Of a stretch of 64,000 bases of DNA, positions 1-64,000 are shown piece after piece. The notes under the pieces were generated by a model, which worked only from the letters and a program-made list of their open reading frames with translations, did not search any database and had not been told where the DNA came from. Made by a program: the position numbers and the translations under genes. Origin of the DNA: Candidatus Bathyarchaeia archaeon (GTDB lineage Archaea; Thermoproteota; Bathyarchaeia; Bathyarchaeales; Bathycorpusculaceae); the NCBI GenBank assembly GCA_049521795.1, contig JBEKOM010000004.1, forward strand, positions 64,001 through 128,000, given 5' to 3'. Numbering within the stretch: the stretch's first letter is position 1; each line of letters opens with the position of its first letter.

Positions 1-1
1 C

Positions 2-415
2 GAGAATCTCAAGAAGAGGTTCGACCGGCAAGTATCTGAAGTGAGGCAGTACGCTAATGAACGCTTAGTAATTGAACTGTTGGATGTCGTTGATGAGTTG
101 GAGTTGGCCATCAAATCTGGCCGCTCTTCAGGCTCTGCGGAAGCGCTGATCCAAGGCGTTGAGTTGACCCTCAAGAAGCTCCGAAAAATCTTGGAAAACG
201 AGGGTGTCGTGCCGATAAAGTGCGTAGGTGAAGCTTTCGACCCTTCAAAACACAGCGCTGTTGCGAAAATCGAAAAGGAAGGCGTCGAAGGGTGTAAGAT
301 AGTTGAAGAAGTGCGGAAGGGCTATACGATGAGAGAAAAGGTGATTAGACCGAGCATAGTTAAGGTTGTCGTGAAACCTTCAAAATCACAAGAGGAGATG
401 AATTCAAATGAGTAG
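2..415 (+). CDS. grpE: Nucleotide exchange factor GrpE (5'-truncated by window edge)
   Basis: Frame open from base 2 ([10 protein letters not shown]...); motifs [31 protein letters not shown]; directly upstream of dnaK. Confidence 0.95.
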
Positions 416-2297
416 TGTGAAACCCGGGGAAAGAATTCTGGGCATAGACTTGGGAACTACAAACTCTGCGGCCGCCATCTATGAAGGCGGAAGGGCCACT
501 GTGATCCCTAGTGCTGAAGGGCCTACGATGGCTGGCAAGATGTTTCCTTCAGTCGTCGCGTTCACCAAGGATGGCACGCTTCTAATCGGCGAATCGGCGA
601 AGAGGCAGGCGACGGCGAATCCTGAAGGCACGATATATGAAATAAAGAGGAAAATGGGAACTGACTACAAAGTAACCATAGCGGGGAAGGAATACACTCC
701 TCAACAAATCTCTGCATTCATACTGCAGAAGATAAAAAAAGACGCTGAAACGTACTTGGCCACCACGCTAAGGAAGGCCGTGATAACGGTCCCCGCTCAC
801 TTCAATGATAACCAACGTCAAGCCACGAAAGACGCGGGAGAAATAGCCGGCTTCGAAGTTGCAAGGATAATAAACGAGCCGACCGCGGCCTGTTTGGCCT
901 ACGGGATCGATAAGCTGGAAAAGGAGATGAAGATTCTTGTTTTCAGCTTTGGCGGCGGCACACACGACGTCACTGTTATGGATTTCGGCAAAGGAGTATT
1001 CCAAGTGCTCTCAACGAGCGGAGACACCCAGATCGGCGGCACAGACTTGGACAAAGCGGTAATGGACTTTCTCATAGAAGAGTTCCAAAGACAAACAGGC
1101 ATAGACCTGCGAGGCGACAAAATGGCGATCTCTAGGTTGAAGGAGGCTGCTGAGAAAGCAAAGATAGAGTTGTCAACTCTGATGACGACAGATATAGACC
1201 TGCCATTCTTACACACCGATGCCTCAGGACCCAAGCACCTTCACCTCACGTTGTCCAGAGCTAAACTTGAAGCCCTAGCTCAACCGATAGTCCAGAAGAC
1301 GCAGCGCACGATGGTGAAAGCCCTTGAAGACGCGAAGCTGACTCCAAAAGACGTAGACAAGATAATTCTCATCGGCGGAATGACAAGGATGCCCTACGTT
1401 CAACGGTTTGTCGAGCAGATAATGGGAAAACCAGCAGAAAGAGGCATAGACCCGATGGAATGCGTCGCAATCGGTGCAGCAATACAGGGAGCCGTGCTGA
1501 CAGGAGAGGTTAAAGACCTTTTGCTTCTTGACGTTACCCCACTCTCGCTCGGGGTTGAAACGCTTGGCCACGTGTTCACAAGAATCATGGAGAAGAACAC
1601 CACGATCCCGACGAGGCGAAGCCAAGTGTTCACGACGGCAGCAGACTTCCAGACAGCTGTTACGATACATGTTCTTCAGGGTGAACGCCAAATGGCACCT
1701 GACAACGTTTCCCTCGGCATGTTCAATCTGGAAGGCATCCCACCGTCTCCAAGAGGCGTACCGCAGATCGAAGTAACCTTCGACATTGACGCGAACGGAA
1801 TACTGAACGTGACGGCAAAGGACCTGGGCACAGGCAAGGTAGCGAAAATAACGATAACAGCCTCAACGAAGCTGTCCAAAGAAGAAAAAGAGCGGCTCAT
1901 CAAAGACGCGGAGCAATTTGCCGAGCAAGACAAGAGGAAACGTGAAGAAGCTGAGGCCAGAAACAACGCTGACAACATGATCTACACAGCGGAGAAAACC
2001 AAGAAAGACCTAGGAGAGAAACTCAATCAGGACCAAAAGAACAGGATAGATGCTGCAGTCTCGGCTCTGAAAGACGCACTCGCCGGAACAGACACGGACA
2101 AGATCAAGGCAAAATCTGAAGAACTGATGAAAGTACTTCAAGAAGTCGGAACAACGATATATCAGCAGGCAGCTGCTGAACAGGCAAAGGAGCAGGGACA
2201 GCAAGGACAACCGGGACAACCCGGCGGAGAAGCAGCTCAAGAGCCCGGCCCAAGCGGAGACAAAGTGGTCGACTCAGAGGATTACAAGGTGAAATAG
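408..2297 (+). CDS. dnaK: Chaperone DnaK (Hsp70)
   Basis: [52 protein letters not shown]. Confidence 0.98.
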
Positions 2298-2350
2298 AGT
2301 TCTAGGCATACCTGATCTTGAAACTGCATCACCAGTCTGATGGTAAGGAG

Positions 2351-3472
2351 ATGGCCAGTAAAAGAGATTACTACGAGGTTCTCGGCGTTTCCAGAACCGC
2401 TTCTAAAGACGAAATCAAAGATGCTTACAGAAAGCTGGCGTTGCAATACCACCCAGACAGAAACAAAGCCGCCGACGCAGAGGAGAAGTTCAAGGAAATA
2501 TCCGAAGCCTACGCCGTGTTATCAGACGACGAAAAGCGCACGCAGTATAATCAGCTAGGCCACGCAGGTTTTGACCAACGCTACACCAGAGAGGACATAT
2601 TCAGGGGCGCAGACTTCGAGTCCATATTCAGAGACATGGGCGGCGGCTTCGGTCTGGGAGACGTCTTCCGAGTCTTCTTCGGCGGAGGAGACTTTGAGGA
2701 AAGGGTCACAAGAGGCAGAGACCTAGCATACGACCTTGAGGTCACACTGGAAGAAGCAGCAAGAGGCGCCGAGAAGGAAATAGAGATCTCAAGAGCCGAA
2801 AAATGCGACGTCTGCGGAGGCAGTGGAGCGGCCCCAAACAGCCCGCCCAGAACCTGCCCTAGATGCAACGGAGCTGGAAGAGTACAGAGTACAACAAGAA
2901 ACGCCTTCGGCACGTTTGTACGAGTCGTACCATGCCCCACGTGCGGCGGAAGAGGAAGGATCATAGACAAACTGTGCCCAAGGTGTAGAGGCAACGGTTT
3001 GATTGAGAGAGAACGAAGAATCACCGTGAAGGTGCCTTCAGGCATAGATGAAGGATATCAGCTTAGACTCTCAGGAGAGGGAGAAATGTCTGCAGAAGCA
3101 AGGTCTCCTGGGGACCTTTACGTTGTGATCCATATAGCCGCGCACCCGTACTTCAAGAGAGACGAAGATGATCTCCTCTACAGTCTAACGATAGGCTTCC
3201 CTCAAGCGGCCTTAGGCACAGATGTTTCAATCCCGACTCTTGAAGGAAACACCAGCTTCACAATTCACCCTGGAACGCAGCCAGGTGAAACAATCAGGCT
3301 GAGAGGGAAAGGCATGCCGAGGTTCAGAGGGTACGGGAGAGGCGACATGCTGGTACGAGTTGAGATAGAAGTCCCTGAGAAGTTGACTCAGCAACAGAGA
3401 ACCCTGCTTGAACAGTTGGCCAAAGAATTTGAGCAAAGTGTGAAACCGAAGGGTCACAGGCTAAGGCTCTAG
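2351..3472 (+). CDS. dnaJ: Chaperone DnaJ
   Basis: J-domain HPD, four CxxCxGxG repeats; ATG 2351 follows AAGGAG. Confidence 0.97.
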
Positions 3473-3539
3473 CAGTTTTAGTAACCCCAATTTTTCTTTG
3501 CCCGCTCAGTAGTTTTCGCACTAAACCTCATAGAAGCTT

Positions 3540-3854
3540 CTACATGACATCAAGTTGCCCCACAGTGTGATGCCCTACCTCGTAACCTTCTTTTTCGCAG
3601 AATTCCAGAATCCTTGCAACAGCTCTCAAATCAATTGCTTTTATCCTCTCTTCTTCAGGTCCAACGATTTCGATGATTATCCCGACGCCTGCGACTCCGC
3701 AGCAAGTGTGTACGTTCTTGTAGACTCTTATGTCGTAGTCTTTTGGAACTCCTATTTCCTTTACGGATTTCTTTATTTCGTTCACTAAGAAGTCGATCTG
3801 GTATGGGTGGTTCGCATTGACGAAATAGATTTCCCTGCAGCTTATTTTGGACAT
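3540..3854 (-). CDS. Hypothetical protein with HTCCG motif
   Basis: 104-aa ORF abutting the upstream Lrp/AsnC gene. Confidence 0.7.
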   Translation of the reverse strand: MSKISCREIYFVNANHPYQIDFLVNEIKKSVKEIGVPKDYDIRVYKNVHTCCGVAGVGIIIEIVGPEEERIKAIDLRAVARILEFCEKEGYEVGHHTVGQLDVM

Positions 3855-4091
3855 TCATCTCCCCTTGAAAGTAATCAAAGTAATAGTCTCCTTTATCCCT
3901 TCAATGGTACGCAGTTTTGCGAAGACGAACTCGTCTAGGTTTTCAGTCGTGGGAAACGAAACTTCAACGTGTAAATCATAGTGTCCATACGTAGGAACTG
4001 CACTGCAAATCCCCGGTAACTTCTTGACTTCTTTGAGTACAATTTCATCCTTTCCGGCTTCGACTTTTGCCAATACGTATGCGGTAACCAA
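3855..4091 (-). CDS. Lrp/AsnC ligand-binding (RAM) domain protein
   Basis: AYVLAKVEAGK, TYGHYDL, LRTIEGIKETITLI pattern; probable TTG start. Confidence 0.85.
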   Translation of the reverse strand: MVTAYVLAKVEAGKDEIVLKEVKKLPGICSAVPTYGHYDLHVEVSFPTTENLDEFVFAKLRTIEGIKETITLITFKGR

Positions 4092-4194
4092 TTCATGCTC
4101 CCTTCTCACGAGCGCCCGCGCGCAACAGATAGAAAGACATACTGTGTTAAATACTTCTTCGGTTCAAGAGGCTGCAAACTAAGGGAAAAGCAAA

Positions 4195-4398
4195 ATGATT
4201 AAAGGGTTTTTCTACGTCGGCATTGCTTTGATAGTCATCGCATTGATACTTGGCGGAGTGCAAGATCTCCATGTTTACAGCATTTACGGCAGTGGAGCAA
4301 ACAAATGGTATTTCTACGGTTTTGTCGGAATCGTCTTCTTGATTGGCATTGCACTCGTGGTATGGTCCTACATGAAAAGGCAAAAGCCTCAAAAGTGA
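4195..4398 (+). CDS. Small two-helix membrane protein
   Basis: Two hydrophobic segments, basic C-terminus. Confidence 0.65.
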   Translation: MIKGFFYVGIALIVIALILGGVQDLHVYSIYGSGANKWYFYGFVGIVFLIGIALVVWSYMKRQKPQK

Positions 4399-4559
4399 CT
4401 ATTATTCTGTAATCTCACGAGCACAGATTTCAATTGACCAGCAGTTCCGTATGTCAACTAGAATTGCATACATTGCACGCGAAGCTCAAGAAATTGCAAA
4501 TGGATGCTCAGAGTTGAGATCATCAGCCATGAGAAGAAAGAGAAGGGAGAATCACGCAA

Positions 4560-5849
4560 ATGGATGAGTACACTTCAAAAACTCGGACTTCGATGACTCT
4601 TTATGATAGGGCGAAAAAGGTTCTTCCCGCTGGTGTTTCTTACGGGATACGTTATTTTGAGCCATACCCCTTCTACACTGCCAAAGCACACGGAAGTAGG
4701 CTTTGGGACGTTGACGGAAACGAGTACATCGATTTTTGGCTCGGACACGCTGCGCTTATCCTTGGACACAGCCCGAAGGAAGTTGTGAAAGTTGTCAAGA
4801 GACAACTGGAAAATGGAACTCACTACGGAACATCGCACGAACTGGAAATCGCGCTAGCTGAACAGGTTGTCAAAATGGTTCCGAACTCCGAAATGGTTCG
4901 CTTCACCAATTCTGGAACAGAAGCAAACATGTACGCTACCAGACTGGCGCGTGCGTTCACGGGCAGAGACACGATTGCCAAATTTGAAGGTGGATGGCAT
5001 GGAGGTTACGACGCACTCCACGTGGGTGTGAAACAGCCCTTCGACCTTCCGGAATCGGCAGGCTTAACGCATGGGGCTCTTCAAGACACTGTTCTTTTGC
5101 CTTTCAACGACCTCGAAGGGGTTGAGAAGAGACTGAAAAACAAGCAGCCTGCCTCCATCGTTATCGAACCCGTGTTAGGAGCCGGAGGAGCAGTGCCAGC
5201 TGAAAAAGAATTCCTGAAAGGCTTGAGAGAATTCTGTGACAGGAAAGATATTCTACTGATCTTTGATGAAGTGATCACGGGGTTCCGGTTGGCTCCAGGA
5301 GGGGGACAACAGTTCTACGGCGTAAACGCTGACATAACCGTTCTAGGAAAGATTCTGGGAGGAGGCTTCCCTGTTGGCGCTTTCTGCGGGTCGAAGAAGA
5401 TAATGGAGAGGATAGACAACGTCGCCTACAAGCGTCCGGACTACTCTTTTCACGGAGGAACCTTCACCGGAAACCCGATGACAATGATTGCAGGACTCAC
5501 GACACTGAAAACCCTGGAAGATGGCAGGTTGACAAGCCGTCTCAACAGGCAGGGCGACGAAATCAGGAAGAGACTGCGACGGATCTTTGAAAAGCATAAC
5601 GTAGACGCGCAAGTCGTTGGCTTGGGGTCCTTGTTTAATGTTCACTTCACAAAAGAGCGGATAAGAGATGCCCTCGCCGTCTTTCGAGCAGACAAGAAGA
5701 GGCTTCTCGAATACAACTTAGCATTAATGGCAAACGGAATCTTCTTCCTACCGACTCACTGCGGAGCCTTGAGCGCTGCCCACTCAGAAGCGGACGTCGA
5801 GAGACTTTTCAAGGAAACAGAGCACTATTTAGAACAATATGAAAAGTAG
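4560..5849 (+). CDS. Class III aminotransferase, glutamate-1-semialdehyde aminomutase-like
   Basis: RFTNSGTEA, LIFDEVITGFR, LGKILGGGFPVG (PLP lysine), GTFTGNP. Confidence 0.9.
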   Translation: MDEYTSKTRTSMTLYDRAKKVLPAGVSYGIRYFEPYPFYTAKAHGSRLWDVDGNEYIDFWLGHAALILGHSPKEVVKVVKRQLENGTHYGTSHELEIALAEQVVKMVPNSEMVRFTNSGTEANMYATRLARAFTGRDTIAKFEGGWHGGYDALHVGVKQPFDLPESAGLTHGALQDTVLLPFNDLEGVEKRLKNKQPASIVIEPVLGAGGAVPAEKEFLKGLREFCDRKDILLIFDEVITGFRLAPGGGQQFYGVNADITVLGKILGGGFPVGAFCGSKKIMERIDNVAYKRPDYSFHGGTFTGNPMTMIAGLTTLKTLEDGRLTSRLNRQGDEIRKRLRRIFEKHNVDAQVVGLGSLFNVHFTKERIRDALAVFRADKKRLLEYNLALMANGIFFLPTHCGALSAAHSEADVERLFKETEHYLEQYEK

Positions 5850-5952
5850 CGCGAATGTGTGCAGCCTCCACTTGTTGATATTCAATAGATAGGGGCGTTC
5901 TGAAAATCTTTATATTGATTTGAGACGTTTGGGCTAACCTAAGAAGATCACA

Positions 5953-7797
5953 ATGAGTATTGCAAAGCCTCTTCTCGATTATGCTAAGTCTCTTAAACCG
6001 CAGAAGGGTTTCGCGCAGTCCTTTTCGGATTTCAAAAGACTCTTGCATTATCACAGGAGATACCCTTGGCACGTCTCGGCTATAGTTGTTCTTGCATTGA
6101 TAAGGTCCATTTTGTTCTCGCTCGAACCATTGTATACCTCCTACATTATCATCTACGTCATAGGACCCCCGACTGACACTAGTCTGTTGATGACCTATCT
6201 ACTCATTATCGTACTGGCCGGAATAGGCTACGCCATAACAAACTTCATTCTGACTTACGTGCACGGGATAATGTCCCAGTATATAGTGCGAGACATAAGG
6301 TCCGAGTATTACCGTTCGCTTCAGAGCAAATCCTTCAGTTTTTACGATTCTGTAGGCGTTGGAGATCTAACGTCAAGAGCCACAGTGGACCTTCAATTAG
6401 TCGACATGTTTCTGAGAACATGGCTGGGTACCGTTCTTAACGCCATCTTCACAACAATCATCATCGTTGTGATAACTCTCTCAATAAGCCCGACTATGAC
6501 CCTGATCTCCATGGCCACGATGCCGCTCATCTTCTATTTCACAACGCGCCTATGGATAGACACGATGCCCCTCTTCAGAAACATGCAGCTAATCATAGGA
6601 AGATTGACTTCATACATACAGCAAAACATCGTCGGAATGAAAACAGTCAGGATATTCCGCCGAGAAAAAGATGTTGTCGATGGATTCAAAGACGTGGAAG
6701 ACATATACGTGAACACTGCAATCACCGCGGGCAAAATACAATCAATCTACATGCCACTCGGTCCAGCGATACTCACGCTTGGAGCAGCACTGGTCTACGT
6801 TTACGCAGGAATTACGCTGGGTGTTCCATACTCAGCCCTGGCGGTTGCTCAAATTGGCTACTTGATTCTCTTTGTCAGATACATGATGAGACTGACCTTT
6901 CCCATAAGGGATGTAAGCCAGACTCTTGGCACGTGGATTGCCGCTTACGCGGGATTGGAAAGAGTGCAAGAAATGATAGATGCTCCAAGAGGCGTTGAAG
7001 ACTTGCCTAACGCCAGAGACATTAGGATAGAAAAAGGAAAACTTGAGCTGGAAAACGTCACGTTTGGGTACGTGAAAGACAAGCCTGTGCTAAATAACGT
7101 CACTTTCACTGTGCAGCCAGGTGAAAAAATAGCGATACTGGGCGCAACAGGGTCCGGAAAGAGTTCTCTGATATACCTAATCCCAAGGTTTTATGACATC
7201 CAGGGGGGAAGCATTAGAATAGATGGCACGGATATCCACGAATTCAAACTGGCTTCGCTCAGACGGCAGATAGGCGTAGTGCTGCAAGATGTTTTCCTGT
7301 TTTCTGGAACGATGAAGGAGAACATTGCCTTCGGTAAGCCTGACGCCTCGATGGATGAAATAGTCCAAGCTGCTAAATCAGCCAAAATACACGATTTCAT
7401 TGAATCCCTTCCATCTGGTTACGACACACCTGTTGGGGAAAGGGGGATCACGCTTTCGGGAGGCCAGAAGCAGAGAATAACCATAGCGAGAGCGCTCGTG
7501 GGCAACCCGAGGATGCTGATAATGGACGATTCGCTCTCCTTTGTGGACGCAAAGACGGAGCAAGAAATTCAATCCGCAATAGAAGAAGCAACAAAGACAA
7601 GGACAACCCTCATAATCGCGCAGAGATTCTCAACGATAAAGACGGCTAAAAAGATACTTGTCCTTGAGAATGGTTCAGTAGCGGAATTTGGCACCCACGA
7701 GGAGCTCATGGCAAGAGATGGCGTCTACAAGAAGGTCTATGAAACCCAGTTTGTCCAAAAAGCTTCACCTATCCTACGGGAAGGAGGTGGTTCCTAG
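5953..7797 (+). CDS. ABC exporter subunit (fused TMD-NBD, degenerate-site half)
   Basis: TM domain, GATGSGKS, LSGGQKQR, Walker B IMDD, Q in place of the H-switch (IAQR). Confidence 0.93.
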   Translation: MSIAKPLLDYAKSLKPQKGFAQSFSDFKRLLHYHRRYPWHVSAIVVLALIRSILFSLEPLYTSYIIIYVIGPPTDTSLLMTYLLIIVLAGIGYAITNFILTYVHGIMSQYIVRDIRSEYYRSLQSKSFSFYDSVGVGDLTSRATVDLQLVDMFLRTWLGTVLNAIFTTIIIVVITLSISPTMTLISMATMPLIFYFTTRLWIDTMPLFRNMQLIIGRLTSYIQQNIVGMKTVRIFRREKDVVDGFKDVEDIYVNTAITAGKIQSIYMPLGPAILTLGAALVYVYAGITLGVPYSALAVAQIGYLILFVRYMMRLTFPIRDVSQTLGTWIAAYAGLERVQEMIDAPRGVEDLPNARDIRIEKGKLELENVTFGYVKDKPVLNNVTFTVQPGEKIAILGATGSGKSSLIYLIPRFYDIQGGSIRIDGTDIHEFKLASLRRQIGVVLQDVFLFSGTMKENIAFGKPDASMDEIVQAAKSAKIHDFIESLPSGYDTPVGERGITLSGGQKQRITIARALVGNPRMLIMDDSLSFVDAKTEQEIQSAIEEATKTRTTLIIAQRFSTIKTAKKILVLENGSVAEFGTHEELMARDGVYKKVYETQFVQKASPILREGGGS

Positions 7798-8858
7798 TGT
7801 CAGGTTCGTATGGAACTTTCTCGACGAAAGAGGAAGAGAGAAGAAAAAGAACCGTCCCTGACCGGGTGCTGATCAGAAGGGTCTACGAGTACGCTCAAGC
7901 CCACAAACGAAACCTGCAAATCGGCGTTACCGCCACGATAGCCGGCGCCTTCACCGGCCTAGCTGCCCCCTACATGCACGCGATAGCTATCGACAGCATA
8001 ATAACGCCGAAAAACCTTTCGAGCTTCATATGGTGGATCCCCCTGTTCGCCGCCATCATTCTAGGCAACTATCTCTTCCAGTACATCCAAACCTATCAAA
8101 TGCGCATAGTGGGAGAAAAAGTGGTTGCAAAGATGCGGGACGACATGATGGAAAAACTGCAGGTCATCTCTCTCAAGTATTTTTCAGAAGGCGAAGCTGG
8201 GAGAATCATTTCCCGCCCGACCAACGACGCCAACACCGTCAGAATATTCATCAGAGTTGGACTGACGAGCATTCTGGTAGACATCTCCTCGATACTAGGC
8301 GCCTTCGCAATCATGTTCTTTCTTGACCTTCGACTGTCACTTCTGGCCATCTCGGTTCTGCCCGTGGCCATAGTGCTAGTCTGGTACCTCGGAAAATACT
8401 CAAGAGCTGCTTACAGGAGAACGCTAATCACGACTTCAGGGTTGACGGCAAGGTTACAGGAAGACTTGGCAGGCATGAAAGTCACCCAAGCTTACGCGCA
8501 GGAGAAAGAGACAGAAAAGAAGTTCCTAAAGAGTCAAGACGAAAACGTCAAGGCTACGATCAGAGCCATCCTCATAGGCTCGTCTTACACGCCGTTTGTG
8601 ATAGCACTGAGGCTGATCGGAACCATGATAATCCTGTTCTTCGGCGTCTACGCCTTGTTGGCCGGAACGATCACGTTAGGAATTCTCGTAGCCTTTATCG
8701 AGTACCAGTTCTCATACTTCATGCCACTGGTTGACCTTGTGACCATGTACGACCAGTACCAGTCGACGATGTCTGCGATTGAAAGAATGTTCGATGTGAT
8801 AGACACGAAAGTCGAAGTCGTCGACGCACCGCCTGAAAGGAGTATCGCGCTCCAATGA
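7797..8858 (+). CDS. ABC exporter partner subunit, transmembrane part (split from its NBD)
   Basis: ABC membrane domain ending just before the NBD; overlaps next ORF at ATGA. Confidence 0.85.
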   Translation: MSGSYGTFSTKEEERRKRTVPDRVLIRRVYEYAQAHKRNLQIGVTATIAGAFTGLAAPYMHAIAIDSIITPKNLSSFIWWIPLFAAIILGNYLFQYIQTYQMRIVGEKVVAKMRDDMMEKLQVISLKYFSEGEAGRIISRPTNDANTVRIFIRVGLTSILVDISSILGAFAIMFFLDLRLSLLAISVLPVAIVLVWYLGKYSRAAYRRTLITTSGLTARLQEDLAGMKVTQAYAQEKETEKKFLKSQDENVKATIRAILIGSSYTPFVIALRLIGTMIILFFGVYALLAGTITLGILVAFIEYQFSYFMPLVDLVTMYDQYQSTMSAIERMFDVIDTKVEVVDAPPERSIALQ

Positions 8859-9610
8859 TAGAAGAAGTGAGATTCGAAAACGTCAATTTCGCGTACGACG
8901 TCGATGTCCCAGTTTTGAAGAACATCAACTTCACTCTGAAACGCAACATGAAACTCGCGATCGTCGGCCAGACAGGCGCGGGAAAAAGCACGATAATCAA
9001 CCTGCTCGCAAGATTCTACGACCCAGGCGAAGGCAGAATCCTCATCAATGGACATGACATAAGAGACATCCCTCTTGCTTCCTTAAGAGGCCGCATAAGC
9101 ATAGTGCTGCAGGATTCGTTTCTTTTTTCACTTTCCATAAAGGAAAACATAAGGTTCGGGAAACTTGAAGCGTCAGACCAAGAAGTCGTGGACGCAGCAA
9201 AATCCATCGGTGCCCACGATTTCATAATGAAACTTCCCAACGACTACGACTACGTCATACAGGAAGGGTCTTCAAACATATCTATAGGTCAAAGACAACT
9301 CATAAGCTTCGCCAGAACACTACTCGCAAATCCCGAAATCTTGGTGCTGGACGAGGCAACATCCTCAGTTGACGCCTACACCGAACTGGTGATCCAAAGA
9401 GCCCTAAAGAGACTGATGCAAAACAGAATGACGATAATAATCGCACATCGACTCTCAACGATCAGACTGTGCGACGAAATCCTAACGATCGATCACGGCG
9501 AAATCGTGGAAAGAGGCACGCATGAACAGCTCATGCGCCAGAAAGGATTGTACAGCTCATTCTACAGACTGCAATTCAGAGAAGAAACAGGAACAGACAC
9601 ATCACAATAG
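8855..9610 (+). CDS. ABC exporter partner subunit, ATP-binding part
   Basis: GQTGAGKS, ISIGQRQ, LVLDEATS, IAHRLST. Confidence 0.9.
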   Translation: MIEEVRFENVNFAYDVDVPVLKNINFTLKRNMKLAIVGQTGAGKSTIINLLARFYDPGEGRILINGHDIRDIPLASLRGRISIVLQDSFLFSLSIKENIRFGKLEASDQEVVDAAKSIGAHDFIMKLPNDYDYVIQEGSSNISIGQRQLISFARTLLANPEILVLDEATSSVDAYTELVIQRALKRLMQNRMTIIIAHRLSTIRLCDEILTIDHGEIVERGTHEQLMRQKGLYSSFYRLQFREETGTDTSQ

Positions 9611-9752
9611 TCGATGCGAACAGTCGAAGAGATAAGCCTGAGGCCGTGACAAATCAGATACCGCTAAGTTGAGTCATCCCAAAAACCCAGATTCATCAAA
9701 AACTACTTTTGTACGAATTTAGCAACAGCCTAGCGCGCTGCCTGGCGTCAGA

Positions 9753-9971
9753 CTATAAGCTTGGATTCGATTTAACCTTGAACTTAGAACGTTTGCCGCA
9801 ATGTGGACAATGGATGTAGCGGACACCAAAAAAACCAAACGCTCGTGTCGCGAGCTTGTGTCCATCATAGGTTACAGTAGAATAGTAGAGTCCACCTGGA
9901 CGAACGTGCGGCAATTCTTCGAAATCAAACTCTCCGCCACATTTTGGGCACTTTAAATGTGTGGTTAACAA
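9753..9971 (-). CDS. Small zinc-ribbon protein
   Basis: CPKCG and CPHCG pairs. Confidence 0.65.
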   Translation of the reverse strand: MLTTHLKCPKCGGEFDFEELPHVRPGGLYYSTVTYDGHKLATRAFGFFGVRYIHCPHCGKRSKFKVKSNPSL

Positions 9972-9995
9972 CTAATGAACAAACTCCAATAGCTG

Positions 9996-10292
9996 TCATC
10001 TCTGAGACGGCGGAAACAAGAATTTACGTTTAGTAAAAAACAGCACTGTGAATGCAATAAAGCATAGTGTACCAAAAAAAAGTTCTATAATTCCATCAGT
10101 TATTTCTTGTGCTGCCGTTGTTTCGCTGAAGTGAACAAAAGGACTACTATAATCGATCACTATACCATTCAGCCCATCTGAAAGTCTCCAAGAGCCTATA
10201 ATCAACAAAGTCATTCCCCCGAGAATTAATAAAACTGCTACCACAGGTCCCCATGAAGACGGATATCTGCGGTAATTGGGGTTAGTTGACAC
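9996..10292 (-). CDS. Small membrane protein
   Basis: Two TM segments; AT-rich; upstream TATA-like element. Confidence 0.6.
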   Translation of the reverse strand: MSTNPNYRRYPSSWGPVVAVLLILGGMTLLIIGSWRLSDGLNGIVIDYSSPFVHFSETTAAQEITDGIIELFFGTLCFIAFTVLFFTKRKFLFPPSQR

Positions 10293-10477
10293 AATAATCT
10301 GTAAGGCGATTTTTAATCATAAACCTTTGAGCTCACACGCACCTCGGACAACGCCGTCTGAGCCCTCTAGTTCATGCGAGCAAATTAAGTAGCCTAACTT
10401 AGCAGTGCCCGACAAATCGTAACGCATTTCAATTTGGGATATGAGGCAGAGCCCTTCCGCTTTTTCAAAGATCTATT

Positions 10478-10918
10478 TTAACCTTCTTCGGGAAGATAGC
10501 GAGGCGTCCACAAATATGCTAGAATGTCTCGTATCTCCTTATCCATGTAGTTTTCAAGGTTTCGGGCAACATCGTTGGCTGTCAAGACGCCGTGGAGGGC
10601 TCCTTCTTTAACCACTGCTAGTCTCCGGATCTTGTGTTTTTTCATTATCTTAGCTGCTTCTGTCAGGTCCGCGTTTGGATCGATGGTTACCAGGGGCGTC
10701 GACATTACTTCGGCGACTCTTACACTTTTCGGGTCAAGCCCTTTTGCAGCAACTTTCCAGGTCACATCGCGTTCAGTTACTATGCCAAACGGTTTGCCTT
10801 GCCGCAAGACAATAGCGCATCCCTCTTCTTTTTTGTACATGCTTAGAGAGGCTTCAGCTACAGACACGCCTTCTTCAACGGTGACTATGTTTGTTCTCAT
10901 AGCTTCGGCCGCCCTCAA
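10478..10918 (-). CDS. CBS domain pair protein
   Basis: GIVTERD, VAEVMSTPLVTI, IRRLAVV, GVLTAND. Confidence 0.92.
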   Translation of the reverse strand: MRAAEAMRTNIVTVEEGVSVAEASLSMYKKEEGCAIVLRQGKPFGIVTERDVTWKVAAKGLDPKSVRVAEVMSTPLVTIDPNADLTEAAKIMKKHKIRRLAVVKEGALHGVLTANDVARNLENYMDKEIRDILAYLWTPRYLPEEG

Positions 10919-11024
10919 AAACTTCCCCTTCTTGCTGTTCAGAACAATTCGAATACATTCTTGTGAATCCTAATAATTAAACAATACTATGGCCAGCGCG
11001 CACGCTCCACTCTTGGTTTTTGCT

Positions 11025-11273
11025 TTATTCTCTCACTGGGGGCGGAATGGCTATCAAGGACTGTGTTCGGATTACGCCTTTCAATCGCTGGATTTTCTCT
11101 ATTATTTTTCCCAGGTCATCCATCTTGGGAAAATCCACTAAGGCTATTGCGTCGAATTGTCCTGTCACTGCATCCGCAGTCTTGACACCTTCAATTCTAA
11201 GCGCTGCTTCCGCAACACTCCACAGCTCACTGGCTTCCGTGCTCATGAGAATGTAGGCCTTCAAGACATTCAC
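11025..11273 (-). CDS. Lrp/AsnC ligand-binding domain protein
   Basis: AYILM, VTGQFDAIA, IQRLKGVIRTQSLI. Confidence 0.88.
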   Translation of the reverse strand: MNVLKAYILMSTEASELWSVAEAALRIEGVKTADAVTGQFDAIALVDFPKMDDLGKIIEKIQRLKGVIRTQSLIAIPPPVRE

Positions 11274-11380
11274 CTCAACGTGATCAACTTGGAAAGTCTT
11301 GGAATAAAAAGCTTAAGATGCTCCTCGAACAGCAATTACAGTCAGTTGCCAAAGCTTGCACGAGCGGTTCCCTCCCAATA

Positions 11381-12130
11381 TCAGCATCGATCTTTTCTTT
11401 CTTCCGCTCGAACGATTGCTGGAACCTCACGTAAGGACTTAATAACATAGTCCGCCTGGAAGCCTCTCCCTTCTCCGGGAGCTCGCTGGTTTTTATTCAG
11501 AATCTCCGGTAGGCTCCTGAAGAGATCGTTGGAGTCTGACTTCTCAAGGTCTCTTGTGACCATTATCGCTACGCCATTTGCACCTTTGGCAGCTAATACA
11601 TCAAGCATCAAGTCGCCCACAAGAAAGAAACGTGTAGCACCGAGTTTTCTTGCGGCCAGCAGAACGCCTTCAGGATCAGGCTTCAACCTCGTAACATCTT
11701 CCCTTGTTACCACAACATCGAAATACTCTTTCAAACCATGAATTTCAAAGACAACATCCGCCGCTCGTCTCGAAGTGTTAGTGACCAGCCCTATTTTCGC
11801 CCCGAGTTCTCGAAGTGTTTGCAATGTGGAAATAGTCTCGGGAAAAAGCCTTGACTTCCTTGCTGAATCCAGTTCGTAATGGTTGAGAAATGTCTCCATT
11901 TCTCGCCGGTATACTCTAGCCCTTTCTTCACCAAGATGCCGTTGAACGTATTCCGATGCAATGTTACGCATTATGGTGGCGCGTTTTATTCCTTCAAGTA
12001 CGGTTTTTGGAATTCCAAGATCAATGAGCTTCCGTCTCGTATCACGCCTGAATTCTAGTACGTGCTGGCGAACTGACCATGGAGTCTTAACCAGCGTGTC
12101 CTCCAGATCAAACAGTACCGCGACATTCAT
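11381..12130 (-). CDS. HAD-superfamily hydrolase (phosphoglycolate phosphatase-like)
   Basis: FDLEDTL, VTN, KPDP, VGDLMLD. Confidence 0.9.
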   Translation of the reverse strand: MNVAVLFDLEDTLVKTPWSVRQHVLEFRRDTRRKLIDLGIPKTVLEGIKRATIMRNIASEYVQRHLGEERARVYRREMETFLNHYELDSARKSRLFPETISTLQTLRELGAKIGLVTNTSRRAADVVFEIHGLKEYFDVVVTREDVTRLKPDPEGVLLAARKLGATRFFLVGDLMLDVLAAKGANGVAIMVTRDLEKSDSNDLFRSLPEILNKNQRAPGEGRGFQADYVIKSLREVPAIVRAEERKDRC

Positions 12131-12333
12131 GCTGTTTACACTAGTCCTGACATTCAGTTCATCCTCTTGCTTCTGCCATGGCTGCTATTAAGCTCCTGCC
12201 TTTTCACGTTTTCACGTTTTCGCTCGTAGCATTTGCTCATCAACTGGTCCAGCGGAGGGTTCAGGCTGAAAATCTCCGATGACACTTGTTGGGCGCATGA
12301 AACAGATTTAAGGTCAGAACGTCAGTTTGTTTT

Positions 12334-13026
12334 ATGCGCAGAGGCGCCTACTACGGAGACAAGCTTTCTGCGAGCAAATTGCTCAAATGTTACGAAGCGG
12401 CTACTCCCAGGATCAAGCAGTATCTTGAGGCGGAAATACAATTCGTCATTTCCAATATTCGTGATGCAAAATTGGTTCTCGAACTTGGATGCGGTTATGG
12501 AAGAGTCATGAGAGCCGTGTCTCCCTTCGTTTCCATGATGGTTGGCGTTGACATTTCGCGGGCAAGTCTGGAGCTTGCGAACACGTATATGAAACCTTGC
12601 GGAAACCATAGAATAGTTCAGATGGATGCATCTGACATGGCTTTCTCCCCCTGCATCTTCGACGCTGTATTCTGTATCCAGAACGGGATTTCTGCGTTTG
12701 GAGTGAACAGAAAGCGGCTCATCGCAGAATGCATAAGGGCAACGAAAGACGATGGGCTAATCCTGTTTTCCAGCTACTCGCCCAAGATATGGCAGGAGCG
12801 TCTCGACTGGTTTAGAAAACAGTCGCAGCTAGGTCTTCTTGGGGAAATTGATGAAGAGGCGACGCGCTGGGGAACCATAGTGTGCAAAGATGGGTTCACA
12901 GCCACCACAGTCAGCGGAGACCAATTCATTGAGCTTTTCAGCGAGTTTGGAGTGAAGGCCTCCATCATTGAAGTAGACGAATCCAGCATTTTCTGCAAAG
13001 TTATCAAAAGGAAAACCGACGTCTGA
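12334..13026 (+). CDS. Class I SAM-dependent methyltransferase
   Basis: VLELGCGYGR, VGVDIS, FDAVFC. Confidence 0.9.
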   Translation: MRRGAYYGDKLSASKLLKCYEAATPRIKQYLEAEIQFVISNIRDAKLVLELGCGYGRVMRAVSPFVSMMVGVDISRASLELANTYMKPCGNHRIVQMDASDMAFSPCIFDAVFCIQNGISAFGVNRKRLIAECIRATKDDGLILFSSYSPKIWQERLDWFRKQSQLGLLGEIDEEATRWGTIVCKDGFTATTVSGDQFIELFSEFGVKASIIEVDESSIFCKVIKRKTDV

Positions 13027-13365
13027 GCGGGAGGAAGGGTTTGGTGCCGCGCCACACGTTACATTACTGAAGTCCTGCTACAAACAGGCCCGTCTTTACT
13101 GCTTATTTGCATCGTGGGTGGACTGCTACTTCTTTTTATTTTCGGGTATGAACGATTGGAAAGCAAAGCGTAGAGCACGCTAGCTCATTTGGAAGAGCGA
13201 GCTGTGCTTTGTCTTCAGCTTTTCCTAATCTTCTTTGAAGGGGCTTTCGAATACGACGCTTCTGACCTTGCAGTTCTGGCCTCAGTCATTGTTTGACGGA
13301 GTCAGCTTCCTTTCGATGTATCACATGCTTTCAGGCACAAAGTCTTAAAGATTGGAAGCGGTTTA

Positions 13366-15834
13366 ATGCGGGGCATGGAAGGCTCGAAGGGAGAGTCAAA
13401 GGGACTTTCTGAGGCGGAAGCTGAAAGAAGGCTCGAACAGGTTGGGCCGAACCAGTTTGTTAAACCCCTGAGGATAAGTTTCCTCGGCATCGCTAAAGAA
13501 GAAGTAGTTGAACCCATGATTCTGCTACTACTTGTCGTAGGTGTGCTCTACACGACCTTCACGTGGCCGAATCTGCAAGACGCCCTGACGATCTTCAGCA
13601 TTATCTTCGTGTTGGTTTTTGTGGAAATCTGGAACGAGTATCGCGCCAAGAAGGCCATATCTGCACTCTCTGAGCTTGCAGCTCCGAGAACGAGGGTTGT
13701 GCGGGATGGCAGGATAGTTGAAGTTGAAACTGAGAAAGTGGTTCCCGGCGACCTTTTGGTCTTCACCGATGGCACTCGAATTGCAGCTGACTGCAAGCTT
13801 AACGTGGCATATGACGTTCAAGTCGATGAGTCCGTTTTGACGGGTGAGTCTCTTCCCAGAGAGAAGGGAGTTGGGGACGAAGTTTACGCTGGAACATTGG
13901 TACTTTCTGGCGAAGGAAAAGGGGAAGCATACGCTACTGGCAAGAACAGTAGATTCGGAAAGATTTCAGCTATGGCGCAGGCGATTAAGCCTCCGAAAAC
14001 ACCGTTACAATTGGCAATGAAGTCGCTTTCGAAGACGCTTGCGTACGTTGCCATATTCTTCAGTGTGATCATCCCTGTTCTCGGCGTCGTCCGCTTTGGC
14101 TACCAAGACCTGGCTAAGGACAAGGATTTAATCTTAACCGGACTGGCACTTGCCTTTGCAGCCATCCCAGAGGAACTGCCAATCATAATCACCATGATAT
14201 TGGGATTGGGCGCCTACAGACTCTCACAGAAAGGTTTTCTAGTCAAGAAACTCAAAGCTGCCGAGACTCTGGGCGACGCAACCGTCATCCTTACTGATAA
14301 AACAGGCACGATCACTGAGAACAAGATGCGAGTTGCTCAGGTCTATCCTCGACAACAAGAAGCGAAAACGCTTGGTGCGGCAACCGCGGCGTTGACCGAA
14401 ATGTCACTGTCCCCCACCGACAAGGCGGTCCTTGAGAAAGCAGGCGAACTCGGAATCGCACGGAGTTTCGGAAGCGTTATTCGCGAACGCGGTTTTGAAA
14501 TCAACAAACGAACCAAAGCTGTCCTTCGCGCGAGAAACGGTGGTCTCATGCTTTCAACGATCGGAGCACCGGAGGAAATTCTTGACTCTGGAGACAGTGA
14601 TGGACCACTTGACGAAGAACTGAAAGAGGAAGCAGCGAAGGGAAGAAGAGTAATCGGCGTTGCAGAAAAAGCCGTCTCCACTGAAGAAGCAGACCTGCCA
14701 TTTTCAGAGTTGGAGGGAAACTGGGACTTCGCCGGTTTGATCTCGATTGAAGACCCTCCTCGTCAAGGCGTGAAAGAAACCATAGAGGCAATCGACAGAG
14801 CGGGAATACGAACGATCATGGTCACTGGCGACTATCCGCAAACAGCCGCCTACATCGCAACGAGCGTCAGCATCCCCTCAAAAAAAGTGCTCACTGGCGA
14901 AGACCTTCAAAGGCTTTCTGACGAGGATCTGCAGAAAGTCGTGAAGGAAACATCCGTTTTCGCAAGAACCACGCCCGAGGACAAGTATCGACTCGTGAAG
15001 GCGCTGCACGCAAACAACGAAGTTGTCGCAGTCACCGGCGACGGTGTCAACGACACATTGGCTCTCAAGGGAGCAGACGTCGGCATAGCGATGGGCGTCA
15101 AAGGCACAGACGCAGCTAAGGAAGCGGCGGATGTCATTTTGACTGATGATAATTTTGTAAGCATCGGGCACGCGGTTTTTGAAGGCCGCACTTTCTTTGA
15201 CAACCTGAGAAAAGGGCTCAAGTACTATCTGGCAATTAAAGCTGCACTGATCTCAATCTTCCTTTTGCCCCTTGCCCTGGGCATGCCTTTACCGTTTGCC
15301 CCAATCCAGATAATCGTCCTCGAACTTTTCATGGACCTCGCGGCCTCTGCCGGATTTGTCACTGAACCCGCTGAAAAAACGATTTACAGCCGAAAACCAA
15401 GAGACGCTAGAGCAAAGTTCCCTGATTCAAGAATGATAAAGGAACTAGCAGTCTCCGCGGCAAGCCTTTTCACGGCTGTGATGCTTGCATACTTCTATGC
15501 GCGTTGGCAGGGTCTTTCAACCCTTGAAGTACAGACTTTCGCCTTCTCAGCCTGGATGCTGGGGCACATAATCCTCGCCTTTGTCACACGTTCAGAAAAC
15601 GAACCGCTTTACATTCTAGGCCCCCTGTCAAACAAGGTGATGGACTTGTGGGCAGTTCTCGCTGTGTCATTCCTGCTCGTGGCAGTCGCCATTCCCTCAG
15701 TAGGTGTTCAACTAAGGCTTTCCACACTCTCGGCCGGTCAGCTTGGCATAATTTTCGCCTTCGCATTTCTCACTATCGTTTGGCAGGAAATTGCAAAGCT
15801 TCTGCTGTTCAAACGTAATCCGAAAAAGGAATGA
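13366..15834 (+). CDS. Cation-transporting P-type ATPase
   Basis: TGES, PEEL, DKTGT, DPPR, TGD, GDGVND. Confidence 0.96.
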   Translation: MRGMEGSKGESKGLSEAEAERRLEQVGPNQFVKPLRISFLGIAKEEVVEPMILLLLVVGVLYTTFTWPNLQDALTIFSIIFVLVFVEIWNEYRAKKAISALSELAAPRTRVVRDGRIVEVETEKVVPGDLLVFTDGTRIAADCKLNVAYDVQVDESVLTGESLPREKGVGDEVYAGTLVLSGEGKGEAYATGKNSRFGKISAMAQAIKPPKTPLQLAMKSLSKTLAYVAIFFSVIIPVLGVVRFGYQDLAKDKDLILTGLALAFAAIPEELPIIITMILGLGAYRLSQKGFLVKKLKAAETLGDATVILTDKTGTITENKMRVAQVYPRQQEAKTLGAATAALTEMSLSPTDKAVLEKAGELGIARSFGSVIRERGFEINKRTKAVLRARNGGLMLSTIGAPEEILDSGDSDGPLDEELKEEAAKGRRVIGVAEKAVSTEEADLPFSELEGNWDFAGLISIEDPPRQGVKETIEAIDRAGIRTIMVTGDYPQTAAYIATSVSIPSKKVLTGEDLQRLSDEDLQKVVKETSVFARTTPEDKYRLVKALHANNEVVAVTGDGVNDTLALKGADVGIAMGVKGTDAAKEAADVILTDDNFVSIGHAVFEGRTFFDNLRKGLKYYLAIKAALISIFLLPLALGMPLPFAPIQIIVLELFMDLAASAGFVTEPAEKTIYSRKPRDARAKFPDSRMIKELAVSAASLFTAVMLAYFYARWQGLSTLEVQTFAFSAWMLGHIILAFVTRSENEPLYILGPLSNKVMDLWAVLAVSFLLVAVAIPSVGVQLRLSTLSAGQLGIIFAFAFLTIVWQEIAKLLLFKRNPKKE

Positions 15835-15912
15835 GGGCAAAAAAATCACCATCTGCCATAACAAGCTATTTTCTCAAACGAGCCAGAAACTTGACCCCAC
15901 GGTGAAAAATGG

Positions 15913-16115
15913 TGGTGGGGCCGGCCGGATTTGAACCGACGACCTTTACCCGGAGACAGTGCTTTCGGCGCTGCTCCTACGGGTTTCTCCTGACAGCTCC
16001 AGAACCTCTTCATCCCCTTTTGAGGTCCGCAAACCCGTTAGCTACTTTCTGGAGCCCGTCGTCATACCTTAGCCGATCGATCAATCGGTCGATCGACTGC
16101 CTAGACTACGACCCC
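15913..16115 (-). tRNA. tRNA-Trp(CCA) with introns at 37/38 and 43/44 and a D-loop insert; CCA end encoded
   Basis: Acceptor GGGGTCG/CGGCCCC + ACCA; T-arm GTCGG-TTCAAAT-CCGGC; anticodon stem ACGGG/CCCGT with loop CT-CCA-G; BHB-type motifs at two introns. Confidence 0.93.
15985..16048 (-). ncRNA. tRNA-Trp 37/38 intron (64 nt), candidate box C/D guide
   Basis: ACGGGTTT is antisense to the 3' junction and anticodon stem; D'-like CGGA; C'-like ATGAAGA; TTCTGGAGC is antisense to the anticodon loop. Confidence 0.6.
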
Positions 16116-16257
16116 ACGGCCACACTGAGAAGGACTTGCCAGATTTTAAATATATGCATTATTGCGTCAAGAACAGAATCTGTGCATATGCCAAAAATCC
16201 GAGAAGACATATCAGCCTGGAGCGATAAGCTTATGAGCATAGGGTTGTCGTCTAGTT

Positions 16258-16385
16258 TGGGGTTTGCCGGTCATAGGGCGCGGGTCCCACCTGATCCCAT
16301 ACCGAACTCAGAAGTTAAACCGCGCTCCGTTTCCGGCTGTAATTTGGTCTTCGGCCATGTGAACCCGGAAAAGCTGGTAACCCCA
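16258..16385 (+). rRNA. rrf: 5S rRNA
   Basis: CACCTGATCCCATACCGAACTCAGAAGTTAAAC loop C signature; terminal helix TGGGG/CCCCA; about 128 nt; ends approximate. Confidence 0.93.
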
Positions 16386-16467
16386 CTTCAAAACAGTCCA
16401 CGAATTTGGAGGAAAATTACCCAAAACTTATAACTGAGCATCTATAGTGTGTTCGAAAGGTGAGTTC

Positions 16468-17613
16468 GTGAGCATAACGACGGCAATACTAGGCTTACAT
16501 AGCCGGATCATCCAAGCACAGTTTGGCGACACCAGTGTAACCTGGATTCTGAACGTGCTCTTCTACGTCGTTTTCATCGTCTTCATTTTCTATGGGCAGA
16601 GGCTTCAGACGTACGTGATGATCAGGGAAGTAGAGGGGTCACTCTACAAACTGAAGTTCATAAAGGAAGAGGGCCGCAAGATCACGATAGAAACTATAAA
16701 AGAGATTGGAAAGTCGCAGACGGACCCAACGGCAAGAGTTGACAGGTTCCTGGAATATTTCACGATATCGCCTCAGTCCCTTGACCCGGCAGGCATAGTT
16801 TGGAAGCTGGAACACATACTGGACGTAAGGGACACACGCTTCAAGGATGAAGTCAAGTTCATGGCTCCATCAGCAGACGAAACCCAAGCAAACAACCTGG
16901 AGAACACACTTGAGGCAGCGATGGCCCTCAACTTCATTTACAAAGTGATAAGACACTTCTACCTGCTAGGCAAGAAAACACTCAGCCTCTACGTCATCAT
17001 GCAGATACAGATGATCTTGCCGATGATCATGAAAGAAGCAGAAGCCTACGCAAGCGCGTTAAAAGCCTTCGCCTACGGCCAGCCAATAGGTGACGGAGCA
17101 GGCGCACTCGTCGCGGCAAAGCTCATGCATGGGCAAGAGACGAGGAAAATAGCCAAGGACTGCGTTGTCGCATCCGTTCCCTTCGAAGGACGAACAGCCT
17201 TCGTCATAAAGGCTGAAGGGCCCGGAGGAAACGTAGGCAAACCCGGAGACGCGGTGAAACAGGTCATCGACGAAAACGAGGGGAAGATCACCATGGTCAT
17301 CATGATCGATGCTGCTCTGAAGCTTGAAGGAGAAGAACTGGGCGAGTTGGCTGAAGGTGTCGGCGCGGCTATAGGAGGCCCCGGAGTTGACCAGTACAAG
17401 ATCGAGGATGCGCTTCTGAAATATCACATTCCCGCAAACGCCATCGTAATAAAAGAAGACATAGGAGACGCTGTTTCACCCTTGCGCAAAGAGGTTTTCG
17501 ATTCGATCGACGGCGTCATAGAAAGGATAAAAGCGGTCGTGTTAGAGAGGACGAAGGAAGGAGACAAAATAGTGATCTGCGGCGTGGGGAACACCATCGG
17601 AATCGGACAGTAG
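16468..17613 (+). CDS. DUF1512 family protein
   Basis: PIGDGAG, KAEGPGG, IDAALKLEGE, GVGNTIGIGQ; GTG follows AGGTGA. Confidence 0.88.
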   Translation: MSITTAILGLHSRIIQAQFGDTSVTWILNVLFYVVFIVFIFYGQRLQTYVMIREVEGSLYKLKFIKEEGRKITIETIKEIGKSQTDPTARVDRFLEYFTISPQSLDPAGIVWKLEHILDVRDTRFKDEVKFMAPSADETQANNLENTLEAAMALNFIYKVIRHFYLLGKKTLSLYVIMQIQMILPMIMKEAEAYASALKAFAYGQPIGDGAGALVAAKLMHGQETRKIAKDCVVASVPFEGRTAFVIKAEGPGGNVGKPGDAVKQVIDENEGKITMVIMIDAALKLEGEELGELAEGVGAAIGGPGVDQYKIEDALLKYHIPANAIVIKEDIGDAVSPLRKEVFDSIDGVIERIKAVVLERTKEGDKIVICGVGNTIGIGQ

Positions 17614-17625
17614 GAGACGGACGAA

Positions 17626-18039
17626 ATGACTGAAACTCAAGCGTCAAGCCCGACACCCCGAATAGCGTCCTCTGTGATGATAGCCGTGTTCCTAGCCCTT
17701 GCACTGTCGTTCGTAGCCCTCATTTACGCGCTGAGCATTCTTGATCAAGACTATGAAACTGCATCGATCTTCCTGATAATGGGATTCTTGGGAGTGGCGT
17801 TGTCCACGTACGTTTTGTTCCAGACGCGGAGACGACTTTCAAAGCTGAAGATCGTGCCTGCCCCTGTGACGACCACCATAGAGTGCAAGAAATGTGGCTT
17901 TAAGAACGTCAGAGAGTTCCAGCGAGGAGACTACATTTTCAAAGAAGGCGAACCATGCCAAAAATGCAGTGACAAGATGCTGATAACAGCGATCTACAGG
18001 GAAGTCAAACAGAAAGAGAAAGAAAAAGTACCTTTCTAG
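17626..18039 (+). CDS. Membrane protein with C-terminal zinc ribbon
   Basis: Two TM helices, CKKC...REFQRGDY...CQKC. Confidence 0.8.
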   Translation: MTETQASSPTPRIASSVMIAVFLALALSFVALIYALSILDQDYETASIFLIMGFLGVALSTYVLFQTRRRLSKLKIVPAPVTTTIECKKCGFKNVREFQRGDYIFKEGEPCQKCSDKMLITAIYREVKQKEKEKVPF

Positions 18040-18941
18040 GTTAACACGGAACAGCCGTCCGCAACGATCAAAACAGTGTGCTCTGCTTGGGCAACTGTTT
18101 TTCCGCTCGCCTCGACGAAAATCGGATACTTCATCAAGGTCTTCGAAGCCAACAGTTCGTCGAAGGCTTCTCTGTAATGTTGCTGGGGCACAACATTCTG
18201 CAGCCAGCGTTCCGCAAAGGGTAAAGTTCTAAAGTTGTCTTCAATGTACTTTTGAAGTTCTCTCGCGTGAGGGTTTTTCGTAGACCTCGACCTGAGAAAA
18301 CGGAAAATCGTGGATTCGTCACCGTTTTCAACTCTGCCCGCAGCGTTTGGAACGGTTACGAAAGGTTCGATGGCATAAACGCTACCTAACTTGATTTTTG
18401 TTGAAAAAAGCTGTGAAACGTTTGGCAACGACGTGCCAGTGTGCACGACGTACCTGCCGACCTGATGACCCGTCAAGTTTGAAATGGGTTTGAAACCGCG
18501 AGACTTGATCGCACGTTCTATCATTGTCCCAAGCTTTGACGTGGACATTCCTAGTTGAATGTTTTCGACGGCAGTCTTCAAAGCATGTTCTGCCGTTTCC
18601 ACCAAGCTTTCGTATTCGGGGTCAAAACACACTGTAACCGCGGTGTCAGTCAGGTAGCCGTCGATGTGGGCGCCGATGTCCACTTTGACTAAAGATTTCT
18701 CGGGGATTCTTCTCTCATCATCCGGGGGAGAAGTGTAATGCGCAGCAACTTCATTCACGGAAACGTTACATGGAAACGCTGGCTTTGCTCCCTTCTGCCT
18801 TATCAGGCTCTCCGCTTTCTCGCAAATGTCGATGATCGGCATGCCTTCACGTACATAATTCTTCATTTCTTCCCGCGTCTCGCGCAGAATCTTCCCTGAG
18901 AGGCGAAGCTTTTCAAGAACTTCCTTTTCAGATTCGCTCAT
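18036..18941 (-). CDS. map: Type II methionine aminopeptidase
   Basis: AFPCNVS, AAHYT, DIGAHIDG, DTAVT, NLTGH, AIEPF, AQAEHT. Confidence 0.96.
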   Translation of the reverse strand: MSESEKEVLEKLRLSGKILRETREEMKNYVREGMPIIDICEKAESLIRQKGAKPAFPCNVSVNEVAAHYTSPPDDERRIPEKSLVKVDIGAHIDGYLTDTAVTVCFDPEYESLVETAEHALKTAVENIQLGMSTSKLGTMIERAIKSRGFKPISNLTGHQVGRYVVHTGTSLPNVSQLFSTKIKLGSVYAIEPFVTVPNAAGRVENGDESTIFRFLRSRSTKNPHARELQKYIEDNFRTLPFAERWLQNVVPQQHYREAFDELLASKTLMKYPIFVEASGKTVAQAEHTVLIVADGCSVLT

Positions 18942-18976
18942 CAAAGTCACTTTTTCCAGACGTGCGATCTTGCACT

Positions 18977-20107
18977 TCACCTTTTTATGTGGAATTCTCC
19001 GATTATGTCTCTTGCTTTTTCACGCTTCTTCTGATGCCCAACGAGAAACTTGTTGACTCTTTCAGCGAGTTCTTTCTTGCACTCGCCGCACAGGACTTCG
19101 CCAGCCTTGCAGCGTCTCTTCCTTTCTGCAAGTTTCTCGTCATCCTCCTCGTACAGATAGAGGAAATATTGAAAGACTGTGCAGACATCAGGGTCGGCGC
19201 CCTCTTTTCTTTGTTCAGCGACTGTTCCTTTTCCACCCGTAAATGCCTTCCAGATCTTCTGTTCAACCAGTTCAGGCGGGTCTGTCGTGAAGATCGCTGT
19301 CTCAGGTTCTGAAGCGCTCATCTTCCCACCGACGCCTAATCCTGGCAAGAAACGGTTGTGGATCTGAGCTGGCTTGTAGTACCCAAGCTTCTGGGCGATG
19401 TCTCGCGTGATCCTCCAGAAGGGGTCCTGGTCTATCGCTGCTGGTATAAGAGCGGGGACGTTTTCTCCAGTTAGTTTCTTGTGTATGAAACAAGGAACCG
19501 CTTGGACGGCGGGCCAGAATACCCAGCCGAGGTTTGTGCTGTCCTGAAAACCAAAGGTCGCTCTTGCCGTGGAATACGTTATTCGCTTGGCAACTTCCAA
19601 CGCAATGTCGTAGAGCAAATCGATGTCATCAACATCGTAGATGATGAAAGTGTTCTTCGGTTCAAAGCCCAGCGCAACAAGGTCCAAAGCGTTCTCATAA
19701 CCCAACTTCGTAGTTTCAGACAGGACGAGATCATCGTCGACCACGAACTTCTCATCGTCAGTCATCTGGAAGTAGAGCCGCGTGCCAAACGCGTCTTGAA
19801 GATGCTTCGTGAAAATCCAAGGAACAAGATGTCCAATGTGAACAGGGCCCGAAGGGCCTCTGCCCGTGTACAGCACGAACTTGACCCCTTTGTCGTACAA
19901 GTCAAGAACAACGCCTAGGTCTCTGTGAGAAAAGAACAGTTCCCTGCGCAGCTGAAGATGAACACCGCCAGTGTACTTGGCAAGTCTTCGCCGAAGCTCT
20001 TCGGTTAATGGCTCGGTTCCAAACTCTCGAATCAAACGTTCATAGTCAACCTTGCCCCTCACTTCCCAAGGAGTAACGACCATTCCGTTTCTTTCCTCAT
20101 CAGTCAA
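18977..20107 (-). CDS. trpS: Tryptophan--tRNA ligase
   Basis: YTGRGPS, HIGH, AIDQDP, KMSAS. Confidence 0.97.
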   Translation of the reverse strand: MTDEERNGMVVTPWEVRGKVDYERLIREFGTEPLTEELRRRLAKYTGGVHLQLRRELFFSHRDLGVVLDLYDKGVKFVLYTGRGPSGPVHIGHLVPWIFTKHLQDAFGTRLYFQMTDDEKFVVDDDLVLSETTKLGYENALDLVALGFEPKNTFIIYDVDDIDLLYDIALEVAKRITYSTARATFGFQDSTNLGWVFWPAVQAVPCFIHKKLTGENVPALIPAAIDQDPFWRITRDIAQKLGYYKPAQIHNRFLPGLGVGGKMSASEPETAIFTTDPPELVEQKIWKAFTGGKGTVAEQRKEGADPDVCTVFQYFLYLYEEDDEKLAERKRRCKAGEVLCGECKKELAERVNKFLVGHQKKREKARDIIGEFHIKR

Positions 20108-20390
20108 ACCTGAAGCCGCCCGAATACCTCAGCTCTTTATACAATTCATGGAAAACGTATTAAATCTTGTGTGAACCGTGGGAACCCACTTGTGCCCGAT
20201 GCTCGAAAGAATAAGACATAAATATGATTCTTGATTCTCTGGTTGCTGTGAGTTAGTGATGCCCTGCCAATTTCTGTAAAAGGGCAAATTTCTTCCAGAA
20301 AAAAACCATCGGACGACATGCATACTTTTATTAAAAATAGAACAACTACATTACCGACTCCTATTAACGGCACATGTGAAGGGAACAACG

Positions 20391-21902
20391 ATGGTTGACC
20401 TCAGAGAACACGAACAAAGAACACTCTCAACCTTGGCTAAGCTAGGTGGAAAGACATCAGCTGAACAGTTGATAAGCCAAAGTGGACTGTCCGACGCTGC
20501 GGTGATGCGCGCAGCGTTGACCCTGCAGGACAAGAAACTTGTACAGATCAATGAAGAAGAAGAGACAATCATGAGACTCAACGCGGAAGGAAAAATATAT
20601 GCAACAAGCGGACTGCCGGAAAGGCAAGCCATACGCGCCTTAAGCAGACTAGGCGGCAAAGCGCCTCTAGTAGAAGTCTTTGAAAAAGCTGAGCTTGGGA
20701 AGCAGCTTATCCCTATCGCGTTAGGCTGGATTCAAAGAAAGAAATGGGCAACTCTGGACTCGAAAGCAAACACTCTGCAGTTGCAGGGAAAACAAGAAGA
20801 GGAGAACGATGAGAAACTCGTGAAACTTTTGGCTGAACGGAAAGAAGCCAGAGTTGAAGACTTGAGTCCTGACCTTCAAGAAGCTTTTCCACTTCTGAAG
20901 AGAAGAAAGATCCTTGATGTTGAAGAGAAGACGAAGAGAATAATCGAATTGACAGAAGCTGGCAATGCTTTAGTCAGAAGAGGATTGAAAGCCGCTGCTG
21001 AAGTTACGCAGCTCACCCCTCAACTCATAATTACCGGTAAATGGCGGAAGGTAAGCCTTCAAAAGTACAACATACAAGCCCCAGTTGCAAAGACGTGGCC
21101 AGGCAAAAAGCATCCCTATCTCCAGTTCATCGACAGCGTGAAAGAGAAACTCATCAACTTAGGATTTGAAGAGATGACTGGCACGAGCGTCGAAACGTCC
21201 TTCTTCAACTTCGATGCTCTGTACATGCCTCAGGACCATCCGGCCCGCGAGATCATGGACATATACCTCGTGAAGTCTCCAAAGTACGGCAGCATAGGCG
21301 CTTCGAAGCGTGTCCTTCAAAACGTTAAGCAAACTCATGAGAACGGCTGGAAAACGGGCTCAACCGGATGGCGGTACAATTACTCCGTCAAAGATGCAAA
21401 ACGTCTGATCCTGCGAGGTCACGGAACCTGCCTCAGCGCCAGAACCCTTCTGAGCAAAGACCTGCACATCCCAGGCAGGTATTTCTCGATCGCCCGCTGC
21501 TACAGACCAGACGTGCTTGACCAAACTCATCTCACCGAGTTCAACCAGGTTGAAGGAATCGTCGTTGACGAGAACCTGAACCTCAGAGACCTCTTGGGAA
21601 TTCTGCTGGCTTTCGCCACTGAAATAGCCGAGGCTGACAAAGTCAGGCTGAAGCCGGATTATTACCCGTTCACCGAGCCCAGCGTGGAACTCAGCGCCTA
21701 CAAGAAAGGATACGGATGGATCGAGTTCGGAGGCTCAGGCATCTTCAGGCCCGAAGTCACCCTGCCCCTGGGCATCAAGGTTCCTGTCATCGCGTGGGGC
21801 TTAGGCATAGACCGTTTGTTCATGATGAAGGCTGGAATAGACGACATACGAAGCATCTTCTCTAATGATCTACTATGGTTGAGGACTAAGGAGGTCGCGT
21901 AG
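20391..21902 (+). CDS. pheS: Phenylalanine--tRNA ligase alpha subunit
   Basis: NFDALYMPQDHPAR, THLTEFNQVEG, YPFTEPS, AWGLGIDR. Confidence 0.97.
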   Translation: MVDLREHEQRTLSTLAKLGGKTSAEQLISQSGLSDAAVMRAALTLQDKKLVQINEEEETIMRLNAEGKIYATSGLPERQAIRALSRLGGKAPLVEVFEKAELGKQLIPIALGWIQRKKWATLDSKANTLQLQGKQEEENDEKLVKLLAERKEARVEDLSPDLQEAFPLLKRRKILDVEEKTKRIIELTEAGNALVRRGLKAAAEVTQLTPQLIITGKWRKVSLQKYNIQAPVAKTWPGKKHPYLQFIDSVKEKLINLGFEEMTGTSVETSFFNFDALYMPQDHPAREIMDIYLVKSPKYGSIGASKRVLQNVKQTHENGWKTGSTGWRYNYSVKDAKRLILRGHGTCLSARTLLSKDLHIPGRYFSIARCYRPDVLDQTHLTEFNQVEGIVVDENLNLRDLLGILLAFATEIAEADKVRLKPDYYPFTEPSVELSAYKKGYGWIEFGGSGIFRPEVTLPLGIKVPVIAWGLGIDRLFMMKAGIDDIRSIFSNDLLWLRTKEVA

Positions 21903-21903
21903 C

Positions 21904-23598
21904 ATGCCAACCATAGACGTCGACTACGCAGAATTCGAGAAACTGCTGGGGACAGAGCTGCACAAAGACCCTGAAAAAATCGATAAAGTCCTAGCCTTAG
22001 CCAAGTGCGAAATGAAACTTTTCGATGAAAACACCGGCGCGATGACCATTGAGTTCAAGGACACAAACCGAGCAGATCTCTGGAGCATTGAAGGATTAGT
22101 CAGGACTCTGCGCCTGCTCTTAGGACTGGACAGAGGCTTGAAGCGGTACAAGACAGTTAAAGAATTGGCTGAGGTGTACGTTGACAAGAGACTAGCCAAT
22201 ATCAGACCGTACATAGGCTGTTCCATAATCAAGAACCTCAAATTGACGGACCCGATGATTCGAGCGGTGATGCAGCTTCAGGACAAGCTAGACCACACGT
22301 ACGGGAGAAACAGACGCCGAACGTCCATCGGCCTGTACAACTTTGACCTCATGACCCCTCCTTTCAGCTACACCGTTGTCAAGCCTACAGAAGTCAGTTT
22401 TGTGCCGCTTGGCTTTGAGAAAGAGATGAATCTGAGGGAGATTCTGAAGCACCACCCTAAAGGGTTAGAGTACGGTTCAACCGTAGCGGGAAACAGCGTC
22501 TACCCGATACTTCTTGACAGTGAGAAGAGGGTACTATCATTCCCACCGATCATAAACTCAAACGACCTTGGGAGAGTGACCGAGGACACTAGGAACGTTC
22601 TGGTCGAAGTCACGGGCACAGTTCATGAAACCGTGCTCAACACACTCAAGATAGTAACCTTGTCGCTGATTGACAGAGGAGGAAAGGCTTACTCCACCAT
22701 GGTTCATTATCCGGATGACAGTTTGACGGTGGTGACGCCGAGTTTTGAAACGGGGCAGATGGACCTTGACGTTGGATACGCAAACAAAGTATTAGGCCTT
22801 CAGCTGAAACCCCGACAGATCGGTAAACTGCTTGAGAAAGCCGGCTTCGGAGTTGCAAAACTCGAAAGGGACAAGATAACCGTGGAAATCCCTTGCTACC
22901 GAATTGACATAATGCACCCGATAGACCTGATTGAAGATGTTGCCATAGCCTATGGATATGATAATATCAAACCGTTCTGGCGCAAGCTGTCGACGAGAGG
23001 CGGCGCCAAGCCGTGGCAAGCCTTTCTTGACGTTGCCAGAGAGCTAATGGTAGGGCTCGGCTTCCAAGAAGTTCTCACGTTCAACATGACAAACCCAGAA
23101 AACCTGTTCACTAAAATGAACATCAAAAAACAGAGAATAGTGGAGCTGGCAAACCCGAAGGTTCAGACGTTGACGTGTCTCAGAAACTGGATGCTGCCGA
23201 GCCTACTGGAGTTCTTGAGCCACAACCTTCACATTGAATATCCCCAGAAAGTGTTTGAACTCGGCACGGTCACGGTTTTGGATGAGAAGTCAGAGACACG
23301 AACGAGAGACGTGCACACTCTTGCAACGGTCATCTCCCACGCAAACGCAAGCTTCACAGAAGTAAAGTCGGCTCTGGACGCGCTTCTCATGAACCTAGGT
23401 GTCCAATGGCAGATAAAAGAGGCAGAGCATCCAAGCTTCATAGAAGGAAGAGTGGGCACAGTCATCGCCAACAGAACAGAAGTCGGAATACTGGGCGAAA
23501 TCCATCCGAAAGTTCTGGAAACGTGGGCGCTTGAAAATCCCGTCGCTGGCTTCGAACTTAACATCGATAGCATAAGCAGAATAAGACATGAACACTGA
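21904..23598 (+). CDS. pheT: Phenylalanine--tRNA ligase beta subunit
   Basis: NRADLWS, SFPPIINS, YRIDIMHPIDLIEDVAIAYGY, GEIHP. Confidence 0.97.
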   Translation: MPTIDVDYAEFEKLLGTELHKDPEKIDKVLALAKCEMKLFDENTGAMTIEFKDTNRADLWSIEGLVRTLRLLLGLDRGLKRYKTVKELAEVYVDKRLANIRPYIGCSIIKNLKLTDPMIRAVMQLQDKLDHTYGRNRRRTSIGLYNFDLMTPPFSYTVVKPTEVSFVPLGFEKEMNLREILKHHPKGLEYGSTVAGNSVYPILLDSEKRVLSFPPIINSNDLGRVTEDTRNVLVEVTGTVHETVLNTLKIVTLSLIDRGGKAYSTMVHYPDDSLTVVTPSFETGQMDLDVGYANKVLGLQLKPRQIGKLLEKAGFGVAKLERDKITVEIPCYRIDIMHPIDLIEDVAIAYGYDNIKPFWRKLSTRGGAKPWQAFLDVARELMVGLGFQEVLTFNMTNPENLFTKMNIKKQRIVELANPKVQTLTCLRNWMLPSLLEFLSHNLHIEYPQKVFELGTVTVLDEKSETRTRDVHTLATVISHANASFTEVKSALDALLMNLGVQWQIKEAEHPSFIEGRVGTVIANRTEVGILGEIHPKVLETWALENPVAGFELNIDSISRIRHEH

Positions 23599-24190
23599 GG
23601 CAAGAACAATAACCTTTAACTTTCCTAACACGCCTATTTCTGGTTGGCGATGACGCAGTTGAGCCATTCCTAATCCCGTCGACAAATCCACGCAGACGGA
23701 CCCAACAGAAGAGAGCAAGCTGTGTGCTTGCCTATTCTTATGACGACGGGTTTACCCAAACGTGGGACACGACGGGCGCGGGCAAAATTCCCTCGACGGA
23801 GAGAGCTTAGCTTAGAGGAGCGCATCGCCCCACAATGAAGTTAAGTGTTAGGTTACGTGGGAGACACGTGCCCGCGACAAAACAACCTTCACAAACGTTT
23901 CCAAGCCATGTTTAAAACAGGTTCGAGCACGCCGCCCACACTCAGATCACATTGAGACACAGTTCAAACATGAGTTCGTGATAGCAGATTTTGATGAACC
24001 AACGCCATCAAAGAAGGCCATTGAGGAACACTACAGAGAATTCGATGACGAACAAAAGTGCGTCCCAAGGTTTCTATCTATATGTGGCAAGATAAGATAG
24101 ACATCGAGCTCAAACCGTAGCGTTGCGTCGGAAGCAACTCTTAAGTTTCACTCGCACATAGAAGCTAGGAAGAAAACCGCATAGGTAAGG

Positions 24191-25285
24191 TTGAACTTGG
24201 ACATCGAGACGAAGATGGAACTTGTCTGCAGACCTCCGACTGAAGAGGTCTTAACACCTGAAGACTTGAGGCACCTTCTGCAAACAGAGGAGCATCCGAT
24301 AGCCTACAATGGATGGGAACCATCCGGCCTGGTCCACCTCGGAACGGGCTTGATCTGTGTCTACAAGATTAAGGACTTCATAGAGGCTGGAATACGTTAC
24401 AAGGCGTACCTCTCCACGTGGCACGCATGGCTGAACAACAAGATGGGCGGAGACCTCAAACTCATCAGAAAAGCAGCAGAACTCTTCAAGCACTCGTGGA
24501 TAGCCCTAGGCGTGCCGCCGGAAAAGGTTGAATTCATCTACTCAGACGAACTGTACGACGACGTAGACTATTGGGCTAAAGTAGTCATGGTTGCAAAGAA
24601 CTTGTCCATAGCCAGGGTGACCAGGACACTGGAGATTGCAGGAAGAAAAGAATCAGAAGCAAGACGCGTCTCAGACTACATGTACACACCGATGCAGGTT
24701 GCCGACATATTCCACATGGAAGTGAAGATATGTCAGTTAGGCATGGACCAGCGAAAAGCGAACGTCGTCGCGAGAGAACTGGGCGAACGCCTCGGATTCT
24801 GGAAGCCAGTGTGCGTGCACCACAGCTACCTTCAAGGGCTTGTGAAACCTCCTCTCTGGCCCATCCCGAAAGAAAAGGAGAGAGAGATCCTGTCATCGAT
24901 AAAAATGTCAAAGAGCAGGCCTGAAACTTGCATTTTCATCTACGACTCGCCTGAAGAGATAAAGAAAAAGATTTCAATGGCCTTCTGCCCGGAAAAAGCC
25001 GTCGAGTATAATCCGATACTGGAGATCTGCAAGTACATAATCTTCAAAGAAGAGAAGACATTCACGATAGACAGGCCTGCCAAGTACGGAGGAAGAGTCG
25101 AGTTCCACAGTTTCCGAGAGCTTGCAAATTCCTACGCGAGCGGAAGCCTGCACCCGCAAGACCTCAAAAATTCCGTGGCTGCAGATCTCGCGGAAATCCT
25201 TGCACCAGTAAGGAGGTACTTCGAAGGTAATAGAGAAGCAACTGAGTGCCTTAACCTCGTGAGAAAAGCTGACGTTACAAGGTAG
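24191..25285 (+). CDS. tyrS: Tyrosine--tRNA ligase (archaeal type)
   Basis: YNGWEPSG, HLGT, YTPMQVADI, GMDQRK, KMSKS, LHPQDLK. Confidence 0.96.
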   Translation: MNLDIETKMELVCRPPTEEVLTPEDLRHLLQTEEHPIAYNGWEPSGLVHLGTGLICVYKIKDFIEAGIRYKAYLSTWHAWLNNKMGGDLKLIRKAAELFKHSWIALGVPPEKVEFIYSDELYDDVDYWAKVVMVAKNLSIARVTRTLEIAGRKESEARRVSDYMYTPMQVADIFHMEVKICQLGMDQRKANVVARELGERLGFWKPVCVHHSYLQGLVKPPLWPIPKEKEREILSSIKMSKSRPETCIFIYDSPEEIKKKISMAFCPEKAVEYNPILEICKYIIFKEEKTFTIDRPAKYGGRVEFHSFRELANSYASGSLHPQDLKNSVAADLAEILAPVRRYFEGNREATECLNLVRKADVTR

Positions 25286-25290
25286 AAGCG

Positions 25291-25710
25291 TTGTCCAAGC
25301 ATCTGAAAGAGAGAGAAGAGAGAATTCAGCAAGTACTAGCGTGTCTGATAGAAGAATCGGCAAAAGGAATTCTCATAATCGTAGAAGGAAAGAATGACGT
25401 TCAAACGCTGAGACAACTGGGCGTTGGGGGAGAGATAATATCCGCAAAGACAGGCGGAAGGACACGACTGGATGTCATCTGTGAAGTGGAGGAAAGCGGG
25501 GCCAAGGAAGTGATTATGCTGCTGGACTTTGATCGGCGCGGCAAAGAATGGACAAGAGTGCTCAAGCAACACTTGGAAAAGGCGAAGATAAAACCCAACC
25601 TCACATTTTGGAATGAACTCATGCGGTTCGCAGGCAGAGAGGTCAAGGATGTTGAAGGCCTAGCCTCCTACATTCGAACGTTGAAGAAGAAAGCTGGCGA
25701 AATACCGTAA
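25291..25710 (+). CDS. Small Toprim domain protein
   Basis: IIVEGKND, LLDFDRRG. Confidence 0.9.
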   Translation: MSKHLKEREERIQQVLACLIEESAKGILIIVEGKNDVQTLRQLGVGGEIISAKTGGRTRLDVICEVEESGAKEVIMLLDFDRRGKEWTRVLKQHLEKAKIKPNLTFWNELMRFAGREVKDVEGLASYIRTLKKKAGEIP

Positions 25711-25853
25711 GAATGAGAAAAGCTTAAAGAGTGTGATTTCTAATTCATAAGTGTAATATATAGTGGATGTTAAGACAAGATCTCGTGGTTGAGAAGGAAA
25801 ATTCTCAATCCACGTGATCAACTAACCATTAACTCATCATTAGGAGGTGCACG

Positions 25854-27002
25854 ATTACGGGTTCGTCACAGACGTTTACTATAAAGTACGTTATAAACGC
25901 TAAATTCGAAATTGAAGGTGTAGTTGAAAAGCCGGATGTCATCGGAGCTGTTTTCGGGCAGACGGAAGGTCTTTTCGGGCCGGAGCTTGACCTTAGAGAA
26001 CTTCAAAAGTCAGGCAGAATCGGAAGAATAGAGATTGAACTTCACTCTAAACAGGACAAGACAACGGGCAACATAACCATTCCAACAAGCTTGGACAGAG
26101 TCTCCACGGCTCTGATCGCTTCAAGCATAGAAAGCATAAACAGAGTGGGGCCCTGCGCTTCAAAGGTTACCCTTGAAAAAATCGAGGATGTCAGAGAAGC
26201 GCGGAGAAAAATCATAATCGACAGAGCAAAAGAGATTCTTCACAAGTGGACGATTGAATCCATGCCCTCGGTCGACGAAGTGTTCAAAGAAGTCTCGGAA
26301 ACCCTGAAGCTCGGTAAGGTTGAGAAGTACGGGCCTGAGGAACTTCCAGCTGGACCTGGGCTTGAAAGCGCAAAGGAAATAGTCGTTGTTGAGGGCAGAG
26401 CGGACATCATAAACCTGATGCGATGCGGACTGTTGAACACGGTGGCGTTGGAAGGGGCAAAGGTTCCTGAGGCAATAAAGACGCTCTGCAAGGAAAAAGA
26501 AGCCACAGCCCTCCTCGACGGAGACAGGGGCGGAGACTTGATCCTGAAGGAACTGCAGCAGGTAACGGACGTGAAATACATTGCCAGGGCGCCAAGGGGA
26601 AAAGAAGTTGAAGAATTGAACTGCAAAGAAATCTTTGACGCGTTGGCGGCGAAGGTTCCTATTCTGGAACAGTTCAAACCGCCGAAGAAAGAAAAGCTGA
26701 AGGCTGAGGTTCCCAAAGAAATAGTTGAAACGATAAAGACGCTTGAGGGCACTTTAGAGGCAGTTCTTTTGAACGACAAGCTTGAACAGGTAGAACGATT
26801 GCCTGTGAACCAGCTTGCCGAAAAACTTCAGCAGGCAGAAGGGGTGGACACGGTCGTCTTCGACGGCATCATAACGCAGAGGATCGTCGACGTTGCAAGC
26901 GAGAAAAACATAAAACGAATCATTGCTTCACGTCTATCAGACGCCGTAAAACCATCGTTGACAGTTCAGCTTGTAACCTTCCCGGACGTTGCAGAAGGCT
27001 AG
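25854..27002 (+). CDS. dnaG: Archaeal DnaG (primase-like, exosome-associated); probable ATT start
   Basis: Conserved N-terminus KY..AKFEIEGVVEKPDVIGAVFGQTEGL lies upstream of the ORF-track start; Toprim VVEGRAD, DGDRGG. Confidence 0.93.
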   Translation: MTGSSQTFTIKYVINAKFEIEGVVEKPDVIGAVFGQTEGLFGPELDLRELQKSGRIGRIEIELHSKQDKTTGNITIPTSLDRVSTALIASSIESINRVGPCASKVTLEKIEDVREARRKIIIDRAKEILHKWTIESMPSVDEVFKEVSETLKLGKVEKYGPEELPAGPGLESAKEIVVVEGRADIINLMRCGLLNTVALEGAKVPEAIKTLCKEKEATALLDGDRGGDLILKELQQVTDVKYIARAPRGKEVEELNCKEIFDALAAKVPILEQFKPPKKEKLKAEVPKEIVETIKTLEGTLEAVLLNDKLEQVERLPVNQLAEKLQQAEGVDTVVFDGIITQRIVDVASEKNIKRIIASRLSDAVKPSLTVQLVTFPDVAEG

Positions 27003-29383
27003 TTTCCAAAGAAATCTGAGAGTTTTCTAGTCTCTTTTTCGCCCCCTTTCGACTGCAAGAGTTGCTCTTCTGATATGCCGAAGCTTTCAAGGATCCTGGT
27101 TGCAGCTGGCACAACCTGCTTCGACACGTAGTACTCCAAGTCCACTTCGTCATACGAAGCGAGCATGTACGGTTTGACCCTTTCATAGAGCCGCCCCGTG
27201 CCCGTAACGATTACAAAACCGATCTTGTCGCCGACGGAAAGTTCCCAGCCCTTCGCCCTAAGCATTTTGGCGGCCTCAACGTGGGAAGCCTTAACCTCAT
27301 AATCTTCAGCAGGCTTGGTCAGCGTCTTCCAAATTATCAGGTCTCGGTAAGCAACACGCTTCTGCCTGAGCTCATAGATGAACTGCTGCACGAAATCGGC
27401 TGCCTTCTTGGGCGACTGTTCCTTCAAAATGATCTCTAAGACTTTTTCCTGCACCTTCTTTGCTATCGCCGCCCAGTCTCCGCGTACAACTTCCATACCG
27501 ACGATGTCAAGTCTCCCATCCGGTAAAAGACCAGCATACCGCTTCTTTGCTTCAGTGAAAAAAATGCGCACGTAGATCTCGTCAGGTTTGACTTCCAACC
27601 CCATTTTCTCCTTTATCTCTCGTGACAGTCTATCAATCTTTTCTGGCTGATTCTCAACAAAAATGCTGTCAGTGTCACCGTAGACGACCTTCAACTTCTC
27701 TTCTCTGGCCATTTCGATCGCTGTCATTATCGTGTGTCTTCCCCACGCAGCGGCTGCCTCAGCAACAGGCTTCACGTACCATCTGGCACCTATCCACCCA
27801 GCATAGCCATAGGAGGCGTTGGTTAAGATCTTCACGGCTTTCTGACGAGCATCTAAGACACGATACTCCACACTTCCCGGCTTGAGCTTACTCATTTTGG
27901 GCCGGATTTCGTCTCGAACTTCAATCAGGTAAGACAGAACCTCCTTGTAGAAGCCCGGAGGCTCCCTTCGGAACCTATGATTGACCTCAGGAGCTTCGTA
28001 TGTTCCGCCAGAAGGCAACGGATCATTGGGCGACACGTAGGTGTCCGGCGAGAGGTTATAGTTAATCATTAAGTTTGGGTACATTGATTTGAAGTCGAGG
28101 ACAGCGATGTTTTCGTGCAGCCCTGGCTCTGGCTGAAGCACCAAACCGCCCGCGTAGGACCTGTAGGGTTGCTCAACTCTCCTGGGCACGAGCTCGCCGA
28201 TCCCGTGAGTACGCTTTATGAGGAACCATTCCACCCGAAAGCCCGCAGCCGCTGTTCCAACATGGTCCATGGGCAATCCTACGAGATTGGAAAGCTGCAT
28301 GGCGAAGTCCAAAATCGCCTCTGCAATACCCACAATGCAACGGGTATTGTCTGCCGAAAACTTCGCCAAGATCTCGCGTTTGTCTTCACTGTCCCAGAAG
28401 TTTGGGAAGTCTATGTCTTCGATGATCTTTCGGTTCTCAATCTTCATGATACCCAAGTAATCGGCAAGGTTGGCCAGAGTCTTGACCTTTACCTCTGGAA
28501 ATTCCTCTGCATAATCTGCAAGGTCCAAGTTTGCCCTTCCAGTCAGCGAAACGTGACCGTACACACTCGTGTGAGGTTCAGTCTGAGTCCTGTCAACGTA
28601 CAAGTGTAATCCGAGCTTCTTGCATCTCTCTTTGAGAAAAGGCCAGTCTTGTCCATTGTTGCCGTAACCTACGATTATGTCTGGATCGAAGCTTCGAACA
28701 TACTCCGCAAAAGCCTCCAACACTGGCTTGTCGCTCTTGTCATCGCCGGCCAAGAACTGTTTATGTTCGTCTTTGTTGGTTGCGGTTGAAACAATTATCA
28801 CGGGATTTCTGTCTGGTTTAGGCGAACCCTCTCTGCTGTAGTAGATTGATGAAAAGCCCAGTATGCGCAAGGGTGGAGCTTCAACCTTTTCAAGAAGCTG
28901 CGGAAACGATTTTGCTGAGTAAACCTTGTCAATTCGAGCCTTGCTTTTGTTAGGTTCGCCAACCACTTCTGTTTCGTGCCATCCGCATGGAACAACGTTG
29001 TTGTCTATCATGTACCGCATGGTGTATCGAATGTCGTCTTCGAGACAGTCTTTGACGCCTTCGAGCTTTCGAAGAGCCTTCGCATAATCCTGCATAACAT
29101 CAGGATTCTTGCAGTAGACCTTCACGGTCCTAACGGGTTTTCCAAAAAACCTTCGCTCAACAATTTCAAGCTTCGAAACACAGGGAAAACGACCTTGATC
29201 AATTTCGTTAACGACCTTCTCAGGGTCTGCACCGTCTTCAATCACAGCGTAGAAGTACGAGGCAAAGTTCCTGTCTATGACAAGCACTCTTTCTCCAGAA
29301 GGGGTTACACCCCAGAGCCAGATTTCTGGAACCTCGTCTTTAACCTCGTAGTTCAAGTCTAAGAGCCAAAAAGTGACTTTCAT
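26999..29383 (-). CDS. polB: Family B DNA polymerase (PolB3-like), exonuclease motifs degenerate
   Basis: DFKSMYP, KILTNASYGY, YGDTDS, KKRYAG. Confidence 0.95.
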   Translation of the reverse strand: MKVTFWLLDLNYEVKDEVPEIWLWGVTPSGERVLVIDRNFASYFYAVIEDGADPEKVVNEIDQGRFPCVSKLEIVERRFFGKPVRTVKVYCKNPDVMQDYAKALRKLEGVKDCLEDDIRYTMRYMIDNNVVPCGWHETEVVGEPNKSKARIDKVYSAKSFPQLLEKVEAPPLRILGFSSIYYSREGSPKPDRNPVIIVSTATNKDEHKQFLAGDDKSDKPVLEAFAEYVRSFDPDIIVGYGNNGQDWPFLKERCKKLGLHLYVDRTQTEPHTSVYGHVSLTGRANLDLADYAEEFPEVKVKTLANLADYLGIMKIENRKIIEDIDFPNFWDSEDKREILAKFSADNTRCIVGIAEAILDFAMQLSNLVGLPMDHVGTAAAGFRVEWFLIKRTHGIGELVPRRVEQPYRSYAGGLVLQPEPGLHENIAVLDFKSMYPNLMINYNLSPDTYVSPNDPLPSGGTYEAPEVNHRFRREPPGFYKEVLSYLIEVRDEIRPKMSKLKPGSVEYRVLDARQKAVKILTNASYGYAGWIGARWYVKPVAEAAAAWGRHTIMTAIEMAREEKLKVVYGDTDSIFVENQPEKIDRLSREIKEKMGLEVKPDEIYVRIFFTEAKKRYAGLLPDGRLDIVGMEVVRGDWAAIAKKVQEKVLEIILKEQSPKKAADFVQQFIYELRQKRVAYRDLIIWKTLTKPAEDYEVKASHVEAAKMLRAKGWELSVGDKIGFVIVTGTGRLYERVKPYMLASYDEVDLEYYVSKQVVPAATRILESFGISEEQLLQSKGGEKETRKLSDFFGN

Positions 29384-29497
29384 CGAAGATTCTCCAATCC
29401 TAGACTATCATTAGTGGATGAAAACATGCTTTTAAAGGCTTTAGATTCTGTGAAAATCCAAGAGCAAAGCGCATCTGAACGATTTCAAAAAGCTGAC

Positions 29498-31621
29498 TCA
29501 GACGTGCTTCTTGAGCAAGTCCACCACATCGGGGTAGTCTATTCCCAAAGCTTTCACTTTTTCGACTGTGGGCACGCCGTTTGGGTTCCATCCTCGTCTT
29601 GCGTAAACAGCGTCTTTCAGTCTTTCGTACTCCGTCTCTCTGTACTTCCTCAGGATAGCGATCTTCTCCTCGGTTGACTTCCCCTGAGGGCTGTAACCGA
29701 GCTTTTCCTTAAGTTGTTTATCGTAGCGTTCTGCTCTGCTTTCGTACTCTTCCTTGGTTGCTGGGCCTACAGCGCGGTAGGGTAACGTGTCATTCTGCCG
29801 TGTGCCGAAACCCATCCGAAGACTGAAGACTCGTTGAAAGTTGTAGACCCTCTCACTCATGAAGATCAAATCGTCTGGCGTGGTCTTCATACCCGTGACC
29901 GCTGAAAAAAACTTTGCATAGTTTTCGACGTGTGAAACAACCTTGGCCGGTTCTTTCGTCTTCTTGTTGTCCACTGGAACCACGTCGTTCCACGGAAGTT
30001 TGCAGAGGCCGTTCAGGCCAAACCAAGTGCGAAACATGGGGAACCAGTGCAGGTTTTCAGCCTTCTGCTCAAAGGTGGGCATCAAGTTGTGCACCATGTC
30101 TAAGAATATTAGCCAAGCCTCGTCGTGCTGAGGACCTTTCAGCGCAAGCCCGTAGCCGCCCTGCTGGGCTAGCGATTCCTTTGTCACATACTCCGAGAAC
30201 TCTAACCCTTTTGATTCCATGCCGATGTCCTGCAGAACCTTGGAGTCTGCGCCGTATTTCTCTGCGAAAAGCCTCTTCATCCGTTTGATTCCCTGTCCGA
30301 TCACGACGCCGAAGCCTACACCCTTCGCCATCTGATGAACCAATTCAAGAGCCGCTTCCTTGTTGCCGAACCTCAAGTCCAGACCCCCAGTCGCTTTCTT
30401 GTCGATGAGTCCCATCTCGTAGCATTCCATTGCAAAGGCGGTGGCTGTGCCCACTGAAATTGTGTCCAAACCGTACGTGTCGCAGTAGAAGTTCATCTCG
30501 ACAACATGGTCGGCATTGAATATTCCACAGTTGCTTCCCACACCGGCGATTGTTTCGTATTCTGGTCCGTTCACGAACACTTTCTGCCCCTTGTAGGGAC
30601 CTGTTTTAAGCTCAAAGTCTTTGATGCCGTGGGCGCATGACATTGCGCAGCCCATCCAGCAACCGTCAAAGCCTCTGTGGAACTTGTTTCTGTAGACTTC
30701 TCGCCCCAATTTCTCTGCTTCAGGGTTGCTGCCGAACCTGAAGTTGTTTATGGGAAGCAGGTCGAAGTCGTTCATTATCAGCACGAGATGGGTCGTGCCG
30801 ACAGAGGCCATTTCGTTTTGCGCGGGGTCAAGGTTTCGGATCTCCTGACTGTGAGCCGTGCCGACCTGTTTAACCATTTCGGGGTCAGCCGGGCCGTTTG
30901 TGTCCACTGAAATCTTGCCAGAGTACTTGACAGCTATTGCCTTCACTCTCTTGTTCCTTAGGACCGTGCCTATTCCCCCTCTGCCAGCCTGTTTGAACCT
31001 GTGGATCTTGCGTGCAGCGTCGTACCATGAGAGGTTGAGACATCCGAATCGCGTGTGCTCAGCGCCTGGACCAGAAGAAACTACTGATACGCATCGGCCG
31101 TTCTCTCCGCCATATTTCTTGGCCAAATAATCCGTGATCGGATAAGTCTCTGAGGGCAGTTGTGAGGCATTTTCAATCTGAACTTTGCCTTCGTCACCGT
31201 CGATTAGAACAATGACTTCAGACTGGGCTTTTCCCTGAATTTCAAGGGCATCCCATCCCGCAAACTTCAAGTAAGGCCCAAAGTATCCGCCGACGTTCGA
31301 ATCGACAACGGTGTCGGTCAACGGCGAAATCGAAACCGCTATGCTCTTTCCACTGCCCGGATAGACAGGGGTTCCCCCTAACGGACCGCATGCGATGCAG
31401 ATTTCGTTTTCAGGGTCGTCCCATTTGGCGATACGGTCTCTAGGCAAAGCATTCCAGAGAAGCCAGAGGTTGAAGCCGCGGCCGCCTGTGAATTTTTCCT
31501 TCATCTCTCGGCTGACTGGTTTGCTTACGACCTGCATGTTTGAGAGGTTTACGTACAAGGTTCTGTTGTTGTAGCCTCTTTCAACTTTGTTTAGCTTGTA
31601 CCTGAACTCGGCGATGACCAA
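29498..31621 (-). CDS. Tungsten-dependent aldehyde ferredoxin oxidoreductase family protein
   Basis: DSNVGGYFGPYLKFAGWD, QAGRGG, CWMGC..C, GPEYET, YGLDTIS, RGWN..GVP; start approximate. Confidence 0.93.
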   Translation of the reverse strand: MVIAEFRYKLNKVERGYNNRTLYVNLSNMQVVSKPVSREMKEKFTGGRGFNLWLLWNALPRDRIAKWDDPENEICIACGPLGGTPVYPGSGKSIAVSISPLTDTVVDSNVGGYFGPYLKFAGWDALEIQGKAQSEVIVLIDGDEGKVQIENASQLPSETYPITDYLAKKYGGENGRCVSVVSSGPGAEHTRFGCLNLSWYDAARKIHRFKQAGRGGIGTVLRNKRVKAIAVKYSGKISVDTNGPADPEMVKQVGTAHSQEIRNLDPAQNEMASVGTTHLVLIMNDFDLLPINNFRFGSNPEAEKLGREVYRNKFHRGFDGCWMGCAMSCAHGIKDFELKTGPYKGQKVFVNGPEYETIAGVGSNCGIFNADHVVEMNFYCDTYGLDTISVGTATAFAMECYEMGLIDKKATGGLDLRFGNKEAALELVHQMAKGVGFGVVIGQGIKRMKRLFAEKYGADSKVLQDIGMESKGLEFSEYVTKESLAQQGGYGLALKGPQHDEAWLIFLDMVHNLMPTFEQKAENLHWFPMFRTWFGLNGLCKLPWNDVVPVDNKKTKEPAKVVSHVENYAKFFSAVTGMKTTPDDLIFMSERVYNFQRVFSLRMGFGTRQNDTLPYRAVGPATKEEYESRAERYDKQLKEKLGYSPQGKSTEEKIAILRKYRETEYERLKDAVYARRGWNPNGVPTVEKVKALGIDYPDVVDLLKKHV

Positions 31622-31829
31622 ACACGGCCACCTTACACGGTTTTGAAGCAAGAGCAACACGAGACGAACAAATAGCCTTTTCGACATGAAGTTACGAGTT
31701 TAGACCTCAAACCAAACCGATCCTCTAGCTTAAGGAACTGAATCGTTCGACCTCGTACTGCTTGATTTACACCTTTAATAGACGAAGAGATTATTGGATG
31801 CTGAACACCAAGCTTACAGGCTGAGAGTC

Positions 31830-32909
31830 TTGAGAATCCTGGAAATAAACCGTAAGAAAGAGTATGTGAAGATCATTCCAGAAACAGCGGATGATTTCTG
31901 GCATCTGTACAACGTTATCAGCAAAGATGACATGGTTTACGCTAGAACAACTCGAGAAATGAAGGCTGACGAGAAGTACGGGAGACCCAAGCGCGGAGAA
32001 AGAATCCCTGTTTTTCTAGGCGTCAGCGTTGAAAATGTCGACTGGGACAAGTTCTTGGGCAGGCTCAGAGTTCACGGAATCATCCGCGATGCTCCTGAGG
32101 ACGTTCCATCAGGTGTGCACCACACGCTTAACATCACGCTCAACACGCCGATGACGATCGTTAAGGAGAATTGGGCTGAACATGAAATTGAGAGGTTACG
32201 GAGGGCGAGCAAGACATCTGAGAAACCGATCATAATAATCTCGATAGACGACGAAGGCTATGCGATTGCTACAACTGCTCAGTACGGCGTTGAACAGAGG
32301 GTTGAGCAGAGAATGAGGCTTCCTGGAAAGCTGGAGACTGAGAAGAGAGATGCGGCTACAAGCGTGTACTTCAGGGGAGCACTCAACAGTCTGCGGGAAA
32401 TCTGGACGCAGACGCGCAGCCCCATAGCAGTCATCGGTGTTGGCTTTACAAAGAATGATTTTGCAAAGTTCATAGAGAACGAGGCGGCCGACTTGGCGAA
32501 ATCGGTGGTAGACGTGAAAAGTGTCAACAGCGGCGGTGTTGCGGGAATTTACGAGGCGCTTCGGGCAGGAATACTTTTAAAAGCGGTGAAGCATCTGCGG
32601 GTTTCTGAAGAAGCAAGCGTGGTAGAGGAAGTTTTGAAGAGATTAGGAAAGGGCGAATCAAACGTTACTTACGGTTTTGAAGAGGTTGAGAAGGCAGCGA
32701 AGCTTGGGGCCGTTGAAAAACTTGTTTTGGCAGACGCGGTGCTCCGAAGGGCTGACGAACAGAAGCGCTTGCTGGTCGAGGAGATCATGAGGACCGTTGA
32801 ACAGAAAGGTGGCGGTACCACCATGATCGTGAGCACCGAGCATGAAGCGGGAACAAAACTGCTTGCTTTGAGCGGGATAGCCGCGCTTCTTCGCTACCCA
32901 GTTTTCTGA
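31830..32909 (+). CDS. pelA: Pelota/Dom34 ribosome rescue factor
   Basis: DDFWHLYNVI, LRVHG, HHTLNI, PGK, HEAG..L..LSGIAALLRY. Confidence 0.95.
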   Translation: MRILEINRKKEYVKIIPETADDFWHLYNVISKDDMVYARTTREMKADEKYGRPKRGERIPVFLGVSVENVDWDKFLGRLRVHGIIRDAPEDVPSGVHHTLNITLNTPMTIVKENWAEHEIERLRRASKTSEKPIIIISIDDEGYAIATTAQYGVEQRVEQRMRLPGKLETEKRDAATSVYFRGALNSLREIWTQTRSPIAVIGVGFTKNDFAKFIENEAADLAKSVVDVKSVNSGGVAGIYEALRAGILLKAVKHLRVSEEASVVEEVLKRLGKGESNVTYGFEEVEKAAKLGAVEKLVLADAVLRRADEQKRLLVEEIMRTVEQKGGGTTMIVSTEHEAGTKLLALSGIAALLRYPVF

Positions 32910-33036
32910 GCCTCGAAAAATCAACCGTACATCCATTCTCGAATGCAAGAATTCAGTTTGCTAAACGAAAAAGTGAGGCAAACTGTATTATATAAAGCCA
33001 TTCTATATCAGTCGAGTGAGTTTGAGATGAAAGATA

Positions 33037-33606
33037 ATGCCGAAGACAAAACCGACGATCCGCATCCAAAATATCGTTGCGTCAGCGGCTCTTAACCAGA
33101 GGATAAACTTGGGGAAGATAGTTCAGAAGTTCCCCTTTGCCGAGTACAGCCCCCGTGTGTTCCCTGGACTCGTTTTCCGGCTGAAGAAGCCGAAGACGGC
33201 TACTCTCATATTTGAAACGGGCAAGATGGTCTGCACGGGTGCAAAATCGGAGAAAGAAGCGATTCAAGCGGTGAACAAGGTTACTAAGGAGCTGCGAAGC
33301 CATGGGATACCGCTTCCTAACAAGCCTGAGGTTAAAATTCAGAACATCGTCGCTTCTGCAGAGTTAAACGGAGAAATAGACTTGGAAAACCTTGTCTACA
33401 AGCTTCAGAAAGTGATGTATGAGCCGGAGCAGTTTCCGGGAGCAGTTTTCAGGATGGATGAGCCGAAGGTTGTGTTCCTCATTTTCTCAGCTGGAAAGCT
33501 GGTGTGCGTGGGGGCAAAACAGGAGGGAGACGTCTACGAAGCGGTCGGCAAGCTTCAGCAGCTACTGGAGGAGAAGGAACTCATCTTTTATCCGCCTGAT
33601 GCATGA
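33037..33606 (+). CDS. tbp: TATA-box binding protein (paralog 1)
   Basis: Two repeats: IQNIVAS, FPG, LIF..GKMVCTG. Confidence 0.97.
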   Translation: MPKTKPTIRIQNIVASAALNQRINLGKIVQKFPFAEYSPRVFPGLVFRLKKPKTATLIFETGKMVCTGAKSEKEAIQAVNKVTKELRSHGIPLPNKPEVKIQNIVASAELNGEIDLENLVYKLQKVMYEPEQFPGAVFRMDEPKVVFLIFSAGKLVCVGAKQEGDVYEAVGKLQQLLEEKELIFYPPDA

Positions 33607-33609
33607 AGT

Positions 33610-34320
33610 CTAAAAGTGGCTTTTCAGTCGCCTGCGAACTGCAGGATTCTCTTTGACAAGCCTTCTCAGAACCATCTCGAAAGTTTCGCTTGGAACAAGC
33701 TCCTGCTTTATGAAGACGCCAGTTCTGCCGACTTCGTCTCTTCTTATAAGGGCGTGAACGCGGTCCAGCACTGTTTCCACACCTATGCCTAACGTTTTTG
33801 CGACCTGCTCCTCTCGGCCCACGACCGTGCTCTCTCTGTGGCCTTTCTCCGTCGGTTCGATGAGCATCAAGCGCTTGTCGACGCCGGGCGTGCGCAGACC
33901 TTTTCTGACGCTGTCAGAGTTGGCTTCGCCGCCGAACTTGTAGAATTCTCTTTCAACCTTGCGGAGTCTCATCAGGGGAAACGTGACGCTTGTGCTCTCG
34001 TCGACTTCGATGTTGGCCTTCATGGCGTAGTTGGGCGTGGCCTGAACAACCAAGCGTCTGTTGACTGGTACGCCCGCCTTTTCTAGCGCTGTCTCAACGG
34101 CAAAAGATGAAACTTGTGTTGGTATGAAGATGTCGATGTCGCTCTTCTCGGACACGTCTCCTCTTGCGATGCTTCCGTGCACAAGGGTTTCGACGTGGGT
34201 TTTTTCGATGGATTCCATTATGCGGAGGGTTTTCTTCCTGAGCTGTTCGAGCAGAAGCCAACGGTCGCCAGTGTAAACGACAATTCGAAGTTCAGAGCGT
34301 CTTGTGGGCTTTTTCGCCAT
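33610..34320 (-). CDS. Predicted nucleotidyltransferase (Pol-beta fold)
   Basis: HGSIARGD...SDIDI; EREFYKFGG; PGVDKRL. Confidence 0.88.
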   Translation of the reverse strand: MAKKPTRRSELRIVVYTGDRWLLLEQLRKKTLRIMESIEKTHVETLVHGSIARGDVSEKSDIDIFIPTQVSSFAVETALEKAGVPVNRRLVVQATPNYAMKANIEVDESTSVTFPLMRLRKVEREFYKFGGEANSDSVRKGLRTPGVDKRLMLIEPTEKGHRESTVVGREEQVAKTLGIGVETVLDRVHALIRRDEVGRTGVFIKQELVPSETFEMVLRRLVKENPAVRRRLKSHF

Positions 34321-34422
34321 CCTTCAGCCTCTTCTGTGAGATCGTGTGCTCGTTTTTATGTTGAACCGTGGAGAGGTCAGTTGCCTGCTGTGGACGCGTG
34401 TTTGTGGTGGTCTTCGGTTTGG

Positions 34423-35697
34423 TTAGCGGAGTTTTTGTTTGCGCCTGGAGGATTTTGTGATGGCAACCGCTGTCAGTGTGAGGATTAGCAGGATTATTAG
34501 TGGAGACTGGTATTCGGGGACTGGTGGGTTAGTGTCACCTGTAACTGTTCCGGAGATTGTTCCCGACTGCTCTGGGGGGATTTTTGTCAGCGCAAAGTTT
34601 GCTTGTGAGACGGTGTTGACTGTTACCGATACGTTTTGGGATGACGGTGTGTAGCCTGGCTTGAAGGCCGTTACGTTGTAGGTGTCTGTCTGCAGCCCAG
34701 TTGAGATCATGTAGTTTCCCGAAGTGTCGGTGTACGTGGATTCGCTGCTGGACGTGTGTTGGCCTTCGGCAGTGACGAGGGCGCCGGCTATCGGTGTGCT
34801 GCCTGTGTCTGTGACTTTGCCGATGATGGTGCCTGAGGTTGTTAAGATGTTCATCACGAAGTTGATGTTGCTGGTTTCTTGACCTTCGACGACGGGCACG
34901 CTTGCGTTTGGCATGGCGAAGCCGCCTGGATAGGTTGCGGTTACAATGTAGGTTCCGTTTGCCAGGCCGTCTGATATGGAGTAGTGGCCGGACGCGTCCG
35001 TTTTGGCAGTGCCCATCGCCATGGAGGTCGACAATGCTATAACGGTAACGTTCGCGAGAGGGACACTGGACGTGTCGGTGACTGTCCCGGAGATTGTGCC
35101 TGAGTGTTCCAAGGCCATGTCGTGCGCGGTTGTTATCGCTCCCTCAGATACTGAGATTGATCCAAGCGTCTTGCTGATGTGCCCTTTGGGGAACAGAACG
35201 GTCACGTTGTAGTTTCCTGTTGCCAGGTTGGTCACGATTGTGTAGTTTCCGAGGATGTCTGTTAACCCTGCCCAGCCGAAGCTGCCAGTGGAGGACAAGA
35301 CAGTGACGGTGACGTTGTTCAGCCCTATGTGGGTCGAGGCGTCGGTTATTCTTCCCGAGACTCCGCCTGAGACGTTCATGTAGGGGTTTTCGATTGTGGT
35401 TCCGCCCACCGTGACGGAGACGTTTTCAACCGTGAATTCTAGGTACCCGTTGCTGATAACGGTGAGGGTGTAGTTGCCGGCTGGCAGGCCGCTTGTGATG
35501 CTGTAGTGTCCGTTGAGGTCGGTTGTGGCGGTTCCGAAGCCGATGTTCGAAGTGGCCGTTACCACTGCGTTCTGCACTGGCACTCCTGAGCTTGCGTAGA
35601 CTGTTCCGGAGAAGGTTTCGTTCGGCGGGGCCGAAACGTTGAGCATGAAGAATGGAAGAGCGAGGCTGGTTAGGATGAGAAGCATGATTGTCTTCAT
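34423..35697 (-). CDS. Cell-surface protein with carboxypeptidase-regulatory-like repeats and PEF-type C-terminal anchor
   Basis: Signal peptide; four G.ISG.V.D...TD..G.Y.I..GL..G.Y repeats; VPEY + TM + basic tail. Confidence 0.88.
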   Translation of the reverse strand: MKTIMLLILTSLALPFFMLNVSAPPNETFSGTVYASSGVPVQNAVVTATSNIGFGTATTDLNGHYSITSGLPAGNYTLTVISNGYLEFTVENVSVTVGGTTIENPYMNVSGGVSGRITDASTHIGLNNVTVTVLSSTGSFGWAGLTDILGNYTIVTNLATGNYNVTVLFPKGHISKTLGSISVSEGAITTAHDMALEHSGTISGTVTDTSSVPLANVTVIALSTSMAMGTAKTDASGHYSISDGLANGTYIVTATYPGGFAMPNASVPVVEGQETSNINFVMNILTTSGTIIGKVTDTGSTPIAGALVTAEGQHTSSSESTYTDTSGNYMISTGLQTDTYNVTAFKPGYTPSSQNVSVTVNTVSQANFALTKIPPEQSGTISGTVTGDTNPPVPEYQSPLIILLILTLTAVAITKSSRRKQKLR

Positions 35698-35901
35698 GGC
35701 TGAAACTCTTTTCAACTCTAAGCGGGTCGTGTTTTCACCAGAGTCGTACTTAGCGCCTGTAACGATATTAAAGGCTTGTGGCACTGGGCGTGCGATGCGA
35801 GGATGAGCGTTTGGTCGAGCGCGCCAAGAGGGTCTTTGACGGCGTTCAATAGGCTAACATATACATGGGTCCTGCCTCTATGTTCAGCGAGGAAGTTGGC
35901 A

Positions 35902-36843
35902 GTGGCGAGCAGGAATGTCTGTGACGTTTGCGGTCGGCGTGAGGCGTTCTTTTTCAGGCCGTACTCCGGCGTTAGCCTGTGCAAACGATGCTTGACCGAG
36001 TCCGTGGAGGAGAAGGTGAGGGCCACCATCGTGAAGTACGGCATGTTTGAGTTTGACGACATCATTGCTGTCGCGGTTTCAGGCGGGAAGGACAGTGTCG
36101 GCCTCATGCACGTGTTGGCGAGGTTGGAGAAGAGGCATCCTAGGGCTCGTCTTGTCGCCGTCACCGTGGACGAGGGGATCAGGGGTTACCGGGACGAAGC
36201 GTTGAAGATTGCTTCCGAAAACTGTAGGAAGCTGAGTGTGAAGCACATCGTGGTGTCTTTTGAGGAACTGTTCGGCTACACGTTGGACGATATGGTCAGG
36301 CGCCTTAGGAGGAAGGGCGCTGATGAGGAGACGCCGTGCGCGTGGTGCGGTGTGCTAAGGAGGAGAGCGCTGAACGTTACGGCGAGGAGGCTTAAAGCAG
36401 ACAAGCTTGCGACGGCTCACACGCTGGATGATGAGGTGCAGACGATCCTGCTGAACATTCTCCACGGCGATGTCCTGCGGATCGCGAGGGAGAAGCCGGC
36501 CACGGATATGCTTCATCCGAAGCTTGTGCGGAGGATTAAGCCGTTCTGCATGGTTCCTGAGAGGGAGACTTCCTTGTACGCATACCTCAGGGGAGTCAGG
36601 TTTCAAAGCACGCCGTGTCCGTACGCTTCGGAAGCGTTGAGAAACGACGCGCGCTTGATGCTCAACAGGATGGAAGAGAAGCACGCCGGGATCAAATTCA
36701 CCGTCTTCAAGTCGCTTGAGAAGATAAGGCCGGCCCTGGAAGACGTTGCAAGGAAGGAAGGCTTAGGCGTATGCAGCGAGTGCGGCGAGCCGACGACCGA
36801 CAAAGTCTGCAGGACATGTCAGATGCTAAAACAGATAGAATGA
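35902..36843 (+). CDS. tRNA 2-thiolation PP-loop ATPase (TtuA/Ncs6 family)
   Basis: CDVC, SGGKDS, CAWC, HTLDD, CPY, C-terminal CxxC pairs. Confidence 0.92.
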   Translation: MASRNVCDVCGRREAFFFRPYSGVSLCKRCLTESVEEKVRATIVKYGMFEFDDIIAVAVSGGKDSVGLMHVLARLEKRHPRARLVAVTVDEGIRGYRDEALKIASENCRKLSVKHIVVSFEELFGYTLDDMVRRLRRKGADEETPCAWCGVLRRRALNVTARRLKADKLATAHTLDDEVQTILLNILHGDVLRIAREKPATDMLHPKLVRRIKPFCMVPERETSLYAYLRGVRFQSTPCPYASEALRNDARLMLNRMEEKHAGIKFTVFKSLEKIRPALEDVARKEGLGVCSECGEPTTDKVCRTCQMLKQIE

Positions 36844-37089
36844 CTAGACGTTTGAAGAAGCAGACGCTAAATCCCTGCATTCCCGTCTTCAAAAGAAAGA
36901 AAAACCAGCTGAAATAGAAGATCAGCCTCATAAACACAATTCTATAAGCCAGTGCTAACAACGGAGCTTCCACGTTGGCCTTGGACGCCGCCTGAGAAAA
37001 CCTCACCGATCTTCAATTCTTTGACTTAGCAACGATGCGCTGGAGGATGAGTTCGTCTCTCTCAAAAAAAGAGAGAAAGAAAGGTGCAG

Positions 37090-37491
37090 TTACGGATTCA
37101 TCGGTTGCATTATGCCCAATTGGTTTCCTTCAGGGTCGACGGCTATTGCGGTCCAGCCCACATGTGGGACTTCTTGTTTTGGAACGATGATTTTTCCACC
37201 GAGCTTCTTGATTTTCTCAATGTATGCGTCAGCGGACTCGACTTGAATGTAGATGACGGGCTTCATCTCCTTTGTCTCTTTCGTTTTCTTATACATGCCT
37301 CCGTTGATTCCTGGTCGCAACGGTCGCATCTGCTCGTCCATTGGTACGGTTCCGAGAAGCCAGTATTCCATGCCGCTGCTCATATCTTCGCTGCCTTTCT
37401 CTATTTTCCATCCGAAGACTCCTGAATAGAACTTCTTCATTTTCTCAGTGTCGTTTACGGGAATTTCGAAATGAACGATTGTGTGGTCCAT
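37090..37491 (-). CDS. VOC/glyoxalase family protein
   Basis: IVHFEIP, FYSGVFGW, GINGG, DPEGN. Confidence 0.92.
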   Translation of the reverse strand: MDHTIVHFEIPVNDTEKMKKFYSGVFGWKIEKGSEDMSSGMEYWLLGTVPMDEQMRPLRPGINGGMYKKTKETKEMKPVIYIQVESADAYIEKIKKLGGKIIVPKQEVPHVGWTAIAVDPEGNQLGIMQPMNP

Positions 37492-37631
37492 TCTTTTACC
37501 CTCAATTTTGAGAGAATGTCGCAGAGCGAGAATAATAAGCGTTGCTGCACAACCCCAGTAACAGCGCATGCTGAGCGTCCGCGCAGTGGCTAAAGGTTTA
37601 TAGGTTCTTTGTAACTCTGCTTGACGCGAAT

Positions 37632-38543
37632 ATGACCGTCAAGATTTCAAGCTTCGACCGGAAGCATTTGCGGTTCTTGCCAGAGCTGATGAACGAGGAG
37701 TACGGAGGTTCTGCGGAGTTTATCCCTTTTGACGAGGAGAGGTTTCTCTCGGAGATTCAGAGGCGCCGTATCACAGTTCTAGTAGCCGAAGACGATGGAC
37801 GCGTGGTTGGCTTCATCGGAACTCATTCAGATGACGGGGGAGAGGACATTCACTGGCTCGCCACAGGCAAAGGGCCGGAAGGCAAGGTCCTTAGGGACAT
37901 GCTTGTGAAAGAGGTTGAGAGGAACGCGAAGGGCGACTCGCTAATGAGGATGATTGATGAAGGCAGCCCGGAAATTAAGGAGTGGGAGAGTCGAGGCTAC
38001 GTCCTAGAACCGGGGTTTCAGCGCATGACCTCGGAGCTTCGCGGTCTGACGCGCGTTCCCGAAGTTGATGAGGAAATAAGGCTTAGAACCTTGAGGCCCG
38101 GCGAGGAAGCCAAGTTCGTGGAGACTGTCAACGCGGGGTTCGGATGGGAGAGGCTCGAACTGGGAGACCTTGAAAGGTGGAAGGCTGAGGACCCACCGTT
38201 TGACGAGGGATGGGTTCAGGTTGCCGAAGCCGCGGGAAAAATCGTCTCAGTCGTCGTGGGGAAACCGGACACAGACTACAACAAGTACCTGCACTGCAGG
38301 ATGGGGTACATGGGACCCGCAACCACTCTTCCAGAGTTCAGGAACAAGCATCTTGCATCGGCGCTCACGGCTAGAGCTATGAATCTTCTGTTTGAGAAAG
38401 GAATGAACACCGTCCGGCTTGGAACCTCAGAAAAAAACGTGTCTTCCATTGCTCTGCTGCGAAGTCTAGGCTTTCACGTCGAAAACGTCAGAAAAATCCT
38501 GCGCAAAAAACTGAAGGACAACTCGCCACGACAAGAAATGTGA
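37632..38543 (+). CDS. Tandem GNAT N-acetyltransferase
   Basis: TLPEFRNKHLASAL, N..SIALLRSLGF. Confidence 0.88.
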   Translation: MTVKISSFDRKHLRFLPELMNEEYGGSAEFIPFDEERFLSEIQRRRITVLVAEDDGRVVGFIGTHSDDGGEDIHWLATGKGPEGKVLRDMLVKEVERNAKGDSLMRMIDEGSPEIKEWESRGYVLEPGFQRMTSELRGLTRVPEVDEEIRLRTLRPGEEAKFVETVNAGFGWERLELGDLERWKAEDPPFDEGWVQVAEAAGKIVSVVVGKPDTDYNKYLHCRMGYMGPATTLPEFRNKHLASALTARAMNLLFEKGMNTVRLGTSEKNVSSIALLRSLGFHVENVRKILRKKLKDNSPRQEM

Positions 38544-38728
38544 CTTCCAACACGATATCGAGAAAGGAGCGCTATCAGGCTAGCTCGCGCTGTAGGATGC
38601 GTGAATCGACTTTTCAACGTGGCAAGGTGTTTTTTGCGTAGGGGTTGACTATCTTCGCCTGTTTCCACGATGCCTCGTTAAGAAAAACTGATATACCCAG
38701 AGAGCCAAATCACGAAGAGCGATAACTT

Positions 38729-39517
38729 ATGAGAAACTCGAAAGGGAACAGTCTAAGAACTGGTCTGTTGGCAATTCTTCTGGTAACAGTGTTTGCTCCA
38801 GCACTGGTTCATGCTAAAGATTACAAAGTCGGCGTCAAAGCTGGAGACTGGGTTAAATATGGCCAAATCACAATCACCTGGGCTGGAAACGGAACTGAGC
38901 CTTCATACATCACTGACGAAAAGAAAATGGACTGGGCGCGAATAGACGTCTTAAGCGTTGGAGGCACGGCAGTCAGCCTGAACTTGACTACTCACTTCAA
39001 CAACGGTACGCAAACGTTCCAAAGCTCCGACGTAGACGTCCAAAGCGGCGGCGGGATGGGAATGACGACCCTCGTTGCATCCAACCTGACAATGGGAGAC
39101 GCGCTTAGCCCACAGATACCCGGAACCACGATAAATCAAACCTTGACAAGAATGTATGCAGGAGCAAACAGAAAAGTCAACATGCTAGACTCCAAAAATA
39201 ACTATCCAGGCTACCCAAGCGAAGAAAGAATCTACTGGGACCAAGACACCGGCATAATGGTTGAGCTGTACATCAACCAATCAGATTTTAGCAATCCTGG
39301 CGCATTCGTAGAACAGTCGATCATAGCAACCGAAACGAACCTATGGTCAGCAAATGCACTCGACCTCATACAGGACAATCTAGTCTACATTATCGCAGGC
39401 ATAGCCGTCATAATAGTCATCGTGGCAGCAACCATCGCTATCCGAAGAAGAAAACCCCCATCTTCCCAACAAGTTCTACCTCCACCTCCTTCCGCGCCTC
39501 CGCCAACGCCGCCATAA
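38729..39517 (+). CDS. Secreted, membrane-anchored protein with Pro-rich tail
   Basis: Signal peptide, VGVKAGDWVKY, YWDQDTG, C-terminal TM. Confidence 0.8.
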   Translation: MRNSKGNSLRTGLLAILLVTVFAPALVHAKDYKVGVKAGDWVKYGQITITWAGNGTEPSYITDEKKMDWARIDVLSVGGTAVSLNLTTHFNNGTQTFQSSDVDVQSGGGMGMTTLVASNLTMGDALSPQIPGTTINQTLTRMYAGANRKVNMLDSKNNYPGYPSEERIYWDQDTGIMVELYINQSDFSNPGAFVEQSIIATETNLWSANALDLIQDNLVYIIAGIAVIIVIVAATIAIRRRKPPSSQQVLPPPPSAPPPTPP

Positions 39518-39576
39518 AACGGCAGACTGTCGCACGCCACGATATCCCACCTTTCCTTTTGACTCTGCAGCGTGCG

Positions 39577-40329
39577 CTACATGTTCAACACTCTGGTCAG
39601 TATGAAAGTCAAGATAAATATCAGTACGAATCCAGCTGTGCACGTGATCACTGTGAGTGTTGGAGGATTCTCTTCATGGGCTTGTGGTAAGAGGTCACTT
39701 GCCCCTAGATACAGAAAGCCTCCTGCAAAGAAGGGCAAAAGTACCACTATGTAATTCGGTGGTAGTTGAAGGAAAAGTGTGACAACTGCTCCTAAGACTG
39801 GAGCAATGGCGTCCAAGAACAGCATTCTTAGAGAATTCCTCAGCGAGTTGCCGGAATTGAGCATTACGGTAACCGTGCTGAGTCCATCAGTGAAGTCGTG
39901 ACATATGACGGCAAACGCGATTATTATCCCAACATGAATGTCTGCTTCTAGACCAAAACCGATTGCTAAGCCGTCTATGAAACTGTGAACCGAAAGTTCT
40001 GACGTTGCAAAAACTCCGCCGATAGGATGCTTGACCTCAACGTATTCACCGTCCTTGCTGAAAACATGCTCACTTATCAATCTGGAGATGATGTAGAGGA
40101 AAAGGAATCCGACAACTGTCAATGCCATGACGTCTTCAAGGAGCACGTTAGCGGATTGAGCAAGTTTGAAAGTCTGTGGCAGTATGTCGAGCAAGGAAGT
40201 AGTAATCAACACACCTGCTGCAAAAGCCCCAAGAATTCCGATCTTTTTCCTGTATCTTGCTGCAAAGACACCTCCAAACACAGTTGAGAAACAAGTAATA
40301 ACAGCCAGAATAACCGCGTCAAAGTTCAT
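39577..40329 (-). CDS. ZIP family metal transporter
   Basis: HSFIDGLAIG, HDFTDG, AGGFLY..SDLLP. Confidence 0.92.
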   Translation of the reverse strand: MNFDAVILAVITCFSTVFGGVFAARYRKKIGILGAFAAGVLITTSLLDILPQTFKLAQSANVLLEDVMALTVVGFLFLYIISRLISEHVFSKDGEYVEVKHPIGGVFATSELSVHSFIDGLAIGFGLEADIHVGIIIAFAVICHDFTDGLSTVTVMLNSGNSLRNSLRMLFLDAIAPVLGAVVTLFLQLPPNYIVVLLPFFAGGFLYLGASDLLPQAHEENPPTLTVITCTAGFVLIFILTFILTRVLNM

Positions 40330-40485
40330 ACGAACACTAGGTTTTGGACCAAGCTACTTAACATTTTTCGTTACTGTCGAAATTTGGACGCGCTGTCATG
40401 GCGTTCTTGACTCGACATCCTTGATGTCTCCGGCATACTGGAAGATTGAGACCCAGCTCCGCGTGGGTTTTGCGGGTCTGTCGGC

Positions 40486-40683
40486 TTATCTGGTTGCGGC
40501 TTCGCTCTTCATTTTTCGCAGGATCGCTGATGCTTCGCTTGCGGTGTTCGCTGAAGCGAGTTTTCTGGCCTTCTGCACGACGACTGTGTGGCCGCAGTAG
40601 GGGCAGGTTCTGGTTTTTGTTTCATTCTTCGCGAGCAGAAGACCGCCGCATCTGGGGCAGACGACTATGAGGGTTGATGGCAT
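40486..40683 (-). CDS. Zinc-ribbon protein (DUF1922-like)
   Basis: CPRCG...KTRTCPYCG. Confidence 0.75.
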   Translation of the reverse strand: MPSTLIVVCPRCGGLLLAKNETKTRTCPYCGHTVVVQKARKLASANTASEASAILRKMKSEAATR

Positions 40684-40753
40684 GTGTTTCACTGATCGAA
40701 AGCCTTTTCCACGTCGCACTAGATAACGCTATGCGCAAGAGGGGGAACAGCGG

Positions 40754-41128
40754 GTGAGCGGTGAAGCAGAGAGCAGGCCGAAGATGGATCCGAACCTGCT
40801 TCAGCAGGTGATTCGCTATTTTAAGAAGGATGGTTACAAGATTGAGCAGGACGAGACCTCGCTTGAGGGGTTCAGCGGGATCGCGCAGAAGTTTGATCTC
40901 ATAGTTCAGAAGGGCCAGGTGGCGCAAGGCGTCTGGATAAGGGACTGGAACAGAACTATAGGCGTTAACGTCATAATTAACATTGACAAGGCCTCTTCAG
41001 ACGTGGGACTTTCGAGCCCTATTATCATAGGTGGAAAGTTCAGCGGTCACGCGAAGTCTTACGCGAACAGAAGAAAGATCACGCTGTTGACGAAGCAGCA
41101 GATCACGCTGAGGCACATGGTCAACTGA
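40754..41128 (+). CDS. Restriction-endonuclease-fold (Mrr-like) protein
   Basis: GFSG...FDLIV, FS..AKSYA....ITLL pattern. Confidence 0.65.
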   Translation: MSGEAESRPKMDPNLLQQVIRYFKKDGYKIEQDETSLEGFSGIAQKFDLIVQKGQVAQGVWIRDWNRTIGVNVIINIDKASSDVGLSSPIIIGGKFSGHAKSYANRRKITLLTKQQITLRHMVN

Positions 41129-41711
41129 GCTTCACGTATTCATCCAGCAAGCCTTCGTTCTCAAGCTTGCCCAGCCAGTCGACCACGCCTACACGGCATT
41201 TGCTGGGATGGCGGAGCAGGAACAGAATCTGCTCAACTGTCTCTTCTACGCTTTGGCCCGTGACGTTTAGTTCGCATACTCTTCTCTTAGCAACTGCTTT
41301 CAGAGCGTCGAACAAGCAAACGTCCAACGCTTCGGAGGCCAGGTTCTCGAAGAGCTTTGGACCCTGGAATCCGCAGTGTTCCATCAGTCCTCGCAGTTCC
41401 ACTGGGTCGCGCCTCAAAACGAACACGCGCGTCACGAGCTCCTTGGGAACGACGTTGACGGCGTAGTGTCCGTCGATGACGATTTGTTTCTTATCTGTTT
41501 TCTGAATGATGCTGCGGATCTTCTTTTTCATTCGCGGTTCGTCAATGATGATGGTGTTTCGCGTCTCGTCTTTTCCTGAGACAAGTTTGTCCAGCACGGC
41601 CAGTTCTGTCAGGTTGACGTATAAAGCGTTGAGCTTAACCGTGAGCAGCCGCGCTGCAGAGGTTTTGCCGACGCAGGGAGTTCCGGTTAGCAACGTAACA
41701 CGCTTAGGCAT
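41121..41711 (-). CDS. Atypical adenylate kinase (AK6/Fap7 family)
   Basis: TGTPCVGKT, IVIDGH, ENL.SE.LD. Confidence 0.88.
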   Translation of the reverse strand: MPKRVTLLTGTPCVGKTSAARLLTVKLNALYVNLTELAVLDKLVSGKDETRNTIIIDEPRMKKKIRSIIQKTDKKQIVIDGHYAVNVVPKELVTRVFVLRRDPVELRGLMEHCGFQGPKLFENLASEALDVCLFDALKAVAKRRVCELNVTGQSVEETVEQILFLLRHPSKCRVGVVDWLGKLENEGLLDEYVKLS

Positions 41712-41812
41712 CGTCGATCGGTTCCTTCGCAGACTAGGTTGCACACATGGAAAGATAAGATGTTTCCCGTCAACTCTGACCGGTATTGAAGCATCCGAAG
41801 CATGCAAATGCT

Positions 41813-43171
41813 TTAGGGCGGTTTGATTCCAGGATCTGGAGGCGGCGGAACCTGTTGAATCGGCGGCGTGCTGGGTTTCGGACGCCTTCTGCGGGCTATG
41901 AAAACCGCTACTATCGCTATGATCACTATGATCGCGACTATTACTATGGCCAGATACAGTGTGGGGAATGATGATGGTGACTGCGGCATGACGCTGTTTC
42001 CAGCCGAGTCGGTTTTAACCAGGAAGCCATCGTAGATACCGGCGCCGTAAGAATCCGTGAAACCGGCTAACGCGTAGCCTCCGTCGCTGGTCTGAACAAG
42101 TGAGAACGCCTCGTCGTCTCCTCCTCCGCCGTACGTTTTGCTCCACTGCATCGTTCCAGAAGAGTAGGTTTTGACAAGCCAGAAATCGTAGTTGCCCGCT
42201 CCGTAGGAACCTGTCCAGCCGGCTAACGCGTAGCCTCCGTCGCTGGTCTGAACTATGGCGTTTGCCACTTCATCGCCTGCTCCTCCGTAGGTCTTGTTCC
42301 ACAGTTGCGCTCCGCTGAGGTCTGTTTTGACAAGCCAAAGGTCGAGGCCGCCTGCGCCGGTAGAGTTCGTGTACCCAGCTACGGCGTAGCCGTCGCCGGT
42401 CTGAATCACACACTCTGCTTCATCGTCCCCTGAGCCGCCGTAGGTCCGGTTCCAAAGCATGTTTCCTAAGGAGTCGGTTTTAACCAACCAGAAATCGAGG
42501 CTGCCCGCGCCGAAAGAGGTCGCGGATCCCGCCCACACGTAGCCTCCGTCGCTGGTCTGAATAACAGAGTAAGCCTGTTCGTCTCCGGTCCCACCGTACG
42601 TCTGGTTCCACTCCATGCTTCCCGAAGAGTTTGTCTTAACCAGCCAAAAGTCGTAACCGCCCGCGCCGTAGGAATCTGTGGACCCCGCCAACGCGTAGCC
42701 TCCGTCGACGGTCTGGATCAAGGAGTATGCAGCGTTTTGTGCTCTTCCTCCGAATGTTTGGCTCCACAGCATGTTTCCAGAAGAGTCTGTTTTGACCAGC
42801 CATGCGTTGGTTTCGCCTGCACCGTAGGAAGTTGTGGTTCCGGCTAATGCGAATCCCGTGTCGTTGGTCTGGATAACTGAAAAGGCTCCATCGTCACCTG
42901 ATCCCCCGTAGGTTTGGTTCCACAGCATCGTTCCAGAAGAGTTTGTCTTAACCAGCCAAAAATCGTAGCCGCCCGCGCCGCTGGAGTTTGTGTATCCCAC
43001 TAACGCGTAGCCTCCATCGCTCGTCTGAGCAAGTGAATAGAATTCGTTGTCCCCTTTGCCTCCGTAGGCTTGACTCCACCCTGACGCGGCGAAGCCTGAC
43101 CGAACGCACAAGGCAAAAGTGAACATGCTGATGACAAGAAGACACAGCAGTATTCGGTTCCAGCGTTCCAT
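41813..43171 (-). CDS. Surface protein with about 50-aa repeats (probable beta-propeller)
   Basis: Seven QT.DGGYALAG.T.SYGAG..DFWLVKT...G...W..TYGG repeats; signal peptide; C-terminal TM. Confidence 0.88.
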   Translation of the reverse strand: MERWNRILLCLLVISMFTFALCVRSGFAASGWSQAYGGKGDNEFYSLAQTSDGGYALVGYTNSSGAGGYDFWLVKTNSSGTMLWNQTYGGSGDDGAFSVIQTNDTGFALAGTTTSYGAGETNAWLVKTDSSGNMLWSQTFGGRAQNAAYSLIQTVDGGYALAGSTDSYGAGGYDFWLVKTNSSGSMEWNQTYGGTGDEQAYSVIQTSDGGYVWAGSATSFGAGSLDFWLVKTDSLGNMLWNRTYGGSGDDEAECVIQTGDGYAVAGYTNSTGAGGLDLWLVKTDLSGAQLWNKTYGGAGDEVANAIVQTSDGGYALAGWTGSYGAGNYDFWLVKTYSSGTMQWSKTYGGGGDDEAFSLVQTSDGGYALAGFTDSYGAGIYDGFLVKTDSAGNSVMPQSPSSFPTLYLAIVIVAIIVIIAIVAVFIARRRRPKPSTPPIQQVPPPPDPGIKPP

Positions 43172-43385
43172 GAACAGTCACACTCGACCATCCACGGTTG
43201 CTTTCTGATTCTTAAATAAGTTGCGGACACCGCTATCGATCCCAGTTGGACAGTGATAGCTTTGACTGTTCAAGGCGACGCCGTCCTCCTCTTCTTGAGG
43301 ATAATGAGCTTTGGACGCGCAATTCCAAGTGAGGGCGATAAGGTTTCCATAATTCTTATTTGCGTACAAGCGCACAGAGTACATT

Positions 43386-43704
43386 GGGCTGGCGAGTCGG
43401 TGTGTGGCTTTCGAGCCTCGACGAGAGAGGCTTGAGGAAACTCCGCCCACAAGTAGAGTTGCAGCGTCCGCAAGGACGCAAGGTGAGAACCTTGGCTCCA
43501 GAGCAGAAACGAAACGTCCGCTCAGCAAGTGACGGTGATGCATGTTAAGTTGTTGAGGATGCTGAGTGCGAAGCGATGAAACGGCTGACCTGCAAGTGGA
43601 AAGGGCAAGCAGACGCTGATGAAGAGTCTACCGGAAGCGCGGGTAGCCCGATTAGCCGAATGCCACAAAGAACAAAAGGCGGGTTACGACCAACACGCCA
43701 GCTC
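43386..43704 (+). ncRNA. rnpB: RNase P RNA
   Basis: GAGGAAACTCCGCC and AACAAAAGGCGGGTTA form P4; terminal helix GGGCTGGCG/CGCCAGCTC; CAGAAAC and TGAAAC conserved loops. Confidence 0.93.
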
Positions 43705-43739
43705 TACAAGCAACCCGCCACCCCGACAACGTAACTGAC

Positions 43740-44630
43740 ATGAATAAGAACGGCATCCTTGCCCAATTCTTGATCCATTGTCAAAAAACTGCCTTGTCCG
43801 AAGAAACCATCAACACCAAATACAAAGTTCTCAGAGTAATGCTCACTAATAACGTCAACCTAAACGACTCTGACCAAGTTAAGATTTTCATTCACAACCG
43901 CAAACAATGGAGTAACGGACACAAAAGCATAGCCGTATTTGCCTATGATGAATACTGCAAAATGAAAGAAATCCAATGGACTCCGCCAGAATATCCCAAA
44001 AACGAGACTCTACCATTCGTTCCAACTGAAAAAGAAATAGACGCACTCATAAACGGAACAAGTACAAAAGTATCCATTACACTGCAAGCACTAAAAGAAA
44101 CAGCGTTCCGTATCGGCGAACTCTGGAGATGTAAATGGACAGACATCGACGAAGAAAAATCAACCCTGAAATGTAATCAGCCCGAAAAGAAATGTGCTCC
44201 AAGGGAAGTGCGAATCTCAAGTAAATTGATCGCAAGATTCAACCTTCTACCAAAAACCAACGAGTATATATTCGGTAAAACGCGCATAAGTGCAACTCGA
44301 ACAACTTTCTGCAACCAACGTAATAGCCTCGCCAGAAAACTCAACAACCCAAGACTCAAACAAATACATTTTCATACCTTTAGACACTACCACGCCACTA
44401 GACTCTACAATGAAACAAAAAGTCTTATAGAAGTACAAGCTCGCCTTGGACATCGAAACATAAACTCAACCATGGTCCATACTCATATTGTACAATTCGA
44501 TGAAGAGAGCCAAAACTATCATCATGCAATAGCTCGCAATGAAAAGGAAGCTGGCGAACTAATAGACAACGGATGGACGTACATCTGCACAACCCCACAG
44601 AATGTAATGATGTTCCGAAAACGCAAATAG
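43740..44630 (+). mobile_element. Tyrosine recombinase/integrase, probably catalytically inactive
   Basis: ETAFRIGEL, HFHTFRH, LGH; STMVHTH at the expected Tyr position; AT-rich. Confidence 0.9.
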
Positions 44631-44732
44631 CAACAACCTCCCCCTTTTTTATTACCAACACAAAGCGCGCAAAGCTTCTTAAATCAAACCAAACAAACGA
44701 ATGAAAGAATGTGCTAAGCAAGAGACAGAGAT

Positions 44733-45367
44733 GTGCTCAAATTGAAAGCAAAGTCAGCCACAGAGAAATCTGAAAAAGAGGTCCTTTTTTTCCTAGAGCA
44801 ATACTTTGGCGCAAAAGACATCGAAATAAACCCAAAAGTAGGAGACAAGAAAGCTGACTTCAAGGTCAAAAGCATTGACGCATACATCGAAGTTCATGCA
44901 CTTAAAGACATCGCGAGCGACCAAATGGATATTCTGTCACGAGAAAAGAACATCACTCATGTGAAATTGAAGAATGATGGACAAAAGAAGATTCTAGACA
45001 GAATAGCAAACAAGCTGCTTCATGAGTGCGCTCAGCTTCCTGAGGGAAAAAAAATCTAATCGTAACGAAGACTGAGGGCCGCTTCCTTTGGCCAGAAGAC
45101 GTCACTGACACTATTATTGGAGAACCTCATTTGCTTATCAACAAAGAGAACATGCAAACAAGTGTCGGACGTGGAACTACTGCTTTCAGGACTGATGAAG
45201 AACTTCAAGAAGTGTTGCGGAAGATTTCCGCTGTTCTTGCATACGAAGCGATTTGTCAGCATGGCAAATTGTTGGGAATCTTGGGAAATAACAAGAACAA
45301 TGCTGAAGTTCCTTTTGATGACGAAACCCTTGCAATTTTCAAGAACTTCCTGTGCGATAAATGCTGA
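44733..45367 (+). pseudogene. Frameshifted gene, PD-(D/E)xK-like protein
   Basis: KKADF...YIEVH; the -1 frame is open after the A8 run (45047-45054) through ORF 45131-45367. Confidence 0.6.
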
Positions 45368-45411
45368 AGAGAGAAAGCTTCATCATACAATTACAGCGCT
45401 CCAGCAATATA

Positions 45412-45454
45412 TTGGCTCGTGAGCCGTTCGGCTCACTCGCACGTTCCAGACGAT
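45412..45454. repeat. Palindromic REP-like repeat, copy 1
   Basis: 42 of 43 bases match 46511-46553; contains hairpin GTGAGCC-GTTC-GGCTCAC. Confidence 0.9.
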
Positions 45455-45525
45455 ACGTCACAAACAGCCGAGCGCGCGCTAGAAAAAACTCTTTTATAAT
45501 GAGATACCACTTTAGTCCATGGAAG

Positions 45526-45960
45526 TTGTCCACCGAGAAGGGTAATCCTCTATTCGGAGCATGGAGGCTGAAATCGCTTGAAACAAAGGCATCTGACGGA
45601 TCTGTCTCCTATCCGTGGGGGAAAGAAACTTTTGGCTACGTCGTCATCAGCCCAGAAGGCTACTTTTGCGTCGCAATAATGAGCGCTAATCGCAGAAGAT
45701 TCTCCTCACAAGATATGAAGGGAGGTAGCGCGGAAGAAAGAGCGAACGCTGCAGATTCATACATATCGTACTCCGGACCGTGTGAAATCGAGAAAGACAA
45801 GTTTCGAGTAAAGGTAGAAGTCAGCCTGTTCCCCAATTGGGTAGGCGGAATCCAAGAACGCAACTACAAGATCGAGGGAAAAACGCTCTCTGTATCGACT
45901 ACTCCAACTCTTGTAAACGGAAAAGAACAGGTAGGCTACTTGATTTTCGAACGCGTCTGA
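45526..45960 (+). CDS. Lipocalin-like domain protein
   Basis: GAWRL, YISYSG, VSLFPNWVG..Q.R; TTG start after TATA CTTTTATAA. Confidence 0.85.
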   Translation: MSTEKGNPLFGAWRLKSLETKASDGSVSYPWGKETFGYVVISPEGYFCVAIMSANRRRFSSQDMKGGSAEERANAADSYISYSGPCEIEKDKFRVKVEVSLFPNWVGGIQERNYKIEGKTLSVSTTPTLVNGKEQVGYLIFERV

Positions 45961-46091
45961 AACTGATCGCGCGCGCAAGATCAAGCCGAAGTTTTGAAGC
46001 CCCAAGATCCAAAACCTGTAAGCCGAGCCTCTTCTAGACTTCGAAAATTATTAAAGCACTATTACGCATATCATATCTTCTGGGAACATAA

Positions 46092-46184
46092 ATGCCGAAA
46101 AAAGACAAACCGTTAACTAAGAAAGAGCGAGACGAGAAAAGGAAGAAACATAAGGAAAAGCAAAGCAAAACACAGGCTTCTTAA
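46092..46184 (+). CDS. 30-aa basic micro-protein MPKKDKPLTKKERDEKRKKHKEKQSKTQAS
   Basis: TTATTAAA upstream, hairpin plus T-run downstream, paralog at 56140-56232. Confidence 0.7.
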   Translation: MPKKDKPLTKKERDEKRKKHKEKQSKTQAS

Positions 46185-46510
46185 GCCCCAAGAAAGAGCT
46201 TTGCAAAACTCTTTTTCTCTTTTTTCCATAAAGTTGGCTTCTTTAATGAAATGAAAGAAAGACGCGTCAGCTTTGGATATTATTGGCTTCCTCCATTAAT
46301 GCGAAAGAAATATGTTTTAGTTTGTTTATTTATCGTTAATTTGTAGCTGAGATTCATGCCGAGTGTAATGAAACGTAAACAAAAGAATACTCAAATCGCA
46401 CAACAGAAAAAGAAAGAACGAGATAAAGAAGCGAAAAAGAAACAGTTGAGACAGCAACTTCCTGCCAAGGGCAAGAAACGTTAAAGCCACTAAAGGAGCG
46501 CGCGCTCATC

Positions 46511-46553
46511 TTGGATCGTGAGCCGTTCGGCTCACTCGCACGTTCCAGACGAT
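46511..46553. repeat. Palindromic REP-like repeat, copy 2
   Basis: Matches 45412-45454. Confidence 0.9.
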
Positions 46554-47072
46554 GAGTCAAAGCCAAACCAACCGCACAATAAGCATTTCCGCCTGTCGCG
46601 CTCGCATCACGCTCGCGCTCCCACCCACAAAAACTCAAAACAATAACTAGCAGACGCTTATCAGGTAAGGATAAGACTTTGCCCTCAGACTGTGCAGTTT
46701 TCTCGTCCCCCCTGTTTTTTTCAGTAACGTTTTTGGTAATGTTGTGTGGTAACAAGTCTTGAAGAAGCGGACAGGCGTGGGGAACAAGACTTCAGCTCTA
46801 CACCGTAACGAACCAGCACTACTATCCTAATAGCGTTTTTTTCCTAAGCATTCCATTCTAGATCTCTTCATGGTTTTCTTGGCTGTACTCTCTATTGTCC
46901 GCTTCCACCCTGACGCTAAGGGGTCCGATTCTTGCAAGTGGCGGTAGGATATGAGACAGCAATTGCTCTGCACTTAGTGGGCGAAGTGTACCATTCAGAC
47001 TGATCTGCGTCCAATCAGTCTTTTCTTTGCGATATTTCTGTGTCCAGCCGTGTTTGGTCGTGCGCGCGTGCT

Positions 47073-47444
47073 ATGGTTCAGATTCCGAGAATGAGACATG
47101 GAAGCAAACAGACAATTGAAACATTGATTAATGAAGAGGCTTACTTGTTTGCGAAGTTTCTGAGATGTGAACGAGAAACATGGGTTCCAAGAATAGTGAG
47201 CCTTCAAGGAAACATGGCTACTATCAGCACAAACCTCGGAACGTTGACAGGCACTGTTACCAGCATAAACAGCACGGTCGCTACGATCCAAACAAGCCTC
47301 GGAACTCTTGAAGTCACTGATCAAGGAGTCAAAAGCTCGTCGGACACAACAGGAAACTACTCCTTAGCCGCATCAGCCCTTTCAATCATCAGCATAATAA
47401 TTCTGCTTGCCGTCGCAATTCAAGTGTTCAGAAAACATAAGTAA
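47073..47444 (+). pseudogene. Chimeric fragment: Cas1-like C-terminus fused to a surface-protein membrane anchor
   Basis: VQIPR..G.KQTIETLINEEA.LFAKFLR.E..TW.PRI followed by ATI.T.LGT repeats and a TM helix. Confidence 0.5.
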
Positions 47445-47669
47445 ACCCAAAATTACCTAGTTTTCTTCTATCGTTCTTTCTTCTCCACAATCATGCGCAT
47501 GCGCGCGAGCCCAATCCCATGACTAATGGATTTGACTTTTGCAGATTTGATAGAAGTGTGTCGATACGACAGTGCGAAAACAGAGAGGACTGAGTTAAAG
47601 TGGTTCTCGAGCATCTATGTTTCTTGTTCTCTCCAAACGCCCGCGCCCACATTTCAGGTTGTCTGGTTT

Positions 47670-48524
47670 CTATGTCTTGCCTTTTGCAACGAAGATTGCA
47701 AGATGTGCAAGACGATGACGCTTGACCTTGCGGAAGTAACGGGATAACAAAGATTCAGCAAATGCGTAGTCAAGTTTGGTCTTATCCTCTTCCAAGACTT
47801 CGTGTTCCACTTTCTCAACAAATTCCCCCATCGTTAAGGGGTAATTGTCCTTGTTCGGATGAGAATAAGGAACGATGAACGCGAGACTTCCGTCCTTCTT
47901 CAAAACACGGTGTAACTCTTTCAGGGCGCGGTGGACATTTTCGGGTTCGCCATGCACTCTCACGGCATCAACAAAGTTATCCTTTAGGGATATGTTTTCA
48001 ACAGGGGTATCAAGAACAATGAGGTTTGCGCATTCGATGCTCAGCTTCACGGACTTGGGCTTGACCAAGTAGATTTTTCCATCCTCAACCACGTTGCCTA
48101 AGGATGATATCATCCAATCATAGAAGACTTTAGGTGCAACCACCAAGATTGTGTCGCCTCTGCCAACTTGCGAATCGAGCAATCGTTGCAGTTTTCGAAT
48201 AGCACTCTTCTCAGGAGGAAGTTTCGACAAATACTGCATGTACTTGACATGAATAGTTTTGACTGCTTCCTTCAGCTCTTGACCCAGTTGATTCGTACCT
48301 TTCTTGCCGAGCCTGTACACCTTCCTTTCAGGCCCAAGGGCGCTTTTCATTCGGGTAGCCTCCAGATAGCCCTCTGTCTCCATCTCAGTGAGCACTCTAT
48401 AGAGGTAGCTGATATTCGGCCTGAAGTCTCTCGCTGCCAATTGTTTTTGGACCTCATAGCCGTGCATTTCTGCGGTGCCAAGCATCTCTACAATCGTCTT
48501 CTTCAGATAGTCTTTGTGCATCAA
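47670..48524 (-). CDS. PadR-type wHTH fused to methyltransferase-like domain
   Basis: MHGYEV, YLYRVL..ME.EG, GPERKVYRL; C-terminal ALKELHRVLKKDG. Confidence 0.8.
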   Translation of the reverse strand: MMHKDYLKKTIVEMLGTAEMHGYEVQKQLAARDFRPNISYLYRVLTEMETEGYLEATRMKSALGPERKVYRLGKKGTNQLGQELKEAVKTIHVKYMQYLSKLPPEKSAIRKLQRLLDSQVGRGDTILVVAPKVFYDWMISSLGNVVEDGKIYLVKPKSVKLSIECANLIVLDTPVENISLKDNFVDAVRVHGEPENVHRALKELHRVLKKDGSLAFIVPYSHPNKDNYPLTMGEFVEKVEHEVLEEDKTKLDYAFAESLLSRYFRKVKRHRLAHLAIFVAKGKT

Positions 48525-48785
48525 ACAAACCAGCTATTCGAAAATCAGTACTATAGTGACATCATCTTAGGCATTTATAGGTTCCTAAGCCCCTCATGTT
48601 TCAAGCCGGAACACAAAACAGAATAACGTGAAAAAATGAGAAAAACGAAATCATTATTGCCGATAATCTCAGGTATTCATTTGCCATCCATATTCTTAGC
48701 TGCACCTAGCTTTGCCTGCAACACAACGGGCTTAAGTGGTGCGTTCGCGTGTGCCTCGCAATCATAGCACGGGGGAGAAAAGCCT

Positions 48786-49361
48786 GTGACACAGCCTCAA
48801 AGCACAAGGGCTTCAACCAGCAAAGTTGGCGGGATCATGGGACCGAGCTCCATTCTGACTTTGGCTGTCCCCGTGGTCGCACTGATCGTGGCGCTGTTGA
48901 GCAGAAGCCTTCTTCTCCTGACTTATGTTCACGTACTCACCGGCGGAACTTGGACTGGCATAGACCTGTTTATGGGACTGGTCATGAGCAGAGTGCTGGG
49001 CAGTCTCTCCACTCAAAGCCGCGTTGAGGTCATAAAAAAACTCGTGCCGATCATGTTGTTCTTCATGCCTGCGCTGGCTTCGGTAGCCATAACTGCCGGC
49101 GTTTACCTAGCAATCAGTCTGGGTTGGAGTTTCTTCTCCACTCCAATAATTGCGGCATTTATCATCGTGATCATTCTATCGGTCCAAGGCTTTGGTCTGA
49201 TACTGCCAAACGAGGTTCGCGTCTTTCTCGAGCTCAGGAAGCCAAACCCAGACACAGAGAAGATTGTGAAACTTGGCATGAGAAACTTCTACTTCGCTGG
49301 CAGCCAGACGGTATTCCAGATCGCAATCATATTTGTGATGGCCTATATGGGCACCATATGA
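48786..49361 (+). CDS. Multi-pass membrane protein
   Basis: About five TM helices, YVHVLTGGTWTGIDLFMG. Confidence 0.8.
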   Translation: MTQPQSTRASTSKVGGIMGPSSILTLAVPVVALIVALLSRSLLLLTYVHVLTGGTWTGIDLFMGLVMSRVLGSLSTQSRVEVIKKLVPIMLFFMPALASVAITAGVYLAISLGWSFFSTPIIAAFIIVIILSVQGFGLILPNEVRVFLELRKPNPDTEKIVKLGMRNFYFAGSQTVFQIAIIFVMAYMGTI

Positions 49362-49488
49362 TGAAAAAAACGTTTGGACCTGTACCCGTTTGGTCTTAAG
49401 AGTAAAGTCTTGTCCCAAACCCAAACGACTAAGCGCGTGCTACTGAACGACCGTCAATAATACTCTTAGAAAAAGACGCGCTAGAAAA

Positions 49489-49974
49489 TTATGTAGCTTT
49501 GCCTTCTTTACAATAGTAGCTCATTGGTTTACCTTTCATTAGATTGAAGTCCTTGAAGACTTGGCATCCGCTGCAAATGCACATCTTGTTGAAATCAAGG
49601 TCTTTACAAACTGCAACGCCGTTAGCGCAGTATGGTCCAGGCATATCTTCCGCTTTAGGCATCATCAAAGCAATCTGTTCCTTTGGCGTGTTCCGCATCA
49701 TTTCATCGCTCATGTTCTTCATCTGTTCCCTGGACATGCTCCTCATCGTTTCAGGACTCATGTTTTTCATCATTTCCAAGTTCTGCATCATTCCAGGGGT
49801 CATGATCTTCGATATTTCAGGGCTCGGGTTCTTCATCATCTCATCCTTCGCTATTATTTTAGGTTTGGCACACGCACTAATAGCCTGGACTGGACACATT
49901 GCGCACTTGCATTTCATTATCACATCATAAGTCAATAGAACCTTAGGTCCTGCCTTATGCCCAAAAAGATTCAA
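49489..49974 (-). CDS. Cys-rich DUF2769-like protein with Met-rich insert
   Basis: CKCAMCP...C, YC..G..C, CICSGC.V, YYC..G. Confidence 0.75.
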   Translation of the reverse strand: MNLFGHKAGPKVLLTYDVIMKCKCAMCPVQAISACAKPKIIAKDEMMKNPSPEISKIMTPGMMQNLEMMKNMSPETMRSMSREQMKNMSDEMMRNTPKEQIALMMPKAEDMPGPYCANGVAVCKDLDFNKMCICSGCQVFKDFNLMKGKPMSYYCKEGKAT

Positions 49975-50434
49975 AAAAATCCACCTCCAACCTAATCGCC
50001 TTAGAACAAGATGCTAGATTAAGCTTTGCTCTCATATTAACCATCGCAAACTAACCGATACGCGCACTTCCTTCTTCAGGGTATGGTTTGCAGGAGTGTG
50101 CCATTTGAAGGGGAAGTAGAACATCAGATTTATCAGTGGTACTCAAAAGACATCAAGGTTAAGCACGCGGGGTATCTATCCGTGTCTGTTTTTTGCGTTT
50201 GTCCGTGTGTGTTTGTGTGTGCGAGTGTTTGTAGAAAGAGGGCTAGTAGGAGAGAGAGAAAGATAAGACTTTACCCCCAAAACCAAAGGTATGCGGCGAA
50301 AAGTGTTTTTTCGGTTAATGGTTTGAACACGCAACCTCTGTTCGTTAACGATTACGAGGGTGTTCTTTCTGTTAAAAAAATCTTCAAACCTTAAATACAA
50401 AATAGGAAATACTGGTCATCTGAGAAGATTTGGG

Positions 50435-50809
50435 ATGTCACAAAAGAGGTATTGCCAATATTGCGGAGTAGAAATATCCCCAACGACCACACAATGCCCT
50501 TCATGCGGTGCGGTACAACAGGCCCCTGCTCAATCACAACAGCAGCCTTACGTAGCGCTTCAACCTCAACCGCCGCCTCCGCCGGTAGCAGCTAACAAAT
50601 CAACAGGAAATATTCTGGCGGCGGCAAGCATCATCCTTGGGATTGTGGGCATATTCGTCGCCGGGGTCATACTCGGAATAGCCGCGATAATCGTTGGCGC
50701 CGCTGCAATATCGAAAAAGGCAAAAGTCGGCGGTGCAGTTGGAATAATACTGGGCTTTATTGCGTTTGTCGCTACGCTGTTGCTGATATTAGGAGTAATC
50801 ACCGTATAG
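50435..50809 (+). CDS. Zinc-ribbon membrane protein
   Basis: YCQYCG..CPSCG, Pro/Gln linker, TM helices. Confidence 0.8.
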   Translation: MSQKRYCQYCGVEISPTTTQCPSCGAVQQAPAQSQQQPYVALQPQPPPPPVAANKSTGNILAAASIILGIVGIFVAGVILGIAAIIVGAAAISKKAKVGGAVGIILGFIAFVATLLLILGVITV

Positions 50810-50908
50810 ACGGTTCTTCGCTGCCTGATTATCTACAAAAAGAACGCGCGCGAAGATTACTCTATCCTCGTAAGGAAATAGATTTAGGAAATAGTCGGTC
50901 TATCGATT

Positions 50909-51493
50909 ATGAAAACTACTGGATTTTTCTGGGGTAGATTTAATCCTCCGCATAAAGGCCACGTTGAGATTATTAGAAGAATTCTAAGACAAGTGGATGA
51001 TTTGATCGTGGTCATAGGAGCTTCCCAAAACAAGAATACTAAAAGCAATCCGTTCAGCGGGGAAGAGAGAAAGCAAATGCTGGAGGCATACTTGAAAGAA
51101 GAGGAGCTAGATGAGAAGGTAAAAATAATTCCACTTCCAGACAGTGAAGTGTCGATACAAGATGCAGTAAGATATGTTCTCAACAACACTCCGAAATTTG
51201 ATGTCTCTTTTTCTACGCATGAAATAGAAGAACAGTTGACTCCGATAAAAATAGAAGTTGAAAAAACACTAGAACAAGAATTGAATAAGAGAAAAATCAA
51301 AATTGTCAAGTTTAGAAGAATGGGAACACTATCTTCTTCGAAGATCAGAGAAGCCATAGCTTATGATAAAAAATGGGAGTATATGACAGGTAAGTCTGTG
51401 GTGAGAATAATCAAAGAACTAAATGGAATAGAAAGAATAAAGAAAGCGCATAACAGTAGTTACACACAATCGAAGAGAAAGAGAAAAGGATAA
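50909..51493 (+). CDS. Cytidylyltransferase-family protein (NMN adenylyltransferase-like)
   Basis: GRFNPPHKGH, NPFSGEER, LSSSKIR; AT-rich. Confidence 0.88.
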   Translation: MKTTGFFWGRFNPPHKGHVEIIRRILRQVDDLIVVIGASQNKNTKSNPFSGEERKQMLEAYLKEEELDEKVKIIPLPDSEVSIQDAVRYVLNNTPKFDVSFSTHEIEEQLTPIKIEVEKTLEQELNKRKIKIVKFRRMGTLSSSKIREAIAYDKKWEYMTGKSVVRIIKELNGIERIKKAHNSSYTQSKRKRKG

Positions 51494-51572
51494 GCGCGCT
51501 TCACAAACCTATGGTTATTCGTCCTCGGGCGCCTTGTATTAGGGTAAGGTTAATTTTTGCCTTCGCAGTAGT

Positions 51573-52211
51573 TTGAAAGGGGCGATCCGAGTGTTTGAGT
51601 TTGCTGGTCTGAGGTTCAGGCCTTTGGAGAAGGAAGATCTGAAGCTGCTGCACGTTTGGGAGAACGATTCTGAGCTGATGATGTACAGTAGAAGTCAACC
51701 GTTGAACATGGCCTCGATGGCTCAGCTGGAGGAAAGATTTGCCGAATGGATGAAGAATGAGAAGAACCTCTTTTTCATCGTGGAGGCCATCGATTCAAAC
51801 GAGCCTATAGGTTTCGCCAGCATTCGCAGGGAAGTTTGGGGCAACGTTCCAGGAGCGGACGTTGGCACCTACATAGGAAAGAAGGAACTGTGGGAGAAGG
51901 GCCATGGAAAGAAAATAACCGTCGCATTGCTAGAAATGTCCTTCATGCACCTTGGCCTTGAGCACTGCCAAGCGTGGAGCGTAGAGTACAACACGCGGGC
52001 CCACAGAGCGCTCGAATCTTGCGGCTTCAAGAAAGGCGGAGCTGTGCGGAACACGGTCTACGTGGCAGGCAAGAAATGGGGGTCCTTCCATTTTGACATA
52101 CTTCAAGAAGAATACATGCGCGTGCGATCGGACCTGCTGACGAGGGTTCTCGGAGACGAAGTGGACAACTATTTGAAGAAGATGGGACCGAACCTTAAGC
52201 CTGCCAAGTGA
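51573..52211 (+). CDS. RimJ/RimL-type GNAT acetyltransferase
   Basis: RPLEKED, WEKGHG, YNTRA...ESCGFK. Confidence 0.88.
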   Translation: MKGAIRVFEFAGLRFRPLEKEDLKLLHVWENDSELMMYSRSQPLNMASMAQLEERFAEWMKNEKNLFFIVEAIDSNEPIGFASIRREVWGNVPGADVGTYIGKKELWEKGHGKKITVALLEMSFMHLGLEHCQAWSVEYNTRAHRALESCGFKKGGAVRNTVYVAGKKWGSFHFDILQEEYMRVRSDLLTRVLGDEVDNYLKKMGPNLKPAK

Positions 52212-52388
52212 AGAAGTGACTGCTAAGAAACAGGAGGCTTATCTTCTGTGACGGCACGCGCGGTCCAGAATCGAAGAACAGCGCTTGCGCAGGCTGTGAA
52301 ACGTTAGAAGTCCATTATCCCCGCTCCTGATTCAGAGTTCACAAGGCTAATTTCTCCAGAAGATGAAAAGTTAGCGCATAATAGGTAG

Positions 52389-54755
52389 TTGCATATGAAC
52401 TGTCGAGTCTTTACATTATTACTGTTTCTTCTGACAGTGTTTCTTCTAATTCCCGTCCAGAGAGTCTCAGCGGACGTTGATTCGGACCTTCAGGTGACGC
52501 CGCTGACGCAGCATTTCGTTGTGAATCTCGTGTACACTCAGATGCTCCGGTTTAGCTTTAACATAACCAACTCTGGCACTCAGGCGAGGCCGCTTATGAT
52601 TCAGCACGATCCGCTTCCGGACTGGGTAGAACGCGATGACTATCAGGGCAAGGCTTTACCAAACACGGTTGACACGGTGTGGGTCATGTTAGGATGCGGC
52701 GGTCCTGACCTCAACTCTAATGGAACGACTTACACGGCGTACTACGCTGTGATCGCGGATCACGCCAACACCCCTGGAAACTATGTGGCTGCAAACGTGA
52801 CCATAACTTGGACTATAATTGTTTCATGGGATGGCCAGCTGTACTATCAGGCCAGCGGAGAAGTGGTTGATGCTGAAACCTCGGTCCCGATTTCCGGTGC
52901 TTACGTCGGCTTCGGGGTACCAGGCGAGTTCGGAGTAGGCCCTGGACCTGCGAGTGTTTCACAGGCAGACGGAACCTATTCGGAGTACACCGTGATTCCA
53001 GGAACCACTAGCACCGCGGTCGCATTGGCCCTCGGGTATCAGACATACGTTAACGCTGACTACTATGTGACTTCAAAACCTGACCAGCGCATCCAACAGA
53101 ACTTTGAATTGATCCCTTCTGGGACGTTAGGAAACTACAGCCTGCAGTGGAACTCAACCCTGCTGAGCCCCATCTACTACGGAGCCATCTCATCCGACTT
53201 CAAGACCATGATCCTGGCAGGGGGAGAACATGGAACCGCGAGTTACCACGCATTGCCAGACCCGTCCTTCAGCAATCTGTACTACGTCTACTTGTACGAT
53301 ACGAACGGCACGATGCTATGGAGGTTCGGGCCTTTGACCAACGACAGCGACACTTACGGAGGGTTCTGGAGCGCCACCATAACAGCAGACGGTTCCTTAG
53401 CAGCGGCGGGAACCACCGATGGAAAACTCTTCGTCTACAACAGACAAGGCCTGCTGTGGAACATCACCAGAACAGCTGAAAACGCTTCAGACGCCCAGTT
53501 TGAACGATTTTCTCCAGACGGAAACTACTTAGTGGACGGTTGCGGCGGCAGCTGGATAGAATGCAGGAACGCCACGACCGGCGAGATCTTCTGGTCAGCG
53601 CCCGCCTACGAGCTTGCAAATCCTAGGGCGATGCTCTTCAGCGCCGACAGCAGCAAACTGCTGGTTGGAACTTCAGTGCTGCGATTGTTCGACACTGCCA
53701 ACGGCACGCTGCTCTGGACAAGATCGATAAGCGGGTTCATCTGGCCGACTTCGATCGCTGCGACACCCGACTTTTCATTCATAGTCGTCGGCACTGGGAA
53801 GGGCGGCACCATCTGGGCCATGGACGGCGACGGCAACGTCAAGTGGGAGGTCGACACTGGAAACAGCGCAGTCAACTGGGTCTCCATGTCAGTCGACGGC
53901 TCAGTTGTCGCTACGGGAGCAAGAGACGGTCTCAGAATCTTCAACCAGAACGGAAAACTGCTATGGGGACTTACCGGCCTTGAAGCCCGCCTACCTTGGA
54001 TTGGCGACGTGACCGCGGGAGCTGTGACAGCTGATGGCCGCTACATTCTCGCAGGCACGTCCGGCAACACCGCCTTCCGAAGCGATACCATTCCAAACGG
54101 AGCTTTGCTTTTTGACGTGAACGGCACTCTCCTCTGGAGTGACTTCTGGAACACCACGGCGACGAAGTGGGTGCCACCCGACTTTGGAAGACCACTGTTT
54201 GCAGCGATATCAAGCGATGCCAGCACTTTCATCCTTGGGTCCACCGACAGCGCTCTAAGAGTGTATCACGGAGCGGTCGTAGCAACGCCTACCCCTCAGA
54301 ACGTCACAGTTGCTGATCACACTGTTCAAGTGGACGGAAAAGTTTTCCACGTAGTAACGGAAAGCAACTCAACCGTGTCGGACATCGTCTTGGATCAATC
54401 ACAAATAAAGTTCAACGTCTCCGGTGACTCTGGCACAGTTGGATATTTCAACGTGACAATTCCAAAGTCTCTGATGAACTGCACAAGTCTTGACGATTGG
54501 ACCGTGTGGCTTAACGGCACACAGCTTCTAGCTCCTAACTTCCTCGCGCCAACGGAAAACGCAACACACACGTTCATACAGTTCACTTGCACGTTTGATT
54601 CCACGTTTCAAGTAACTATCAAAGGAACAAACGTGGTTCAAGAGTTTCCATCACCAACCATTCTGTCACTAGCCATCGCAACAACGCTACTAGCAGTCAT
54701 AGTCTGCAAAAGAGGAAGGATTAAGAAAACCGATGGATCAACGGCACCTCACTAG
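52389..54755 (+). CDS. Surface protein with PQQ-like/WD40 beta-propeller
   Basis: Signal peptide, repeated G.LLW blades, C-terminal VQEFPS + TM + basic tail. Confidence 0.85.
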   Translation: MHMNCRVFTLLLFLLTVFLLIPVQRVSADVDSDLQVTPLTQHFVVNLVYTQMLRFSFNITNSGTQARPLMIQHDPLPDWVERDDYQGKALPNTVDTVWVMLGCGGPDLNSNGTTYTAYYAVIADHANTPGNYVAANVTITWTIIVSWDGQLYYQASGEVVDAETSVPISGAYVGFGVPGEFGVGPGPASVSQADGTYSEYTVIPGTTSTAVALALGYQTYVNADYYVTSKPDQRIQQNFELIPSGTLGNYSLQWNSTLLSPIYYGAISSDFKTMILAGGEHGTASYHALPDPSFSNLYYVYLYDTNGTMLWRFGPLTNDSDTYGGFWSATITADGSLAAAGTTDGKLFVYNRQGLLWNITRTAENASDAQFERFSPDGNYLVDGCGGSWIECRNATTGEIFWSAPAYELANPRAMLFSADSSKLLVGTSVLRLFDTANGTLLWTRSISGFIWPTSIAATPDFSFIVVGTGKGGTIWAMDGDGNVKWEVDTGNSAVNWVSMSVDGSVVATGARDGLRIFNQNGKLLWGLTGLEARLPWIGDVTAGAVTADGRYILAGTSGNTAFRSDTIPNGALLFDVNGTLLWSDFWNTTATKWVPPDFGRPLFAAISSDASTFILGSTDSALRVYHGAVVATPTPQNVTVADHTVQVDGKVFHVVTESNSTVSDIVLDQSQIKFNVSGDSGTVGYFNVTIPKSLMNCTSLDDWTVWLNGTQLLAPNFLAPTENATHTFIQFTCTFDSTFQVTIKGTNVVQEFPSPTILSLAIATTLLAVIVCKRGRIKKTDGSTAPH

Positions 54756-55079
54756 AATCGTGAAGAAGACAGCGAGAAAAGCTGCATGGCGTTTTCCGAT
54801 GAAGGATTGTTACTTTCACGGTTCGAGCCGGGTGCTCTCTCGCTCTCACACCCTCCCCCCCGGGTATCCTATATGACCCAAATATGGTTAGGTAGTCAGA
54901 AATGACTATCCGCATATGGTTCAAGAGCAGAGTTGCACTAGCTACTGCCCGAAAGAATTAAGGAACACGCTAGCGCGCTAGGAGAAGAAAAAGAAAAGAT
55001 GGCTTATTTTTGACCCATCGCCTGGGCTGTCGCAAGGTATTTATGTATGCAATTGATATCTTTTGTATACGGTGACGTG

Positions 55080-55400
55080 TTGACGCTTAAACCTTTAGCG
55101 GTAAGGATACCTAAGGAAATCGAGAAGGAAATCCTCGAAGTGGTCGAACGTGCAAAGTTGGACAAGGCTACTGTTGTTAGGAATCTTCTTGAATTGGGAA
55201 TTGCGGAGTGGAGGAAGCAGACGGCTCTGGAGTTGTTGCGAGACGGGAAAACCACGTTTGCCAAGGCTGCAGAGATGGCAAGGCTTTCGCTTTGGGAATT
55301 CGCTGATCTGGTGAAGCAGCGTAGTGTGGAATGGGTTAGATTTACGCCTGAAGAGCTCGAGAAAGAGTTCAGGGAAGCGTCGGCGGCGAAGCGTAAGTGA
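55080..55400 (+). CDS. Putative antitoxin (UPF0175 family)
   Basis: RHH-like N-terminus, T..KAAEMA.LSLWEF; overlaps the PIN gene. Confidence 0.82.
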   Translation: MTLKPLAVRIPKEIEKEILEVVERAKLDKATVVRNLLELGIAEWRKQTALELLRDGKTTFAKAAEMARLSLWEFADLVKQRSVEWVRFTPEELEKEFREASAAKRK

Positions 55401-55909
55401 AGCTGCTTGTTTTCAATTCTACGCCATTGATCTACTTGACTAAAGTGGGTTTGAGCATGGTTCTTGAGGGTTTGAAGGGCGAAAAGGTAACGTCGCCGAA
55501 GGTCAAGAGCGAGGTTGTGGATGAAGGCAGGCGTAAAGGTGTTCCTGACGCAGTTGTCTTGGAAAAGCTGTTTGACAGCAAAGTGTTTAGGGTTGTTGAG
55601 CCTAAGGATGAGGAGTTTTTGTCGAGATTGTTGAAGACGAGGGGACTTCATGTGACTGACGCGGAGGTTTTGGCTCTTGCCCACGAGTTGAACGGTGTGG
55701 CTGTCGTGGATGATGGTGTGGCAAGGAACACCGCGAAGGTTTACGGGATAGGCTACGTGGGTACGCCATATGTTCTGGCGAGGGCTGTCTGTGAGGGATT
55801 GGTCACTAAAGAAAGAGCTAAGCAGGCTGTGAACGAAATGGTTTCTGTCGGTTGGCGATGCAGCGTTGAAAGTTATGCGAAGATTATTGAAGCTTTAGAG
55901 AAGCTTTAG
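55397..55909 (+). CDS. PIN-domain protein (DUF3368/VapC-like)
   Basis: VFNSTPLIYL, DAEVLALA, VDD..AR, GT. Confidence 0.85.
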   Translation: MKLLVFNSTPLIYLTKVGLSMVLEGLKGEKVTSPKVKSEVVDEGRRKGVPDAVVLEKLFDSKVFRVVEPKDEEFLSRLLKTRGLHVTDAEVLALAHELNGVAVVDDGVARNTAKVYGIGYVGTPYVLARAVCEGLVTKERAKQAVNEMVSVGWRCSVESYAKIIEALEKL

Positions 55910-55926
55910 AGGTTGAGCAAATTCAG

Positions 55927-56091
55927 CGCGCTGGCTTGTCCCTAAATTCGAAAAAAAAAGTAACTGAAAGCATATACATTTCGCATATACGTTTTGCATA
56001 TACAGTTGACGAGCATTGTTGAAAACGGTGAGGCTGTTCACGTCGGCTGCCGAGCTGCGTGGACTGTTCAAGTGCGCAATGAGTCGATAGA
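55927..56091. repeat. Dispersed non-coding element, copy 1
   Basis: Homologous to 59904-60066; three 13-bp GCATATAC-type units. Confidence 0.8.
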
Positions 56092-56139
56092 CTCAACAAA
56101 AAACGCACGCTGAGAATGAACAATGCCCAACGATTGAGG

Positions 56140-56232
56140 CTACTTCTTCAATCGTTTCTCTTTGTGCTTTCTTCTTTTCTCTTCTCTTTCCTTTTTAGTC
56201 ATTGGTTTCTTTTTAGTGGCTCCAGTGCTCAA
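56140..56232 (-). CDS. 30-aa basic micro-protein MSTGATKKKPMTKKEREEKRRKHKEKRLKK
   Basis: GGTGA SD before TTG; paralog of 46092-46184. Confidence 0.7.
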   Translation of the reverse strand: MSTGATKKKPMTKKEREEKRRKHKEKRLKK

Positions 56233-56267
56233 TTCAATCACCACGCTCAAATAGTCAGAATAGGGAA

Positions 56268-56420
56268 TTAAGTTTTTGCGCGCGCTCTGGCTAATGCGCG
56301 TGCTTCTTCCAGTCTCCTCACTTTTTTAACGTTGCTCCTTCCATGTTTCCATGTTCCTCGGCTTTTCATTCTTTTCAAGAATCGTTCTTTTTTCGCCTGC
56401 TTTTTCCTCGATCGGTCCAA
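56268..56420 (-). CDS. 50-aa basic micro-protein
   Basis: TTG start, MDRSRKKQAKKERFLKRMKSRGTWKHG...; TTATAA upstream at about 56465-56470. Confidence 0.5.
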   Translation of the reverse strand: MDRSRKKQAKKERFLKRMKSRGTWKHGRSNVKKVRRLEEARALARARAKT

Positions 56421-56545
56421 ACAAATCTTCCTTCCCAGAATCAGAAAGTAACAACAAACAAGGATTATAACCTTTCACCTGAATAATCCGACAGAATCCA
56501 AGACTTAATGAGAAAGAAGTTCATTAGAGTATTGAGAGTCTGTTT

Positions 56546-56659
56546 ATGAGCAGGCGTAGACGGTTTGACAGGCTTGAATGTCAGAATTGCATTTACAAGA
56601 GCAGCACGTACTGTTGGAGACAATGTCCGTACAACATCTGGAAGACGGAAGAATACTAA
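56546..56659 (+). CDS. 37-aa Cys-rich micro-protein
   Basis: MSRRRRFDRLECQNCIYKSSTYCWRQCPYNIWKTEEY. Confidence 0.5.
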   Translation: MSRRRRFDRLECQNCIYKSSTYCWRQCPYNIWKTEEY

Positions 56660-56861
56660 GTCTCGTGCGGTTGCTTCTTAGCTGCAGGAGCCTGAGTTGT
56701 GTTCTCATCGGCTACACGTTCGAATAGCCTTCCGCGCGCTGTGAGACGCCTAGAGAACTGAATGAGATTTAAGATAAAGCCGATGCCTATATCTTAGGAG
56801 CTCCATTGTACTGTTTGGATGTAAATGGTTTAATGAGGACTGAAGGAATGGGAGTGGGAAC

Positions 56862-57155
56862 ATGATTTCGTCCAAGGCGAAAAATCGAATGAAGCGTGAG
56901 CTAGCCTTAGGGAAGCCAACAATATGGGTTGGTAAGGAGGGAGCGTCGCCGCAGACGATGAATGAGATTTCTAGGCAGTTGGAGAAGAGGAAAATGGTGA
57001 AAGTCCAAATATTGAATAGCGCGCTTGTGAATGAGAGCGCCAAAGACATCGCGTCAAAAACAGCTCAGCAAACAGGATCCGTTTTAATCGATGTTCGAGG
57101 CCACACTTTCATACTGCATAAGCCTCGCAAAAAGAGAAGTGAAAAGCCTCCGTGA
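56862..57155 (+). CDS. YhbY/CRM-domain RNA-binding protein
   Basis: KPTIWVGKEG, MVKVQIL, VRGHTFIL. Confidence 0.9.
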   Translation: MISSKAKNRMKRELALGKPTIWVGKEGASPQTMNEISRQLEKRKMVKVQILNSALVNESAKDIASKTAQQTGSVLIDVRGHTFILHKPRKKRSEKPP

Positions 57156-57399
57156 GAGGACCGTTTAAAGGGTTTTGAAAGGGATTGGATTGTGATAATC
57201 TTGTTAGGGAAGGTTCAAAAACACCCACTTCGTTCATGCCTTTGACCTTGCCTTCATGAACCTGCCTCCGTCAAGAGATCCTAAAATGGCTGACGCATCC
57301 ATTGACAAAGGCGCGCGCGTCTTTCTTGATGAGCATGACCATTCTGACTGAGTGTGCTCTTTTCATCCTCTTCAACTATCGAACAGCCTAGCGCGCGCA

Positions 57400-57483
57400 C
57401 TATCTTACTCTCTTGTTTCTCCGAAGCAAGCGTTTGTTTGGGAGTTTTGGTTTCTTCACACGTTTTGCATCCGTCGCAGCCAA
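57400..57483 (-). CDS. 27-aa basic micro-protein MAATDAKRVKKPKLPNKRLLRRNKRVR
   Basis: TTTAAG upstream, GAGGGT before TTG. Confidence 0.45.
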   Translation of the reverse strand: MAATDAKRVKKPKLPNKRLLRRNKRVR

Positions 57484-57638
57484 GACTAGACCCTCAAGAC
57501 AGTTTTGACCCTCGTTTCTCTTAAAGCTACTGTACAGCGCGCTCTAATGATTGTGGAGACGACTTACAAATTTAGCGCGCTGGATCGATAGGCATGCGGA
57601 ACATGCTAGAAATCGGCTATTAACCCGAAAATCTTGCA

Positions 57639-57830
57639 TTAGGGTTTAGTGCGGGCGGCGCTTGGCTTCTTTACCCATTCTATTTTAGTAGAGTAGGCTT
57701 CACGCAATTGTGGAGAAGTAATGGGTTTCCATTCTTTGGCCACTGCAAGCATTCGACTTTTGGATTTGCTAGTCTTGTCTTTTCGTTTGGGCTTTTGTTT
57801 CCCTCTCGGTTTGTAATGTTCAGGTTTCAT
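57639..57830 (-). CDS. Small basic hypothetical protein
   Basis: GGAG before ATG; Lys/Arg-rich. Confidence 0.5.
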   Translation of the reverse strand: MKPEHYKPRGKQKPKRKDKTSKSKSRMLAVAKEWKPITSPQLREAYSTKIEWVKKPSAARTKP

Positions 57831-58290
57831 GTTCGATCTCCGCTGGTTCAAGCTTAGATATCTAACATATAGGAGTTTTGTAACCTTTTGATTTAGCGCG
57901 CTACTAACAAAGGGTTGATACTGGCTATTTCCATGACCGAAAGCAACCTGCGTGTGTCATCTATTTTTTGAGCTCTGCGACTAGCAGATGTAGATTGGTT
58001 TTCCCTGTGTTCTCGGCTTCATGTGATCGTGCCTTGAGGAAGAGCCTCTTGGCCGCTTTTGTGTCCAAAACATCTGTTTTTCCTGAGGATGTCAGTTTTA
58101 GTTTGCCACCTTAGCGCTCGAATCCGGGACAAGGGAACTGCAGGAAAATGTCCTCATGATGCTCTGTTGGTTAATCGGTTTATAAGGAAGTGTGTGCATT
58201 ATGGGGCAGTAGCGTTCTGTTGTTGACGGACGAGAAGAACACAGCAACGTTGCACGACACAATCAATGATGAAAGGGGTGATAGAAAGAA

Positions 58291-58575
58291 ATGGCTGAAG
58301 AATCTGCAATTGTTTTCATTGGAAGTAAACCACCAATGGACTATGTTCTAGCAGTTATGACAAGACTATCGGCTGGCAATGCTAAGGAAGTAGTTTTGAA
58401 GGCAAGAGGACAGGCGATCACTACGGCTGTTGATGTGGCTGAAATAACCAGAAATCGCTTCCTGAAGGACCTGAAAGTGAGCAAGATAGCTGTAGGAACA
58501 GAGGAGATGCCGGCAAGAGAAGGCGAGAACAGGTCACGGATGGTTTCAATAATAGAAATAACCCTTGCAAAATAG
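58291..58575 (+). CDS. albA: DNA/RNA-binding protein Alba
   Basis: [28 protein letters not shown]. Confidence 0.95.
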
Positions 58576-58646
58576 CAGGAAACCTTGCGAAACACGCGTG
58601 CAATTATAGTGAGAGAATGTTTAGATACGGGTAACGATGAAGAACA

Positions 58647-59897
58647 ATGAAACTTGCTGTTCTGGTCTGGGAGTATCCACCGAGGATCGTCGGTGGCTTG
58701 GGAACCTACTCGGCTGAAATAACTCGCCAGTTTGTTCTCACGGACAATGATGTTACAGTTTTCACGATGAATGATGATGCAAATGCTTTGCCGACGCGTG
58801 AGATTTGGCACGGTATCGAAATCCACAGGCCGCTGCACATTGACATTTCTGACTCGTTGCCCGATGTTGTTGCAGAAGACCTACGGAAATGGGGTAGTGG
58901 GTTACAGTGGTTTTCAAAGATCCTCGTTTATAATTATCTGAGCGCTGCAAAACTCGTGAATGAGCTGATAAGAAAAGAACGCATCAAATTCGACCTTGTC
59001 GTTGCTCATGACTGGCTTTCAGGTATAGGTGGAATGGCTGTTAAGAAAGAGGCAGGACTTCCTTTTGCGTTTCACGTTCACTCGACAGAGAAAGGGAGGA
59101 CGCTTGGAAAGGGCTCGGTTACGGTGAGCAACATTGAACTTCACGTTGCTAGAGCGGCTGACCTTATCGTGACAGTTTCTTATGCGATGAAGGATGAGCT
59201 GGTGGGCCTAGGTTGTCCAAAAGAAAAGATTCAGGTTGCTTACAACGGGGTCGACCCGAAGAAGTACGACCCCGCAACAGTGACGTCTGAGCAGATCAAG
59301 AAGGTCAGAGAATTGTATGGTATCAAAGACGATGAGTACATGATTCTTTTTATAGGTCGACTCGCCGGTATGAAAGGTGTTGATAAACTGATTATGGCTT
59401 TGCCGCATGTTTTGCAGAAGAATCCTAAGGCGAAGCTTGTTATCGTTGGTCTTGGCGACTTGCAGGAATACTTGATGAATCTGGTGAAAGCTACGAAGAT
59501 GAGTGATTTCGTGAAGTTCAGGTTCGAATTCATTCCCGAGGAAGAACGTATTCTTCATTATGCTGCATGTGACGTTGCAGTTTTCCCAAGTTTCTATGAG
59601 CCCTTCGGAATAGTCGTTCTGGAGGCAATGAGTATGGAGCGACCAGTTGTCATCGGTGCAGCCGGCATCAGCGGCATGCGAGAAATAGTCGTGTATTACG
59701 GCGAAGACCAGTGCGGTTACCACATAGATCCAAACAACCCGTCCGACATAGCTTGGGGCATAAACAGCGTCTTGGAAAACGATGAGAAGAGAAAGTGGCT
59801 GGGCAAAAACGGCAGAAAGCGGGTCTTGAACGAGTTCACGTGGGACAAGATAGCTGAAAAAACATTGGGGCTTTATGAACAGATCATCAAACGCTAA
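58647..59897 (+). CDS. GT4 glycosyltransferase (glycogen-synthase-like)
   Basis: WEYPP..VGGLG, HDW, HSTE, GR...KG, EPFGIV.LEAM. Confidence 0.93.
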   Translation: MKLAVLVWEYPPRIVGGLGTYSAEITRQFVLTDNDVTVFTMNDDANALPTREIWHGIEIHRPLHIDISDSLPDVVAEDLRKWGSGLQWFSKILVYNYLSAAKLVNELIRKERIKFDLVVAHDWLSGIGGMAVKKEAGLPFAFHVHSTEKGRTLGKGSVTVSNIELHVARAADLIVTVSYAMKDELVGLGCPKEKIQVAYNGVDPKKYDPATVTSEQIKKVRELYGIKDDEYMILFIGRLAGMKGVDKLIMALPHVLQKNPKAKLVIVGLGDLQEYLMNLVKATKMSDFVKFRFEFIPEEERILHYAACDVAVFPSFYEPFGIVVLEAMSMERPVVIGAAGISGMREIVVYYGEDQCGYHIDPNNPSDIAWGINSVLENDEKRKWLGKNGRKRVLNEFTWDKIAEKTLGLYEQIIKR

Positions 59898-59903
59898 GCT
59901 TGA

Positions 59904-60066
59904 CGCGCTGGCTCGTCGTTAAATTTGCTGATATTTGTTTTTTAAGAGCTTATACGTTTTGCTTATACACTTTGTATATACACTTAACATGCATCATTGA
60001 GAACGGTGAAGCTGCTAGGTCGAATGCGAAACCGTATGGACTGTTCAAGTGCAAACGCACGATAGA
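59904..60066. repeat. Dispersed non-coding element, copy 2
   Basis: Shares CGCGCTGGCT, 13-bp units, AACGGTGA.GCTG and TGGACTGTTCAAGTGC with copy 1. Confidence 0.8.
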
Positions 60067-60141
60067 GGGATAAGGGCAGCGCGGCGGTCCAACGTTTAGC
60101 CCGGAGTTTTTCGGTGAATTCGTGACTGTTGTTTGAAGTTT

Positions 60142-60702
60142 TTATTCGTAGAATATGAGGTCTTGTTCTTCCAAGCTGGCGTGAAGCTTGTGCACTGCGT
60201 CATAAACGTCCTGTTCTTTCTTCGCTCCGGTGCAGACAAGGTTTCCGCTTGCGAATATCAGTATGACCACTTTAGGCTCGTCCATCCTGTAGATCAGTCC
60301 TGGAAACTGCTCGGGCTCGTACATGGTTTTTACGAGCTTGCCGACTGCCTGTTCCAAGTCTACTTTTCCGCCTAGGCTTACGGAGGCAACGATGTTCTGA
60401 ATCTTCAGCTCCGGTTTGCTGATGATGATTATTCCGCTCTTTTTCAACTCTTTAACAACCGTCAATACGGCCCTGCGGGCTTCTTTTTCGGATTTTGCTC
60501 CTGTGCACACCATTTTTCCAGAGTTGAAGATCAGCGTGGCCGTCTTCGGTCTCTTAAGCCTGAACACAAGTCCAGGAAACTGTTCTGGACGATATTCTAC
60601 GCCTGGGTAACTCTTCACGATAGCGTTCAAGTCAATTCTCTGGTTTAACGTGGCAGAAGCAACGACGTTTTGAATTTTTATTATGGCTTTAGTCTTCGGC
60701 AT
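60142..60702 (-). CDS. tbp: TATA-box binding protein (paralog 2)
   Basis: IQNVVAS, Y.PEQFPGL twice, GKMVCTGAKS. Confidence 0.97.
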   Translation of the reverse strand: MPKTKAIIKIQNVVASATLNQRIDLNAIVKSYPGVEYRPEQFPGLVFRLKRPKTATLIFNSGKMVCTGAKSEKEARRAVLTVVKELKKSGIIIISKPELKIQNIVASVSLGGKVDLEQAVGKLVKTMYEPEQFPGLIYRMDEPKVVILIFASGNLVCTGAKKEQDVYDAVHKLHASLEEQDLIFYE

Positions 60703-61399
60703 TAAAAACCACTTCTTCTTTTTTAATGGTGCGCGCGCATTCGATGATGCTCAAGCTTCCGGTTCTTCCCAGTCGCAGTTGCCTTTCGCCGCTGAACCAG
60801 GTTACTTTGCCGTTTTTGATGTCAACTACGTCGCCCTTGTGCACCATGCTGATCTGTTGGTTCCATAAACTCATTTTCATCGACCCAGTTTCGTCTTCGA
60901 TAACTGCGTTTGATATAGAAGCAGTCGTTCCATATCTCGTGTAGACGATTTTAGATTCTGGAATCTCAAGCACTTCTACTTTGAGGCTGACTTTTTTCAT
61001 TCCGACTTTCAAGTCACCAATCTTCGAGGTTACACCCTCCAAATTCTTGAATGAGGAACTTCTGGCCAAAATTGCTTCCGTGATGCTTCCGAGCTGATTC
61101 TCTCCTTGCAAGATGGCAATCGATATCGGAAATTGAGCTATAACCTTCCGCGAACGCTTCGGACCTTTGCTAAAAAGAAAGATCGCTGAATTCTTCGTCC
61201 TCTTACGACACTTTATAGCCAACTGCGCACATTCTGACCCGTCGTGATTCCAAGCTTCGACAATACGAGCGAAGAATTCACTCGAATCAACCTTATGCAG
61301 CAATCCGATTCTGGCAAGGCTCTCCAGAATCCTTCCATCCTTGTACGAAGGCCTGCTGCTAAGAGGCCTGCCTCTACCTCTCCAAATCTGCTTAGCCAT
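60689..61399 (-). CDS. OB-fold ssDNA-binding (RPA/SSB-like) protein with unknown N-terminal domain
   Basis: KIGDLKVG, DETGSMKMSLWN, GDVVDI.NG, LRLGR.G. Confidence 0.82.
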   Translation of the reverse strand: MAKQIWRGRGRPLSSRPSYKDGRILESLARIGLLHKVDSSEFFARIVEAWNHDGSECAQLAIKCRKRTKNSAIFLFSKGPKRSRKVIAQFPISIAILQGENQLGSITEAILARSSSFKNLEGVTSKIGDLKVGMKKVSLKVEVLEIPESKIVYTRYGTTASISNAVIEDETGSMKMSLWNQQISMVHKGDVVDIKNGKVTWFSGERQLRLGRTGSLSIIECARTIKKEEVVFNAED

Positions 61400-61690
61400 C
61401 TAACTTGTTTCCACTCTTGTTTTTTTCACTCGACAAATCCATCGCTAAAACAATAGATCTGCAATGTGCATCTCAATACTGTCAATACCACTTATATAGC
61501 TTAGCTGCTGGGCGTAACATTTTATGGTTATCGAAGTCGCCTGAGGTACGCTCTAGCGTTTGGCGCGTTCTAGCTGAGCAGTTCGATCCTTGCGCCCATT
61601 GCTTGTCCAAGCGCGCCTTCGTGGAATTTGGCTGTGACAACGCGCGCTAGATAAATCATACAATATTATCCCCTGCAGGGGGATCGAAAG

Positions 61691-63334
61691 CTATGCTTCT
61701 AAGCTGGAAAGGAGTTTCTTTATGCCTCGCATGCAATAGTAGCGCGCCGACACAAGAAGCAATGTTCCAACTGCCGCTGTCAAGACAATCGTCAACAAGG
61801 CCGACCCGGTTGGGCCGCCTCCAAACATGGTCAAGAACCCCGTGCCTTCGTACAGTATCAGAGGAGTTAGAGTCGCCACGGTTGCCAAGCCGCCTAATGC
61901 GAAGGCCATTATGAATCCTGTGAACGTGAGGTATCTTGCTCTTGGTCCCACGTTGAAGCTGGGATATCGTGAGCCTGTTCCGAGTCCCACATATCCTTGC
62001 ACTATCATGTTGAAGATTGCGGCAATCAACGTGGCCAGGAATATGCCCGCGGCAACAGGAGCCAGGAACTGCAGAAGTGAGGCGAGGGCCAAGATTGCAG
62101 CGCCTGAAAGAACCCATGGGAGAAAGAGTTTTCCAAGGACCAGTTCGTCAGCTGAGATGGGAAGCATGTAGATGTTGGCGATGGAGGTTCCTTCCTGTCC
62201 TATGCTGATGGAAGAGAGCATCATGGGCAGAATGAGGGATACTTCAGCGAGTAGCACCAAGCTTATGCCCGACACGCCGGCAGTCCTTGAGTTCGCGCCA
62301 CTTGTCAACACTGGGAGCAAGGAGGACACTACGAGCAACACGGGTATGGCGAGGAATCTTGCCATTTCTCTTCGTCTTGCAAGAGACCTTAACTCTTTCG
62401 AGGCTATGGCAAACGCCACTGGGTTTAGCCACAGGAATGATTTGCCTTGAGGAATGTAAGTTGTTGAAGTGGACACGGTGATGGTGACGGGTACGGGTGA
62501 CCAGTACTTGGCTCTTAGTTGAGTTGCGGCTTCGAAGATCAGGAAGGTGAATAAGAAGGAAAGCAGGGCAAAAACGGTTGCTCTTATTGCATCCGAAGTT
62601 AGGAAGGAAACGACGGCGGCCGAGGGCCAGATAAAGGGCACGAACCAGGCCAAGTTGACGCCCTGGACGATGCCTGAAAGGGCGATGTAAAGGATGTATG
62701 GGTTAAAGGCTATCTGCAACGCGACGAGCAGAACGATTACTAAAAGGATGCGGAGGATGATGCCTAGTCTTCCGCTCTTCTTGTAAAGCGTTGTGGAGAT
62801 GCGGTTCATCACGGACCTCAACACTTCCACTATAACTGCTCCCCAAACGTAGGCGACGATGGAGACCAAGATGAGGAACGGAACGACCGAGAGCATGCCG
62901 ATGTTCAGGGCAAGCGGTATGGTGACGCCTAGACCGATGAACAGGAGAGGCGAGTAGGTGAACAGGACCGAAACGCTTGACGCCACGACGTATTCTCCCG
63001 GAGACACTGGAAGCCAATTCACCGCTTCGCTTGAAGCAAGACCGCTGCCCTGCCCGAGTTCAAACAGTATTCCAGCCAAGGTGACGGCCGAAGTGAGAAT
63101 GACCGGGAGCACGATGAGGGACTGAACTGAAAGCGTATGAAGCGAACTCGTGAATTCAGACGGGACCTGAGGGAGAGCATACAGGAGCAGCGCGAACGGA
63201 GCGGCAAAGAGAGCTATGTCTATGGATAACAGAACTGCGGGGTTTGAGAGGCGGCTTCTGCGTCCAAAGCGGCTCGCTCTGAAGTAGGATTTGAAGAGAA
63301 CACTTGCGAGGCTGACGACCGTTGACCGGTTCAA
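61691..63334 (-). CDS. ABC transporter permease (multi-TM)
   Basis: Many TM helices, KELRSL.R, LP.S...LV.GK; follows the ABC ATPase. Confidence 0.85.
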   Translation of the reverse strand: MNRSTVVSLASVLFKSYFRASRFGRRSRLSNPAVLLSIDIALFAAPFALLLYALPQVPSEFTSSLHTLSVQSLIVLPVILTSAVTLAGILFELGQGSGLASSEAVNWLPVSPGEYVVASSVSVLFTYSPLLFIGLGVTIPLALNIGMLSVVPFLILVSIVAYVWGAVIVEVLRSVMNRISTTLYKKSGRLGIILRILLVIVLLVALQIAFNPYILYIALSGIVQGVNLAWFVPFIWPSAAVVSFLTSDAIRATVFALLSFLFTFLIFEAATQLRAKYWSPVPVTITVSTSTTYIPQGKSFLWLNPVAFAIASKELRSLARRREMARFLAIPVLLVVSSLLPVLTSGANSRTAGVSGISLVLLAEVSLILPMMLSSISIGQEGTSIANIYMLPISADELVLGKLFLPWVLSGAAILALASLLQFLAPVAAGIFLATLIAAIFNMIVQGYVGLGTGSRYPSFNVGPRARYLTFTGFIMAFALGGLATVATLTPLILYEGTGFLTMFGGGPTGSALLTIVLTAAVGTLLLVSARYYCMRGIKKLLSSLEA

Positions 63335-64000
63335 AGCTTCAGTGCCTCAACGATCTTCTCAGTGTCTTCGCTTCCGGTTAGCTTCAGGAAAGTGTCTTCC
63401 AACGTGGAGCCAGGCATACCAGCCTTTGACCTCAGTTCCTGCACCGTGCCCTCGGCGATAACGCTTCCCTCGTTCATGATAGTGATCGTGTTGCACATGG
63501 CCTCTGCAATTTCAAGAACGTGCGTGCTGAAGAGAATTGAGACGCCTTCGCCGGCTAGGCGCTGAAGGATGTCCTTAACGATCCTGGCTGACCTCGGGTC
63601 TAAACCGTTCAAAGCTTCATCCATTATGAGCACGCGTGGACGGTGAAGAAGAGCCGCTGTGATCGCTATTTTCTGTTTCATTCCTTGGGAGAAGCCGCTC
63701 ATGACGTCGTTGACTTGATTGCTCATCTGTAGCGCGTTGAGTAGCTCGTCAACCTTCTCTCGCCTGGTCTTCAGGTCGATGCCGTACGCTGTGCCTACGA
63801 AGTCTAAGTATTCTGAAGCCGTCAGGTATTCATAGAGATATGGCGATTCTGGAACGTAGCCTACGAGTCTTTTCGCTTCGATGGGTTGCCGGAGCACGTC
63901 TATGCCGCAGAGGCTGATCTTGCCTTGATCAGGCTTGACTATGCTCATGACCATCTTCATCGTCGTGCTCTTCCCCGACCCGTTGGGGCCTAGAAGGCCG
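63331..64000 (-). CDS. ABC transporter ATP-binding protein (5'-truncated by window edge)
   Basis: GPNGSGKST at window edge, FSQGMKQK, IMDE..NGLDP. Confidence 0.93.
   Translation of the reverse strand, partial: GLLGPNGSGKSTTMKMVMSIVKPDQGKISLCGIDVLRQPIEAKRLVGYVPESPYLYEYLTASEYLDFVGTAYGIDLKTRREKVDELLNALQMSNQVNDVMSGFSQGMKQKIAITAALLHRPRVLIMDEALNGLDPRSARIVKDILQRLAGEGVSILFSTHVLEIAEAMCNTITIMNEGSVIAEGTVQELRSKAGMPGSTLEDTFLKLTGSEDTEKIVEALKL

Follow-up and report, generated by a model that had tools for sequence, protein, structure and literature searches.

Alternating-GC runs in a hypervariable zone of a Bathyarchaeia genome: element tips and possible scars of a cut-and-paste family

Introduction

The archaeal integrons described so far, as presented in PMC9668308, have a canonical IntI integrase and attC sites. 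The DNA analysed here, a 64,000-nucleotide stretch of a 2.44-Mb Bathyarchaeia MAG (referred to as the window; the genome is G000), contains an integrase gene at the edge of a variable gene array in which alternating G/C runs such as GCGCGC are frequent. A sequence-only reading of the window had proposed a cassette system analogous to integrons, run by the adjacent integrase, with this motif as its crossover core or scar. The runs were compared with those of a sister genome (G002) and in a second pair (G001/G000).

Results and discussion

The integrase and the hypervariable zone

The integrase adjoins the RNase P RNA gene, as it does in relatives, and is followed by a zone that differs between genomes. 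The main features are as follows (a dot denotes no assigned strand).

43392..43698, + strand: archaeal RNase P RNA gene (Rfam RF00373, 192 bits), conserved and anchoring the variable zone on its left
43740..44630, + strand: tyrosine-recombinase (integrase) remnant (PF00589, 67.9 bits; below all NCBIfam cut-offs)
44629..61677, strand dot: hypervariable zone, with content and order varying among G000, G002 and G001; 22 runs
45409..45460, + strand: 52-nt hairpin repeat copy 1 (GTGAGCC-GTTC-GGCTCAC), with a run 8–11 nt after it
45969..46566, + strand: mobile micro-ORF module with two Lys/Arg-rich micro-ORFs (46093–46185 and 46358–46484)
46508..46559, + strand: 52-nt hairpin repeat copy 2, its start 3 nt past the 46498 run
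54976..55931, + strand: toxin-antitoxin-like module, with a 117-aa ORF (55047–55400) and a PIN-like DUF3368 ORF (55397–55909)

The catalytic tyrosine of the integrase is replaced by histidine (MVHTHI, aligned with MVYTHI in L025, L026 and L028–L030), and the copy in the sister genome has an in-frame stop. Its scores of 80 bits for XerA and 53 bits for the integron integrase model TIGR02249 lie below the respective cut-offs of 220 and 265; unlike the recombinase of the described archaeal integrons, the protein is not an IntI. An Rfam scan at gathering thresholds returned only the RNase P RNA and 5S rRNA and no attC-like structure. The position of the gene bordering a variable array, the cassette-like cargo (GNAT, toxin-antitoxin and small ORFs) and the presence of the motif at seams would suit an integron-analogous system, but the motif is found genome-wide and in several genera, and the genes have mixed orientation and, according to the sequence-only reading, their own promoters. 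The integron model is thus largely refuted and retains very little credence. The integrase plays no visible part and does not drive the motif, although the portion of the original interpretation that concerned scars and breakpoints is supported by the results below.

Borders of blastn blocks in the zone fall at 44628, 46041/46513, 52244/54784, 54976/55931, 58643/59903 and 61677. The modules have been shuffled between species and runs mark their seams; homology to other genomes ends at the integrase stop codon. The two hairpin repeats (family D2) are 92% identical and multi-copy in other genera. As had been noticed, runs mark a start or an end of both duplicated non-coding elements of the zone. 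Pieces of the micro-ORF module are 86–98% identical in other genera, again with seams at runs: the homology with another species (L034; 598 nt at 91%) has its start precisely at the 45968 run in both genomes, that with G039 and G053 stops at the run at 46498, and a 64-nt piece in G053 has a run at each homology end. The toxin-antitoxin module is 94% identical in G002, where it occupies a different genomic place. It has runs at both ends in both genomes; its right end is a miniature inverted-repeat element (MITE) in G000 and just AGCGCGCGC in G002. Contigs of two public runs join position 57318 to 60714 on opposite strands, which is an inversion-type joint in a relative, at or near GC runs. The 5′ edge of a supposed Cas1-like fragment had also been placed at a run, but a six-frame PF01867 search of the genome (E ≤ 1) gave four small hits, none of which is on this contig.

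Distribution and form of the runs

The runs themselves were for the most part correctly located by eye: all 20 main listed positions correspond to alternating G/C runs of 6–9 nt lying within 3 nt of the coordinate given, far above chance in a shuffle comparison, and CTAGCGCGCTAG is present at 54970–54981. The three sites described as shorter (49433, 49477 and 59904) do alternate but are only 5 nt each, and two runs inside ORFs (57019 and 60731) had been overlooked. Overall, the original observation is partly confirmed. The runs of the zone are listed below (strand dot throughout); a further one, at 55926–55931, is the tip of a MITE described later.

44665..44670: GCGCGC, 35 nt 3′ of the integrase stop codon
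45472..45479: GCGCGCGC (in GAGCGCGCGCTAG), adjoining the TATA-like box of a lipocalin-like gene on its upstream side
45968..45976: CGCGCGCGC, 8 nt past the stop of the lipocalin-like gene
46498..46505: GCGCGCGC (in GAGCGCGCGCTC), 14 nt past micro-ORF 2
47062..47068: GCGCGCG
47501..47507: GCGCGCG, 57 nt past the stop of ORF 47040–47444
50845..50852: CGCGCGCG, flanked by a zinc-ribbon ORF and a cytidylyltransferase-like ORF
51494..51499: GCGCGC, immediately 3′ of the stop of ORF 50909–51493
52257..52262: CGCGCG, in a block shared with G002, 13 nt from the block's left border at 52244
54973..54978: run within CTAGCGCGCTAG, at the left seam of the toxin-antitoxin module (border of the G002-shared block at 54976)
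56278..56285: GCGCGCGC
56733..56739: CGCGCGC
57019..57024: GCGCGC, within the YhbY-like ORF 56862–57155
57311..57319: GCGCGCGCG
57391..57398: GCGCGCGC (in CTAGCGCGCGCA)
57537..57542: run in AGCGCGCT
57575..57580: run in TAGCGCGCT
57896..57901: run in TAGCGCGCTA
60731..60738: GCGCGCGC, within an OB-fold (SSB-like) ORF
61611..61616: GCGCGC
61641..61647: CGCGCGC, 44 nt past the stop of a conserved 547-aa gene; at the matching place in G002 a run lies ∼20 nt past the border and the intervening sequence differs

GCGCGC occurs 35 times in the window compared with 15.6 ± 3.7 in shuffled sequence (none of 100 shuffles reached 35), and 28 of the 35 fall within 44631–61690. This interval holds 22 alternating-GC runs, 19 of them non-coding, at a density of 3.1 per kb of non-coding DNA versus 1.49 genome-wide (Poisson p 0.003); the figure for window positions 1–44630 is 0.51. 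In run content the interval ranks in about the top 3–5% of the genome's 498 17-kb windows. The motif is not particular to an integrase-linked array: 688 runs lie in the non-coding DNA of the whole genome, and an excess is seen, patchily, in several related genera. Non-coding DNA, 19% of the genome, contains 976 of the 1348 GCGCGC (2.11 versus 0.19 per kb). The enrichment over coding DNA is 11-fold for GCGCGC and 27-fold for GCGCGCGC, whereas the ratio is 0.5–1.8 for the six other G+C-only hexamer palindromes and other dinucleotide repeats are enriched merely 1–6-fold. Core spacers had been said largely to lack runs; they have relatively fewer, but the interiors of conserved spacers, with 20 runs in 36.4 kb, still reach a density of ∼0.55 per kb.

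The described placement after stops and before promoters holds genome-wide. In the stretches 0–60 nt past stop codons (220 runs in 85 kb) their density is 2.1 times that of the remaining non-coding DNA; the runs also show a second broad rise 50–100 nt upstream of start codons and reach their highest density in convergent spacers. Non-coding runs number 234, 123, 184, 93, 50 and 2 at lengths of 6, 7, 8, 9, 10 and 11 nt, respectively, with a mode at 8 nt and a sharp end at 10 nt rather than a geometric tail; lengths differ between species. An A..T flank is found at 79 of 167 (GC)4, 17 of 40 (GC)5 and 37 of 162 (GC)3 runs versus 100 of 868 (GC)2, and purine-pyrimidine alternation has zero extension past the run in 222 of 370 cases versus about 92 expected.

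Breakpoints, conservation and gain

Homology and indel breakpoints are statistically tied to the runs, as the sequence-only reading had expected. Alignment borders coincide with 43 of 149 sister-genome runs (28.9%), compared with 4–10% for ten controls; among the control values are 5.6% for 3300 random 8-mers, 4.1–8.3% for eight other motifs, 9.9% for positions 5–45 nt after stops and 5.3% for positions 50–100 nt before starts. Other GC-rich or purine-pyrimidine 8-mers lack the association. Conversely, a G000 run is found no more than 5 nt from 22 of the 164 ends of G002/G000 alignments (18 of 110 if non-coding ends are taken alone), versus 2.7% of 5000 random non-coding positions and 2.6% of stop-codon ends, and this is unchanged with DUST off. 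The corresponding counts are 19 of 127 (non-coding 12 of 93) for G001/G000 and 14 of 132 non-coding ends for internal duplications. These results support the view that the motif behaves as a scar.

The runs are conserved no better than neutral spacer: eight of 20 G000 runs inside aligned spacers are identical in G002, versus 50.8% of 5495 control hexamers, and among the 38 G002 runs that fall inside alignments, point mutations have changed 22, three are pure indels and 13 persist. Outgroup polarization shows that runs arise de novo, either as insertions of ∼8–9 nt or where a deletion has joined its two sides. In G000, a deletion of 3.2 kb (C6:80521) carries TAGCGCGCG at its joint; its long allele is matched in seven other congeneric genomes, nearly whole in four, and the sole copy read, that of G002, has a run at neither breakpoint. 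A 258-nt deletion in G002 carries GCGCGCGCG at the joint, again with a run at neither breakpoint in the long-allele copy read in G001. G002 has also gained a pure +8 nt GCGCGCGC, in one step from a GC seed, that is absent from three genomes, and in G001 a 9-nt run stands in place of 3–4 nt.

Terminal repeats of a mobile-element family

The inverted repeats of a MITE superfamily, and likewise those of an IS5/IS1182-like insertion sequence of ∼1.08 kb, have GCGCGC as their terminal hexamer, and TA usually flanks it. Two MITE copies lie in the zone.

55925..56078, + strand: MITE copy, 3′-truncated; its left inverted repeat is AGCGCGCTGGCTTGTCCCTAAATTCG, and tandem repeats of 13 bp lie in its interior
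59904..60087, + strand: the second MITE copy, which has diverged and lies between the genes for the glycosyltransferase and TBP

For the former, as many as 24 other matches occur in the genome. The latter is missing in G002 and is skipped by contigs from other samples, one variant having GCGCGCG-led filler instead. Matches to the MITE family, which has the ends AGCGCGYTGGCTTGTCC...GGACAAGGCARCGCGCT, number 23 in G000, 22 in G002, ten in G001 and six in G010. The GC stretch is part of the inverted repeat, since one MITE copy has compensating CGCTC/GAGCG ends. The repeat core follows AGCGCGC at 17 of 20 sites in G000 and at eight of 13 listed sites in other genera. Matches to a 23-nt repeat pattern were obtained in at least 120 metagenome stretches. 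Of 80 of these, 68 have a tip run of exactly 6 nt; the base before the run is A in 66 of 79, and TA stands before it in 41 of 79. In L162 and L144 such repeats enclose a 328-aa transposase (DDE_Tnp_1 and DUF772). No intact transposase was found in G000, which has a 5′-truncated relative (38% identity, E 4e-33) with ACATA-GCGCGCGC at the truncation joint; elsewhere a solo repeat remnant is found in G000 where G002 carries a MITE. The family is best read as the ∼1.08 kb insertion sequence together with several ∼160–200-nt MITE subfamilies.

Origin of the runs

The explanation given somewhat better than an even chance is that the runs derive from this cut-and-paste family, as its tips, as solo remnants or as scars left by excision or deletion. 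Elements would insert mostly where selection permits, past stops, ahead of promoters and in accessory DNA. Their loss or truncation may then rejoin the two GC-rich tips, leaving [T]A-(GC)3–5-T[A]; the length spectrum is as expected from two 6-nt tips joined with a 2–6-nt overlap, and solitary runs carry the A..T flank of element tips. Breaks may also delete adjoining DNA, rearrange it or let foreign pieces be captured, which would place runs at seams between DNA of different histories, and point mutation would subsequently erode the scars. Being hypervariable, with a dead integrase and the RNase P RNA gene as its neighbours, the interval 44.6–61.7 kb would be seam-dense. Several observations weigh against this explanation. 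There are about 690 non-coding runs and about 20–25 MITE copies in G000, and the repeat core occurs in about 10–12 of 2250 run flanks, so a long turnover history must be assumed. Repeat-core matches in three run-rich genera are few (two in G046, one in G059 with one in the control, one in G036 with one in the control), and six of ten congeners are run-rich without a MITE-family match; other families with the same tips would have to exist there. TA..TA borders 16 of 167 solitary (GC)4, much rarer than in two-ended MITEs (15 of 37). Clean indels have a run at the joint in 14 of 35 cases and none in the other 21, and the lack of an intact transposase in G000 also counts against it. IS5-type elements of prokaryotes are not known to leave footprints. 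In a comparison of MITE and run-only alleles, both flanks could be placed in G000 for none of eight elements.

Alternatively, the runs could be recombination sites at which a recombinase or microhomology joining swaps DNA between any two palindromic runs, so that run-bounded modules move as units and the MITEs are merely the most successful module. This is unlikely but has points in its favour: a run is present in both genomes at some seams (the toxin-antitoxin module ends and the 45969 module start), in genomes with integrases just 53% identical; the G053 piece is run-bounded at both homology ends; the joint 57318/60714 is of inversion type; and deletions in G000 and G001/G010 share a right border at a run while their left borders differ, which implies repeated breakage there. 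At most seams, however, the run is in one genome alone (38 ends within 5 nt of a run in either genome versus four in both for G002/G000; 25 versus seven in the second pair), the long alleles read have none, runs also arise as pure insertions and no candidate recombinase was found. Functional punctuation, whether a terminator or insulator, a DNA-binding-protein site or a relief valve of Z-DNA-prone sequence separating transcription units, would account for the position bias, the palindromic form with its preferred A..T flank and the density in convergent spacers. It is nevertheless very unlikely given conservation not above neutral expectation, an alternation that mostly stops with the run and the terminator-like hairpins of the zone, which number 17 versus 18.2 in shuffles, with only two overlapping a run; selection against insertion into genes and promoters would equally give the position bias.

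Filler added by the genus's Ku/LigD end-joining machinery during double-strand break repair would explain de novo runs at deletion joints, and G000 has an operon of LigD-PrimPol, Ku and ligase/phosphoesterase, with Ku in G000 and seven of ten congeners versus one of 20 other relatives. Yet Ku was found in four of 40 other genera, with GCGCGCGC counts of 7, 6, 30 and 106, and in none of the five richest genomes (439, 389, 262, 227 and 161; completeness 91–99%). Known end-joining additions are unlike filler of near-constant length and sequence, which is what the runs would be, and this origin is accordingly very unlikely. Microsatellite-like slippage or a compositional quirk giving (GC)n in unconstrained DNA is consistent with the non-coding location and with lengths that vary between species, but hardly at all with the sharp 10-nt cut-off, the modest enrichment of other dinucleotide repeats, the specific A..T flank, the one-step 8-nt gain or a breakpoint association not common to similar 8-mers, and is the faintest of the prospects considered.

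What look like successive stages of element decay can be seen in G000: the truncated transposase joint, the solo repeat remnant and the toxin-antitoxin module end that is a MITE in one genome and a run only in the other.

Distribution of alternating GC runs

The sequence-only reading singled out GCGCGC palindromes between the gene modules of a hypervariable zone, and that observation is sound; what is present, in some Bathyarchaeia, is a GCGCGC-tipped IS5/IS1182-like element, its MITE derivatives and an unusually large number of short palindromic runs, probably scars, at seams. The window features concerned are the following.

43392-43698 (+), RNase P RNA gene
43740-44630 (+), integrase remnant
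44631-61690, hypervariable zone
45409-45460 and 46508-46559, two copies of a hairpin repeat
45969-46566, micro-ORF module
54976-55931, toxin-antitoxin module
55925-56078, MITE, 3'-truncated
59904-60087, second MITE copy

The window contains 35 GCGCGC hexamers (15.6 ± 3.7 in shuffles), 28 of which lie within 44631-61690. An alternating G/C run of 6–9 nt is present, with an offset of at most 3 nt, at each of the 20 main coordinates proposed by eye; the three sites proposed as shorter do alternate, but over just 5 nt, and runs at 57019 and 60731, both inside ORFs, were absent from that list. The zone holds 22 runs of at least 6 nt, 19 of them non-coding, and its density of 3.1 per kilobase of non-coding DNA compares with a genome average of 1.49 and with 0.51 in the 44.6 kb to its left.

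The motif had been taken as part of an integrase-linked array, a notion that did not survive, as the enrichment turned out to be genome-wide. In the source genome (2.44 Mb, 48.6% G+C, 69 contigs; identified as archaeal by the TBP, Alba and archaeal RNase P RNA genes of the window), every coding/non-coding split is based on crude ORF and codon-usage calls (2279 genes, 81% coding). The non-coding 19% of the DNA takes 976 of the 1348 copies of GCGCGC and 360 of the 417 copies of GCGCGCGC, giving non-coding densities 11-fold and 27-fold those of coding DNA; for six further G+C-only hexamer palindromes this ratio is 0.5–1.8. The 372 copies of GCGCGC in coding DNA are close to the composition expectation, and the non-coding copies are roughly 15 times the ∼66 expected by our own composition estimate. 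A prokaryote survey (PMC4060949) describes 6- or 8-nt alternating GC as generally suppressed, and the portions of the literature consulted yielded no description of such a GCGCGC motif in archaeal intergenic DNA or in Bathyarchaeia mobile elements.

GCGCGCGC is plentiful in all ten other species of the genus (29–464 copies each) and numbers 0–14 in 19 of the 20 genomes that represent other genera of this order. Among 40 further genera of the family it exceeds 50 copies in ten (maximum 439) and is at or below seven in 21, making it a patchy trait. Run density is 2.1-fold in the first 60 nt past stop codons, rises broadly 50–100 nt upstream of starts, and is highest in convergent and lowest in divergent spacers. 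Non-coding runs of 6 to 13 nt number 234, 123, 184, 93, 50, 2, 1 and 1, respectively; with its peak put at 8 nt and its stop at 10 nt, this spectrum does not fit an origin by slippage. An A..T flank encloses 79 of 167 (GC)4 tracts versus 100 of 868 (GC)2 tracts, T..A being the commonest next pair. Comparison of run surroundings revealed no common context past 1–2 nt, run-to-run distances showed no characteristic spacing, and purine-pyrimidine alternation is not continued outside the runs.

A DNA uptake sequence was considered and rejected, since the coding density only matches composition and conservation is not above neutral. A C5-cytosine methyltransferase or GCGC-type restriction system tracking the runs was likewise rejected, PF00145 being found in just the source genome, its closest congener (G002) and one other of 31 genomes. 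Separately, the C5-cytosine methyltransferase gene present in the source genome and G002 was not found in the other nine congeners searched, and the differences that destroy runs in spacers aligned between these two genomes are mostly single CpG transitions (GCGCGC to GCGTGC, GCACGC or GTGCGC).

Runs at homology breakpoints

In the main comparison, 425 kb of G002 (∼90% nucleotide identity) was aligned with the whole source genome. The 93 alignment blocks have 164 internal ends, and at 22 of these (18 of the 110 non-coding ones) the source genome carries a run no more than 5 nt away, compared with 2.7% of random non-coding positions and 2.6% of stop-codon ends by the same measure. BLAST low-complexity masking was excluded as a source of such ends, the counts being identical with DUST switched off. 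A second comparison, with 340 kb of the closed congeneric genome G001, placed 19 of 127 ends at runs, and internal duplications within the source genome placed 14 of 132 non-coding ends there.

The 149 non-coding runs of G002 are distributed over block borders (43, 28.9%), the interior of alignments (38, 25.5%, versus 47% of random 8-mers) and unaligned DNA (68). The border share is 4.1–8.3% for T6/A6, TATA-like hexamers, CTAG, GGCC/CCGG, isolated GCGC, isolated CGCG, other purine-pyrimidine 8-mers and other G+C 8-mers, 9.9% for positions 5–45 nt after stops and 5.3% for positions 50–100 nt before starts, so that gene-end position is excluded as the cause of the association. The prediction that breakpoints fall on the motif is thus upheld, because the motif and position controls (4.1–9.9%) stay far lower. 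A run is present at the joint in 14 of 35 clean indels and absent from 21.

Within the zone, the blocks common to G002 end at 44628, 46041/46513, 52244/54784, 54976/55931, 58643/59903 and 61677, and in G002 they occur in a different order and are spread over two contigs. The toxin-antitoxin module has bordering runs at its left and right ends in each of the two genomes, and pieces of the micro-ORF module are 86–98% identical in other genera, with homology stopping at runs. The two micro-ORFs (45964-46162 and 46248-46499) encode Lys/Arg-rich peptides of ∼30 and 42 residues, and their regions are 95–98% identical at the nucleotide level in two genomes of other genera (G039 and G053), far above the genomic background. 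Contigs from four public sequencing runs, which are short unitigs of mixed relatives and in which joints with sides below 30 nt were excluded as evidence, confirm the GC runs in independent samples and include MITE-skipping variants.

Conservation and polarity of the runs

In aligned spacers, eight of 20 runs of the source genome are identical in G002 versus 50.8% of control hexamers, which is no better than neutral. The 38 G002 runs inside alignments comprise 13 that are kept, 22 that are point-mutated and three that are pure indels. The run is confined to one of the two genomes at most seams, 38 ends with a run within 5 nt being counted for either genome versus four for both.

Five run-associated events were polarised using further genomes. 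In one, 3.2 kb covering three genes are missing from the source genome, with TAGCGCGCG where the ends meet; seven other genomes of the genus have matches to the long allele, four of them over almost its full length, and in the copy that was read (G002) neither breakpoint has a run. G001 and a further congener, G010, share the right border of this deletion with the source genome and have the left cut 105 nt further left, with a run likewise at the joint in G001. In a second event 258 nt of G001 are missing from G002, with GCGCGCGCG in their place. The third is a pure 8-nt GCGCGCGC in G002 that does not occur in the source genome, G001 or G010, the fourth a 9-nt run in G001 replacing 3–4 nt of three other genomes, and the fifth GCGCGCGCG plus 34 nt in G002 versus 1.5 kb in the source genome and G001. 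Judged by these alignments, the runs behave as scars would, rather than as conserved sites.

The integrase and comparison with integrons

The window integrase has a histidine at the position of the catalytic tyrosine, and copies elsewhere carry an in-frame stop (G002) or a frameshift (three others). It scores 53.4 bits against the integron integrase model TIGR02249 (cut-off 265) and 21.9 against PRK15417 (cut-off 435) and by score is neither IntI nor XerA. Among 22 loci of relatives, 12 have a member of its family adjoining the RNase P RNA gene at the 3' end, in either orientation, and homology to the window is lost exactly at the integrase stop codon in every relative examined. The integrase has no relation to the motif and is what remains, in a decaying state, of an integrative element; its position suggests that RNase P RNA is the integration target of an element family. 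A search of the window for an att repeat of the RNase P RNA 3' end returned chance 14-mers only. Members of this tyrosine-recombinase family beside RNase P RNA (window 43392-44630; loci L025–L034, L041 and L043 of relatives) share a conserved C-terminal extension of ∼45 residues. One public run has a contig in which position 43702, at the end of RNase P RNA, is joined directly to the hairpin repeat at 45415; this joint would give an integrase element of only 1.7 kb and, with just 23 nt on one side, it was not used as evidence.

The zone resembles an integron in having small accessory modules in a variable array beside a tyrosine recombinase and a short motif at module borders. However, integrons combine IntI, attI and attC (archaeal examples are described in PMC9668308), whereas here there is no IntI-type integrase, no attC was seen, the modules have no common orientation and the motif is genome-wide; the integrase, having lost its catalytic tyrosine, is predicted to be inactive. 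Integron-like shuffling linked to this integrase, with GCGCGC as the crossover core or scar, was therefore abandoned. The seams carry palindromes of 6–10 nt, not imperfect hairpins of 60–140 nt, and the ORFs of the zone lie on both strands, with TATA-like boxes (read by eye) before individual genes. An Rfam gathering scan of the window found RNase P RNA and 5S rRNA only, the presence of an attC model in Rfam not being confirmed, and the parts of the literature consulted contained no work linking integrons or attC with Bathyarchaeota. A Cas1-like fragment had also been claimed for the window, where none was found; Cas1 occurs in the source genome as short C-terminal fragments only (C10:61693-61890, C2:288413-288541 and C1:550689-550805), one of them ∼300 nt upstream of the MITE copy at C1:551116.

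The MITE family and its transposase

The duplicated non-coding element at 55925-56078 is a member of a dispersed family with 23 matches in the source genome, 22 in G002, ten in G001 and six in G010; 27 other relatives gave no match. Matches in the source genome are ∼150–190 nt long, full copies ∼185 nt and non-coding derivatives overall 160–200 nt. Full copies have the inverted ends AGCGCGYTGGCTTGTCC...GGACAAGGCARCGCGCT and internal 13-bp tandem repeats, and one copy has compensating CGCTC/GAGCG ends, which indicates that the GC stretch belongs to the inverted repeat and not to a target duplication. The repeat core GCTTGTYCCTAAATT has alternating GC just outside it at 17 of 20 sites in the source genome. 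It recurs in two other run-rich genera, at 36 sites in G039 and nine in G053 (reversed control, 0), where AGCGCGC directly precedes it in eight of 13 sites among those listed.

A 23-nt repeat pattern matched at least 120 metagenome stretches. Among the 80 loci listed, 68 have a tip run of exactly 6 nt, the base before the tip is A in 66 of 79 and TA precedes it in 41 of 79, and 41 of 47 partnered repeat copies are MITE-sized. Of 37 two-ended copies, 15 have TA..TA flanks; an unoccupied site bearing one TA was not recovered. Two of the loci, L162 and L144, contain a 1.08-kb element between MITE-type repeats, with a 328-residue ORF comprising DDE_Tnp_1 (PF01609, 75.3 bits) and DUF772 (PF05598, 42.1 bits), both above the cut-offs. 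The best NCBIfam matches of this transposase are IS1182 (142.6, cut-off 270) and IS5_4 (98, cut-off 140); since all equivalog scores are below cut-off, the element is filed as IS5/IS1182-like only. GCGCGC thus forms the tip of a superfamily comprising a transposon and MITEs, the short copies being non-coding and multi-copy and having terminal inverted repeats in common with a transposase-bearing element, as the definition of a MITE has it.

The source genome contains, at C4:135212-135739, 7 kb outside the window, a 5'-truncated relative of this transposase (38% identity over 151 residues, E = 4 × 10−33) with ACATA-GCGCGCGC at the joint where it is truncated and a decayed inverted repeat at the far end. 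No intact transposase was found there, a DDE_Tnp_1 search giving just two fragments, and TnpB gave no match above cut-off. All-against-all blastp of the source genome returned GNAT, Alba, glycosyltransferase, response-regulator, CBS and DUF4760 families, with no transposase in the four families scanned against Pfam. G039 sites at contig starts that carry a variant of the repeat proved to be MITEs or had just the 23–25-nt repeat in common, and a transposase was not found at them.

IS5/IS1182-family insertion sequences and their MITEs are the prokaryotic relatives of PIF/Harbinger-Tourist elements, and IS5-group elements make TA-containing target duplications. The present element is similar in its transposase type, its size, its terminal inverted repeats, its non-coding derivatives with the same repeats and the TA at both ends, and differs in its sub-threshold family scores. 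We know of no described IS5 element with a palindromic GCGCGC tip and ∼690 solitary tip-like scars per genome.

The 52-nt hairpin repeat of the zone has a 7-bp stem and a GTTC loop and is multi-copy in G039 and in the locus L034; neither its pattern nor that of the MITE core had any match in viral_contigs, which was searched for a viral origin.

Origin of the solitary runs

Solitary runs share the flank of the element tip, arise de novo, mark seams and decay. We infer that they are left by element loss: elements would insert at tolerated places, and excision, truncation or deletion of an element would leave two self-complementary tips to be rejoined, the chemistry of this step being conjecture. 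A tip overlap of 6, 4 or 2 nt would yield a run of 6, 8 or 10 nt, fitting the observed ceiling, and the same breaks could give rise to flanking deletions and to the capture or exchange of segments. The region from 44.6 to 61.7 kb is hypervariable, and seams accumulate there for that reason. Candidate intermediates are single cases: a solo repeat remnant in the source genome where G002 has a MITE, the right end of the toxin-antitoxin module, at which the source genome has a MITE and G002 only AGCGCGCGC, and contigs of other samples that skip the MITE at 59904, one with GCGCGCG-led filler instead. A systematic comparison of MITE-occupied with run-only or empty sites had 0 of 8 sites usable.

Several counts sit uneasily with scars of this kind. 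The source genome has ∼690 runs versus ∼20–25 MITE copies, the repeat core is found on only ∼10–12 of 2250 run flanks, the repeat core is all but lacking in three run-rich genera and the MITE family is lacking in six congeners, and TA..TA is rarer at solitary runs than at MITEs. The runs may act as recombination sites too, as suggested by the reuse of one run as a deletion border in two lineages and by seams that have runs in both genomes. Filler from Ku/LigD end-joining was also considered: the source genome has the operon, which tracks the genus, but this explanation is weakened by the occurrence of Ku in only four of 40 other genera of the family (run counts 7, 6, 30 and 106) and in none of the five richest. 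A more far-reaching proposal is that a break-and-join process, with the IS5-like transposase or another partner, writes a (GC)4 linker, the runs being both product and preferred substrate of a module shuffling by which genes, micro-ORFs and MITEs travel among peat and sediment Bathyarchaeia, both within a genus and from one genus to another. Such a linker is self-complementary, so that any two ends in either orientation could anneal and be sealed; the proposal as a whole is nevertheless considered improbable.

The closest parallel to scars left by rejoined tips is the footprint of eukaryotic cut-and-paste (Tc1/mariner) transposons, which consists of TA, a few terminal nucleotides of each end and TA. 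Solitary runs have the form [T]A-(GC)3–5-T[A], i.e. the flank plus what two tips would add, and likewise appear de novo at sites without other change; the transposase family is different, however, and footprint formation would here be read from sequence. Footprints at such density in an archaeon are, to our knowledge, undescribed, and the parts of the literature consulted contained no precedent for palindromic MITE excision footprints in archaea. REP/BIME elements and yeast mitochondrial GC clusters are also short, G+C-rich, intergenic, abundant, lineage-specific palindromes tied to rearrangement, but they are 20–60 nt long with conserved stems, whereas the runs are 6–10 nt of pure alternation.

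Where DNA was inserted, deleted or transferred as a module, the runs label the seams. The motif is a cheap marker for the edges of islands and for recent rearrangements in MAGs of Bathyarchaeia. Should the runs be transposon scars, they would constitute a readable record of DNA breakage and rejoining in an uncultured archaeal lineage and a rare prokaryotic case of abundant excision scars, and the hypervariable regions of this lineage would be shaped by IS/MITE turnover and not by an integrase. The insertion sequence, newly delimited and with known inverted repeats, is a candidate tool for genetics in these organisms, for which none exists.

Other features of the genome

The end-joining operon at C5:41155-44209 (L069, 7156-10210) is complete, encoding a LigD-type primase-polymerase, Ku and an ATP-dependent ligase fused to a 3'-phosphoesterase; Ku is present in the source genome, in seven of ten congeners and in one of 20 other relatives, in addition to the four genera mentioned. 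A 9.8-kb segment present in G001 only (C1:156489-166260, versus C9:70987 of the source genome) is flanked by the 14-nt direct repeat ATGCTTATAGCTTG, which occurs once in the source genome; this is probably an integrative element that used a conventional att site rather than a GC run. Two contig ends of the source genome (C6:1-13561 and C7:76442-90232) share ∼11 kb in four blocks (6.0, 2.4, 1.4 and 1.1 kb) in inverted order at 80–90% identity, which could be a segmental duplication or could arise from the binning of two strains or species into one genome (estimated contamination 4.4%).

Left of the RNase P RNA gene, a 452-residue gene at 41813-43171 (−) has internal repeats with a period of ∼156 nt, seen as an offset self-match ladder in blastn against G002. 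GNAT proteins form a family of eight copies in the source genome, and TBP has three paralogues, two of them within the window. A pair of Alba and GT4 glycosyltransferase genes is duplicated elsewhere in the genome (1.8 kb at 84% identity), with four copies of each gene; the Alba/GT4 and TBP paralogues lie at 58291-59897, 60142-60702 and 33037-33606 of the window and at C2:4169-5806.
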